From Nemertoderma westbladi (lineage: Eukaryota > Animalia > Xenacoelomorpha), in contig JAUCBJ010002587.1 in the NCBI GenBank assembly GCA_032718475.1, positions 1 through 64,000 on the forward strand: a stretch of 64,000 nucleotides of DNA. Reading direction: 5' to 3'. Under the pieces are notes generated by a model. The model made no database searches. It was not told the DNA's origin and worked only from the letters and a program-made list of their open reading frames with translations. This document shows, piece by piece, positions 1 to 64,000 of the stretch (positions are counted from its first letter, which is position 1; every line of letters starts with the position of its first letter). Both the position numbers and the translations under genes were made by a program.

Positions 1-1396
1 TGCATTAAAGTGTTTAAATATAGATTATTCTATGCAATGTACATTTGCAGTATGGAGTCATCTGTGGTTCCATGGACAGAGACTGATATGTGAACATTAC
101 ATTTTTATTTTTTTCATATAGTTAGAATTTTAATTGGAAATTTGCCAAATTTCTCTATTTAACAAAATGATGTCTCGTACTCTAATAAAGCGAAAATGGT
201 GTCTCCATGGTTTCTTCCTGAGATCAGTTCATCCTGCGCCGTTTATCCCGTAAACAAATTAAATGGGAGAATTTGGAATAAAACACATACGATTTATAGG
301 TTTATTATTATTTGTTTAGTAAGACCTCGGCTTCTCCACCCTAGATTCTCGCCCCGGATTATAAATTATTGGCCAAGTTCTACTTAAAATGCCGAAGTAA
401 TTTAATTATTAGGTGATTAAGAATCGGAACCAGATGGTGACAGATAGGAGGATCGGAAACCCATCCGATTGTCCTGGTTGTCTCTGCCGAGAATTTAAAT
501 CCATTATAAAGTTTAATATTAAATAATTGTTGATACAACTTGAATATTTCATGTTATTCTTATTTATACATAATTACCACCAGACCACCTACAATGTGCC
601 TACCACAAATCACATGCTTACCACAACCGCATTCCACGTTGATATTTGAGATTATTAAATCAGTTTGAGTTATAAATTCCTCGACCCCTCGACCGACGCC
701 CTCGAACTTTAGACCGACGTTCGAGATCGCAACCAATAAGGTCGGGGTTATGTGAACACCTCACATCATTGTTTCCCGCACCATTAACAACATCATTGCT
801 ATAATCAATAATAGTGCAGTAAGTTCTATCTAATACAACACAGTCAGACAGACAATGGAGGTAGTGAAAGAAGCATGTATTTATTAACAATATTAATATA
901 GTGATACTATTGACCCCCAGTTCAACTCAATACATTTTAGTATTTAATATTATTAGTACGCACAATGTATGTCGACTTAGTTCCAGTGCGGTCCCTCCAG
1001 GACCTTATTACCCAGAGTAAACTCCAGTAGAATTAATTTAGCTAACATTTCCAGTAATACAGGTAGCTAAATGAAAATCAGTTTCCACCCGGAAGCACTG
1101 AGTTCTAGGGAAATTTGTCGTCATAATTTCTGAGTAATTCTTACTAATTATTAATTTAGCTACTGTCCTCAATTGCTAGGTAAATGAGTACTGTAGTTTC
1201 CCAAGGGAATTGTAGGTCTGGGGGGGCCGCACTGGAAATAAGTCGTCAGACTTTGTGAGTAATCCCTGGCCTAACGGCTCTACACACAAACGCCGTTGTT
1301 CTTCCTATGGGATTGGGCCTTTTGGGTTAAATTCTGGTGCTATTTAGCGTGTGTTTGATGCTGAAAGTAAATCCCACTCAAATCCCACAATCATCA

Positions 1397-1615
1397 GGGT
1401 GTAACCGATACGCCGGAAACCGACAACCAACACCGACAACCATTATTAAAGCTAATTAATGGTAATTGTCAATTTAGGGAAAGGAACAGGTTACAGTGGA
1501 AGGTTATTCTAATCAAAACAATAAACGAGAGTGACGAACTAAGGTTACATTTACAACTGCTGTTGACGGCAGTGGTTGTCGGCTGTCGGTTGTCGACGTA
1601 GCGTTTACACACCCC
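1397..1615. mobile_element. Degenerate MITE-like element
   Basis: Left gggtgtaaccgatacgccggaaaccgacaacc is an imperfect reverse complement of right ggttgtcggctgtcggttgtcgacgtagcgtttacacacccc. Confidence 0.55.
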
Positions 1616-3391
1616 GTTCATCATATTATTCAACTGGTAGTTTATATTCTCATAAAAATATTAGAGTGTAAAGACCATACTGTACGCCACCCACATGTTT
1701 TCTGCGTTTTCTGGAAAGTTTCCTGCAATTGTCAACACTCCAATACAAACTATGTAGATGATCGTTACTCGCAGTGTCGATGTCATTATTCCAAGTATTT
1801 TCTTTTTAACCTATGAATGTTATAGGATAATTATTATATAATAACAATACAACATATTCCATCCCTCCGTCTCATCTAAGAGACAGACGACTGGTTACGA
1901 TTGTCCGAGTACATCTTTCCGCCACAACTATGATCTTCTAAACAACCTTGTTTAGAAAGCCATGGTTGAAGACAGCAAAAACTCGTTGGTACAAATGTCT
2001 TGTCAACGTTGATATTGAGTCGAGATCTATGAGATGGAAATCAGAGAAATGCCGGTCATCATGGTTGTGTTTGTGTATTGAATACGATCATCGTTGATAG
2101 AAATTATATAAAACTTAGAGAGTCGCTGGCCGAATTCATGTCTCCAAGCAGGAAGATGGAGGAATTAACCTAGCGTAGGTTCCTAGTGGTTTACATCACC
2201 CGATCTGTCTAAATTGTTTTGAATAAAGTTGATTTCCTGAATAAAGTTGATTCCCTCTTCGAGTCGAATACTTGATATTGAATGATACTTACAAACTTAC
2301 CTCAATAATAATAGGTTGAAGATGCCAATGAATGTTTTTAGTATAATAAAAGTGGTGTTTAAGTTTATTTTTACAAACTTAAATACTTTTTAAAAAAGTA
2401 TTGAACTTTTCATTCTTACCTAATGATGTCGAAACAATCCTTGAGTACTTTGATCTTATACCATCTGCCAATTAAATATTAATGAGCTATAGACCTAAGG
2501 TAAACCGAACCATGACTCCTTTTATGTTATCTTAGGTATAAAAAAACTGCTCAAACCTTTGATCTTATAAAGTTACTGTAGACCCTAAGAGCTTAAATTA
2601 AATTTACAGGCATTTCAGTATAATATGAAAATCTTAATAAAGTTTGGCCAAAATGTACACATCTTAACACAACCCAATGTGAGACAAAGAGGATGGTGGA
2701 ATGAACTCAAATCCCATCTCGGCGAATTTATGTATATTGTTATCAATTTAGAGAAAGGAGCAGGTTACAGTGACACGATATTCTAACCAAATCAATAAAC
2801 TAAAGTCTACAGGTTCCAGTTTTATTTTTGAAAGTAATCAGCTGTTGTTTTCGTCGATTTTCCCCTGAAGAAAGATGGATGTTATTTGCGTCGAAAGCCC
2901 CCCCCCCCCCCCCCCCCCCCTCGCCCCCCGGTCATATTTTGGAAATATTAATTAAAATGTATCTTGGATTAATTGTTACCTCTGATCCAGGTGAGGTCTC
3001 GGGTTCGGGGATGGCGTTGGTATTCGTGGTCGTGCTCGAGCTCGAGACATTATGCTCAGTACTGAATGTATGCAAAGTATGTATTATACTGTATGTTTAG
3101 TTGCGGTTAAATGCTATTGGGTTTCTCCCTCCCTCCAACTATTTTGATTAACATTATTTTATCCCCTAAAATTTTATTTTAACTTTTAGTTGCAATTTAT
3201 TGACCCTCCTATCTACAACTTAACCGGGACCAGTACCGGTAGGTCTACAGCTGAGTGTTAATTATCTGATTACAGAATTATATGATCTTATCATTTATAT
3301 GTTACAGTGTTAGGCCAGTAGGCATACTACAGGTAGGCTTAGGCCCCTACACTTTTTGGAATTTGTGATTCAATTGCTAAGTCTGTAAGTT

Positions 3392-4328
3392 ATGTCTAAA
3401 GGGAAGGGTGAAGATAAATTAACTCGTATTGCTATAGTTAACAACGACCGCTGTAAACCGAAAAAATGTCACCAAGAATGCCGGAAATCGTGTCCGGTAG
3501 TTCGTATGGGTAAACTTTGTATCGAAGTAATGCCCACAGATAAACTCGCGACCATATCTGAAGAACTCTGCATCGGGTGCGGTATCTGCGTAAAGAAATG
3601 TCCTTTCGACGCGATAACCATAATTAATCTACCAAGTAACCTTGAGAAGGATACCACCCACCGGTACAGCGCTAATTCCTTCAAACTCCATCGACTTCCG
3701 ATCCCCCGGCCAGGCGAAGTTCTCGGTTTGGTCGGGACCAACGGAATAGGGAAGTCCACCGCTCTGAAGATCCTCGCTGGCAAGCAGAAACCCAATCTAG
3801 GTCGCTTCGATAACCCGCCCGACTGGCAAGAGATTCTAACGCACTTCCGCGGTTCCGAGTTGCAAAACTACTTCACAAAGATATTGGAGGATGACTTAAA
3901 GGCGGTTATAAAACCCCAGTACGTAGACCAGATTCCCAAAGCGGTGAAGGGGACAGTTCGATCGATCCTGGATCGTAAGGACGACACCGGTACGCAGAGA
4001 CAAGTTTGCGAGCAACTCGATCTTATGAACGTGTTGGATCGTAATATAGAGGATTTATCCGGAGGTGAGTTGCAACGGTTCGCTATCGCCGTCGTCTGCG
4101 TACAGAACGCGGATATCTACATGTTCGACGAACCGAGTTCCTACCTCGATGTTAAACAGCGACTGCGGGCCGCCACTGCAATACGGACGCTACTCTCGCA
4201 GGACAAGTATATAATCGTGGTGGAACATGATCTCTCTGTATTGGATTACCTCAGCGACTTCATATGTTGTTTATACGGCATCCCGGGGGCGTACGGTGTG
4301 GTTACCATGCCATTCAGTGTGAGGGAAG
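3392..4328 (+). CDS. ABCE1: ABCE1/RLI1 ribosome-recycling ATPase, coding exon 1
   Basis: N-terminal Fe-S domain ([15 protein letters not shown]...[12 protein letters not shown]), Walker [10 protein letters not shown], signature LSGGELQ, Walker B YMFDEP. Donor GAAG|GTAAGT at 4329 (phase 1); the ORF-track tail past ...FSVRE is intron read-through. Confidence 0.97.
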
Positions 4329-4778
4329 GTAAGTTAAATGGTTACACAATGCAATATATTGGGTTTTTGAGGCAGGTGTAATTCCGAGCACCGAGTGTAA
4401 CTCTACCTGGTATGAGGTTCTAATTTTGCGTTCTAACATCCGCATTCTACCTATACTCACTAAACTCAACAATTAGACTTGTCTCTTTACACCCAAATAC
4501 TGACCTCACTTAATCTAAATACCACACATTATCAGAGAAGGCAAGTTACAGTTTCCTTAAAGGAATTACCGGTACCGAGCAAATATTTTGATTGTCATTA
4601 TTAATATTTTTATTTATTTATTTCTAAAGGACATTTGATTCAATGATATTAACTCAGTTTAAAAATAAAAGTATATTTTATCATATTTGGTTGTTGCATC
4701 GCATTGCTTTCTCCCACTATGATCAAATAATTCCCAGTGATATTGTCTGATAAATTATTGTTATTTCTTATTTTTCAG

Positions 4779-5662
4779 GTATAAATATATTTCTGGATGG
4801 ATTTGTTCCAACGGAAAACTTACGTTTCAGAGAATCTTCGTTGGTGTTTAAAATGTCGGAAACCGCGGACCAGGAAGAAATAAAAAGAATGCGACGTTAT
4901 GGCTATGGAAATATGACCAAGAAAATGGGAGAATCTTTTAACCTAGAGGTGGAGGAGGGGACCTTCACAGACTCGGAGATCCTGGTGATGTTGGGGGAGA
5001 ACGGAACTGGTAAAACCACGTTCATCCGGCTGTTAGCGGGTCGGTTGGAACCGGATTCCGGGGACGAAGCGCCGCGGTTGAACGTCTCCTACAAACCCCA
5101 GAAGATCTCCCCGAAGTCGGAGGGCACAGTGCGTCAACTGCTACACACAAAGATCCGCGACGCCTACATCCACCCCCAGTTCGTGACGGACGTGATGAAG
5201 CCGCTTCTTATAGACCAAGTGATTGATCAGGAGATTAAGAACCTCTCTGGTGGGGAGTTGCAACGAGTCGCGATCGCGTTGTGCCTCGGAAAACCCGCTG
5301 ATGTCTACCTAATCGACGAGCCTTCGGCCTACCTCGACTCGGAGCAGCGTATAGTCGCCGCCAAGGTCATCAAACGATTTATCCTGCACGCCAAGAAGAC
5401 GGCGTTCGTGGTTGAACACGATTTCATTATGGCGACTTATCTCGCCGATCGAGTGATCTGCTTCGAGGGTATTCCCTCCATAGACGCCAAAGCCAGGAGT
5501 CCGCAATCCCTGCTCGGTGGAATGAATAAATTTCTTCAATCTCTAGAGATCACATTCCGAAGGGACCCTAACAATTATCGCCCTCGAATTAATAAACTTC
5601 ATTCAGTTAAGGATTCCGAGCAAAAACATGCTGGGAATTATTTCTTCTTGGAGGACATTTAA
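4779..5662 (+). CDS. ABCE1: ABCE1 coding exon 2 (second NBD, to stop)
   Basis: Acceptor tttttcag|GT at 4778 restores the conserved [22 protein letters not shown]. Walker [22 protein letters not shown]; C-terminus GNYFFLEDI*. Spliced CDS is 1821 nt = 606 aa. AATAAA at 5820 and 5895. Confidence 0.97.
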
Positions 5663-6159
5663 GTGAATATTTAGGTTATTTATTGAAGGTCTATAGTTCT
5701 AGACCTAGTGCTATATCGGCAGTGGGTTATTGATGTTATTTGGTCATCAGTGGCATATTGTTGAATTACCAAATACAGTAAAGCTAATAATATAATAAGA
5801 TGGAATTCATTATTCCTGAAATAAATATATCTATTTTTTTTAATATTTGCCGTTTTCATGTAATATGTTTAGTGCCAACGAGTATAATACAAGAAATAAA
5901 TATAACAAGTATGGGAAATTATTTATTTCTAAAGTCCTATCATATCACTATTATTTATATTATAAATTATAGTAAAAGTAAGTAAGATATTCAAAAATAT
6001 GTAATCACCACACCACGTCCTGATTACGAAAAGAAAACTGTGTCCAAGTGTAAGTATCAATGAAACGAAAATGATAATAATGTAACATAGTTTTACACCT
6101 AATTATCACACTCAATACAATCATTTTATAATAACAATACAATAATTGTAACTAAGTAA

Positions 6160-7512
6160 TTAATTCGTTTGTAATAGTTCCTTCACACATTTCGTAAAAA
6201 TGTCGCCTCTATTTTCTGCGTTATGGTAGCAATCAAAACTAGAGCAAGCTGGAGACAACAAAACGTCGCAATTATCATCTCCAGCCAACTCAAAGGCTTT
6301 CTTCACAGCATCTTGCATATCCTTTATTTCTAGAATTGTTGGAATGGTCCCAGAGAAAGCTGACACTAATGCCAGATTATTTTTTCCAATACAAATAGCG
6401 GCTTTCACGGTTTTCTTCACGATGTCTTTGATAAGTGAGTAATCATTCCCTTTATCGATTCCCCCGACTAGCCAAATAACCTTTCCGAGGCATCTCAGCG
6501 CCATGGCAGCCGAGTCCACATTGGTAGCTTTAGAGTCGTCGTAAAATCTGATGGAACCGATTGAACCGACGTGTTGCATTCTATGTGGTAGACCCTCAAA
6601 CCGTGCAATCGTGTGTCGTATTGACTCGATCGGTACACCCAAAAGGACCGCTGTTTGTATAGCCATCATGGCGTTCATCCCATTATGGTAGCCGGGTAAC
6701 CTAAACGAAGCTAGCTCAATAATCGATTTGTATTCCTGGATATGTATTTGTTCTTCGTTTAAATAAACTTGGGAACTCCTACTGTCAGTCAATGAGATCG
6801 GATATTTCTTCGGCGCAACGACTTCTGGCATGTACTTCCGAGTGAATATATCGTCTGCATTGTAAACTAAGGTGTCACGTGATGTCATATTGTTTAGGAT
6901 CTTAAATTTAGTTTTCGCGTAGTTGGCCATTTCATTATTGTAGCGATCTAGATGGTCTGCCGTTATGTTTGTGATACAAGCGATATTCGGATGGAACTTA
7001 ATAACATCCTCTATTTGGTAACTGCTTACTTCCAGCACGTGGTACTTGTACTCTTCTGTCTGTGATTGTAACATCTGTGAGCACCAACTAACCCCAATGT
7101 TTCCGGCAATTGTGACCTGGAATCCCGCGTCTTTGAGGAGTTGATAGATTAGTCGCGTCGTTGTTCCCTTGCCGTTAGTTCCCGTCACCGCTATTATAAA
7201 TCCATTCGCGTATCTCGAAGCGAACTCCAACTCTCCTACCACTGGTATGTTGTGGTTCCTTATGGATCGCATAATTTGTGAGTTGTTAGCGATTCCGGGG
7301 CTCTTGATGACTTCATCACCAACTAGTATTGTTTCCAATGTATGCTTGCATTCTTCGTATTCAATTTCATTTTCTTCTAGTCGCAACTTATAATCATCCA
7401 ATATTTCTCGTTTGTCTGATACAAACACTTTAAAACCCTTCTCTTTTGCCAACATAGCTGCACCATAGCCGCTCTCCCCACATCCAAGAATTACCTTTGT
7501 ATTGGTAGACAT
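6160..7512 (-). CDS. murD: UDP-N-acetylmuramoyl-L-alanine--D-glutamate ligase (MurD), bacterial type, intronless, 450 aa
   Basis: All MurD motifs in order: ILGCGESG (Rossmann-like), KSPGI, P-loop VTGTNGKGTT, GNIG, LEVSSYQ, NITADHLDRY, K...K, GYHNGMN, GLPHR, DDSKATN, GGIDKG, LLSPACSSFD, RG. Full length, no stops or frameshifts. Confidence 0.95.
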   Translation of the reverse strand: MSTNTKVILGCGESGYGAAMLAKEKGFKVFVSDKREILDDYKLRLEENEIEYEECKHTLETILVGDEVIKSPGIANNSQIMRSIRNHNIPVVGELEFASRYANGFIIAVTGTNGKGTTTRLIYQLLKDAGFQVTIAGNIGVSWCSQMLQSQTEEYKYHVLEVSSYQIEDVIKFHPNIACITNITADHLDRYNNEMANYAKTKFKILNNMTSRDTLVYNADDIFTRKYMPEVVAPKKYPISLTDSRSSQVYLNEEQIHIQEYKSIIELASFRLPGYHNGMNAMMAIQTAVLLGVPIESIRHTIARFEGLPHRMQHVGSIGSIRFYDDSKATNVDSAAMALRCLGKVIWLVGGIDKGNDYSLIKDIVKKTVKAAICIGKNNLALVSAFSGTIPTILEIKDMQDAVKKAFELAGDDNCDVLLSPACSSFDCYHNAENRGDIFTKCVKELLQTN

Positions 7513-8462
7513 TCCTTACGTATTCCGCACTGGTTTCCCAATGAAAGCTGTTATGTCTGTTTTAGTTTAATTAAGGCTAACTCTTGTGTTAATTAGTTGT
7601 AGTTGTTTGTGTTTAATGAATACCTGTACCGATTAACGTTAGGCTGGTGACCAACGACTGACTACTTCCACTACTTTATGAAGACTGTTAATCCGGTTCG
7701 CTGTTATTAACTACAGTCACAAATAATATTGTACTGTATGTATCTTAGTTGTCCATGGAAAACTAAACACTGTCATTTATTTTTTATTTGTCTTAAGTTT
7801 GCCATATTGCAAAATATTAACTATGAGAAATAACTATATAATATTTTTCCCTATTTTGTGCTGTCATTTTCGAAAATTAGGCTGATTTATCTACCAGACT
7901 TCACTTATATTGGTTGACGTGCTTAAATTATATTGGCTGTTGTAGTTGTACCTTATTCTCATAATAATTATAAATTATTATTATAAGGCATTAATTAATC
8001 GACCTACTACAAATAATTATTTTCACAAATTTTTAACAAAAAAATCACTAAAATATTTAGGTTTCAGTAAATATTATTAATCGCCATTAAATTAAAATAT
8101 ATTAATTATTATCACTAAATAAGAAAAAGGAGAGGGATACAGTAGCACGTTATTCTAACAAAAACAAAAAACCTAATTCAATAGAATAGGTTGTTATTTT
8201 TGGTGATAACAAAAATACATTTTAGTGATTTAATTTTTGCTTTATAGTGAAAAATATGAAATACTAGTAATAAATTTAGGGTTCGCCAAGGGCCGTGTCC
8301 ACTGCAACTTTAAAATCAAAGGAAGACCCTAGTTCACTATAAAATCATTAAATCGAATTCGATTCATTTAATCCGAACGATCTGAACATTTTGTCAAGCT
8401 CGTGACCAGAATCTTAATGTACAGAAGTAGTCCATACTGGAGACGGGGGGGGGAAGGTGAAT

Positions 8463-8550
8463 GAGCAGGTTTCAGTGGCACATTATTCTAACCAGAACAT
8501 TAAGCGAAAGTTAATAGGGTACAGTATTATTTTTGAGACTAATCAGCTGT
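8463..8550 (+). repeat. Dispersed repeat family copy
   Basis: Motif gagcaggtt(a/t)cagtggcac.ttattctaac recurs at about 1483, 2757, 8136, 8463 and, reverse-complemented, at about 19455-19490. Confidence 0.65.
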
Positions 8551-8641
8551 TACTCTGGAGTCCCGAATAGACGGGGCGACGGCTATTAATTAAAAAAAAA
8601 ATCCACCCAAAATTATCCCGTCTATTCGGGACTCCAGAGTA
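8551..8641. mobile_element. Tiny MITE/hairpin with TA flanks
   Basis: TA-ctctggagtcccgaatagacggg ... cccgtctattcgggactccagag-TA: a perfect ~25 bp inverted repeat. Confidence 0.7.
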
Positions 8642-8713
8642 CTTGCGTCGAGTTGCCGCAAGAGAGGATTCAATTTTTGAATTACTGACCATATCTTTGT
8701 TTATCATTTACAG

Positions 8714-8878
8714 ACTCTATATGTCCCTGATCCCGATGCTTGCCTTCTACTAGAACCCGTTCCAACCACTCCAACTAATTTTTCACCAGCTGCCATTCCT
8801 GAGGAAGATGATGACGGATTTGGTAAACCAATGTCGTCTCGATTTACAGATCTACCAACAGTTACTGCCAGTAAACCA
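8714..8878 (+). CDS. OXR1: OXR1/NCOA7-family gene, exon A (just after LysM domain)
   Basis: tttacag|ACT; encodes TLYVPDPDACLL...TVTASKP, resembling the VLYVPDP that follows the LysM domain in OXR1. Phase-0 donor CCA|GTTAGT at 8879 fits the next exon. Confidence 0.75.
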
Positions 8879-10097
8879 GTTAGTTGATTAGTTCACATCT
8901 ACCAACAGTTAGTGCCAGTAGACCAGTTAGTTATTTGTTCACATATACAAACAGTTACTGCCAGTAAACCAGTAAGTTTATTTGTTTACATATACAAACA
9001 GTTACTGTCAGTAAACCAGCAAGTTGATTTGTTCACATCTACCAACAGTTACTGCCAGTAAACCAGTAAGTTGATTTGTCCACATCTACCAACAGTTACT
9101 GCCAGTAAACCAGTTAGTTGATTAGTTCACATCTACCAACAGTTAGTGCCAGTAGACCAGTTAGTTATTTGTTCACATATACAAACAGTTACTGCCAGTA
9201 AACCAGTAAGTTTATTTGTTTACATATACAAACAGTTACTGCCAGTAAACCAGTTAGTTGATTTGTTCACATCTACCAACAGTTACTGCCAGTAAACCAG
9301 TAAGTTGATTTGTTCACATATACAAACAGTTACTGCCAGTAAACCAGTAAGTTGATTAGTTCACATCTACCAACAGTTACTGTCAGTAAACCAGTAAGTT
9401 GATTTGTTCACATCTACCAACAGTTACTGCCAGTAAACCAGCAAGTTGATTAGTTCACATCTACCAACAGTTAGTGCCAGTAAACCAGTAAGTTGATTTG
9501 TCCACATCTACCAACAGTTACTGCCAGTAAACCAGTTAGTTGATTTGTTCACATCTACCAACAGTTAATGCCAGTAAACCAGTAAGTTTATTTGTTCACA
9601 TATACAAACAGTTACTGCCAGTAAACCAGTAAGTTGATTTGTCCACATCTACCAACAGTTACTGCCAGTAAAACAGTAAGTTGATTTGTCCACACTACCA
9701 ACAGTTACTGCCAGTAAACCAGTTAGTTGATTTGTTCACATCTACCAACAGTTAGTGCCAGTAAACCAGTAAGTTGATTTGTCCACATCTACCAACAGTT
9801 ACTGTCAGTAAACCAGGAAGTTGATTTGTCCACATCTACCAACAGTTACTGCCAGTAAACCAGTTAGTTGATTTGTTCACATCTACCAACAGTTAGTGCC
9901 AGTAAACCAGTAAGTTGATTTGTCCACATCTACCAACAGTTACTGCCAGTAAACCAGTAAGTTTATTTGTTCACATCTACCAACAGTTACTGCCAGTAAA
10001 CCAGTTAGTTGATTTGTTCACATCTACCAACAGTTACTGCCAGTAAACCAGTAAGTTGATTTGTCCAGGTCTACCAACAACTGCCAATAAACCAGTA
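8850..10097 (+). repeat. 47-bp tandem array (~26 copies) spanning the exon A splice donor
   Basis: Unit atctaccaacagttactgccagtaaacca|gt(a/t)agttgatttgttcac; the first copy begins inside exon A. Confidence 0.95.
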
Positions 10098-10124
10098 ATC
10101 TAATTTTTCCACGTATACCAGTTT

Positions 10125-10221
10125 GTCAACTGAGTACAGCACAGCTTAGCAAAGTCGGTATTGACGCCCAAGAGGGATTGAACTGGTGCACTTCTATTTG
10201 GAATTCTGACTCTAAGGCTCT
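10125..10221 (-). mobile_element. Probable tRNA-derived SINE head (degenerate)
   Basis: Minus strand reads agccgatatcgtaatggttagagc...agttcaatccc, giving Pol III A-box-like and B-box-like motifs at tRNA-like spacing; no complete cloverleaf is evident. Confidence 0.45.
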
Positions 10222-10364
10222 AACCATTACGATATCGGCTAGGATGATACCAACAAAATCTTGTGTCCTTATTGTAGAGCTATTTAATATTTATGTACTG
10301 TAACTGTACCCGACCTATCGAATTTACTTTGCGCTATTTTTTTTCTCCCATCTCTTCATTTTAG

Positions 10365-10604
10365 ACAACCCAACCGAAAAATAAAGCGGACCTCCGAGCC
10401 AGCGACGAGCGGCCGCGCAGCGCCACGTCGAAGATCCACAAACTGTTGAAACGACCAGGTCGGGCGGTTCGTCAGTTAGCCCGTGGCGAGTCGGTTGGCA
10501 GTGTTGACAGTAACGAGGTGTTCAGCGAACCAGTTGAGGACCCTGAGAGCGAGTACACTGAAGATTTCCTTAAGATCAACAGTAAATACGTCACATACGA
10601 TAAG
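10365..10604 (+). CDS. OXR1: OXR1-family exon B
   Basis: Pyrimidine tract + tttag acceptor; 80 codons ending EYTEDFLKINSKYVTYDK (OXR1 motif FLKINCKYIT); donor AAG|GTAGGT. Confidence 0.9.
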
Positions 10605-10794
10605 GTAGGTGGTACGATACACCGTTTGTAGTGTTTCTTCTGAAACCTACCTCACTACACTTCTTCATGGATATCATTTTGTATAGTGGTGGTGGTGGAC
10701 TATGTCTGCTACAACCACATCCAAATATCAAACAGGACTTATATGTTTAAACTTGTGTCTATTATTATATATTAATATGACTATATATCCCTTA

Positions 10795-12048
10795 CTGTTT
10801 TCTCTTCCAAGACACTGTATCTGGTACTACACTGTATCTGGTACTTTTTTATCTTCCAGGGCACTGTATCTGGTTTACTACACTGTATCTGGTACTACAC
10901 TGTATCTGCTGGTACTACACTGTATCTGGTACTTTTTTCTCTTCCAGGGCCCTGTATCTGTTACTATACTGTATCTGGTATTTTTTTCTCTTCCAGGCCC
11001 CTGTATCTGGTACTACACTGTATCTGGTACTTTTTTCTCTTCCAGGGCCCTGTATCTGGTACTACACTGTATCTGGTACTTTTTTCTCTTCCAGGGCCCT
11101 GTATCTGGTACTACACTGTATCTGGTACTGTTAGCTATGGCATTGTATCTTACTAGGTACTACAATGTGTCCGGTCTGTTTTCTCTTCCAGGGCCCTGTA
11201 TCTGGTACTACACTGTATCTGGTACTTTTTTCTCTTCCAGGGCCCTGTATCTGGTACTACACTGTATCTGGTACTGTTAGCTATGGCACTGTTATCTTAC
11301 TAGGTATTACAATGTGTCCGGTATGTTTTCTCTTCCAGGGCACTGTATCTGGTACTACATTGTATCCGGTATGTTTTCTCTTCCAGGGCACTGTATCTGG
11401 TACTTTTTTCTCTTCCAGGGCCCTGTGTCTGGTACTACACTGTATCTGGTACTGTTATCTCTTACATGGCACTGTATCTTACTAGGTACTACAATGTGTC
11501 CGGTCTGTTTTCTCTTCCAGGGCACTGTATCTGATGGTACTACATTGTATCCGGTATGTTTTCTCTTTCAGGGCACTGTATCTGGTACTACACTGTATCT
11601 GGTACTGTTAGCTATGGCACTGTATCTTACTAGGTACTACAATGTGTCCGGTCTGTTTTCTCTTCCAGGGCACTGTATCTGATGGTACTACATTGTATCC
11701 GGTATGTTTTCTCTTTCAGGGCACTGTATCTGATGGTACTACATTGTATCCGGTATGTTTTCTCTTTCAGGGCACTGTATCTGATGGTACTACATTGTAT
11801 CCGGTATGTTTTCTCTTTCAGGGCACTGTATCTGGTACTACACTGAATCCGGTACTGTTTTCTCTTACATGGCCCTGTATCTGGTACTACACTGTTTCCG
11901 GTCTGTTTTCTCTTCCAGGGCACTGTATCTGGTACTTTTTTCTCTTCCAAGACACTGTATCTGGTACTACACTGTATCTGGTACTGTTTTCTCTTACATG
12001 GCGCTATATCCGGACTATTTTCTCTTACAGGGTACTGTGTCCGGGACC
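10795..12048 (+). repeat. Complex minisatellite spanning the exon C splice acceptor
   Basis: Built from ttttctcttccag|ggc(a/c)ctgtatctggtact plus 18-bp acactgtatctggtact(ac) subunits; the last copy is the true acceptor plus the GTVSGT codons. Confidence 0.9.
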
Positions 12049-13144
12049 CTCCTGGTAACGCCCAACTCGGTTATGTTTGATCCCGACACCGCGGACCCCT
12101 CCGTTATCGAGAACGGTTGCGATACCTACGGTATTATAACTCCGATAAACCTCGTTGTTTCCGCCTCCTTATTCAGCGATTGCGGTCCTCTGATTGAGCG
12201 AAATTCGCCTCACCGAGCCAAAACTGAGCAGGATTGTTTGTACCACGGCGAGGGGGGTCGTAAGTCACCCACCTCCCCGGCAGTTCCTCTTGCCACAAAC
12301 ACCCAACCCTGCGAATCCATTCCAATGAGCAAAGAAGAAGATATCAGTGAGTCCATCGATATGAAACACCCCGAACTGATAGAAGGTGAGTCGGGAGACC
12401 GGCCTGGTAGCTTGCATGGCAGCCCGGTGGAGGGTAGAGACTGCCGCACTGACACGGTAGAGTGCGACGATAACGACCGCTTCGGGACATCATCGGAGTC
12501 GGCGGGGTGCGATCGAACTGATTTGCGGAGTGCGGACGATTCGGTTCCGGTGGACATTTCGGACTCTATCGTAGTCGTGGCTCGAGACTCAGAAACTGAC
12601 CGACGAACTATTTCCGGTGACTTCGAACTTGTATCCATGGATATCCCGAGCGAGAGGTCTCCAACAAAGACTAAAGAAGGTTTATTACCGAAGATGAAAC
12701 GGAGGATGAAGTCCCCGTTGTCTAAGAAACAACAACGCGTTGCCAAGGAAACCAGGGAGTCTTCTTTCACGTGTTACATCAGCGATTCCAGCAATGAAGA
12801 CGACGGCGGTGACGCTGTTTCCCCAGGTAGTAGCCCCAAACAGTGTGAAGGTGACGCGTCCTGCGTCCATTGTGCAGCCCCACTCATCCCGCCTATCGTC
12901 TCTATGACTACCGGCGACCCCGTGGTCCTCAATAACTTCATCGACTACTCCAGCGGGTTGTTCCGCTGCAGTCGGCGTCCCTCGGTCCCTGACATCTCCC
13001 AGGCCGCCTTCATTACCACCGAGTCTCAACGCGAGCTGTCCCGTCTGTCCCGTAAGCGTGGGAACCAGCTGCGTCCCCCCACCTGGAGGGAGAGTCTATC
13101 CGAGCACCCGTCCGTTTGGCAGTCCCTGTTCTGTAACTTGGAAG
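12031..13144 (+). CDS. OXR1: OXR1-family exon C (GRAM-like start plus long acidic/Ser-rich linker)
   Basis: tctcttacag|GGT; begins GTVSGTLLVTPNSVMFDP...DPSVIENGCDTYGIITP (OXR1 GTVSGVLLVTPNNIMFDP). Phase-1 donor GAAG|GTAGTC at 13145 chosen to match the next exon, so the 3' end is less certain. Confidence 0.85.
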
Positions 13145-13711
13145 GTAGTCGCACAACAGCTGTGTGGATTCCCATTGAGGTACCTTCCTGGTCTATTAAT
13201 TATGAAATAGTCGAAAGCATCTAGAGTCCTTCTTATAAAATTTACTTTCAGTTTAAAATTTTCCACTTTCTTTCAAAACAATGTAAGTTTAGTTTCTAAA
13301 TAAATATATTTTTTTATTGTAAATTCACAATTTCCAGGGTTACCTCTTTGGGAATGTACATGATGCATCACAATCGTTCGTGGCTTGTCATTTGGTTATG
13401 GGTTGCGTACTTACCGTTGCTTGTCATTCGATTTCTGATATTACCTTCTTTCTGAACCTAACTGTCCTAACATTTACTTCTCTTGCTCTGTGCATAATAG
13501 GATATACAATCTTTTAAGGTCGGAGGGTGGGTGTTGGGTAGGTTCAAAGCACACTGAGCTTCTCAAAAAAATTAAAGTGTAGGATAAAATTAAGTTGACT
13601 TTACTATATTGAATTTAACATAATTTAGCAACCAGACCTGTATTAATATAATACCCTCTTCTTTCTTCTATTAATTCTATTATTAAATATAACAATTTTA
13701 AGCATTCTTTC

Positions 13712-14190
13712 TAGCTAAAAGTTATGTTATGGGCGTTTTCCTTGTCGCTGTTTTCATTACAAACGTCAGTTTTCACTTTTATCGAAAACTATTATGTCTC
13801 TATTCTATGTCTGTCTGTCTGTCCGACGATCTGTCTGTCAAAATGTAAGGACAATATGCCACCTAGCTAAAACTTTTTTGCTGTGGTTTTCGGTCGCTGA
13901 TTTGATTTCCGACGTCAGTTTTCACTTTTAACCAAACCTACTATGTTTGAATGTCTGTCTATCGGTATTTCTGTCTGTCCAGCGTTCTGTCTGTCAAGGT
14001 AATAGGAATGCATACCAACTAGCTAAAAATTTTGTTGTGGGGGTTTTCATGGTGGGTGATTTCATTTCCGATGTCAGTTTTCGTGTTTTATGTCATCCAC
14101 ATTGTTGTCTGTTTCTCTGTTTAGCTGTCGGTTATATTTTGACGGACAGACAGACAGCAATAACAGACAGACATCTGTCAAATGATTAAA
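13712..14190. repeat. Three diverged ~155-bp direct repeats, part of a dispersed element
   Basis: tagctaaaa...gtcgctgatttgatttccgacgtcagttttcac...gtctgtctgtcaa at about 13712, 13864 and 14020; related sequence at about 17310-17495. Confidence 0.6.
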
Positions 14191-14909
14191 CGGGCTTTAG
14201 AAATGAAAACCCCCACCCCTCCCCCCCCCCCCCCCCCCCCCCTCCCTTAAATGCATTTTCTGAAGAATGCAAATTTTAAATTTCAGAATGCAAAGGGTTT
14301 TTCTTCAAAAGAACGGATTCATGTGAAATTTGGCATGAATGATTATTGGGTGATGCCTAACACCCCCTATTACCACTATTTTAATTTTCTTTGTTATAGC
14401 TGAAATATTTCACAAAATGTGTCAATTTTTGGTCAAAAATGGCTAAATATGTAAAAAACATGGCAAAGAATCGGTATTTTTAATTTCATTTTGAACAGAG
14501 GTAATAGATTCACGATGTCATTGTGCACTAATGATTAAATTTTTACTTGATGACCTATTCTATACGTACTGTACAGTACATGTGTGCCAAATGTCAATAA
14601 ATTTGGGTAAAACGACATCTAAACAAGAGAACGAAAATTGTTAGTTAATTAGGAACTCCCCTCCCTTAATCAAGTTATAAACGGAGATAAACAATTGCAA
14701 AAATAACAAAAGTTCTAAATTTTAGTTTCGAACTCAGCAAACTTTTATTTTATACCAAAAACGTACAAATTTATTGAAAAAGTCTGAGAGGAGAGTAAAT
14801 AATTTAATAAGCACAATCCGAGATAATTGCCTTTATATATTTAGATTTTTCGATATGATGGTTTTTCTGTTCGTTGATTTAATTTTCGATTGATTTGCGA
14901 CTTGATAGT

Positions 14910-15531
14910 TTCCAACCCAACTGTTTGTCTGTCCGGCTGTTGGGTATATTTTGACGGCTCCAACCCAACTAACTGTTTGTCTGTCCGGCTGTTAGGTATA
15001 TTTTGACGGCTCCAACCCAACTAACTGTTTGTCTGTCCGGCTGTTGGGTATATTTTGACGGCTCCAACCCAACTAACTGTTTGTCTGTCCGGCTGTTGGG
15101 TATATTTTGACGGCTCCAACCCAACTAACTGTTTGTCTGTCCGGCTGTTGGGTATATTTTGACGGCTCCAACCCAACTAACTGTTTGTCTGTCCGGCTGT
15201 TGGGTATATTTTGACGGCTCCAACCCAACTAACTGTTTGTCTGTCCGGCTGTTAGGTATATTTTGACGGCTCCAACCCAACTAACTGTTTGTCTGTCCGG
15301 CTGTTGGGTATATTTTGACGGCTCCAACCCAACTAACTGTTTGTCTGTCCGGCTGTTGGGTATATTTTGACGGCTCCAACCCAACTAACTGTTTGTCTGT
15401 CCGGCTGTTGGGTATATTTTGACGGCTCCAACCCAACTAACTGTTTGTCTGTCCGGCTGTTGGGTATATTTTGACGGCTCCAACCCAACTAACTGTTTGT
15501 CTGTCCGGCTGTTGGGTATATTTTGACGGCT
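14910..15531. repeat. 52-bp tandem array (~12 near-identical copies)
   Basis: Unit tccaacccaactaactgtttgtctgtccggctgttgggtatattttgacggc. Confidence 0.95.
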
Positions 15532-15997
15532 GACAGACATGCAGAGTATTATAATGTCCCTACTGGACTGAGCTTCTTATACTTATTTCCTGAGTAACCT
15601 TTTTTCCATATTATATTCTGTGTGGTAACGGTTTTCTTTATGCATCTGGATATTTAACTGACTGTTTATGCTGCTTTAGTATTATTTTAATACTAATGGC
15701 CTCCTATTAATTATAGGCAGGGGGGAGTGTTTAGCACTAATGTTACATAGTTCAGTTACTTAGGGGTTTCCTTATTTACATCTCTCTAATATTGATTTGG
15801 AGATAATAATAAAAGCAGCCTAATTAACTCTAATTAAACAGTTAATCGTCAGTTATTGTGGTTAACTTGTAGTTTTTGTAGATTATAATCTGCACTGCAT
15901 GTTACATTTATTTAGTATTATTAAGGAATTGAAACCGAAATTATTAAACACAATGTTCCGACATTATTATAAACGTTTTCTCTCTTACTTTGTCTAG

Positions 15998-16208
15998 AAT
16001 TACAACCTAAACACCGTATAACCCTGGGCGACGAACAACCCTTGTATCTATGCATCCGAGTAAACAAACCGATGGCCCAGACTTTCCGGAGCCTCCGGTC
16101 TGGCGACGACGGGACAGCGGTGGACGACGATGAGTCACCGTCTACGGTCTCCAACACCAAGGTCTCATCCCTCAACCACAGCTATTGGTTCGCTATTCCG
16201 CGCAACGA
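15998..16208 (+). CDS. OXR1: OXR1-family exon D
   Basis: tttgtctag|AA; encodes (E)LQPKHRITLGDEQPLYLCIRVNKP...SYWFAIPRN. PLYLCxR and YWFxIPR are conserved motifs of invertebrate OXR1/mustard. Donor GA|GTAAGT (phase 2). Absent from the ORF track. Confidence 0.88.
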
Positions 16209-17616
16209 GTAAGTTCTATATTGATACCGTTTATATTCCCGCTATATACTATATTGCTGGTGCCTACTAAATAGTTATAGATGTGCTTTACATTTACGCT
16301 AACAGTTAAATAAAGATGTGGTTAATTCTGCTTTTTGTCCGGCAGTAAGTCCGCATTCCTTATTTTCGTAGCCCTACGACTGATTGTGTTAAATATATAA
16401 GATTCGTTTAAAATTCTTTTTGTTCAACCTTATCTCTCCGATAACTGATGTTTACTCTAAATGATTGTATGTAACATGTGGAGCGAGCCTGTTATGCTAG
16501 TGCCAATTATCATGTAATGTAATGAATATCCCTGAAGCTTACATTGTGGTGTATGGAGAACACAGCGCGATATTGCTCATGTAAATCGATAAACAGCATT
16601 AGGTTGAATTGTTTCTCGCAGCAGAGCTATTTAACGTGTACTGGTAACAATTAAACCTACACTATTGCCAAGACTTGTGCTCAATAAAATACTTTAGCGT
16701 TAGTTATTTTATTTATTGCATTGTGAATTACTTTTTTCTATATAAAATGCATTTTATTTGAACAACTTTGTTCCGCAGCCGTGCTGGCATGTTTTTCACA
16801 ATGGTATAAAAACATAAAACTATAAAATATCAATAAATTGAAGTTTATATTACTTCAGTTGTGTAAAGTCATCGCTGGATCTAAAACACGAAACATAATA
16901 TTTATTTGAAGATTATTAATTACTTTATGTCATTTTACTAGTCGTAGCTACTCATTAAATAAATAGAACGCCCCAGAATAGAATTTATTACTGTACAAAG
17001 TTGACTGATTGAAGAGCAATAATCCCCATTTACCTAGGTAAATAATGCATATCTTATTTACCGCTGGCCCATCTACTGTGCGGTAAACAATGTAAATTTT
17101 AACAATTAAAATTAAAAAAAGAATTTTTTTCAAATATGTTCATTAGGTATGTTTCTTTTCATGATAAATTGATAAAATTGATAAATTGATAAAATTCACG
17201 TTTTGATAAAATGATATGTTTTGTATGTCTGTGTCAGTCTTATAATTATGTCTATCATATTTTCTGTCAAATTATTCAATGATTCTTAACTTTTGGGATG
17301 TTGGGCGGTTTAAATTATGGGGCTTTTCTGGGGGTCGCTGATATCACTTCTGATGTTAGTTTTCATGTTTGATGGATTCAAGACTGTTTGTATGTATTTC
17401 GGTCTGTCTGTCTGTCAAAAATATAAGGAAGTTTACTAACTGACTGAAATTTACGTTTTGGGTATATTCGTTGACGGTGATTTCATTTCCGATAATAATA
17501 GTAATTTTATAGTAATGTAAATAAATACAGCACAAGTAGGACTATAGGCTACAAATAATTAGCACATAATATCAATCATTAAGTTATTCATCATAATATC
17601 ATAAAGCCAGTATATA

Positions 17617-17862
17617 AACTGTAACTGTTACTAAACTGTACTTGATACTAAACTAAACTGTAACTGTTACTAAACTGTACTTGATACTAAACTAAACTGT
17701 AACTGTTACTAAACTGTACTTGATACTAAACTAAACTGTACTTGATACTAAACTGTACTTGATACTAAACTGTACTTGATACTAAACTGTACTTGATACT
17801 AAACTGTACTTGATACTAAACTGTACTTGATACTAAACTGTACTTGATACTAAACTAAACTG
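17617..17862. repeat. 17-bp minisatellite
   Basis: Unit aaactgtacttgatact with variants aaactgtaactgttact and extra aaact. Confidence 0.9.
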
Positions 17863-20800
17863 CCTTTGTTTGTGTATATATATCTCTTAAATCTCTTATA
17901 TAATCTTTTTGTGGATTTAAACAAATATTTTATTAACGACACCGTAGTTGCTTTACCAATGGAGGTATTATTAGCTGAAGTACTACTCTCATTATTCTAG
18001 TCTTAGTATTAGTCTAGTTTTCTCACAAAACATGTTGTGGGACCTTCACACATCACTAGAGCTCAAATAAGAAAATGTATTAATCTCCATTAGATATACG
18101 AAAACCGCCTTTCCAAAAATACCAATGAGTGCATGGTTCAGTTTGCCCTTGCAAGCGTTAACTGGTTCAGTTTGCCCTTGCAAGCGTTAACTTGTTAACG
18201 CTACTAACTAGTTCGCCCTCTAGCAGCTAACTTTATAAGTAAATATGGAGCAGCGTACCTCAAAGACGCAGCGAATAATTTATTATATAACATACATAAT
18301 TTATTATATGCCAAGTTTCAGCTTAAACAGATTGAAGTCAAAGAGAAGGGAGAAGGTTTTAACCTTCAAACATTTCGCCCTCTAGCGGCAGACCGGATAA
18401 TTGTGGCGGATCAGTCTTCTGCATCTGATGCAGCTGATGGTCTAGTACTTATCTGCCAAGTTTCAGGTTGAACGGATTAAAAGCAATGAAATGTAAGGAG
18501 TAAGGACAGTTATTCTTTAGGCATGTAACCCCCGACCGACAGGCGATAAATAAGCTTTCAAATATTAGACCAACAGACACGAGATAGTGGTACCTGTATG
18601 CTAAGTTTGCTTTCTTTCGTGGCTCGCCCCACAGTAAATTGTATTACAACCACCCCCCCCCCCCCCCCCCTCCCCCCCCCCCGTAACGAACTACAGTATC
18701 TATTTTCTTTAAATATGCTATTTTTATTTGGTATGAAATATCAGAAAATAGTGAAGAATAGGTCTACTGTTGTAACTGTGGTTACACTAGACCTATTGGG
18801 AAATAATATGGATAAAGGGCAGATTTTCAACACACTGACTTTTAAAATGTATGCCATAATCATAAAGTTTAAAAAAAACTGGGGCTGGATACACTATATC
18901 AGTATAATTATACCGTTACATAAGTCGATTTTTCGTTACATGAAGGACAGTTTGTTACATGAAGGACACTCTTTTTAACCAGGTACATTTTTCTTTTCAT
19001 GTTTCTAAAAGAGCTTGGTCACTACCACCATTGCGTTCGTCTCAGAAAGACATTTCAAATTATATAGTTTTAGTTTTCAATATATCTGAGAACTTTATTT
19101 TTCGTCAAAAAACAACCACGGTTTGGGCACTTTTAGTGAGATTGACCCATATATATTTATATTTAGAAGCCTTCGGCCGTGGACGACGATTCGCGGTCTT
19201 TGGAAATGCAAGCTGCAATGAACAAAAGTTAATAAGATTAAGAATAAATTAGGCCTACCTATGTTGGTCTTCTTTCTACATTTGGGTGGACCACTGTCGG
19301 TTGTAGTTTGTAGTGTTAACACATTCCTTGCACTAATGTCAGAAGTTCAAGACAGAATCGACAATCCCTCTGCAGAGAAAAATTATCGCTAATAGCAGCT
19401 GATTTCGAGCAAAAGTTAATTAAAAAATAAATATTAATTAATACATTTTGTTTAAAGAATAACGTGCCACTGTAACCTGCTCCTTCCCCTTAATTGATTA
19501 TTAACGTTAAATCGTGAAGATGAGATGGCCTAGCACCAGTGTCAGTTTGTACTTCAAAAACATTTTCCAAAAAAACTAAACATAGTAAAATAATCAGTAG
19601 GACCATTGTGATAATTATTTAAATTTCGCCGCGGTTACAACCACCAACCAATATGCAACTCTGTTTCGCAAGTTCCATGTAAATTCATCAATGTTTGGTT
19701 GCGAAATAGCAATAAATCTACCTCCATAATGAGAAAAGTCACTTTTCTCAAGACCGTTCGTTATCCTATATTGTAATTTGTGACGGCTGGTCTCCTATAC
19801 CTAGTACTATAATAATATATGAGGCAGCTCGAATGAAATCTCTGGCAAAGTTACCATTATTATAGTTATTGTATTTTATTTGTTTATATGAAAGACGTTT
19901 GTTTCTGTTGCATTGAAATTAACCTAGATGTAATTTAGGTGGAAAATGTTGTTGGAAAACTTTAATTTCTATTGATTTTGTGTTATTAGTCTCTACAAAG
20001 ACTCTGCGCCACGACTTTTTAGTGAACGTAAGCTTGCTAGACTTCTTGACGTAGAGTTTTATCGTTCGAGTCACACCATTGATATTAATTAATTTAACAG
20101 CTTGTATTATAGCTAGCACGTCTTCTTTATCCATCAAACGTTAAATTATATTGCCCATTGTTTTCTTTCGTACGGATTTATAATAATTAATTATTCTCGA
20201 CAAATACTAATAATAAACTCATAATCTTATAACGTGTAACATTATGTGTTCCGGGCGGGACATGGGTAGCGAATGTGATTGGTTGTGATTGTCAATCTGT
20301 TTGTCATTGAATTTGTAATGCAGTATTTTGGGAATATTTACTGGAGTTGCACATGGTGTGGTTATATAGTAAACAAAGTAATATTAATGAGAGTGTGAAA
20401 TCCTGTTGTAGATAGACAACACAAGACGACCTTCTTTATCTAAAACTTATCCTTTGCAAATATTCATAGTTCCTTCACTCTAGTTATACTTTGACTTAGA
20501 ATCTGCACTGCACTAAATTTCCTGGTTTTCATTTGGAAAACAATAAGGGGACTTAAACGCTGTTGGATTGATATTGAATGTTGTTTTAGTTAAATATTGG
20601 TCACTATTATAGTTAAATAGATTTTCCCTTATAAATAGTATTTAATGCCAATAATGTTGGAGATATTTTTTCTTACGATTGCCATTATCTATGATTTTCC
20701 GAATAGATTTAATATTATAATAATTAATTGTATCTACAATAATAATTAATACATAATAGATCCGTCTCGACCTCGGATTAACAAACCATTTATCCGGAAG

Positions 20801-21411
20801 TGTCAGTCATTACTTAAACGTTTAATTAATTGTTGGGCTTTATCGGTAGAAGGAGCGCTGGCGAAGATTCAAACCCAAATATTTTATACAATCCAGGGTA
20901 TATCAAGCATAAAAACTGAGCCAACAACCAATAAATATTTATTTATAGAATAAAAGTAATACCATTAACAATACGTAATAATATTGTGCAATAATATTTA
21001 TCGCTTTAATATTGTATTGTGGCGGTAGTACTGCCTTAATTTACGATATTATTGTTGGGGTGAGATCTAAATACAGTAGTTTTGTACTTCGTGTTATAAA
21101 ATTAAATGCCTCAGTCACGTTTTTATCTGATGTGGGGCGAGGGGCGGGGCGAGCCACGTGGGTGGGTCACTAATATTATTGGAAATAGTTTCCGAAGTCG
21201 TTGTTGTTGTTATGACGCGCGATCTCTCATAACGCGTCTCGGTGTATTTTTAAACGCCCGTGGATGACAGACCGACTGTCGGGTTTAACGAATTATTGGT
21301 CACTGACAATGACATTAAACAACAGGATAATTAATTCACACTTCCACCATAAACCCGCTCTTTTAGCTATAGTTTGCGTACAATTCGATTAACGGATTCA
21401 ACAACTAAGGT

Positions 21412-21751
21412 CCGTGTTCCACTGGCAGCACATGGGTCGTATGTCATTGGTCGTTTTCAGATGTTGTCTGAGTCCGTATGTCAAAAGTATAGCTCCCGTG
21501 CTCCATTGGTAATTCATTTCTTAAAAAATATAAGATGCGTCTCACATCTTTTCTCTATACCCTATTTTCTGGCTTGCTGCTACCCAAAGTAACCAATCAC
21601 AGGCCTCTTGCCGGATATAACACATGGGTCGTATGTCAAGTGGGACATAAAAACGACTTATGACATACCAGTGGAGACGCTCCAATTGAAACCAATATGC
21701 GTTCCATTATTTATTTCGACTTATGACATACGACTTACCAGTGGAGCACGG
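21412..21751. mobile_element. MITE-like inverted-repeat element
   Basis: ccgtgttccactgg...gtcgtatgtcat at left versus atgacatacgacttaccagtggagcacgg at right, with internal copies of gtcgtatgtca. Confidence 0.55.
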
Positions 21752-22964
21752 GAGGACATATTTCGAAATGTGTATAATGTGTAATTTTTACGCGTTTAGA
21801 CTACCTCAGCTTCGCATAAACATTGTCGACGACGCTCAGTATATTTATCATGCGCTAAACCATTCAAATGAACAAAATATCTAAGAACTTCGATCATACG
21901 TGTCTTAATTTTCAATCACACCTGAATTTATCCCTGAACTCAGCAAAGTAGTGCGCATAACAGGTTGGCGTTGGTACTGTAGTAGCACCCTTGGTGTAAC
22001 CAACGCCAATATTATGCCCCTGCTGTTTCGTTGTGAAGAATACAAGTTTTAACTTTTCGGTCGGAATTTTATCGAAAATTTATATTAAGAATTTGTATTT
22101 TTTTGATCTTCTCCCTTGTAAGTGTTTTATCGTGTTTATATTCATTCATTTAATTTATTAACTTAGGTTACTGTTTGATTTCATTATTATGCAACTGTAG
22201 CCAATGACTTATTAATAGCCCTTCTGTGTCATGCAGCTGTTCATTATCTTACTCAATAACTATTGAATTAATTAAGGCCAAATATTTCAGAACAAGCAAT
22301 ATCATTTAGCCCTTTTTCAATTTCAACTGTTCAATACAATACATTGTAGAGCAGCTGCAGTAGTTATCATAATTGGTGGCAATATAATTAGTTCTACTGT
22401 AGGTTTTATTTACTATTATGGTTTTAAGTTTTATAAATTGTTTTGTATTTTACTGAAGACCTCATAGGAGGATTATATTATTATTATCGTTTGTTAATGG
22501 CTCAACGCTACGTGTCTCTTCCTAAACCCCGGATTTAAAAGTTAACGGAAAGGCTTTAATAAATGTTACGAACAATTTATCGGAAATAGGAAAAACAAAT
22601 AGCTGTAACTCGAAAGCAAATAAGATAAACTGTGGTTTGTAGCGTATATATTGAGTAGATCATACACAATTAACTTACATCGTGTTTCAACGACAACATC
22701 TTGTATATTTTTCTACATAAATTATTCTAATTATAATTGTTATATCGTATGTAATTTGCAGTTAATATTTTTATTTTTACAAATATTTAGTTTTGATACA
22801 TTGTAAATGTATTATTTTATTAAAAATATATCAAATATTGATGCATGACTTTGACGCATTCACATATTGGCGTCATGTTAAAGAAACATGGAAATAAGTG
22901 ACGATCGAGTAAAGATGTGGGTTCTTTAGTATTATTATTATTATTTTACTTACATTATTATAGT

Positions 22965-25900
22965 TTTAGAGTTGACCATCGTATTCCATTTTATTTCTAG
23001 AGGTCACCATCTATATTCCATTTTATTCACAGATGGGATCCTCTCTCTCTATTCCATTTTATTCACAGAGGTGACCATCTCTCTCTATTCCATTTTATTC
23101 ACAGAGGTGACCATCTCTCTCTATTCCATTTTATTCACAGAGGTGACCATCTCTCTCTATTCCATTTTATTCACAGAGGTGACCATCTCTCTCTATTCCA
23201 TTTTATTCACAGAGGTGACCATCTCTCTCTATTCCATTTTATTTACAGAGGTGACTTATACACAGAGGTGACCATCTTTTCTCTTCCATTTTATTCACTG
23301 AGATGACCATCTTCTCTATTCCATTTTATTCACATAGGTGACAATCTTCTCTATTCAATTTTATTCACAGAGTTGACCCTTCTCTCTCTATTCCATTTTA
23401 TTCACAGAGGTGACCATCTATCTATATTTCATTTTATTCACAGAGGTGACCATCTTCTCTATTCCATTTTATTCACATAGGTGACAATCTTCTCTATTCC
23501 ATTTTATTCACAGATGGGAACCTCTCTCTCTATTCAATTTTATTCACAGGGGTGACCATCTTCTCTATTCCATTTTATTCACAGAGGTGACCATCTTCTC
23601 TATTCCATTTTATTCACAGAGGTGACCATCTATCTCTATTCCATTTTATTCACAGAGGGGAGAATCTTCTCTATTCCATATTATTCACAGAGGTTAGCAT
23701 CTCTATTCCATTTTATTCACAGAGGTGACCATTTTCTCTATTCCATTTTATTCACAGAGGTGACAATCTTCTCTATTCTATTTTATTCACAGAGGTGACA
23801 ATCTTCTCTATTCCATTTTATTCACAGAGGTGACCATCTTCTCTATTCCATTTTATTCACAGAGGTGACCATCTTCTCTATTCCATTTTATTCACAGAGG
23901 TGACAATCTTCTCTATTCCATTTTATTCACAGAGGGGACAATCTTCTCTATTCCATATTATTCACAGAGGTTAGCATCTCTATTCCATTTTATTCACAGA
24001 GGTGACAATCTTCTCTATTCCATTTTATTCACAGAGGTGACAATCTTCTCTATTCCATATTATTCACAGAGGTTAGCATCTCTATTCCATTTTATTCACA
24101 GAGGTGACAATCTTCTCTATTCCATTTTATTCACAGAGGTGACCATTTTCTCTATTCCATTTTATTCACAGAGGTGACAATCTTCTCTATTCTATTTTAT
24201 TCACAGAGGTGACAATCTTCTCTATTCCATTTTATTCACAGAGGTGACCATCTTCTCTATTCCATTTTATTCACAGAGGTGACCATCTTCTCTATTCCAT
24301 TTTATTCACAGAGGTGACCATCTATCTCTATTCCATTTTATTCACAGAGGGGACAATCTTCTCTATTCCATATTATTCACAGAGGTTAGCATCTCTATTC
24401 CATTTTATTCACAGAGGTGACCATCTTCTCTATTCCATTTTATTCACAGAGGTGACAATCTTATCTATTCTATTTTATTCACAGAGGTGACAATCTTCTC
24501 TATTCCATTTTATTCACAGAGGTGACCATCTTCTCTATTCCATTTTATTCACAGAGGTGACAATCTTCTCTATTCCATATTATTCACAGAGGTTAGCATC
24601 TCTATTCCATTTTATTCACAGAGGTGACCATTTTCTCTATTCCATTTTATTCACAGAGGTGACAATCTTCTCTATTCTATTTTATTCACAGAGGTGACAA
24701 TCTTCTCTATTCCATTTTATTCACAGAGGTGACCATCTTCTCTATTCCATTTTATTCACAGAGGTGACAATCTTCTCTATTCCATATTATTCACAGAGGT
24801 TAGCATCTCTATTCCATTTTATTCACAGAGGTGACAATCTTATCTATTCTATTATATTCACAGAGGTGACAATCTTCTCTATTCCATTTTATTCACAGAG
24901 GTGACAATCTTCTCTATTCCATTTTATTCACAGAGGTGACAATCTTCTCTATTCCATATTATTCACAGAGGTTAGCATCTCTATTCCATTTTATTCACAG
25001 AGGTGACAATCTTCTCTATTCCATTTTATTCACAGAGGTGACCATTTTCTCTATTCCATTTTATTCACAGAGGTGACAATCTTCTCTATTCCATTTTATT
25101 CACAGAGGTGACCATCTTCTCTATTCCATTTTATTCACAGAGGTGACCATCTTCTCTATTCCATTTTATTCACAGAGGTGACCATCTATCTCTATTCCAT
25201 TTTATTCACAGAGGGGACAATCTTCTCTATTCCATATTATTCACAGAGGTTAGCATCTCTATTCCATTTTATTCACAGAGGTGACCATCTTCTCTATTCC
25301 ATTTTATTCACAGAGGTGACCATCTTCTCTATTCCATTTTATTCACAGAGGTGACCATCTATCTCTATTCCATTTTATTCACAGAGGGGACAATCTTCTC
25401 TATTCCATATTATTCTCAGAGGTTAGCATCTCTATTCCATTTTATTCACAGAGGTGACAATCTTCTCTATTCCATTTTATTCACAGAGGTGACCATTTTC
25501 TCTATTCCATTTTATTCACAGAGGTGACAATCTTCTCTATTCTATTTTATTCACAGAGGTGACAATCTTCTCTATTCCATTTTATTCACAGAGGTGACCA
25601 TCTTCTCTATTCCATTTTATTCACAGAGGTGACCATCTTCTCTATTCCATTTTATTCACAGAGGTGACCATCTATCTCTATTCCATTTTATTCACAGAGG
25701 GGACAATCTTCTCTATTCCATATTATTCACAGAGGTTAGCATCTCTATTCCATTTTATTCACAGAGGTGACCATCTTCTCTATTCCATTTTATTCACAGA
25801 GGTGACAATCTTCTCTATTCTATTTTATTCACAGAGGTGACAATCTTCTCTATTCCATTTTATTCAAAGAGGTGACCATCTTCTCTATTCCATTTTATTC

Positions 25901-28900
25901 ACAGAGGTGACAATCTTCTCTATTCCATTTTATTCACAGAGGGGACAATCTTCTCTATTCCATATTATTCACAGAGGTTAGCATCTCTATTCCATTTTAT
26001 TCACAGAGGTGACCATCTTCTCTATTCCATTTTATTCACAGAGGTGACCATCTATCTCTATTCCATTTTATTCACAGAGGGGACAATCTTCTCTATTCCA
26101 TATTATTCACAGAGGTTAGCATCTCTATTCCATTTTATTCACAGAGGGGACAATCTTCTCTATTCCATTTTATTCACAGAGGTGACAATCTTCTCTATTC
26201 CATTTTATTCACAGAGGGGACAATCTTCTCTATTCCATTTTATTCACAGAGGTGACCATCTTCTCTATTCCATTTTATTCGCAGAGGTGACCATCTATCT
26301 CTATTCCATTTTATTCACAGAGGGGACAATCTTCTCTATTCCATATTATTCACAGAGGTTAGCATCTCTATTCCATTTTATTCACAGAGGGGACAATCTT
26401 CTCTATTCCATTTTATTCACAGAGGTGACAATCTTCTCTATTCCATTTTATTCACAGAGGGGACAATCTTCTCTATTCCATTTTATTCACAGAGGTGACA
26501 ATCTTCTCTATTCTATTTTATTCACAGAGGTGACAATCTTCTCTATTCCATTTTATTCAAAGAGGTGACCATCTTCTCTATTCCATTTTATTCACAGAGG
26601 TGACAATCTTCTCTATTCCATTTTATTCACAGAGGGGACAATATTCTCTATTCCATATTATTTACAGAGGTTAGCATCTCTATTCCATTTTATTCACAGA
26701 GGTGACAATCTTCTCTATTCCATATTATTCACAGAGGTTAGCATCTCTATTCCATTTTATTCACAGAGGTGACCATCTATCTCTATTCCATTTTATTCAC
26801 AGAGGTGACCATCTATCTCTATTCCATTTTATTCTCAGAGGTGACCATCTATCTCTATTCCATTTTATTCACAGAGGTGACCATCTATCTATATTCCATT
26901 TTATTCACAGAGGTGACCATCTATCTATATTCCATTTTATTCACAGAGGGGACAATCTTCTCTATTCCATTTTATTCACAGAGGTGACAATCTTCTCTAT
27001 TCCATTTTATTCACAGAGGGGACAATCTTCTCTATTCCATTTTATTCACAGAGGGGACAATCTTCTCTATTCCATATTATTCACAGAGGTTAGCATCTCT
27101 ATTCCATTTTATTCACAGAGGTGACAATCTTCTCTATTCCATATTATTCACAGAGGTTAGCATCTCTATTCCATTTTATTCACAGAGGTGACAATCTTCT
27201 CTATTCCATTTTATTCACAGAGGGGACAATCTTCTCCATTCCATTTTATTCACAGAGGGGACAATCTTCTCTATTCCATATTATTCACAGAGGTTAGCAT
27301 CTCTATTCCATTTTATTCACAGAGGTGACAATCTTCTCTATTCCATTTTATTCACAGAGGTGACCATCTTCTCTATTCCATATTATTCACAGAGGTTAGC
27401 ATCTCAATTCTATTTTATTCACAGAGGTGACAATTTATCTCTATTTCATTTTATTCACAGATAATTCCATTTTATTCACAGAGGGGACAATCTTCTCTAT
27501 TCCATTTTATTCACAGAGGTGACCATCTTCTCTATTCCATTTTATTCGCAGAGGTGACCATCTATCTCTATTCCATTTTATTCACAGAGGGGACAATCTT
27601 CTCTATTCCATATTATTCACAGAGGTTAGCATCTCTATTCCATTTTATTCACAGAGGGGACAATCTTCTCTATTCCATTTTATTCACAGAGGTGACAATC
27701 TTCTCTATTCCATTTTATTCACAGAGGGGACAATCTTCTCTATTCCATTTTATTCACAGAGGTGACAATCTTCTCTATTCTATTTTATTCACAGAGGTGA
27801 CAATCTTCTCTATTCCATTTTATTCAAAGAGGTGACCATCTTCTCTATTCCATTTTATTCACAGAGGTGACAATCTTCTCTATTCCATTTTATTCACAGA
27901 GGGGACAATATTCTCTATTCCATTTTATTCACAGAGGTGACAATCTTCTCTATTCCATTTTATTCACAGAGGGGACAATATTCTCTATTCCATATTATTT
28001 ACAGAGGTTAGCATCTCTATTCCATTTTATTCACAGAGGTGACAATCTTCTCTATTCCATATTATTCACAGAGGTTAGCATCTCTATTCCATTTTATTCA
28101 CAGAGGTGACCATCTATCTCTATTCCATTTTATTCACAGAGGTGACCATCTATCTCTATTCCATTTTATTCTCAGAGGTGACCATCTATCTCTATTCCAT
28201 TTTATTCACAGAGGTGACCATCTATCTATATTCCATTTTATTCACAGAGGTGACCATCTATCTATATTCCATTTTATTCACAGAGGGGACAATCTTCTCT
28301 ATTCCATTTTATTCACAGAGGTGACAATCTTCTCTATTCCATTTTATTCACAGAGGGGACAATCTTCTCTATTCCATTTTATTCACAGAGGGGACAATCT
28401 TCTCTATTCCATATTATTCACAGAGGTTAGCATCTCTATTCCATTTTATTCACAGAGGTGACAATCTTCTCTATTCCATATTATTCACAGAGGTTAGCAT
28501 CTCTATTCCATTTTATTCACAGAGGTGACAATCTTCTCTATTCCATTTTATTCACAGAGGGGACAATCTTCTCTATTCCATTTTATTCACAGAGGGGACA
28601 ATCTTCTCTATTCCATATTATTCACAGAGGTTAGCATCTCTATTCCATTTTATTCACAGAGGTGACAATCTTCTCTATTCCATTTTATTCACAGAGGTGA
28701 CCATCTTCTCTATTCCATATTATTCACAGAGGTTAGCATCTCAATTCTATTTTATTCACAGAGGTGACAATTTATCTCTATTTCATTTTATTCACAGATA
28801 ATTCCATTTTATTCACAGAGGTGACCATCTTCTCTATTCCATTTTATTCACAGATGGGATCCTCTCTCTCTATTCTATTTTATTCACAGAGGTGACCATC

Positions 28901-31900
28901 TATCTATATTCCATTTTATTCACAGAGGTGACCATCTTCTCTATTCCATTTTATTCACAGAGGTGACCATCTTCTCAATTCCATTTTATTCAAAGAGGTG
29001 ACCATCTTCTCTATTCCATTTTATTCACAGAGGTGACCATCTATCTCTATTCCATTTTATTCACAGAGGTGACCATCTCTATTCCATTTTATTCACAGAG
29101 GTGACCATCTTCTCAATTCCATTTTATTCAAAGAGGTGACCATCGTCTCTATTCCATTTTATTCACAGAGGTGACCATCTATCTCTATTCCATTTTATTC
29201 ACAGATAATTCCATTTTATTCACAGAGTCTCTCTCTATTCCATTTTATTCACAGAGGTGACCATCTATCTCTATTCCATTTTATTCACAGAGGTGACCAT
29301 CTATCTCTATTCCATTTTATTCACAGAGGTGACCATCTTCTCTATTTCATTTTATTCACAGAGGTGACCATCTCTCTCTATTCCATTTTATTCACAGAGG
29401 TGACCATCTCTCTCTATTCCGTTTCATTCACAGATAATTCCATTTTATTCACAGAGGTGACCATCTATCTCTTTCTTTTTATTCACAGAGGTGACCATCT
29501 CTCTCTATTCCATTTTATTCACAGAGGTGACAATCTTCTCTATTCCATTTTATTAACAGAGGTGACCATCTCTCTCTATTCCATTTTATTCACAGAGAAT
29601 TCCATTTTATTCACAGAGGTGACCATCTTCTCTATTTCATTTTATTCACAGAGGTGACCATCTATTTCTATTCCATTTTATTCACAGAGGTGACCATCTA
29701 TCTCTATTCCATTTTATTCACAGAGGTACCATCTTCTCTATTCCATTTTATTCACAGAGGTGACCATCTCTCTCTATTCCATTTTATTCACAGAGAATTC
29801 CATTTTATTCACAGAGGTGACCATCTATCTCTTTCTTTTTATTCACAGAGGTGACCATCTCTCTCTATTCCATTTTATTCACAGAGGTGACAATCTTCTC
29901 TATTCCATTTTATTCACAGAGGTGACCATCTCTCTCTATTCCATTTTATTCACAGAGAATTCCATTTTATTCACAGAGGTGACCATCTTCTCTATTTCAT
30001 TTTATTCACAGAGGTGACCATCTTCTCTATTCCATTTTATTCACAGAGGTGACCATCTCTCTCTATTCCATTTTATTCACAGAGGTGCCATCTCCTCTAT
30101 TCCATTTTATTCACAGAGGTGACCATCTCTCTCTTTTCCATTTTATTCACAGAGGTGACCATCTATCTCTATTCCATTTTATTCACAGAGGTGACCATCT
30201 ATCTCTATTCCATTTTATTCACAGAGGTGACCATCTTCTCTATTCCATTTTATTCACAGAGGTGACCATCTCTCTCTATTCCATTTTATTCACAGAGAAT
30301 TCCATTTTATTCACAGAGATGACCATATATCTTTATTACATTTTATTCACAGAGGTGACCATCTATCTCTATTCCATTTTATTCACAGAGGTGCCATCTC
30401 CTCTATTCCATTTTATTCACAGAGGTGACCATCTCTCTCTATTCCATTTTATTCACAGAGAATTCCATTTTATTCACAGAGATGACCATCTATTTCTATT
30501 CCATTTTATTCACAGAGGTGACCATCTATCTCTATTCCATTTTATTCACAGAGGTGCCATCTCCTCTATTCCATTTTATTCACAGAGAATTCCATTTTAT
30601 TCACAGAGGTGACCATCTATCTCTATTCCATTTTATTCACAGAGGTGACCATCTATCTCTATTCCATTTTATTCACAGAGGTGACCATCTATCTCTATTC
30701 CATTTTATTCACAGAGGTGACCATCTTCTCTATTCCATTTTATTCACAGAGGTGACCATCTCTCTCTATTCCATTTTATTCACAGAGAATTCCATTTTAT
30801 TCACAGAGATGACCATCTATCTCTATTCCATTTTATTCACAGAGGTGACCATCTATCTCTATTCCATTTTATTCACAGAGGTGGCCATCTTCTCTATTCC
30901 AATTTATTCACAGAGCTGACCATCTCTCTCTATTCCATTTTATTCACAGAGAATTCCATTTTATTCACAGAGGTGACCGACCATCTATCTCTATTCCATT
31001 TTATTCACAGAGGTGACCATCTTCTCTATTCCATTTTATTCACAGAGGTTACCATCTCTCTCTATTCCATTTTATTCACAGAGAATTCCATTTTATTCAC
31101 AGAGGTGACCATCTATCTCTATTCCATTTTATTTACAGAGGTGACCATCTCTCTCTATTCAATTTTATTCACAGAGGTGACCATCTTTCTCTATTCCATT
31201 TTATTCACAGAGGTGACCATCTATCTCTATTCCATTTTATTTACAGAGGTGACCATATCTCTCTATTCAATTTTATTCACAGAGGTGACCATCTATCTCT
31301 ATTCCATTTTATTTACAGAGGTGACCATATCTCTCTATTCAATTTTATTCACAGAGGTGACCATCTATCTCTATTCCATTTTATTCACAGAGGTGACCAT
31401 CTATCTCAATTCCATTTTATTCACAGAGGTGACCATCTCTATTCCATTTTATTCTCAGAGGTGACCATCTATCTCTATTCCATTTTATTCACAGAGAATT
31501 CCATTTTATTCACAGAGATGACCATCTATCTCTATTCAATTTTATTCACAGAGGTGACCATCTATCTATATTCCATTTTATTCACAGAGGTGACCATCTA
31601 TCTCTATTCCATTTTATTCACAGAGGTGACCATCTATCTCTATTCCATTTTATTCTCAGAGGTGACCATCTATCTCTATTCCATTTTATTCACAGAGGTG
31701 ACCATCTATCTATATTCCATTTTATTCACAGAGGTGACCATCTATCTATATTCCATTTTATTCACAGAGGTGACCATCTATCTCTATTCCATTTTATTCA
31801 CAGAGGTGACCATCTATCTCTATTCCATTTTATTCACAGAGGTGACCATCTATCTCTATTCCATTTTATTCACAGAGGTGACCATCTATCTATATTCCAT

Positions 31901-34346
31901 TTTATTCACAGAGGTGACCATCTATCTATATTCTATTTTATTCACAGAGGTGACCATCTCTCTCTATTCCATTTTACTCACAGAGGTGACCATCTTCTCT
32001 ATTCCATTTTATTCACAGAGGTGACCATCTCTCTCTATTCCATTCTATTCACAGAGGTGACCATCTATCTCTATTCCATTTTATTCACAGAGGTGACCAT
32101 CTCTCTCTATTCCATTTTATTCACAGAGAATTCCATTTTATTCACAGAGGGGACCATCTCTCTCTATTCCATTTTATTCACAGAGGTGACCATCTCTCTC
32201 TATTACATTTTATTCACAGAGGTGACCATATCTCTCTATTCCATTTTATTCACAGAGGTGACCATCTATCTCTATTCCATTTTATTCACAGAGGTGACCA
32301 TCCTCTCTATTCCATTTTATTCACAGAGGTGACCATATCTCTCTATTCCATTTTATTCACAGAGGTGACCATCTCTCTCTATTCCATTTTATTCACAGAG
32401 GTGACATCTATCTCTATTCCATTTTATTCACAGAGGTGACCATCTATCTCTATTCCATTTTATTCACAGAGGTGACCATCTATCTCTATTCCATTTTATT
32501 CACAGAGGTGACCATCTATCTCTATTACATTTTATTCACAGAGGTGACCATATCTCTCTATTCCATTTTATTCACAGAGGTGACCATCTCTCTCTATTCC
32601 ATTTTATTCACAGAGGTGACCATCTATCTCTATTCCATTTTATTCACAGAGGTGACCATCTATCTCTATTCCATTTTATTCACAGAGGTGACCATCTCTC
32701 TCTATTACATTTTATTCACAGAGGTGACCATATCTCTCTATTCCATTTTATTCACAGAGGTGACCATCTATCTCTATTCCATTTTATTCACAGAGGTGAC
32801 CATCCTCTCTATTCCATTTTATTCACAGAGGTGACCATATCTCTCTATTACATTTTATTCACAGAGGTGACCATATCTCTCTATTCCATTTTATTCACAG
32901 AGGTGGCCATCTCTCTCTATTCCATTTTATTCACAGAGGTGACCATCTATCTCTATTCCATTTTATTCACAGAGGTAACCATCTATCTCTATTCCATTTT
33001 ATTCACAGAGGTGACCATCTATCTCTATTCCATTTTATTCACAGAGGTGACCATCCTCTCTATTCCATTTTATTCACAGAGGTGACCATCTCTCTCTATT
33101 CCATTTTATTCACAGAGGTGACCATCTCTCTCTATTACATTTTATTCACAGAGGTGACCATATCTCTCTATTCCATTTTATTCACAGAGGTGACCATCTA
33201 TCTCTATTCTATTTTATTCACAGAGGTGACCATCTCTCTCTATTCCATTTTATTCACAGAGGAGACCATCTCTCTCTATTCCATTTTATTCACAGAGGTG
33301 ACCATCCTCTCTATTCCATTTTATTCACAGAGGTGACCATATCTCTCTATTCCATTTTATTCACAGAGGTGACCATCCTCTCTATTCCATTTTATTCACA
33401 GAGGTGACCATCTCTCTCTATTACATTTTATTCACAGAGGTGACCATATCTCTCTATTCCATTTTATTCACAGAGGTGACCATCTATCTCTATTCCATTT
33501 TATTCACAGAGGTGACCATCTCTCTCTATTCCATTTTATTCACAGAGGTGACCATCTCTCTCTATTCCATTTTATTCACAGAGGTGACCATCTCTCTCTA
33601 TTCCATTTTATTCACAGAGGTGACCATCTCTCTCTATTCCATTTTATTCACAGAGGTGACCATCTCTCTCTATTACATTTTATTCACAGAGGTGACAATC
33701 TTCTCTATTACATTTTATTCACAGAGGTGACCATATCTCTCTATTCCATTTTATTCACAGAGGTGACCATCTCTCTCTATTACATTTTATTCACAGAGGT
33801 GACCATATCTCTCTATTCCATTTTATTCACAGAGGTGACCATCTATCTCTATTCCATTTTATTCACAGAGGTGACCATCTATCTCTATCCCATTTTATTC
33901 ACAGAGGTGACCATCTCTCTCTATTACATTTTATTCACAGAGGTGACAATCTTCTCTATTATATTTTATTCGAGGTGACCATATCTCTCTATTCCATTTT
34001 ATTCACAGAGGTGACCATCTCTCTCTATTCCATTTTATTCACAGAGGTGACCATCTTCTCTATTCCATTTTATTCACAGAGGTGACCATCTATCTCTATT
34101 CCATGTTATTCACAGAGGTGACCATCTCTTTCTATTACATTTTATTCACAGAGGTGACCATCTCTCTCTATTACATTTTATTCACAGAGGTGACCATCTA
34201 TCTCTATTCCATTTTATTCACAGAGGTGACCATATCTCTCTATTCCATTTTATTCACAGAGGTGACCATCTCTCTCTATTACATTTTATTCACAGAGGTG
34301 ACCATCTATCTCTATTCCATTTTATTCACAGAGGTGACCATCTATA
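22965..34346 (+). repeat. 32/35/36-bp satellite, ~11.4 kb (~320 copies), spanning the exon E splice acceptor
   Basis: Unit ctattccattttattcacag|aggtgaccatctatct; the final copy runs directly into exon E. Confidence 0.97.
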
Positions 34347-34536
34347 TGCCTTCTTCCTTCAATGGTCTCCATCTATATATGGGAAGGAATGCGATGACAC
34401 CGACTACAATGTTAGTGACCATGGCTTTGTTGTCGTGGAAACGACTGACCAGGATGAGCCGGTTATGTCAGCAGACTATAGTTCCTATGGAGACAGACCG
34501 GAAGCTCTGGCCATCGAGGTCAAAAAAGATTGGGAG
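34332..34536 (+). CDS. OXR1: OXR1-family exon E
   Basis: ttattcacag|A; joins exon D to give WFAIPRNEGDHLYAFFLQWSPSIYG...GFVVVE...KKDWE (OXR1 WFAVPQERTDHLYAFFIQWSP). Donor GAG|GTGCGT. Confidence 0.92.
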
Positions 34537-35240
34537 GTGCGTATAGCTATTTGGGGATAAAGTTAACAAACCTGATGATTATGGTTTATTAGTATAAAAT
34601 ATAATCAATTAAAAATGATTACAAACACAATCCACTATGTTTTTGTTACCATGTGTTTTACGGTTGTGTTTTTATTCTCGATACGTGTCGATGTTTAAAA
34701 TAGTGTTCTATATTCTATATAGAGTTAAGGTAAAATATTTTTTATTATAGATAGTATCGAGATTAAGTAATTTGTTTTATTTTCTATTCTAGGTAGTGTC
34801 GAAGTTTTTTATTCTATGTAATATTATGGTAATGTTCAGAAATGGAAAAACTGAGGAGCCAGCGCTATACGTACGTTTCGGAACATAACCATATTCGGAA
34901 CATTACCATAATATTACATCATTAATAATTACAGTTGCATCAACAGCTCAACGCCAATTCATTTATGCATTCTAGATAGTTTCGAGGTTAAACAAAACAT
35001 GTGGAAGGAATTGGGTAGGGGGGATGATGCCTTTACCACAAATGAGTGTAGAGTCTGAACTTATTTCCTGTATCCAAGTTATGGCTGTGAGTGAACAACT
35101 ATTGGTGGTCCATATTAATGCTTTGTTTTTGCTAAACTCACCCTATATCTCGCTCCCTAATCACTGATTGGTTGCTTTGCTTTATTATCACCCTCTCTCT
35201 CACTCCCTAATCACTGATTGGTTGCTTTTATTTATTATAG

Positions 35241-35345
35241 TTAATATCAATAAGATATCGCAGGAGGTCTTGGATTGCTGAACCAATATCATTTCCTATT
35301 ATAAATGGAGATACTCATTTGTTGAATCCTCAACAAATAGTCAGT
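35241..35345 (+). CDS. OXR1: OXR1-family exon F (entry to TLDc domain)
   Basis: tttattatag|TTA; 35 codons LISIRYRRRSWIAEPISFPIINGDTHLLNPQQIVS, aligning to the P.L...S.LL...QI segment that starts TLDc. Phase-0 donor AGT|GTAGGT. Confidence 0.75.
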
Positions 35346-38300
35346 GTAGGTAGCCAACCTCTAGGGTGTTTAGTCATTGTAGGTAGCCAACCTCTAGGGT
35401 GTTTAGTCATTGTAGGTAGCCAACCTCTAGGGTGTTTAGTCAGTGTAGGTAGCCAACCTCTAGGGTGTTTAGTCAGTGTAGGTAGCCAACCTCTAGGGTG
35501 TTTAGTCAGTGTAGGTAGCCAACCTCTAGGGTGTTTACTGTTTAGTCAGTGTAGGTAGCCAACCTCTAGGTTGTTTAGTCAGTGTAGGTAGCCAACCTCT
35601 AGGGTGTTTAGTCAGTGTAGGTAGCCAACCTCTAGGGTGTTTAGTCAGTGTAGGTAGCCAACCTCTAGGGTGTTTACTGTTTAGTCAGTGTAGGTAGCCA
35701 ACCTCTAGGTTGTTTAGTCAGTGTAGGTAGCCAACCTCTAGGTTGTTTAGTCAGTGTAGGTAGCCAACCTCTAGGGTGTTTAGTCAGTGTAGGTAGCCAA
35801 CCTCTAGGGTGTTTAGTCTTAGTCAGTGTGGGTAGCCAACCTCTAGGGTGATTAGTCAGTGTAGGTAGCCAACCTCTAGGGTGTTTAGTCAGTCTAGGTA
35901 GCCAACCTCTAGGGTGTTTAGTCAGTGTAGATAACCAACCTCTAAGGTGTTTAGTCAGAGTAGGTAGTTAACCTCTAGGGTGTTTAGTCTTAGTCAGTGT
36001 AGGTAGCCAACCTCTAGGGTGTTTAGTCAGTGTAGGTAGCCAACCTCTAGGGTGTTTAGTCTTAGTCAGTGTAGGTAGCCAACCTCTAGGGTGTTTAGTC
36101 AGTGTAGGTAGCCAACTTCTAGGGTGTTTAGTCTTAGTCAATGTAGGTAGCCAACCTCTAGGGTGTTTAGTCTTAGTCAGTGTAGGTAGCCAACCTCTAG
36201 GGTGTTTAGTCAGTGTAGGTAGCCAACCTCTAGGGTGTTTAGTCAGTGTAGGTAGCCAAGCTCTAGGGTGTTTAGTCTTAGTCAGTGTAGGTAGCCAACC
36301 TCTAGGGTGTTTAGTCAGTGTAGGTAGCCAACCTCTAGGTTGTTTAGTCAGTGTAGGTAGCCAACCTCTAGGGTGTTTAGTCAGTGTAGGTAGCCAACCT
36401 CTAGGGTGTTTAGTCTTAGTCAGTGTAGGTGCTGGCCAACCTCTAGGGCGTTTAGTCAGTGTAGGTAGCCAACCTCTAGGGTGTTTAGTCAGTGTAGGTA
36501 GCCAACCTCTAGGATGTTTAGTCAGTGTAGGTAGCCAACCTCTAGGGTGTTTAGTCAGTGAAGGTAGCCAACCTCTAGGGTGTTTAGTCAGTGTAGGTAG
36601 CCAACCTCTAGGGTGTTTAGTCAGTGTAGGTAGCCAACCTCTAGGGTGTTTAGTCAGTGTAGGTAGCCAACCTCTAGGGTGTTTAGTCAGTGTAGGTAGC
36701 CAACCTCTAGGGTGTTTAGTCTTAGTCAGTGTAGGTAGCCAACCTCTAGGGTGTTTAGTCAGTGTAGGTAGCCAACCTCTAGGGTGTTTAGTCAGTGTAG
36801 GTAGCCAACCTCTAGGGTGTTTAGTCAGTGTAGGTAGCCAACCTCTAGGGTGTTTAGTCAGTGAAGGTAGCCAACCTCTAGGGTGTTTAGTCAGTGTAGG
36901 TAGCCAACCTCTAGGGTGTTTAGTCAGTGTAGGTAGCCAACCTCTAGGGTGTTTAGTCAGTGTAGGTAGCCAACCTCTAGGGTGTTTAGTCAGTGTAGGT
37001 AGCCAACCTCAAGGGTGTTTAGTCTTAGTCAGTGTAGGTAGCCAACCTCTAGGGTGTTTAGTCAGTGTAGGTAGCCAACCTCTAGGGTGTTTTGTTTAGT
37101 CAGTGTAGGTAGCCAACCTCTAGGGTGTTTAGTCAGTGTAGGAGGTAGCCAACCTCTAGGGTGTTTTGTTTAGTCAGTGTAGGTAGCCAACCTCTAGGGT
37201 GTTTAGTCAGTGTAGGTAGCCAACCTCTAGGGTGTTTAGTCTTAGTCAGTGTAGGTAGCCTACCTCTAGGGTGTTTAGTCAGTGTAGGTAGCCTACCTCT
37301 AGGGTGTTTAGTCAGTGTAGGTAGCCAACCTCTAGGGTGTTTAGTCAGTGTAGGTAGCCAACCTCTAGGGTGTTTAGTCAGTGTAGGTAGCCAACCTCTA
37401 GGGTGTTTAGTCTTAGTCAGTGTAGGTAGCCTACCTCTAGGGTGTTTAGTCTTAGTCAGTGTAGGTAGCCATCCTCTAGGGTGTTTAGTCAGTGTAGGTA
37501 GCCTACCTCTAGGGTGTTTAGTCTTAGTCAGTGTAGGTAGCCTACCTCTAGGGTGTTTAGTCAGTGTAGGTAGCCTACCTCTAGGGTGTTTAGTCTTAGT
37601 CAGTGTAGGTAGCCAACCTCTAGGGTGTTTAGTCAGTGTAGGTAGCCAACCTCTAGGGTGTTTAGTCAGTGTAGGTAGCCAACCTCAAGGGTGTTTAGTC
37701 TTAGTCAGTGTAGGTAGCCAACCTCTAGGGTGTTTAGTCAGTGTAGGTAGCCAACCTCTAGGGTGTTTTGTTTAGTCAGTGTAGGTAGCCAACCTCTAGG
37801 GTGTTTAGTCAGTGTAGGTAGCCAACCTCTAGGGTGTTTTGTTTAGTCAGTGTAGGTAGCCAACCTCTAGGGTGTTTAGTCAGTGTAGGTAGCCTACCTC
37901 TAGGGTGTTTAGTCTTAGTCAGTGTAGGTAGCCTACCTCTAGGGTGTTTAGTCAGTGTAGGTAGCCTACCTCTAGGGTGTTTAGTCTTAGTCAGTGTAGG
38001 TAGCCAACCTCTAGGGTGTTTAGTCAGTGTAGGTAGCCAACCTCTAGGGTGTTTAGTCAGTGTAGGTAGCCAACCTCTAGGGTGTTTAGTCTTAGTCAGT
38101 GTAGGTAGCCAACCTCTAGGGTGTTTAGTCTTAGTCAGTGTAGGTAGCCTACCTCTGGGGTGTTTAGTCAGTGTAGGTAGCCAACCTCTAGGGTGTTTAG
38201 TCTTAGTCAGTGTAGGTAGCCTACCTCTAGGGTGTTTAGTCAGTGTAGGTAGCCTACCTCTAGGGTGTTTAGTCTTAGTCAGTGTAGGTAGCCAACCTCT

Positions 38301-41300
38301 AGGGTGTTTAGTCTTAGTCAGTGTAGGTAGCCTACCTCTAGGGTGTTTAGTCAGTGTAGGTAGCCTACCTCTAGGGTGTTTAGTCTTAGTCAGTGTAGGT
38401 AGCCAACCTCTAGGGTGTTTAGTCTTAGTCAGTGTATGTAGCCTACCTCTAGGGTGTTTAGTCAGTGTAGGTAGCCTACCTCTAGGGTGTTTAGTCTTAG
38501 TCAGTGTAGGTAGCCAACCTCTAGGGTGTTTAGTCTTAGTCAGTGTAGGTAGCCTACCTCTAGGGTGTTTAGTCAGTGTAGGTAGCCTACCTCTAGGGTG
38601 TTTAGTCTTAGTCAGTGTAGGTAGCCAACCTCTTAGGGTGTTTAGTCAGTGTAGGTAGCCAACCTCTAGGTTGTTTAGTCAGTGTAGGTAGCCAACCTCT
38701 AGGGTGTTTAGTCAGTGTAGGTAGCCAACCTCTAGGTTGTTTAGTCAGTGTAGGTAGCCAACCTCAAGGGTGTTTAGTCTTAGTCCAACCTCTAGGGTGT
38801 TTTGTTTAGTCAGTGTAGGTAGCCAACCTCTAGGGTGTTTAGTCAGTGTAGGTAGCCAACCTCTAGGTTGTTTAGTCAGTGTAGGTAGCCAACCTCTAGG
38901 GTGTTTAGTCAGTGTAGGTAGCCTACCTCTAGGGTGTTTAGTCTTAGTCAGTGTAGGTAGCCTACCTCTAGGGTGTTTAGTCAGTGTAGGTAGCCTACCT
39001 CTAGGGTGTTTAGTCTTAGTCAGTGTAGGTAGCCAACCTCTAGGGTGTTTAGTCAGTGTAGGTAGCCTACCTCTAGGGTGTTTAGTCTTAGTCAGTGTAG
39101 GTAGCCAACCTCTAGGGTGTTTAGTCTTAGTCAGTGTAGGTAGCCTACCTCTAGGGTGTTTAGTCAGTGTAGGTAGCCAACCTCTAGGGTGTTTAGTCTT
39201 AGTCAGTGTAGGTAGCCTACCTCTAGGGTGTTTAGTCAGTGTAGGTAGCCAACCTCTAGGGTGTTTAGTCTTAGTCAGTGTAGGTAGCCAACCTCTAGGG
39301 TGTTTAGTCTTAGTCAGTGTAGATAGCCTACCTCTAGGGTGTTTAGTTAGTGTAGGTAGCCTACCTCTAGGGTGTTTAGTCTTAGTCAGTGTAGGTAGCC
39401 AACCTCTAGGGTGTTTAGTCAGTGTAGGTAGCCAACCTCTAGGGTGTTTAGTCAGTGTAGGTAGCCAACCTCTAGGGTGTTTAGTCTTAGTCAGTGTAGG
39501 TAGCCTACCTCTAGGGTGTTTAGTCTTAGTCAGTGTAGGTAGCCTACCTCTAGGGTGTTTAGTCAGTGTAGGTAGCCTACCTCTAGGGTGTTTAGTCTTA
39601 GTCAGTGTAGGTAGCCAACCTCTAGGGTGTTTAGTCTTAGTCAGTGTAGGTAGCCAACCTCTAGGGTGTTTAGTCAGTGTAGGTAGCCTACCTCTAGGGT
39701 GTTTAGTCTTAGTCAGTGTAGGTAGCCAACCTCTAGGGTGTTTAGTCTTAGTCAGTGTAGGTAGCCTACCTCTAGGGTGTTTAGTCAGTGTAGGTAGCCA
39801 ACCTCTAGGGTGTTTAGTCTTAGTCAGTGTAGGTAGCCTACCTCTAGGGTGTTTAGTCAGTGTAGGTAGCCAACCTCTAGGGTGTTTAGTCTTAGTCAGT
39901 GTAGGTAGCCAACCTCTAGGGTGTTTAGTCTTAGTCAGTGTAGATAGCCTACCTCTAGGGTGTTTAGTTAGTGTAGGTAGCCTACCTCTAGGGTGTTTAG
40001 TCTTAGTCAGTGTAGGTAGCCAACCTCTAGGGTGTTTAGTCAGTGTAGGTAGCCAACCTCTAGGGTGTTTAGTCAGTGTAGGTAGCCAACCTCTAGGGTG
40101 TTTAGTCTTAGTCAGTGTAGGTAGCCTACCTCTAGGGTGTTTAGTCTTAGTCAGTGTAGGTAGCCTACCTCTAGGGTGTTTAGTCAGTGTAGGTAGCCTA
40201 CCTCTAGGGTGTTTAGTCTTAGTCAGTGTAGGTAGCCAACCTCTAGGGTGTTTAGTCTTAGTCAGTGTAGGTAGCCTACCTCTAGGGTGTTTAGTCAGTG
40301 TAGGTAGCCTACCTCTAGGGTGTTTAGTCTTAGTCAGTGTAGGTAGCCAACCTCTAGGGTGTTTAGTCTTAGTCAGTGTATGTAGCCTACCTCTAGGGTG
40401 TTTAGTCAGTGTAGGTAGCCTACCTCTAGGGTGTTTAGTCTTAGTCAGTGTAGGTAGCCAACCTCTAGGGTGTTTAGTCTTAGTCAGTGTAGGTAGCCTA
40501 CCTCTAGGGTGTTTAGTCAGTGTAGGTAGCCTACCTCTAGGGTGTTTAGTCTTAGTCAGTGTAGGTAGCCAACCTCTTAGGGTGTTTAGTCAGTGTAGGT
40601 AGCCAACCTCTAGGTTGTTTAGTCAGTGTAGGTAGCCAACCTCTAGGGTGTTTAGTCAGTGTAGGTAGCCAACCTCTAGGTTGTTTAGTCAGTGTAGGTA
40701 GCCAACCTCAAGGGTGTTTAGTCTTAGTCCAACCTCTAGGGTGTTTTGTTTAGTCAGTGTAGGTAGCCAACCTCTAGGGTGTTTAGTCAGTGTAGGTAGC
40801 CAACCTCTAGGTTGTTTAGTCAGTGTAGGTAGCCAACCTCTAGGGTGTTTAGTCAGTGTAGGTAGCCTACCTCTAGGGTGTTTAGTCTTAGTCAGTGTAG
40901 GTAGCCTACCTCTAGGGTGTTTAGTCAGTGTAGGTAGCCTACCTCTAGGGTGTTTAGTCTTAGTCAGTGTAGGTAGCCAACCTCTAGGGTGTTTAGTCAG
41001 TGTAGGTAGCCTACCTCTAGGGTGTTTAGTCTTAGTCAGTGTAGGTAGCCAACCTCTAGGGTGTTTAGTCTTAGTCAGTGTAGGTAGCCTACCTCTAGGG
41101 TGTTTAGTCAGTGTAGGTAGCCAACCTCTAGGGTGTTTAGTCTTAGTCAGTGTAGGTAGCCTACCTCTAGGGTGTTTAGTCAGTGTAGGTAGCCAACCTC
41201 TAGGGTGTTTAGTCTTAGTCAGTGTAGGTAGCCAACCTCTAGGGTGTTTAGTCTTAGTCAGTGTAGATAGCCTACCTCTAGGGTGTTTAGTTAGTGTAGG

Positions 41301-44300
41301 TAGCCTACCTCTAGGGTGTTTAGTCTTAGTCAGTGTAGGTAGCCAACCTCTAGGGTGTTTAGTCAGTGTAGGTAGCCAACCTCTAGGGTGTTTAGTCAGT
41401 GTAGGTAGCCAACCTCTAGGGTGTTTAGTCTTAGTCAGTGTAGGTAGCCTACCTCTAGGGTGTTTAGTCTTAGTCAGTGTAGGTAGCCAACCTCTAGGGT
41501 GTTTAGTCAGTGTAGGTAGCCAAGCTCTAGGGTGTTTAGTCTTAAGTCAGTGTAGGTAGCCAACCTCTAGGGTGTTTAGTCTTAGTCAGTGTAGGTAGCC
41601 AACCTCTAGGGTGTTTAGTCAGTGTAGGTAGCCTACCTCTAGGGTGTTTAGTCTTAGTCAGTGTAGGTAGCCTACCTCTAGGGTGTTTAGTCAGTGTAGG
41701 TAGCCTACCTCTAGGGTGTTTAGTCTTAGTCAGTGTAGGTAGCCAACCTCTAGGGTGTTTAGTCAGTGTAGGTAGCCAACCTCTAGGGTGTTTAGTCAGT
41801 GTAGGTAGCCAACCTCAAGGGTGTTTAGTCTTAGTCAGTGTAGGTAGCCAACCTCTAGGGTGTTTAGTCTTAGTCAGTGTAGGTAGCCTACCTCTAGGGT
41901 GTTTAGTCTTAGTCAGTGTAGGTAGCCAACCTCTAGGGTGTTTAGTCAGTGTAGGTAGCCTACCTCTAGGGTGTTTAGTCTTAGTCAGTGTAGGTAGCCA
42001 ACCTCTAGGGTGTTTAGTCAGTGTAGGTAGCCAACCTCTAGGGTGTTTAGTCTTAGTCAGTGTAGGTAGCCTACCTCTAGGGTGTTTAGTCTTAGTCAGT
42101 GTAGGTAGCCTACCTCTAGGGTGTTTAGTCAGTGTAGGTAGCCTACCTCTAGGGTGTTTAGTCTTAGTCAGTGTAGGTAGCCAACCTCTAGGGTGTTTAG
42201 TCTTAGTCAGTGTAGGTAGCCTACCTCTAGGGTGTTTAGTCAGTGTAGATAACCAACCTCTAGGGTGTTTAGTCAGTGTAGGTAGCCAACCTCTAGGGTG
42301 TTTAGTCAGTGTAGGTAGCCAACCTCTAGGGTGTTTAGTCAGTGTAGGTAGCCAACCTCAAGGGTGTTTAGTCTTAGTCAGTGTAGGTAGCCAACCTCTA
42401 GGGTGTTTAGTCTTAGTCAGTGTAGGTAGCCTACCTCTAGGGTGTTTAGTCTTAGTCAGTGTAGGTAGCCAACCTCTAGGGTGTTTAGTCAGTGTAGGTA
42501 GCCTACCTCTAGGGTGTTTAGTCTTAGTCAGTGTAGGTAGCCTACCTCTAGGGTGTTTAGTCAGTGTAGGTAGCCAACCTCTAGGGTGTTTAGTCTTAGT
42601 CAGTGTAGGTAGCCAACCTCTAGGGTGTTTAGTCTTAGTCAGTGTAGATAGCCTACCTCTAGGGTGTTTAGTTAGTGTAGGTAGCCTACCTCTAGGGTGT
42701 TTAGTCTTAGTCAGTGTAGGTAGCCAACCTCTAGGGTGTTTAGTCAGTGTAGGTAGCCAACCTCTAGGGTGTTTAGTCAGTGTAGGTAGCCAACCTCTAG
42801 GGTGTTTAGTCTTAGTCAGTGTAGGTAGCCTACCTCTAGGGTGTTTAGTCTTAGTCAGTGTAGGTAGCCAACCTCTAGGGTGTTTAGTCAGTGTAGGTAG
42901 CCAAGCTCTAGGGTGTTTAGTCTTAAGTCAGTGTAGGTAGCCAACCTCTAGGGTGTTTAGTCTTAGTCAGTGTAGGTAGCCTACCTCTAGGGTGTTTAGT
43001 CTTAGTCAGTGTAGGTAGCCAACCTCTAGGGTGTTTAGTCAGTGTAGGTAGCCTACCTCTAGGGTGTTTAGTCTTAGTCAGTGTAGGTAGCCTACCTCTA
43101 GGGTGTTTAGTCAGTGTAGGTAGCCTACCTCTAGGGTGTTTAGTCTTAGTCAGTGTAGGTAGCCAACCTCTAGGGTGTTTAGTCAGTGTAGGTAGCCAAC
43201 CTCTAGGGTGTTTAGTCAGTGTAGGTAGCCAACCTCAAGGGTGTTTAGTCTTAGTCAGTGTAGGTAGCCAACCTCTAGGGTGTTTAGTCAGTGTAGGTAG
43301 CCAACCTCTAGGGTGTTTAGTCAGTGTAGGTAGCCAACCTCTAGGGTGTTTTGTTTAGTCAGTGTAGGTAGCCAACCTCTAGCGTGTTTAGTCAGTGTAG
43401 GTAGCCAACCTCTAGGGTGTTTTGTTTAGTCAGTGTAGGTAGCCAACCTCTAGGGTGTTTAGTCAGTGTAGGTAGCCTACCTCTAGGGTGTTTAGTCTTA
43501 GTCAGTGTAGGTAGCCTACCTCTAGGGTGTTTAGTCAGTGTAGGTAGCCCTACCTCTAGGGTGTTTAGTCTTAGTCAGTGTAGGTAGCCAACCTCTAGGG
43601 TGTTTAGTCAGTGTAGGTAGCCAACCTCTAGGGTGTTAGTCAGTGTAGGTAGCCAACCTCTAGGGTGTTTAGTTTTAGTCAGTGTAGGTAGCCAACCTCT
43701 AGGGTGTTTAGTCAGTGTAGGTAGCCAACCTCTAGGGTGTTTAGTCAGTGTAGGTAGCCAACCTCTAGGGTGTTTAGTCTTAGTCAGTGTAGGTAGCCAA
43801 CCTCTAGGGTGTTTAGTCAGTGTAGGTAGCCAACCTCTAGGGTGTTTAGTCAGTGTAGGTAGCCAACCTCTAGGGTGTTTTGTTTAGTCAGTGTAGGTAG
43901 CCAACCTCTAGGGTGTTTAGTCAGTGTAGGTAGCCTACCTCTAGGGTGTTTAGTCTTAGTCAGTGTAGGTAGCCTACCTCTAGGGTGTTTAGTCAGTGTA
44001 GGTAGCCTACCTCTAGGGTGTTTAGTCAGTGTAGGTAGCCAACCTCTAGGGTGTTTAGTCAGTGTAGGTAGCCAACCTCTAGGGTGTTTAGTCTTAGTCA
44101 GTGTAGGTAGCCAACCTCTAGGGTGTTTAGTCAGTGTAGGTAGCCAACCTCTAGGGTGTTTAGTCAGTGTAGGTAGCCAACCTCTAGGGTGTTTTGTTTA
44201 GTCAGTGTAGGTAGCCAACCTCTAGGGTGTTTAGTCAGTGTAGGTAGCCTACCTCTAGGGTGTTTAGTCTTAGTCAGTGTAGGTAGCCTACCTCTAGGGT

Positions 44301-44481
44301 GTTTAGTCAGTGTAGGTAGCCTACCTCTAGGGTGTTTAGTCTTAGTCAGTGTAGGTAGCCAACCTCTAGGGTGTTTAGTCAGTGTAGGTAGCCAACCTCT
44401 AGGGTGTTTAGTCAGTGTAGGTAGCCAACCTCTAGGGTGTTTAGTCTTAGTCAGCGTAGGTAGCCTACCTCTAGGGTGTTT
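35338..44481 (+). repeat. 30/36-bp satellite, ~9.1 kb (~280 copies), spanning the exon F splice donor
   Basis: Unit tagtcagt|gtaggtagcc(a/t)acctctagggtgtt with an optional tagtct insert; the first copy overlaps the last codons of exon F. Confidence 0.97.
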
Positions 44482-44741
44482 ATCCAACTGTTTGGACCAT
44501 ATTATCATCGTGTTACTATTATAGTTGGTTTAGAACAATAGTCAATGTACAACCAATCACGAAGATTAAGTTTTTGTTTAGATTGTTTAGAAAGTTAGTC
44601 AATGTGCTCTTAGCCAATGGCAAGGCCTAGAATTATTTGTTTAGTTTGTTTAGAAATTTCGTCACATGTACTTCACCAATCACAAGATTTATAATTTGCC
44701 TGAGGCCCAGAGATGCACACTTTGCAGAGATTGCAGTGAGA

Positions 44742-45966
44742 GCGTTGAGTAGATGCTGTCACAGTTATGTGGTAGACTGCACCGTGACACAGCTGATGTT
44801 AGAGATAGCGTTGAGTAGATGCTGTCACAGTTATGTGGTAGACTGCACCATGACACAGCTGATGTTAGTGATAGCGTTGAGTAGATGCTGGCACAGTTAT
44901 GTGGTAGACTGCACCGTGACACAGCTGATGTTAGTGATAGCGTTGAGTAGATGCTGTCACAGTTATGTGGTAGACTGCACCGTGACTCAGCTGATGTTAG
45001 TGATAGCGTTGAGTAGATGCTGGCACAGTTATGTGGTAGACTGCACCGTGACACAGCTGATGTTAGTGATAGCGTTGAGTAGATGCTGGCACAGTTATGT
45101 GGTAGACTGCACCGTGACACAGCTGATGTTAGTGATAGCGTTGGGTAGGTGCTGGCACAGTTATGTGGTAGACTGCACCGTGACACAGCTGATGTTAGTG
45201 ATAGCGTTGAGTAGATGCTGGCACAGTTATGTGGTAGACTGCACCGTGACACAGCTGATGTTAGTGATAGCGTTGAGTAGATGCTGGCACAGTTATGTGG
45301 TAGACTGCACCGTGACACAGCTGATGTTAGTGATAGCGTTGAGTAGATGCTGTCACAGTTATGTGGTAGACTGCACCGTGACACAGCTGATGTTAGTGAT
45401 AGCGTTGAGTAGATGCTGGCACAGTTATGTGGTAGACTGCACCGTGACACAGCTGATGTTAGTGATAGCGTTGAGTAGATGCTGTCACAGTTATGTGGTA
45501 GACTGCACCGTGACACAGCTGATGTTAGAGATAGCGTTGGGTAGGTGCTGGCACAGTTATGTGGTAGACTGCACCGTGACACAGTTGATGTTAGTGATAG
45601 CGTTGAGTAGATGCTGTCACAGTTATGTGGTAGACAGCACCGTGACACAGCTGATGTTAGTGATAGCGTTGAGTAGATGCTGTCACAGTTATGTGGTAGA
45701 CTGCACCGTGACACAGCTGATGTTAGAGATAGCGTTGGGTAGGTGCTGGCACAGTTATGTGGTAGACTGCACCGTGACACAGTTGATGTTAGTGATAGCG
45801 TTGAGTAGATGCTGTCACAGTTATGTGGTAGACAGCACCGTGACACAGCTGATGTTAGTGAAAGCGTTGAGTAGATGCTGGCACAGTTATGTGGTAGACT
45901 GCACCGTGACACAGCTGATGTTAGAGATAGCGTTGGGTAGGTGCTGGCACAGTTATGTGGTAGACT
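44742..45966. repeat. 66-bp tandem array (~18 copies)
   Basis: Unit gcgttgagtagatgctg(t/g)cacagttatgtggtagactgcaccgtgacacagctgatgttagtgata; it explains the 466-aa and 407-aa repetitive ORFs. Confidence 0.95.
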
Positions 45967-45969
45967 CTA

Positions 45970-48900
45970 TGCTCTATTCCATATTTACTGATTGCTCTAT
46001 TCCATATTTACTGATAGCTCTATTCCATATTTACTGATGCTCTATTCCATATTTACTGATGCTCTATTCCATATTCAATGATCGCTCTATTCCATATTTA
46101 CTGATTGCTCTATTCCATATTTACTGATGCTCTATTCCATATTTACTGATGCTCTATTCCATATTTACTGATGCTCTATTCCATATTTACTGATGCTCTA
46201 TTCCATATTCAATGATCGCTCTATTCCATATTTACTGATGCTCTATTCCATATTCAATGATCGCTCTATTCCATATTTAATGATTGCTCTATTCCATATT
46301 TACTGATGCTCTATTCCATATTTACTGATGCTCTATTCCATATTTACTGATGCTCTATTCCATATTTACTGATGCTCTATTCCATATTTACTGATGCTCT
46401 ATTCCATATTTACTGATGCTCTATTCCATATTCAATGATCGCTCTATTCCATATTTACTGTGGCTCTATTCCATATTTACTGATGCTCTATTCCATATTT
46501 ACTGATGCTCTATTCCATATTTACTGATGCTCTATTCCATATTTACTGATGCTCTATTCCATATTTACTGATGCTCTATTCCATATTTACTGATTGCTCT
46601 ATTCCATATTTACTGATGCTCTATTCCATATTTACTGATGCTCTATTCCATATTTACTGATGCTCTATTCCATATTTACTGATGCTCTATTCCATATTTA
46701 CTGATGCTCTATTCCATATTCAATGATCGCTCTATTCCATATTTACTGATGCTCTATTCCATATTTACTGATGCTCTATTCCATATTTACTGATGCTCTA
46801 TTCCATATTCAATGATCGCTCTATTCCATATTTACTGATGCTCTATTCCATATTTACTGATGCTCTATTCCATATTTACTGATGCTCTATTCCATATTTA
46901 CTGATGCTCTATTCCATATTTACTGATGCTCTATTCCATATTCAATGATCGCTCTATTCCATATTTACTGATGCTCTATTCCATATTTACTGATGCTCTA
47001 TTCCATATTTTCTGATTGCTCTATTCCATATTTACTGATTGCTCTATTCCATATTTACTGATTACTCTAATTCCATATTTACTGATTGCTCTATTCCATA
47101 TTTACTGATTGCTCTTTTCCATATTTACTGATTGCTCTATTCCATATTTTCTGATTGCTCTATTCCATATTTTCTGATCGCTCTATTCCATATTTACTGA
47201 TGCTCTATTCCATATTTACTGATGCTCTATTCCATATTTACTGATGCTCTATTCCATATTTAATGATTGCTCTATTCCATATTTACTGATTGCTCTATTC
47301 CATATTTACTGATTGCTCTATTCCATATTTACTGGTGCTCTATTCCATATTTACTGATTGCTCTATTCCATATTTTCTGATTGCTCTATTCCATATTTAC
47401 TGATTGCTCTATTCCATATTTACTGATGCTCTATTCCATATTTACTGATGCTCTATTCCATATTTAATGATTGCTCTATTCCATATTTACTGATTGCTCT
47501 ATTCCATATTTACTGATTGCTCTATTCCATATTTACTGGTGCTCTATTCCATATTTACTGATTGCTCTATTCCATATTTTCTGATTGCTCTATTCCATAT
47601 TTTCTGATTGCTCTATTCCATATTTACTGATTGCTCTATTCCATATTTACTGATGCTCTATTCCATATTTTCTGATTGCTCTATTCCATATTTACTGATT
47701 GCTCTATTCCATATTTACTGATTGCTCTATTCCATATTTACTGATTGCTCTATTCCATATTTACTGATTGCTCTATTCCATATTTACTGATGCTCTATTC
47801 CATATTTACTGATGCTCTATTCCATATTTACTGATGCTCTATTCCATATTTACTGATGCTCTATTCCATATTCAATGATCGCTCTATTCCATATTTACTG
47901 ATGCTCTATTCCATATTTACTGATGCTCTATTCCATATTTACTGATTGCTCTATTCCATATTTACTGATTGCTCTATTCCATATTTACTGATTACTCTAA
48001 TTCCATATTTACTGATTGCTCTATTCCATATTTACTGATTGCTCTTTTCCATATTTACTGATTGCTCTATTCCATATTTTCTGATTGCTCTATTCCATAT
48101 TTTCTGATTGCTCTATTCCATATTTACTGATGCTCTATTCCATATTTAATGATTGCTCTATTCCATATTTACTGATGCTCTATTCCATATTTAATGATTG
48201 CTCTATTCCATATTTACTGATCGCTCTATTCCATATTGACTGATTGCTCTATTCCATATTTACTGATTGCTCTATTCCATATTTACTGATTGCTCTATTC
48301 CATATTTACTGGTGCTCTATTCCATATTTACTGATTGCTCTATTCCATATTTACTGATTGCTCTATTCCATATTTACTGATTGCTCTTTTCCATATTTAC
48401 TGATTGCTCTATTCCATATTTTCTGATTGCTCTATTCCATATTTTCTGATTGCTCTATTCCATATTTAATGATTGCTCTATTCCATATTTACTGATTGCT
48501 CTATTCCATATTTACTGATTGCTCTATTCTATATTTACTGGTGCTCTATTCCATATTTACTGATTGCTCTATTCCATATTTTCTGATTGCTCTATTCCAT
48601 ATTTTCTGATTGCTCTATTCCATATTTACTGATTGCTCTATTCCATATTTACTGATGCTCTATTCCATATTTTCTGATTGCTCTATTCCATATTTTCTGA
48701 TTGCTCTATTCCATATTTACTGATTGCTCTATTCCATATTTACTGATGCTCTATTCCATATTTTCTGATTGCTCTATTCCATATTTTCTGATTGCTCTAT
48801 TCCATATTTACTGATTGCTCTATTCCATATTTTCTGATTGCTCTATTCCATATTTACTGATTACTCTAATTCCATATTTACTGATTGCTCTATTCCATAT

Positions 48901-50118
48901 TTTCTGATTGCTCTATTCCATATTTTCTGATTGCTCTATTCCATATTTACTGATTGCTCTATTCCATATTTACTGATTGCTCTATTCCATATTTACTGAT
49001 TGCTCTATTCCATATTTACTGGTGCTCTATTCCATATTTACTGATTGCTCTATTCCATATTTTCTGATTGCTCTATTCCATATTTACTGATTGCTCTATT
49101 CCATATTTACTGATGCTCTATTCCATATTTACTGATTGCTCTATTCCATATTTACTGATTGCTCTATTCCATATTTTCTGATTGCTCTATTCCATATTTA
49201 CTGGTGCTCTATTCCATATTTACTGATTGCTCTATTCCATATTTACTGATTGCTCTATTCCATATTTACTGATTGCTCTATTCCATATTTACTGGTGCTC
49301 TATTCCATATTTACTGATTGCTCTATTCCATATTTTCTGATTGCTCTATTCCATATTTTCTGATTGCTCTATTCCATATTTACTGATTGCTCTATTCCAT
49401 ATTTACTGATGCTCTATTCCATATTTTCTGATTGCTCTATTCCATATTTTCTGATTGCTCTATTCCATATTTACTGATTGCTCTATTCCATATTTACTGA
49501 TGCTCTATTCCATATTTTCTGATTGCTCTATTCCATATTTTCTGATTGCTCTATTCCATATTTACTGATTGCTCTATTCCATATTTTCTGATTGCTCTAT
49601 TCCATATTTACTGATTACTCTAATTCCATATTTACTGATTGCTCTATTCCATATTTTCTGATTGCTCTATTCCATATTTTCTGATTGCTCTATTCCATAT
49701 TTACTGATTGCTCTATTCCATATTTACTGATTGCTCTATTCCATATTTACTGATTGCTCTATTCCATATTTACTGGTGCTCTATTCCATATTTACTGATT
49801 GCTCTATTCCATATTTTCTGATTGCTCTATTCCATATTTACTGATTGCTCTATTCCATATTTACTGATGCTCTATTCCATATTTACTGATTGCTCTATTC
49901 CATATTTACTGATTGCTCTATTCCATATTTTCTGATTGCTCTATTCCATATTTACTGGTGCTCTATTCCATATTTACTGATTGCTCTATTCCATATTTAC
50001 TGATTGCTCTATTCCATATTTACTGATTGCTCTATTCCATATTTACTGGTGCTCTATTCCATATTTACTGATTGCTCTATTCCATATTTACTGATGCTCT
50101 ATTCCATATTTACTGATA
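45970..50118. repeat. 21/22-bp satellite (~190 copies)
   Basis: Unit gctctattccatatttactgat(t); it abuts the 66-bp array and is followed by a short 16-bp attgttcaatgtactg run (about 50128-50245). Confidence 0.95.
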
Positions 50119-50496
50119 GATTTCTCTATTGTTCAATTTTACTAATTAATTGTTCAATTTACTATAATTGTTCAATGTACTGATTGTTCAATGTACTGAT
50201 TGTTCAATGTACTGATTGTTCAATGTACTGATTGTTTAATTTGCTGATTTTTCTATTTTTATTCTCAATTAATTGAGATTGGAAAATTTTCGGATTCTAG
50301 TTAACGTAAACCATTAGCCGGAAGCGAAGGAACCAAATTAACAACAGTATAGGGTGGGTTTTATGTTCTTTGTTTTGGGGTATGGCATATACATTTGGTT
50401 ATAAAACCCTGCTGCTACATTAAATCACGCGCAAAAACATATTTCACCTCCAAAAGCACACTGTTTTATTATTTACGGGGTGTAATAATTGTAGGG

Positions 50497-51813
50497 CTGA
50501 GCATAAAGGGTCCTATGTGACATTTTCTTAGACTCAGAGTTATACTCATACAGAGGTCCTATGAGACCTAACTTAACTTACCAATAAGGTTCTGAGATCA
50601 TATGAACAATACTGCCTGATATCCTATAGTAAAATAGTCCTATGTGCAGTAAAAATCGATAGACATAAACAAAAAAGGTCTTATGTACAATGGTCTACGC
50701 ATATCCTTCGATCATCATAATGATGATGGGGTGATTGTAACTCCACCTACTGGCTCCACAAGTCGAGGAAATCCGGCCAAGTATCTAACTGATCTAGACT
50801 TTGCTGATGACTTAGGAGTACTCTCAGAATCACTAGAGTGAGCCCAACGGCTCCTCATCTCATTAGAACAGGCTGCTTCTAGTGTTGGTCTTTTTATTAA
50901 CTCCAAAAAGACCAAAATTTTGACAGTTAACTTTGAAAGTCCTCAGCAAGTCTCTGACCGGATGAGCATAAGCTCAAAGGATGGTATGCTTGAGCATGTG
51001 GACGACTTCTGTTACCTGAGATCATGGATCCGGAAGTCAGGTGAGGACCTTCGAATACGTAAGGGAAAAGCATGGACAGCCTTGAATAGGCTTTCCAGGA
51101 TTTGGAAGTCACAGAGAATTAATCGGAAACTTAAGGTCCAACCGATTATTTAGAGCAGCAGTAGTTCCAGTACTCCTCTATGTGAGTCCATGCTGGGCTC
51201 TAACTGCTGAGGACGCCAAATCTTTGGATGGCACATTCCCAAGAATGCTACGCCGTCAAGTACAATGCACACATCTCCAACCAGACAATATATAACATTG
51301 GAGGTGTCTCATTGGTTCCCCCAAGCTTGACACTAGAACAAAATCGCCTCCGCTTTGCAGGACATTGCTTTCGCCGTGAGGACCAGCCAGTGCATATTCT
51401 TGTACTTTGGCAGCCTCATGGAGTGAATAAGCATGGTGGACAGCCCATGACTTTCTTGAGACGCATCTTAAATGACACTGGCCTTGAAGATGCAGATGAT
51501 CTAGCAAATGTCATGGGTGATAGTGAGTTGTGTCGGCGTAATTTTGTCGACAAGCTGGCACAGCATTCTTAAAAATGAAGCTGCAATGCAGCATGCCGAT
51601 CCTAGTCCTAGTATGTACAATACTGCCTGATATATGCAAATCAATATTGAATTTTTTTTTTTTTTTTAAGTAAAGATTTTGAAGTACATCTATGTACTTG
51701 CATGCAAAAATACATAATGCCAACATTAACTGTAATGTGTAGGTAAAAAAAAACGCAAAAGTGTGATTATCTCAGAATGACACATTTGTCACATAGGACC
51801 TTTTTATGCTCAG
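50497..51813. mobile_element. TIR element containing the LINE fragment
   Basis: ctgagcataaagggtcctatgtgaca ... tgtcacataggacctttttatgctcag inverted ends. Confidence 0.6.
50716..51572 (+). mobile_element. 5'-truncated, decayed non-LTR retrotransposon (RTE-like RT 3' end)
   Basis: YLTDLDFADDLGVLSESLE*AQRLL...VGLFINSKKTK...EHVDDFCYLRSWI...LRFAGHCFR; FADD catalytic motif, with an in-frame stop and frameshifts. Confidence 0.88.
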
Positions 51814-51863
51814 TTCTTCAATTCACAAATTGATTAATTTCCTCTCCTATTTTAGGGGTTGAT

Positions 51864-52179
51864 ATAAATTGACACATTTATGGATTTTATCCTCCCCCTT
51901 ATGATTGGCTGATATAGGGGGGAAATTAAATACACAATTATGTTGTATTAAACCCTCGCGCTTGTGATTGGCTGAAAGATTATCCACCCCAAGCGATTGG
52001 AACAGTTCCGCATTTGGTAGCCTACAATTTATAGATTAGAGGATTTTCAAATACCGGTATCAAAGTGGGATTACAATATCAGAATTATTGTATTTAAATT
52101 CCCTTCCCTCCTATATCAGCCAATCGCTAGGGGGGGGGGGGGGGGGGGGGGATAAAATCACATAAATGTGTCAATTTAT
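51864..52179. mobile_element. Small MITE
   Basis: ataaattgacacatttatg...attggctgatatagg versus cctatatcagccaat...cataaatgtgtcaatttat. Confidence 0.65.
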
Positions 52180-52194
52180 TTTTATCATGCCATA

Positions 52195-53765
52195 CACCAT
52201 GTCCCAGAATATAGTGTCGTAATTCAGTGACACGCCCCCCCCCCCCCCCCCCCCCCCCTAATTTTGTTACAAATCGTAATGATGATATTGCATGAAATTT
52301 GAAACAGGAAACAGAGATAGTTTCACCTCCCGACCACTGACTGAGGGGCAGAATTTTTATTTTTGCTTTCAATCTTTAGCTACATGCGTTTAAAAAAAGT
52401 GTCTCCAGCGATATTACACCAGTTACACCGCAGTTATTCTTAAACCTTATAGTGATTTGTTGGTACTGATAGAAAGCTGACCGTACAGGGATTCCAAATA
52501 TGTAACACAATTTGAATTTTGTTGAAAAATAGCTGAGATATGGGCGTTCCGGTTTTGCACCGGCGTGAGGCTATTTTATTCTATTTAATAAATACATCAT
52601 AATCTGGAATATTTTGTTTATCCAAATACGTAGCTGGGCAACAATGCATTACATCTTTAATCATACTATTTTCATAGTTATACTATTTCATACTATTTCG
52701 AAAGGCTATGAGATCAATATTAGGTGTCAAAAATTACGTATCCAACAATACCCTGTACCTTCTCCTAGGACAAGAAACCCTATCATCCCTAGTGGCATAC
52801 AACAAATGTAGGATCATATACAGTGCTTTCAACGCAATCCAAAAATAATATACCTCTTCGCCTGGCTTCTATAGCGCAGCATAGCCTTAATATATATAAA
52901 GACCCCCTATTTGATGACTACAACGCTGCGTCGTGGGTTTACGAACTACCATGCATAACCAGCCTAGTAACGGCATCCTACAGCACCAAACATACCATAA
53001 AGAATGCGAAAGAACGCAACAAGCCAACAGCCAAATATAAGGACATTTTCAATGCGCTGTTTTTAAATAGTATCCTAAACAACATCAACTCAGAAAACCA
53101 CGTAAGGCATGAATGTATCCTTGATTTTTATGGAATCGAAAAATAAACCACACAATAATAACTCATGACTAGGTACACACAGAGCTAACTATCACCATGG
53201 TGTCTTTGAGTGACCTGACTTTTATTGATTTATTGTTTTATTGATTTACTGATTTATTGATTTATTTTTTAATTATTCACCGTTTTAATTATAGCCTGCC
53301 GGGGCGTATGCCGTGCAAATGAATGAATGACTATTACGTAGCTATTCATACATTTAAAAAGTGTTCCAGAATATCGTTTATTTATTAATAGAATAAAATA
53401 GCCTCGCGCCGTTGCATAACCATGCAATATTTGAACGCCCATATCTCCGCTATTTTTCAACGAAATTCAAATTGTGTTACATATTTGATATCCTTGCAGG
53501 GCCAGCTTTTCATTGGTACCAACAAACAGCTATAAGGTAGAATAATAACTGCGGTGTAACTGGTGTAATATCGCTGGAGACACTTTTTTTAAACGCTTGT
53601 AGCTAAAGATTGAAAGCAAAAATAAAATTTCTGGCTCACCCAGTCAGTGGTCGGGAGGTGAAACTATCTCTGTTTCAAATTTCATGCAATCTCTTTACGA
53701 TTTGTAAAAAAATTATGGGGGGGTGGGTGTCACTGAATTACGACACTATATTCTGGGACATGGTG
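52195..53765. mobile_element. Non-autonomous DNA transposon with ~400-bp TIRs and TA target duplication
   Basis: TA|caccatgtcccagaatatagtgtcgtaattcagtgacac ... gtgtcactgaattacgacactatattctgggacatggtg|TA; the inverted match extends to about 52590/53376. No transposase recognised inside. Confidence 0.85.
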
Positions 53766-54014
53766 TATTATATAGGAGGATAAATGAATCAATTTGTGAA
53801 TTATTACACCACCTAAATAATGAAACAGTGCGCTTTTGGGGGTGAAATAAATGTTTTTGCGCGTGATTTAATGAAGCTTGATTTTGAAACCAAATGTATG
53901 CCATACGTTTGTGGCCATTCCACGGCCAAAATTATTATTTTATTTATTAACAATGCACTTAAAATGGTTCTTGGTAAAGATGGAAATTAAAACCTGTAAC
54001 TTTACTCATTGCAG

Positions 54015-54167
54015 ATGTGCAGACAACTTCCTGCGCGCACTGAAGGTCAGACATGGCAACTGCTGTACAGCACGTTCCGGGACGGATTCAGCCTAGCAAC
54101 CCTATACCGTTGCAACCAATCAATAGACTCATGCGTTTTAATTCTCGTCAAAGACAGTGACGATTGC
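54015..54167 (+). CDS. OXR1: OXR1-family exon G (TLDc domain, first part)
   Basis: cattgcag|ATG; MCRQLPARTEGQTWQLLYSTFRDGFSLATLYRCNQSIDSCVLILVKDSDDC is typical TLDc (LP.R..G..W.L.YST..GFSL.TLYR). Donor TGC|GTAAGT. The remaining TLDc exons were not found in the window. Confidence 0.93.
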
Positions 54168-54203
54168 GTAAGTGATTGGCAATTTGGGTCCCTCATGACC
54201 TAC

Positions 54204-56128
54204 ACTGCCGTGTAATGTGATAAGACCGTAAGTCGCATTTTTTCACTTTTTCTGGGTCTAAAAAATGCGCTCTATCTAATGGTATAATCGATAACTAATC
54301 GATCGTAGTTCTCGAGATATGCAATGTAGAAAGGCTGTAAGTTACAACATATGTATATGTTACAATGGTAAAAGACCGTATAAGTGCAATACAAAAGACC
54401 GCAACTACTTAAATGTATTCAAAAAACCGTAAGTCACAAGACTTGGGGTGTTTTGTCATTGCATAGATAATAAGAAAACGCACATACGGTTTTATTGAAA
54501 TATGTGTCTTTTGACTTGCGGTTTTTTACTATTAGCAGAAAAGGCGCGAAATTTCACTAAGTGACTTGCGGTGTTTTATCATCATATAGCTAACCTGCCT
54601 ACTAGAGAATAGACATTAGAATTGTTGCATTAAGATAAACCCTAAGTAAACGTCACTACATTTTAATATTTATTTATGATTATATATATCCTTGTAGTGG
54701 TAACAGTTTTGTTCTCATATTTTTTATTGCGTATTGTTGATTGATGGTAATAGTAAAATACTATTCCACTGACCTATTTCTCTATAATTAAATTTTTGAA
54801 TTTTTTGTAATTCATCTGTATCTTTGAGTCGGGTTAATTGGGAACCCCGAGATTTTGTGACTTTTCCTAAAATTTAATTTAATTAGAACAAACGCCATTT
54901 ACTTGGCTATCTATGTTAGTTTTCGTGTTGTGGTCCCTTTCTGGGGCACCAATCTGCAGTATTTTTGTGCTAAATTTTCAAAAGTTTGTTATGGCGTACT
55001 AAAATTAATTTATTTGCGGTATATAGCGGTTTTTGGATGCTGATCACGATTATAGAACTCAAATATAACATTCGAGAACATTTTTGGCAATTTTGAATGT
55101 GCCCCCTGGTGCACGAAAAAAACAAGCAGTGCAAATATCATATTAAAAATGCTTGTATGTAATAACTGTTGTTATTAAATCCATTAGTCACCTGAGGTCA
55201 ACCCGCTCTACTAAAACTAAGAATCCCTTCTAAAGTGCTTTTAAGCGAAATCAAAATGTAAAAAAGTCATAATGTTAAGTCCAGCCAGAGGCTGACCAAC
55301 TAATAGTCAAAGAGACTAGATTCTATCGAACATGACATTGGATATGAAATCACGGACCTCGAAAACCACCATAATGAAAATTATAGCTCTGTGGTGTAAC
55401 TTCCCTCATGCCACACCCTCACATTATTAACCAACCAAACCCCATACGGGCAGTTTTATGTGGCAATGTTTAAACTTTCAAGGCAATATTCTCGGAAAGA
55501 AATTTTTCACGCAAAAACACGAACTCCTCTGTCATTTAATAGTTTTTTTTTTGTTATTTTCGCTTCATATAACAGGTAATTTAATAAACTTAGACAAATT
55601 TCGGGCAGTTTTTTTTATTTCATAATATTTCCCCGTTCCCAAGTTTATTTTTGTTTATGCAACCACTTTGAGTTATTTAGAAATTTAAAACCGCAGGGGG
55701 GGTTGCCCCCCCCCCCCCCCCCCCCATAATTTATGCATTAAATTTATACAATTCAAAAACACCGCAACTGACAGACTTGCGGTGTTTTGTCATTGTGACA
55801 TTTGTTTTGTCATTGTGACATTTGTTTTGTCATTGTGACATTTGTTTTGTCATTGTGACATTTGTTTTGTCATTGTATCGAATGTATTTACATACAGGTT
55901 GTACAATGCAAAAACACCGTAAGTACAAAAAATAACCCTGAAGTAAATATATTAATGGAAAGTGAAAAATAATCACGTAGAAAAATTTCCCACCCCAAAT
56001 TGCGTTGGGTTATAGTAGGTACTAGTAATTTACGGACATTTTAAACCAACAATCTGAAGGCAAACAGTAATTTGCGTTTTACTCGAAATTACTTTTTGTG
56101 ACTTGTGGTTTTTACATTGCACGGCAGT
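54204..56128. mobile_element. TIR element with subterminal motif repeats
   Basis: actgccgtgtaatgtgataagaccgtaagtc ... gacttgtggtttttacattgcacggcagt; repeated aa(g/c)accg(t/c)aagtc motifs in both orientations; internal 20-bp tandem (ttttgtcattgtgacatttg x4) at about 55785-55876. Confidence 0.65.
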
Positions 56129-56974
56129 ACAGTTCCAGATATCGATTATAGGAGGTCATGATCCCCTTTATTACATTCCAGTTTAGTTGTATTCCTTTTC
56201 GTGGAAGCGGTCAAATTCGGCCACCGATATTTTTTTTTACAATTATGTTTTTGGGACATATTTTCCAGGGACCGAACCGAATTAATAAACTATACCAATC
56301 ATTAAACACATAATAACCCCAACCAACAAATACAACCGTTACAACAACTATAACAGTGTAGCTTAGTGTTTAAATTTCTTTATCGTGACTGACAGAAAGT
56401 CCATACAGAGGGGATATTATCTATATCATGGTAGGTATAATAGATACTGGCTCTAAGGACAGACGTATTTAACTGGTACCTGTGTTGTAAAAAAACGTGT
56501 GTTGGCCTATTTGAATTACTGAAATTATAATTTGTAATATTTGTGTGAAATAACATTGTGACGGAAAAACGTTTCAGGTTTCATTTCATTATTGTAAAGC
56601 ACTCGAGTTGCTTAAGATCGCCCTGTTCAATAACTGGTAAAGTAAAGTTAGAATGATAAACTGCATAAGTACTTTACAGTTTCTCGTGTTTTTATTTCAA
56701 CTAAATCACAACAATCGTGTGTTTCAAATCAATTAGGTTTTACAGACTGTAGAAATGGACGTTTAACTGTTTACTGAGCCCCCTAAGAGGGCATGAAAAA
56801 TAATGACGAAGTTCGTGTTTACCAAATAAAATTTTATTTGATTATTTCACCTTTGGGATTCGACGTAGTTTTTTTTGTTATGTTTGAATTTATATTTTAT
56901 AAATTTATTTCACAAAATGATTTACTTATTGATTTAAACTTTATTTAATATTTTAAAACGTTTTTCTACGCAAT

Positions 56975-59900
56975 TTACTTTATGACGGTCTGCTATTAAT
57001 TGGTTTGTAGTTGACCTTTGTACTTTACTACGGTCTGCTATTAATTGGTTTGTAGTTGACCTTTGCACTTTACGACGGTCTGCTATTAATTGGTTTGTAG
57101 TTGACCTTTGCACTTTACTACGGTCTGCTATTAATTGGTTTGTAGTTGACCTTTGCACTTTACGTCGGTCTGCTATTAATTGGTTTGTAGTTGACCTTTG
57201 TACTTTACTACGGTCTGCTATTAATTGGTTTGTAGTTGACCTTTGTACTTTACTGCGGTCTGCTATTAATTGGTTTGTAGTTGACCTTTGGACTTTACTA
57301 CGGTCTGCTATTAATTGGTTTGTAGTTGACCTTTGTACTTTACGACGGTCTGCTATTAATGGGTTTGTAGTTGACCTTTGTACTTTACTACGGTCTGCTA
57401 TTAATTGGTTTGTAGTTGACCTTTGCACTTTACTACGGTCTGCTATTAATTGGTTTGTAGTTGACCTTTGCACTTTACGTCGGTCTGCTATTAATTGGTT
57501 TGTAGTTGACCTTTGCACTTTACTACGGTCTGCTATTAATTGGTTTGTAGTTGACCTTTGCACTTTACGACGGTCTGCTATTAATTGGTTTGTAGTTGAC
57601 CTTTGCACTTTACGACGGTCTGCTATTAATTGGTTTGTAGTTGACCTTTGCACTTTACTACGGTCTGCTATTAATTGGTTTGTAGTTGACCTTTGCACTT
57701 TACTACGGTCTGCTATTAATTGGTTTGTAGTTGACCTTTGCACTTTACTACGGTCTGCTATTAATTGGTTTGTAGTTGACCTTTGCACTTTACTACGGTC
57801 TGCTATTAATTGGTTTGTAGTTGACCTTTGCACTTTACTACGGTCTGCTATTAATTGGTTTGTAGTTGACCTTTGTACTTTACGACGGTCTGCTATTAAT
57901 TGGTTTGTAGTTGACCTTTGTACTTTACTACGGTCTGCTATTAATTGGTTTGTAGTTGACCTTTGCACTTTACGACGGTCTGCTATTAATTGGTTTGTAG
58001 TTGACCTTTGCACTTTACGTCGGTCTGATATTAATTGGTTTGTAGTTTACCTTTGTACTTTACGACGGTCTGCTATTAATTGGTTTGTAGTTGACCTTTG
58101 TACTTTACTACGGTCTGCTATTAATTGGTTTGTAGTTGACCTTTGCACTTTACGACGGTCTGCTATTAATTGGTTTGTAGTTGACCTTTGTACTTTACGA
58201 CGGTCTGCTATTAATTGGTTTGTAGTTGACCTTTGCACTTTACGACGGTCTGCTATTAATTGGTTTGTAGTTGACCTTTGCACTTTACGACGGTCTGCTA
58301 TTAATTGGTTTGTAGTTGACCTTTGCACTTTACGTCGGTCTGATATTAATTGGTTTGTAGTTTACCTTTGTACTTTACGACGGTCTGCTATTAATTGGTT
58401 TGTAGTTGACCTTTGCACTTTACGACGGTCTGCTATTAATTGGTTTGTAGTTGACCTTTGCACTTTACGTCGGTCTGATATTAATTGGTTTGTAGTTTAC
58501 CTTTGTACTTTACGACGGTCTGCTATTAATTGGTTTGTAGTTGACCTTTGTACTTTACTACGGTCTGCTATTAATTGGTTTGTAGTTGACCTTTGTACTT
58601 TACTACGGTCTGCTATTAATTGGTTTGTAGTTGACCTTTGTACTTTACGACGGTCTGCTATTGATTGGTTTGTAGTTGACCTTTGTACTTTACTACGGTC
58701 TGCTATTGATTGGTTTGTAGTTGACCTTTGCACTTTACTACGGTCTGCTATTAATTGGTTTGTAGTTGACCTTTGCACTTTACGACGGTCTGCTATTAAT
58801 TGGTTTGTAGTTGACCTTTGTACTTTACTACGGTCTGCTATTAATTGGTTTGTAGTTGACCTTTGCACTTTACGACGGTCTGCTATTAATTGGTTTGTAG
58901 TTGACCTTTGTCTTTATACTTTACTACGGTCTGCTATTAATTGGTTTGTAGTTGACCTTTGCACTTTACTACGGTCTGCTATTAATTGGTTTGTAGTTGA
59001 CCTTTGTACTTTACTACGGTCTGCTATTAATTGGTTTGTAGTTTACCTTTGCACTTTACTACGGTCTGCTATTAATTGGTTTGTAGTTGACCTTTGTACT
59101 TTACTACGGTCTGCTATTAATTGGTTTGTAGTTTACCTTTGTACTTTACTACGGTCTGCTATTAATTGGTTTGTAGTTGACCTTTACACTTTACTACGGT
59201 CTGCTATTAATTGGTTTGTAGTTGACCTTTGCACTTTACTACGGTCTGCTATTAATTGGTTTGTAGTTGACCTTTGTACTTTACTACGGTCTGCTATTAA
59301 TTGGTTTGTAGTTGACCTTTGTACTTTACGACGGTCTGCTATTAATTGGTTTGTAGTTGACCTTTGTACTTTATACTTTACGACGGTCTGCTATTAATTG
59401 GTTTGTAGTTGACCTTTGTACTTTACTACGGTCTGCTATTAATTGGTTTGTAGTTGACCTTTGGACTTTACTACGGTCTGCTATTAATTGGTTTGTAGTT
59501 TACCTTTGCACTTTACTACGGTCTGCTATTAATTGGTTTGTAGTTGACCTTTGTACTTTACTACGGTCTGCTATTAATTGGTTTGTAGTTTACCTTTGTA
59601 CTTTACTACGGTCTGCTATTAATTGGTTTGTAGTTGACCTTTACACTTTACTACGGTCTGCTATTAATTGGTTTGTAGTTGACCTTTGCACTTTACGACG
59701 GTCTGCTATTAATTGGTTTGTAGTTGACCTTTGCACTTTACGTCGGTCTGCTATTAATTGGTTTGTAGTTTACCTTTGTACTTTACTACGGTCTGCTATT
59801 AATTGGTTTGTAGTTGACCTTTGCACTTTACTACGGTCTGCTATTAATTGGTTTGTAGTTGACCTTTGCACTTTACGTCGGTCTGATATTAATTGGTTTG

Positions 59901-62900
59901 TTGTTTACCTTTGTACTTTACGACGGTCTGCTATTAATTGGTTTGTAGTTGACCTTTGTACTTTACTACGGTCTGCTATTAATTGGTTTGTAGTTGACCT
60001 TTGTACTTTACTACGGTCTGCTATTAATTGGTTTGTAGTTGACCTTTGCACTTTACGACGGTCTGCTATTAATTGGTTTGTAGTTGACCTTTGCACTTTA
60101 CGTCGGTCTGATATTAATTGGTTTGTAGTTTACCTTTGTACTTTACGACGGTCTGCTATTAATTGGTTTGTAGTTGACCTTTGCACTTTACGACGGTCTG
60201 CTATTAATTGGTTTGTAGTTGACCTTTGCACTTTACTACGGTCTGCTATTAATTGGTTTGTAGTTGACCTTTGCACTTTACGACGGTCTGCTATTAATTG
60301 GTTTGTAGTTGACCTTTGCACTTTACGACGGTCTGCTATTAATTGGTTTGTAGTTGACCTTTGTACTTTACTACGGTCTGCTATTAATTGGTTTGTAGTT
60401 GACCTTTGCACTTTACGACGGTCTGCTATTAATTGGTTTGTAGTTGACCTTTGCACTTTACGTCGGTCTGATATTAATTGGTTTGTAGTTTACCTTTGTA
60501 CTTTACGACGGTCTGCTATTAATTGGTTTGTAGTTGACCTTTGCACTTTACTACGGTCTGCTATTAATTGGTTTGTAGTTGACCTTTGCACTTTACGTCG
60601 GTCTGATATTAATTGGTTTGTAGTTTACCTTTGTACTTTACGACGGTCTGCTATTAATTGGTTTGTAGTTGACCTTTGTACTTTACTACGGTCTGCTATT
60701 AATTGGTTTGTAGTTGACCTTTGCACTTTACGACGGTCTGCTATTAATTGGTTTGTAGTTGACCTTTGCACTTTACGTCGGTCTGATATTAATTGGTTTG
60801 TAGTTTACCTTGTACTTTACGACGGTCTGCTATTAATTGGTTTGTAGTTGACCTTTGCACTTTACGACGGTCTGCTATTAATTGGTTTGTAGTTGACCTT
60901 TGCACTTTACGTCGGTCTGATATTAATTGGTTTGTAGTTTACCTTTGTACTTTACGACGGTCTGCTATTAATTGGTTTGTAGTTGACCTTTGTACTTTAC
61001 TACGGTCTGCTATTAATTGGTTTGTAGTTGACCTTTGCACTTTACGACGGTCTGCTATTAATTGGTTTGTAGTTGACCTTTGTACTTTACTACGGTCTGC
61101 TATTAATTGGTTTGTAGTTGACCTTTGCACTTTACTACGGTCTGCTATTAATTGGTTTGTAGTTTACCTTTGTACTTTACTACGGTCTGCTATTAATTGG
61201 TTTGTAGTTGACCTTTGCACTTTACTACGGTCTGCTATTAATTGGTTTGTAGTTGACCTTTGCACTTTACTACGGTCTGCTATTAATTGGTTTGTAGTTG
61301 ACTTTTGCACTTTACTACGGTCTGCTATTAATTGGTTTGTAGTTGACCTTTGCACTTTACGACGGTCTGCTATTAATTGGTTTGTAGTTGACCTTTGCAC
61401 TTTACGACGGTCTGCTATTAATTGGTTTGTAGTTGACCTTTGCACTTTACGACGGTCTGCTATTAATTGGTTTGTAGTTGACCTTTGTACTTTACGACGG
61501 TCTGCTATTAATTGGTTTGTAGTTGACCTTTGTACTTTACTACGGTCTGCTATTAATTGGTTTGTAGTTGACCTTTGCACTTTACTACGGTCTGCTATTA
61601 ATTGGTTTGTAGTTGACCTTTGTACTTTACGACGGTCTGCTATTAATTGGTTTGTAGTTGACTTTTGCACTTTACTACGGTCTGCTATTAATTGGTTTGT
61701 AGTTGACCTTTGCACTTTACGACGGTCTGCTATTAATTGGTTTGTAGTTGACCTTTGCACTTTACGACGGTCTGCTATTAATTGGTTTGTAGTTGACCTT
61801 TGCACTTTACGACGGTCTGCTATTAATTGGTTTGTAGTTGACCTTTGTACTTTACGACGGTCTGCTATTAATTGGTTTGTAGTTGACCTTTGTACTTTAC
61901 TACGGTCTGCTATTAATTGGTTTGTAGTTGACCTTTGCACTTTACTACGGTCTGCTATTAATTGGTTTGTAGTTGACCTTTGCACTTTACTACGGTCTGC
62001 TATTAATTGGTTTGTAGTTGACCTTTGCACTTTACGACGGTCTGCTATTAATTGGTTTGTAGTTGACCTTTGCACTTTACGACGGTCTGCTATTAATTGG
62101 TTTGTAGTTGACCTTTGTACTTTACTACGTTCTACTATTAATTGGTTTGTAGTTGACCTTTGCACTTTACGACGGTCTGCTATTAATTGGTTTGTAGTTT
62201 ACCTTTGTACTTTACGACGGTCTGCTATTAATTGGTTTGTAGTTGACCTTTGTACTTTACTACGGTCTGCTATTAATGGGTTTGTAGTTGACCTTTGCAC
62301 TTTACGACGGTCTGCTATTAATGGGTTTGTAGTTTACCTTTGTACTTTACTACGGTCTGCTATTAATGGGTTTGTAGTTGACCTTTGCACTTTACGACGG
62401 TCTGATATTAATTGGTTTGTAGTTTACCTTTGTACTTTACTACGGTCTGCTATTAATGGGTTTGTAGTTGACCTTTGCACTTTACGACGGTCTGCTATTA
62501 ATGGGTTTGTAGTTTACCTTTGTACTTTACTACGGTCTGCTATTAATGGGTTTGTAGTTGACCTTTGCACTTTACGACGGTCTGCTATTAATGGGTTTGT
62601 AGTTTACCTTTGTACTTTACTACGGTCTGCTATTAATGGGTTTGTAGTTGACCTTTGCACTTTACGACGGTCTGCTATTAATGGGTTTGTAGTTTACCTT
62701 TGTACTTTACTACGGTCTGCTATTAATGGGTTTGTAGTTGACCTTTGCACTTTACGACGGTCTACTATTAATTGGTTTGTAGTTGACCTTTGCACTTTAC
62801 TACGGTCTGCTATTAATTGGTTTGTAGTTGACCTTTGCACTTTACTACGGTCTGCTATTAATTGGTTTGTAGTTTACCTTTGTACTTTACTACGGTCTGC

Positions 62901-64000
62901 TATTAATTGGTTTGTAGTTGACCTTTGTACTTTACTACGGTCTGCTATTAATTGGTTTGTAGTTGACCTTTGCACTTTACTACGGTCTGCTATTAATTGG
63001 TTTGTAGTTGACCTTTGCACTTTACGACGGTCTGCTATTAATTGGTTTGTAGTTGACCTTTGCACTTTACGACGGTCTGCTATTAATTGGTTTGTAGTTG
63101 ACCTTTGTACTTTACTACGTTCTACTATTAATTGGTTTGTAGTTGACCTTTGCACTTTACGACGGTCTGCTATTAATTGGTTTGTAGTTTACCTTTGTAC
63201 TTTACGACGGTCTGCTATTAATTGGTTTGTAGTTGACCTTTGTACTTTACTACGGTCTGCTATTAATGGGTTTGTAGTTGACCTTTGCACTTTACGACGG
63301 TCTGCTATTAATGGGTTTGTAGTTTACCTTTGTACTTTACTACGGTCTGCTATTAATGGGTTTGTAGTTGACCTTTGCACTTTACGACGGTCTGATATTA
63401 ATTGGTTTGTAGTTTACCTTTGTACTTTACTACGGTCTGCTATTAATGGGTTTGTAGTTGACCTTTGCACTTTACGACGGTCTGCTATTAATGGGTTTGT
63501 AGTTTACCTTTGTACTTTACTACGGTCTGCTATTAATGGGTTTGTAGTTGACCTTTGCACTTTACGACGGTCTGCTATTAATTGGTTTGTAGTTGACCTT
63601 TGCAACTTAACTACGGTCTGCTATTAATTGGTTTGTAGTTGATCTTTGCACTTTACTACGGTCTGCTATTAATTGGTTTGTAGTTGACCTTTGCACTTTA
63701 CTACGGTCTGCTATTAATTGGTTTATAGTTGACCTTTGCACTTTACGACGGTCTGCTATTAATTGGTTTCTAGTTGACCTTTGTACTTTACGACGGTCTG
63801 CTATTAATTGGTTTGTAGTTGACCTTTGGACTTTACTACGGTCTGCTATTAATTGGTTTGTAGTTGACCTTTGTACTTTACTACGGTCTGCTATGTTTGT
63901 AGTTGACCTTTGCACTTTACGACGGTCTGCTATTAATTGGTTTGTAGTTGACCTTTGCACTTTACTACGGTCTGCTATTAATTGGTTTGTAGTGACCTTT
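56975..64000. repeat. 45-bp satellite (>150 copies, runs off window end)
   Basis: Unit ctttg(c/t)actttac(t/g)acggtctgctattaattggtttgtagttgac; source of all QRSTTNQLIADR / INWFVVDLCTL ORFs. Confidence 0.97.

Follow-up and report, generated by a model that had tools for sequence, protein, structure and literature searches.

A bacterial-type murD gene lies between host genes in an animal genome and is under purifying selection

In the mealybug Planococcus citri, transferred murA-F and ddlB genes complement the peptidoglycan synthesis of Moranella in a three-genome pathway, and the donors of its transferred genes include Bacteroidetes close to Cardinium (PMC5664097, PMC7154730). Ants carry transferred murA, ddl and murQ genes from Wolbachia, Sodalis-like bacteria and Spiroplasma (PMC13320244), and for murA the authors caution that an overlapping host exon on the opposite strand makes expression hard to judge. 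Ascidian rusticalin contains a transferred L-Ala-D-Glu peptidase domain (PMC6339383), and reduced intracellular symbionts of a tunicate keep most of their wall genes (PMC3851785). In Xenoturbella bocki, whose lineage was considered for the host because it is missing from our sampling, 56 candidate transfers are reported (PMC11521371); the main text of that paper has no match for 'peptidoglycan' or 'Bacteroid', and 12 of its 13 supplements have none for murD, muramoyl, peptidoglycan, Amoebophilus or Cardinium, its gene trees sitting in separate online material. We found no murD transfer outside insects in the literature searched, which includes few subscription papers and where supplementary transfer lists may hold such a gene.

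The gene studied here is a murD in a 64-kb stretch of animal DNA; the whole of that stretch is called the window (Table 1). How does it compare with these systems? The protein resembles bacterial MurD in its three-domain fold, its length, its score against the murD family profile and most of its contacts to UDP-MurNAc-L-Ala (UMA), ATP, metal and D-Glu. It differs in that the gene stands alone between animal genes with a host-like CpG content, and in having Gly116, Ala432 and a cysteine-bearing insert. The mealybug likewise encodes a bacterial murD in its own genome, with Bacteroidetes donors near Cardinium and a proposed role in the symbiont wall; the likeness is one of description, and here the host is not an arthropod, as judged from ABCE1 trees, and murD is the one component known so far. 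The ants likewise hold single transferred genes of the peptidoglycan pathway, and overlap on the opposite strand likewise complicates the reading of expression, but their enzymes and donors are others, and identity to the donors averages about 75%, against 48% protein identity for the window MurD. Rusticalin is likewise a bacterial or phage-derived domain tied to the L-Ala-D-Glu bond, in tunicates and other marine animals; it would cut the bond that MurD makes, is fused to a host domain, has introns and occurs in several phyla.

Table 1. Positions of the features discussed, numbered from the first letter of the window
Feature	Position	Strand	Remarks
ABCE1 coding exon 1	3392..4328	+	Host gene
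ABCE1 coding exon 2	4779..5662	+	Poly(A) tail behind 5825 in run X2
Stretch under one 2143-nt X2 contig	5795..7937	not known	Left intergenic part, all of murD, 425 nt upstream of the ATG
murD CDS	6160..7512	-	Intronless, ATG start, 450 aa plus stop; profile matches, AlphaFold, Foldseek
C-terminal motif (residues 420-440)	6195..6255	-	Also matched by a second X2 contig (823 nt), 10 differences in 61 nt
Codon 432, Ala replacing D-Glu-pocket Phe/Tyr (E. coli Phe422)	6217..6219	-	Ala in 0 of 462 homologues
Codon 116, Gly replacing P-loop Ser/Thr (E. coli Ser116)	7165..7167	-	Gly in 0 of 462 homologues
Multi-copy host repeats upstream of murD	8127..8641		Summed depth hundreds to thousands in DNA runs
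First OXR1/NCOA7-type exon in the window	8714..8884 (end approximate)	+	Joined in X2 to an upstream exon outside the window
Frame with TLDc-domain exon, probably part of that OXR1-type gene	54000..54212	+	PF07534, E 4.8e-9

An initial annotation of this DNA had described a full-length, intronless MurD ORF of 450 codons, and this description is correct. Pfam finds all three MurD domains (MurD_N, Mur_ligase_M and Mur_ligase_C), and the murD equivalog profile TIGR01087 is matched at 374.6 bits against a cut-off of 211.95. The protein fails the murC profile (141 bits, cut-off 335) and the other 23 listed families that have higher cut-offs. Its AlphaFold model, built on a 70-row alignment, has a mean pLDDT of 92.5, with no N-terminal extension before the first strand. 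When the model is searched with Foldseek, the top rows are all MurD, at TM scores up to 0.88, and MurC scores about 0.67; the ESM Atlas returns Bacteroidota and Bacillota MurD clusters only. The N-terminal peptide singled out earlier (...EECKHT) is present in the ORF. The surroundings are likewise as described: the flanks are AT-rich (25.8% and 32.2% GC, against 42.0% in the ORF), 497 nt separate the stop codons of the spliced ABCE1 (5662) and murD, and 1201 nt, given before as 1.2 kb, lie between the murD ATG and the OXR1 exon at 8714. Rfam has no match anywhere in the 64-kb window.

Does the gene belong to the animal? Four of the eight listed sequencing runs contain 62-97% of the words of positions 4700-8800, and all four are from organism A. 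Run X1 is possibly the source of the window; without it, the runs that hold murD come from two further studies, X3 and X4 being one DNA sample. Contig depth on murD is close to that on its host neighbours in all three DNA runs, as expected of a gene embedded in an animal-type chromosome: 24.8 in X1 (ABCE1 22, OXR1 exon contig 25), 77.9 in X4 (ABCE1 66-70) and 25.9 in X3 (ABCE1 19.6-35.7; host depths listed, 19.6, 35.7 and 28.4). An X3 contig (5888-8167) extends 272 nt to the left and 655 nt to the right of the ORF, an X1 contig (6046-8579) links murD to host repeats, and an X2 contig, from a third study, crosses the left junction. No single short-read contig of the DNA runs joins the ABCE1 and murD coding sequences; the pieces tile with overlaps of 30 nt. 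Runs X6 and X7 (organisms B and C) gave nothing over 5700-8050 at 80%, which is not evidence of absence. We conclude that murD is real and belongs to the animal, between host genes, and that an assembly chimera, one of the refuting outcomes foreseen in the initial annotation, is very unlikely.

Searched by blastn and tblastn at E<1e-3, the flanks (1-3391, 5663-6159 and 7513-8713) match none of 113 loci, 111 of which are bacterial murD loci. For this reason no remnant of mraY, ftsW or murG is seen, in agreement with the earlier remark that such neighbours are missing. The ratio of observed to expected CpG is 1.08 in murD, 1.26 in host ABCE1 and 0.38-0.83 in four donor-clade genes; CpG use has shifted to a host-like value, consistent with long residence. 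The repeats upstream of murD contain a perfect 25-nt inverted repeat (8551-8575 and 8617-8641) and are probably MITE-like. They sit just upstream of the end of the murD RNA, where they could act as a source of promoter sequence or be a trace of the insertion.

The protein sequence is under purifying selection. Twelve coding differences between runs fall among 40 of the 94 difference rows; 11 are synonymous and one is Ala381Gly, and no indel is listed, while the first 100 nt of the ORF may hold further differences outside the listed rows. These counts give a pN/pS of 0.025 (P 5e-7, with 78% of random changes non-synonymous; 6e-6 with transitions weighted fourfold). The list of X2 differences in murD is complete, and all four are synonymous. 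The X4 contig covering 6046-7359 differs at 12 of 1314 nt (0.9%) without a gap, and ten of these differences are listed in the ORF; if both others were non-synonymous, the ratio would be 3:11, still with P<=1e-4. Over the upstream flank (7412-8239), X4 differs at 25 of 828 nt (3.0%) with 28 gap letters. In ABCE1, which served as control, all 11 listed differences are synonymous. Selection is thus shown statistically, within the species, and the neutral pattern of change that the initial annotation thought might accompany a silent gene is not what we find.

Is murD transcribed? None of the runs listed is recorded as RNA. Run X2 is recorded as 'DNA?', but it skips the ABCE1 intron (4329-4778) at its GT..AG borders, has no cover over 4334-4711 and ends loosely in poly(A) behind ABCE1. 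It behaves as a poly(A) RNA run. Its signal over murD is neither intronic pre-mRNA nor genomic DNA, because either would cover the ABCE1 intron, which is empty. The check on poly(A) RNA proposed in the initial annotation thus yielded an RNA-like contig across the whole of murD, whereas the sense strand is not given by that contig. Neither end of the stretch 5825-7937 shows a poly(A) end for murD, and 7991-8050 has no cover in X2. A minus-strand AATAAA at 5684 would fit a murD 3' end within the ABCE1 UTR. The 425 nt upstream of the start codon contain four ATGs. Contig depths do not rank expression. Antisense read-through from ABCE1 remains a rival source of the RNA, because the X2 contig touches the ABCE1 3' end and contigs carry no strand. 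On these grounds murD is likely transcribed.

The neighbouring host genes are both on the plus strand. The spliced ABCE1 product has 606 aa. The OXR1/NCOA7-type gene spans 8714 to at least 54212, and its exons before the TLDc exon are assigned to it by their motifs. The exon at 8714 is joined to one outside the window, so ABCE1 and murD likely lie, tail to tail, in one OXR1 intron of more than 8.7 kb. A spliced leader was considered for the 25 loose letters before 8710 and ruled out: hand translation shows that they belong, in frame, to the coding exon of OXR1 that comes before. ABCE1 itself (3264-5825), an essential gene with a single coding intron, likely sits inside an intron of OXR1, with the same orientation, where that intron divides the LysM-like region; ABCE1 may be a retroposed or intron-stripped copy. 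Its gene body (3392-5662) has no CpG depletion at the ratio of 1.26 given above, which suggests little gene-body methylation. Tandem arrays at 23167-34343, 35338-44482, 44735-50117 and 56977-64000 fill introns of the OXR1-type gene (35 nt x 320, 33 nt x 257, 66 nt x 19, 23 nt x 183 and 45 nt x 156), and smaller arrays at 8850-10098 and 10793-12044 seem to be made of duplicated exon-edge sequence. Broken frames at 50650-51570 (+) look by eye like a decayed LINE reverse transcriptase; three pieces had no Pfam match at E<0.1.

Which animal is the host? ABCE1 is 83-87% identical to that of many animals and closer to none. In trees whose named rows do not include xenacoelomorphs, it is sister to Clavelina and other rows (98/91 with 50 rows, 97/98 with 23), and a grouping with hemichordate and urchin is marginally rejected (p 0.033). 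Eight of 44 rare ABCE1 residues are common with Clavelina, against six with the next rows. By this gene, the host is an animal and likely a tunicate, a placement that is not settled.

The homologues of murD are bacterial, most of them unnamed, with no animal orthologue among the matches. The best bacterial identity is 48% among 7997 scored candidates; nothing exceeds that value among the best 150 of 1.84 billion representatives, and the best GTDB match is 47% among 80 loci from 23 of 64 scanned parts. The near-identity to a bacterium that would have spoken for contamination is therefore missing from these searches. The exact protein is absent from the protein collection searched, as are the host's own proteins. 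The best match, P0001, groups with Amoebophilaceae: its nearest cluster holds Amoebophilus asiaticus, and Cardinium proteins fall in the same clade. With rows taken from the best matches and no non-Bacteroidota outgroup, a 68-row tree (LG+G4) and a 37-row mixture-model tree (LG+C20) both place the window protein as sister to the Amoebophilus/Cardinium clade (100/96 and 95/88), on a long branch (0.87 and 1.25). Placing it instead beside four free-living Cytophagales costs 17.8 log units and is not rejected (AU p 0.079). A Cytophagales origin is predicted firmly within the rows tested, and an Amoebophilaceae donor is favoured by the trees, as the initial annotation had suspected in naming Bacteroidota and its symbionts Cardinium and Amoebophilus.

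Some candidates fell away. A first tree paired the protein with P0001 alone, under a long-branch warning, and the pairing dissolved with better sampling; no starred set was obtained for the window gene in a FastTree run on 213 rows. A viral source was rejected, with only two partial loci at 38-44%. In the donor-clade loci examined, an ORF lies no more than about 30 nt upstream of murD, and an ftsW-like ORF adjoins murD where the contig reaches. In L083 (9066-12547), L085 and L088, murD lies between an ORF for a membrane protein of about 300 aa and the ftsW-like ORF; these loci stand outside the full dcw cluster seen in L089 (names assigned by eye). P0262, a EukProt protein of 736 aa, fuses a PF02517 domain to a MurD 61% identical to P0001; the fusion mirrors that bacterial arrangement, so P0262 probably stems from symbiont DNA among the data of a protist.

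The initial annotation had credited the protein with every MurD motif. This is true of most residues and fails at residue 116 of the P-loop. The ligand contacts of E. coli MurD and their roles, among them the contact of Ser116 to ADP and the hold of Phe422 on the D-Glu gamma-carboxylate, are taken from PMC9780078 and PMC4816537. Residues were mapped to E. coli MurD by an alignment starting at 50, and those before 50 by motif. The P-loop G-x-x-G-K-[ST]-T is not intact: G114, K115 and T117 are kept, and position 116 is Gly. Among 462 distinct homologues this residue is Thr in 397, Ser in 65 and Gly in none, and no difference is listed at codon 116 in runs X1-X4. ATP contacts are retained at G114, K115, T117, N280, R311 and D326, and UMA contacts at G73 and N138; E13, S14 and D33 agree with the Bacteroidota consensus. 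The equivalents of the metal and catalytic residues E157, H183, K198, N271, R302 and D317 are all present (E161, H187, K202, N280, R311 and D326), K202 corresponding to the carbamylated Lys198. In the D-Glu pocket (equivalents of T321, K348, S415, L416 and F422), T330, K354, S425 and F426 are kept and Ala432 stands where 458 of the 462 homologues have Phe or Tyr; R435 is also retained. Ser116 contacts Mg as well, Phe422 holds the carboxylate through its backbone, and E157 has a metal or catalytic role.

Are these changes unusual? The window protein departs at 4 of 116 tightly conserved columns, as do 84 of the 462 homologues at four or more, which is within the range of the family. In a comparison with the 43 rows of the donor clade, its departures number 27 in 203 tight columns, and no row of that clade has more than 11. 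A cysteine-bearing insert before the LLSPAC motif occurs in none of 395 proteins checked, seven of which have Cys one place nearer. Clustering of substitutions in the acceptor loop (420-436) appeared among 194 close homologues, with 5 of 11 departures, and was dropped; with 462 or 43 rows it is not significant (p 0.38 and 0.15). A change such as Ser/Thr to Gly in the P-loop is expected to weaken the use of ATP and Mg. In FolC-type ligases, which belong to the same superfamily, Gly likewise follows the P-loop Lys, and these enzymes are active; Gly116 therefore need not abolish catalysis. Gly116 and Ala432 could each reduce or redirect it. From the residues retained, the protein is predicted to stay an ATP-dependent ligase that adds glutamate or a close analogue to UDP-MurNAc-L-Ala.

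A second murD-like contig in X2 matches the window only over the C-terminal motif. When its loose ends are hand-translated in the frame of murD, they go on as the C-terminus of a MurD. Before LLSPAC it reads GEDDCEILL where the window has GDDNCDVLL, a pattern found in 0 of the 395 proteins. Of all the relatives encountered, this one is the closest. Its possible origins are a paralogue in the host, a bacterium living today that is related to the donor, and carry-over from a different library.

What could the gene be for? The domesticated transfer proposed in the initial annotation accords with the presence of murD in runs of two further studies, the host-like depth, the RNA-like contig and the preponderance of silent changes, and we are highly confident that murD is a real, selected transfer. 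As a working model, murD resides in the host genome of separate samples, with host genes on either side and host-like flanks. On the trees, it would stem from a single, old transfer of DNA whose donor belonged to the Amoebophilaceae or to a close sister lineage; no bacterial gene survives beside it. Its own poly(A) RNA would start from a promoter near 7940, inside the OXR1 intron, and overlap the ABCE1 3' end. Purifying selection, for which the evidence is statistical, would maintain a protein that, to judge from its retained residues, has UDP-MurNAc-L-Ala, ATP/Mg and a dicarboxylic amino acid as its ligands and, like MurD, makes the amide bond by way of an acyl-phosphate, Gly116 and Ala432 perhaps making the reaction slower or the acceptor site looser. 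Because animals do not make the substrate unaided, a resident bacterium or further transferred mur genes would provide it; the 64-kb window holds no other mur gene. By analogy with what is proposed for mealybugs, the host would supply or govern one step of symbiont wall synthesis. That the protein is a domesticated MurD-type ligase, acting on UDP-MurNAc-L-Ala that a resident bacterium supplies or will use, is the reading we favour, at about even odds.

Several other accounts must be weighed against this ligase. The protein might be translated and domesticated as a binder, a weakly catalytic or non-catalytic sensor or sequesterer of UDP-MurNAc-L-Ala or of muropeptides shed by resident or ingested bacteria, and so tune immunity or tolerance. 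Gly116 in the P-loop beside intact UMA-site residues would suit such a role, as would the presence among the solved relatives of plant MurE-like PAP11, a repurposed, structural Mur protein. Aphid amiD and ldcA1, too, are proposed in PMC7154730 to clear fragments of the symbiont wall. Yet a pure binder has no need of K115, E161, H187, K202, R311, D326, T330 and K354, all of which are kept, and FolC chains, from ligases active with Gly at the P-loop position, match this region; we think a binder quite improbable. An enzyme with a new job, ligating an amino acid to a host metabolite or using a non-standard acceptor, would account for the two unique changes at ligand contacts and the long branch. 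Re-use of a family should also produce a diverged second copy, such as this animal probably has, and the want of a companion mur gene within 64 kb points the same way. Against it, the residues that contact UMA and the D-Glu alpha-carboxylate are unchanged and the acceptor loop shows no significant clustering, and we consider a new job unlikely.

The two remaining accounts deny the protein any use. In one, the insertion is genuine but inert and its RNA is read-through from ABCE1, in keeping with a strandless contig continuous with the ABCE1 3' end. A relic of this kind should not have 11 of 12 changes silent, no listed coding indel and a divergence threefold below that of the upstream flank, nor a frame of 450 codons still open at only 48% identity to the nearest bacterium; it is very improbable. 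In the other, the gene is an assembly chimera or co-sequenced bacterial DNA. No single DNA contig spans the coding sequences of both neighbours, and X1 may be the window's own source, but the same junctions and host-like depth recur in another study's DNA, a contig of a third study crosses the left junction, no bacterial gene flanks murD, unlike in the tightly packed donor-clade loci, and neither the 7997 candidates nor the best 150 of 1.84 billion exceed 48%. We give an artefact hardly any credence.

No sign that an animal and a bacterium are on the way to an organelle-like union is better than host-encoded genes for peptidoglycan synthesis. The published cases that we found are insects, and a murD that is under selection and likely expressed in an invertebrate unrelated to them suggests that this route is a wider one. 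The gene points to a past or present symbiosis of Amoebophilaceae type in this animal, and predicts either further mur genes or a symbiont without murD. It is also a natural experiment, in which selection has kept a Mur ligase that lacks the P-loop hydroxyl present in every one of the 462 homologues compared. Tentatively, and with more doubt than confidence, we suggest that a non-insect animal, possibly a chordate (tunicate), turned a symbiont MurD into a small selected family with a re-tuned P-loop and acceptor pocket, which builds or edits the peptidoglycan stem peptide of a resident bacterium. If this is true, it would mean host control of the bacterial wall from the synthetic side, outside insects.

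What the first reader, a model, noticed from the sequence alone, without database searches (positions are those of the whole stretch)
8850..44481. Four satellites in one gene are amplified copies of its own splice junctions
Seen: four unrelated arrays each straddle an OXR1 exon boundary. These are the exon A donor (47 bp), exon C acceptor (complex), exon E acceptor (~36 bp) and exon F donor (30/36 bp). Each unit contains exon codons, the GT or AG, and intron flank. The copy that keeps the conserved protein is always terminal (first for donors, last for acceptors), so expansion runs into the intron. That is 4 of the 14 junctions seen. Inference: this points to a junction-focused duplication process, or selection tolerating only intron-ward expansion, plus a spliceosome that must pick one site among hundreds of decoys. 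I do not recall this described at such density.
Basis: partly seen in the sequence, partly recalled or inferred. Interest (0 to 1): 0.85.

Follow-up and report, generated by a model that had tools for sequence, protein, structure and literature searches.

The report
Giant splice-junction repeats in OXR1 gene
In an animal's OXR1 gene, four short stretches that span predicted exon-intron borders are copied head-to-tail, up to about 330 times, into the introns; this repeat type is already known from lancelets, birds and humans, and the spare splice signals are likely ignored, but these arrays are unusually large.

Summary
Four unrelated, locally born arrays straddle OXR1 exon edges: A donor (47 bp x 27), C acceptor (32/49 bp x 26), E acceptor (35/36 bp x about 328) and F donor (33/39 bp x about 254, not 30/36). 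Homolog alignments support all four junctions. The arrays fill 23 kb of a 45-kb gene span. This is a known class: amphioxus 'mirages', human junction VNTRs (F7, CBS, 6-16) and chicken 'exon stuttering' (2026). The scan also noted it before in many other animal genomes. The terminal position of the coding copy follows from tandem geometry, so it does not show a direction of growth. Four straddles exceed chance with today's intron lengths (expected 0.25-0.9, P 5e-5 to 4e-3). The excess fades if introns were 300-500 bp when the arrays began (P 0.02-0.3), and the window was picked after the fact. No genome or RNA was available, so splice-site use and array lengths are untested. What stands out is scale: copy numbers 6-7 times the largest I read in print (44), and the nearest 7 E and 5 F decoys are in frame and stop-free. 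Verdict: new, extreme member of a known kind.

The parts
8714..8878 (+). OXR1 exon A (inferred; end of the LysM region)
   Evidence: AG/GT edges; both ends align with homologs
8850..10098 (+). Array A: 47-bp unit (29 nt exon tail + donor + 18 nt intron head), 27 copies
10365..10604 (+). OXR1 exon B (inferred)
10793..12044 (+). Array C: 32-bp base unit (intron tail + acceptor + exon head) with a 17-bp internal sub-repeat; 25 decoys, 17 with AG
12031..13144 (+). OXR1 exon C (inferred). The donor at 13144 gives the phase that exon D needs; another GT at 13180 would need an unseen exon
15998..16208 (+). OXR1 exon D (inferred)
22967..34345 (+). Array E: 35/36-bp unit (also 32 and 21 bp), about 328 copies of the exon E acceptor, 11.4 kb
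34332..34536 (+). OXR1 exon E (inferred)
35138..35238 (+). 50-bp x 2 duplication ending 2 nt before the exon F acceptor; adjacent to the junction, not straddling it
35241..35345 (+). OXR1 exon F (inferred)
   Evidence: no BLAST hit at E<1e-3 in 0 of 65 homologs on its own
35338..44482 (+). Array F: 33/39-bp unit (8 nt exon tail + donor + intron head), about 254 copies, 9.1 kb
54015..54167 (+). OXR1 exon G, first TLDc exon
   Evidence: Pfam PF07534; NCOA7 chains

Best explanation
Four local tandem repeats each hold a piece of a predicted OXR1 exon edge with its splice signal; they likely began as short chance duplications in a repeat-prone gene, likely grew by slippage and unequal exchange, and are likely skipped in splicing because only the outermost copy adjoins the full exon. 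Step 1 (inferred): a 30-50 bp slip at short microhomologies duplicates a stretch. In short introns a fair share of such stretches overlap an exon edge. Step 2 (follows from geometry): the terminal copy rebuilds the original exon, so the protein is unchanged and the extra copies fall in the intron; duplications wholly inside exons are purged. Step 3 (inferred from unit order): unequal exchange amplifies blocks of units to kilobases. Step 4 (inferred from F7 and amphioxus data): the exon-adjacent site is chosen, by 5'-to-3' choice of the first donor and by exon definition for the last acceptor. Mis-splicing in arrays A and C would meet stop codons. It is a mirage / exon-stuttering gene of unusual size.
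For: Tandem arrays cover 65% of the gene span and 11 of 15 do not straddle a junction, so the whole gene stutters. Units are unrelated and local. Flanks show short shared motifs at the seams (read by eye). Unit classes form ordered domains and repeated blocks: identical runs of 18 units in E and 36 in F. The terminal copies restore conserved spacing: B|C spacing 15 aa in 27 of 27 homologs with both motifs, D|E spacing 9 aa in 30 of 30 (of 47 examined); A|B and F|G align without extra sequence in the window's protein. All 25 A decoys listed and all 17 AG-bearing C decoys meet a stop. The working A donor matches U1 at 6 of 9 positions against 7 of 9 for 13 downstream decoys, which F7-type first-site choice would tolerate (PMC1557585). 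Same architecture in PMC3087553, PMC3902484 and PMC12954441. The junction excess shrinks to P 0.02-0.09 for 500-bp and 0.1-0.3 for 300-bp ancestral introns.
Against: With present intron lengths 4 straddles is well above expectation: 0.25-0.41, P 5e-5 to 6e-4; per-intron null 0.66-0.89, P 5e-4 to 4e-3. The two giant arrays sit in introns that still collapse to 6.5 and 4.1 kb, where a straddle is a 1-2% event per array, and only 77 bp of the collapsed D-E intron is recognisably interspersed repeat within the window. The short-ancestral-intron rescue is therefore an assumption. The nearest 7 E and 5 F decoys are in frame and stop-free, so decay of mis-spliced RNA cannot protect these. Splice-site use was not observed.
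Confidence: 0.62

Rival explanations
1. Junction-targeted seeding: a splicing-coupled process (R-loops or polymerase pausing at intron ends, or RNA-templated repair) makes duplications start preferentially at splice sites, and these then amplify.
For: 4 of 12 internal junctions straddled against 0.25-0.9 expected. The two largest arrays inside the gene model both straddle junctions, with only 8 and 12-16 exon bases. A fifth duplication ends 2 nt before the exon F acceptor. An unchecked scan note (e1-9803302) reports about twofold enrichment in a polychaete.
Against: One window chosen after the fact. 11 of 15 arrays lie elsewhere. P rises to 0.02-0.3 with short ancestral introns. Neither ABCE1 junction carries an array. 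No sequence feature here points to such a mechanism.
Confidence: 0.2
2. Functional alternative splicing: the nearest in-frame copies of E (+12 aa each) and F (+11 aa each) are used, giving variable-length OXR1 isoforms, and the arrays are partly kept for this.
For: 7 nearest E acceptors and 5 nearest F donors are in frame and stop-free. 36-bp units dominate near exon E while 35-bp units dominate the 5' half. Human 6-16 and CBS use two extra donors (PMC1557585).
Against: Insertions at D|E would break a 9-aa spacing seen in 30 of 30 homologs with both motifs. 36-bp units also occur at the far 5' end of the array, as expected if ends keep an older unit. All A and C decoys lead to stops.
Confidence: 0.1
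3. Assembly artefact: the short arrays are real but the 9-11 kb lengths of E and F are inflated by mis-joined reads.
For: Exactly repeated blocks of 18 (E) and 36 (F) units could be overlap errors. No reads could be examined.
Against: 82 distinct unit types among 327 in E and 33 among 253 in F, arranged in ordered domains with degenerate ends. The window has no N. Similar arrays were confirmed by raw or repeat sequencing in chicken and lancelet.
Confidence: 0.08

Closest known systems
Avian 'exon stuttering' / sequence stuttering (Hron et al. 2026, PMC12954441; abstract, 12 passages, section 7 part 2, sections 9 and 16 read; supplements not seen)
   Same: Strictly local tandem expansion of an exon edge with its donor or acceptor into the adjacent intron, next to arrays of purely intronic origin. 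Over 90% of sources lie at the exon border; spans run to 23.5 kb.
   Different: Chicken: 1-44 copies (median 4), 3.4% of dot-chromosome introns, GC-rich setting, polymorphism shown. Here: up to about 328 copies, 4 of 6 introns, a 38% GC window in a non-vertebrate-like animal, polymorphism untested. Their filter (20 nt or more of exon) catches only array A here.
Amphioxus 'mirage' minisatellites: Adh3, globins BflGb6/BflGb9, troponin C, PGBD5 (PMC3087553, 6 passages plus a reference entry; PMC3902484, 4 passages; Canestro 2002 not readable)
   Same: Tandem repeats spanning exon-intron boundaries on both donor and acceptor sides, units of 10-160 bp, more than one per gene (PGBD5), with normal splicing reported.
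   Different: 2-7 copies in the cases I read against 26-328 here. The window's animal is not amphioxus (ABCE1 81% identical to B. belcheri; no supported grouping).
Human junction VNTRs: F7 intron 7 (37 bp), CBS intron 13, IFI6/6-16, LMNB2, PDGF (PMC1557585, part 1 of 6 and 12 passages)
   Same: First unit spans the donor, identical pseudo-donors follow, and the most upstream site is used; unit sizes match arrays A and F.
   Different: Single loci with 5-25 copies, all donor-side. They do not address choice of the last among about 300 acceptors.
Internal tandem repeats at exon-intron boundaries in human segmental duplications (PMC2812944, part 1 of 6 and 7 passages)
   Same: Repeats at exon-intron boundaries can alter splicing or create introns.
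   Different: There repeats are largely exonic and variable between paralogs. Here the junctions match conserved protein spacing and there is no sign of intron gain.

Membership tests
Mirage / exon-stuttering repeats | Direct tandem repeat whose unit spans an exon-intron boundary and includes GT or AG | tested here: met
   junctions supported by homologs
Mirage / exon-stuttering repeats | Local origin: copies only in the adjacent intron, units unrelated between loci | tested here: met
   none of the 4 units matches outside its own array; tested within the window only
Mirage / exon-stuttering repeats | Coding exon itself left intact | tested here: met
   731-aa model with no stop; conserved motif spacing kept
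Mirage / exon-stuttering repeats | Normal splicing at the terminal copy | not testable with these tools
   no RNA holder was listed, so no reads could be laid
Mirage / exon-stuttering repeats | Length polymorphism between alleles or individuals | not testable with these tools
   no genome held; no runs listed
Avian exon stuttering (operational screen) | Exon-to-adjacent-intron BLAST hit of 20 nt or more and 42.1 bits or more | tested here: inconclusive
   met by array A (24 hits); not met by C, E or F, whose exon parts are short or diverged
Avian exon stuttering (setting) | GC-rich dot microchromosome | tested here: not met
   window GC 0.38, coding GC 0.52; not filed as the avian dot-chromosome phenomenon itself, only as working like it
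Transposon-derived or dispersed satellite family | Unit related to a dispersed element or found at other loci | tested here: not met
   (window only); the exon parts encode conserved OXR1 residues
OXR1/NCOA7 (TLDc) gene | TLDc domain plus the conserved upstream motifs of OXR1/NCOA7 | tested here: met
   the 5' LysM exons and the last TLDc exons were not found in the window

The most novel reading that the evidence does not exclude
In this animal lineage tandem duplications are seeded preferentially at splice sites by a splicing-coupled process and then grow without limit, so that the spliceosome routinely picks the last of about 300 near-identical acceptors and the first of about 250 donors, even though the nearest decoys are in frame and escape decay. 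The gene would be the most extreme natural test of exon definition described, and current exon-stuttering screens would miss most such events.
Probability: 0.2. Interest if true: 0.65.

Novelty: new member of a known kind. Interest (0 to 1): 0.33.

Why it matters
The structure is known, but two questions about it are open in the papers I read: whether such repeats start at splice sites more often than chance, and how an acceptor is chosen among identical copies. This gene pushes both to an extreme. 192 sites match the working exon E acceptor exactly from -20 to +3, and 237 match the exon F donor from -3 to +6. One RNA-seq data set would measure splice fidelity against hundreds of perfect decoys, including in-frame ones. 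It also shows that the published exon-stuttering filter would find only 1 of these 4 arrays, so published rates are likely undercounts, and that the phenomenon does not need a GC-rich bird microchromosome.

Tried and rejected
Whole genome: none held, so no genome-wide enrichment test. RNA: no RNA holder was listed for exon C; this is no evidence either way. Word-indexed protein searches with exon G and with the start of exon C found nothing; the HMMER search did. Metagenome scan with exon G: 6 distant loci, none a close relative and none informative on introns. PDB searches with exons C and F were uninformative. The atlas search gave an unnamed eukaryote cluster (0.95) and weak GRAM/PH leads. 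A 48-sequence alignment timed out and was rerun with 12 chosen homologs for display and 47 for motif spacing. Taxon placement: the ABCE1 tree left the window in no supported clade; a guess at Xenoturbella got no support from a paper search. Directional expansion: rejected on geometry. Accelerated synonymous divergence of the working exon C copy (5 of 6 third positions differ from the decoy consensus, 0 of 12 other positions): considered and set aside, because two of the five fall in the seam, where the bases match the intron flank, and two more occur in the working state in other sub-units. Purging of the nearest decoys (3 of the nearest 4 C decoys lack AG against 5 of 21 others): Fisher P 0.08, not significant. 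Hidden exons beside the 39, 66 and 23-bp arrays, or a TLDc exon before 64000: none found with 130 homologs. Canestro et al. 2002 could not be read.

Full report
Observation. TRF finds all four arrays. I modelled seven exons with canonical edges: A 8714-8878, B 10365-10604, C 12031-13144, D 15998-16208, E 34332-34536, F 35241-35345, G 54015-54167. Joined, they give 731 residues without a stop. Exon G is a TLDc piece (E 1.4e-8; NCOA7 chains), and the best named relatives of exon C are OXR1/NCOA7 proteins of hemichordates, amphioxus, echinoderms and molluscs. The exon C donor is the least certain edge and is not one of the four. An ABCE1 tree of 35 rows left the animal in no supported clade.

Are the four junctions real? 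Among 47 homologs of 680 aa or more, the motif spacing across B|C is 15 residues in all 27 that show both motifs, and across D|E 9 residues in all 30; the model has 15 and 9. In an alignment with 12 chosen homologs, F|G is colinear with most rows, and the A donor falls at the end of a conserved motif whose codons are in the 47-bp unit. Exon F alone has no hit at E<1e-3 in 65 homologs, so it rests on that alignment and on phase. No RNA could be examined.

Anatomy. Array A: 47-bp unit, 29 nt exon plus 18 nt intron, 26 decoys; 13 match U1 at 7 of 9 positions against 6 of 9 for the working site. A stop lies just inside the intron, so all 25 decoys listed give a stop. Array C: 32-bp base unit with a 17-bp sub-repeat; 25 decoys, 17 with AG, all 17 meeting a stop. 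Array E: 328 units, mostly 36 (138) or 35 bp (135); 192 sites equal the working acceptor from -20 to +3; of 317 acceptor-position sites only the working one and the 7 nearest are in frame and open. None of the four units matches elsewhere in the window. Together they span 23,023 bp of the 45,454-bp model, and all tandem arrays cover 65% of it. E and F show ordered unit domains and repeated blocks, with 82 of 327 and 33 of 253 distinct units.

More than chance? Of 15 merged arrays in the gene, 4 straddle one of 12 internal junctions. With each array collapsed to one unit and placed uniformly, 0.25-0.41 are expected (P 5e-5 to 6e-4). Keeping each array in its own intron gives 0.66-0.89 (P 5e-4 to 4e-3). 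Against this: introns A-B and B-C collapse to 284 and 220 bp; if all introns had been 500 bp at seeding P is 0.023-0.089, and at 300 bp 0.11-0.31; and the window was picked for this pattern from a very large scan. For it: D-E and F-G still collapse to 6.5 and 4.1 kb, little of D-E is visibly interspersed repeat, and a fifth duplication ends 2 nt before the F acceptor. The local excess is real under present geometry, but one window cannot show a junction-targeted process. No genome was held for a proper test.

The 'terminal copy' argument. A unit made of exon tail plus intron head, repeated n times, has only its first copy joined to the rest of the exon; for acceptors only the last. This holds whichever copy was added, so it gives no direction of growth. 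It does explain tolerance: the original mRNA can always be rebuilt.

Mechanism (inferred). A short slip seeds a duplication; the flanks show shared motifs of a few bases at the seams (by eye). Unequal exchange then amplifies blocks. For donors, F7 minigenes show that the most upstream site is used and that stronger downstream copies mostly do not compete (PMC1557585). For acceptors the last copy must win; exon definition is the likely route (established knowledge, not tested), and normal splicing is reported for the acceptor-side BflGb6 mirage (PMC3087553). A and C are backed by stop codons. E and F are not, for their nearest copies, and use of an E decoy would insert 12 residues into an invariant spacing.

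Known systems. Amphioxus mirages (PMC3087553, 6 passages and one reference entry; PMC3902484, 4 passages; the original Adh3 paper could not be read). Human junction VNTRs with 5-25 copies (PMC1557585, part 1 of 6 and 12 passages). Boundary repeats in human duplications (PMC2812944, part 1 of 6 and 7 passages). Closest: chicken exon stuttering, 236 introns in 115 genes, 1-44 copies, spans to 23.5 kb, 3.4% of dot-chromosome introns (PMC12954441; abstract, 12 passages, section 7 part 2, sections 9 and 16). Its screen applied here passes only array A. I saw no supplements of these papers; they may list larger copy numbers. The 'mirage' name and the chicken paper came to me through earlier scan notes, which also record this pattern in annelids, sea urchins, abalone, octopus and elephant shark, with up to about 105 copies; those notes are unchecked by me. 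Nine paper searches listed no genome-wide test of seed enrichment at splice sites in an invertebrate, but they also missed the chicken paper, so that absence is weak.

Verdict. Real and correctly described apart from the F unit length. A new member of a known kind, extreme in copy number (about 328 and 254) and in density (4 of 6 introns). Best reading: general local repeat instability, geometry and silent decoys (0.62). Targeted seeding remains open (0.2). Interest 0.33.

Noticed in passing
window 6160-7515 (minus strand): Intact, intronless 450-aa MurD (peptidoglycan ligase; Pfam MurD_N, Mur_ligase_M and _C) between the animal genes ABCE1 and OXR1. Candidate horizontal transfer into an animal genome, or a chimeric join; not tested with reads. 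No look-alike among earlier scan notes.
   Followed up: partly
window 3392-5662 (plus strand): ABCE1 with a single intron (4329-4778), 606 aa, no tandem array at either junction.
   Followed up: partly
window 56977-64000: 45-bp array with at least 156 copies running off the window inside the intron after exon G. The next TLDc exon is not in the window, so whether it straddles a junction is unknown; the unit does not obviously encode the expected exon start.
   Followed up: partly
window 44735-50253: Three abutting unrelated arrays (66 bp x 19, 23 bp x 183, 16 bp x 6) in intron F-G, with no exon found beside them.
   Followed up: partly
window 14919-15531: 52-bp x 12 array whose unit matches 14109-14145 at 81%, inside a locally repeated element; likely transposon-internal.
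   Followed up: partly
window 50380-53906: Nested inverted repeats (113 bp at 84%, 436 bp at 83%), and what looks by eye like a decayed LINE reverse-transcriptase fragment near 50700-51570.
   Followed up: no
window 11871-12000: 3 of the 4 decoys nearest the exon C acceptor lack AG at the homologous position, against 5 of 21 others (P 0.08): a weak hint of selection against near decoys.
   Followed up: yes
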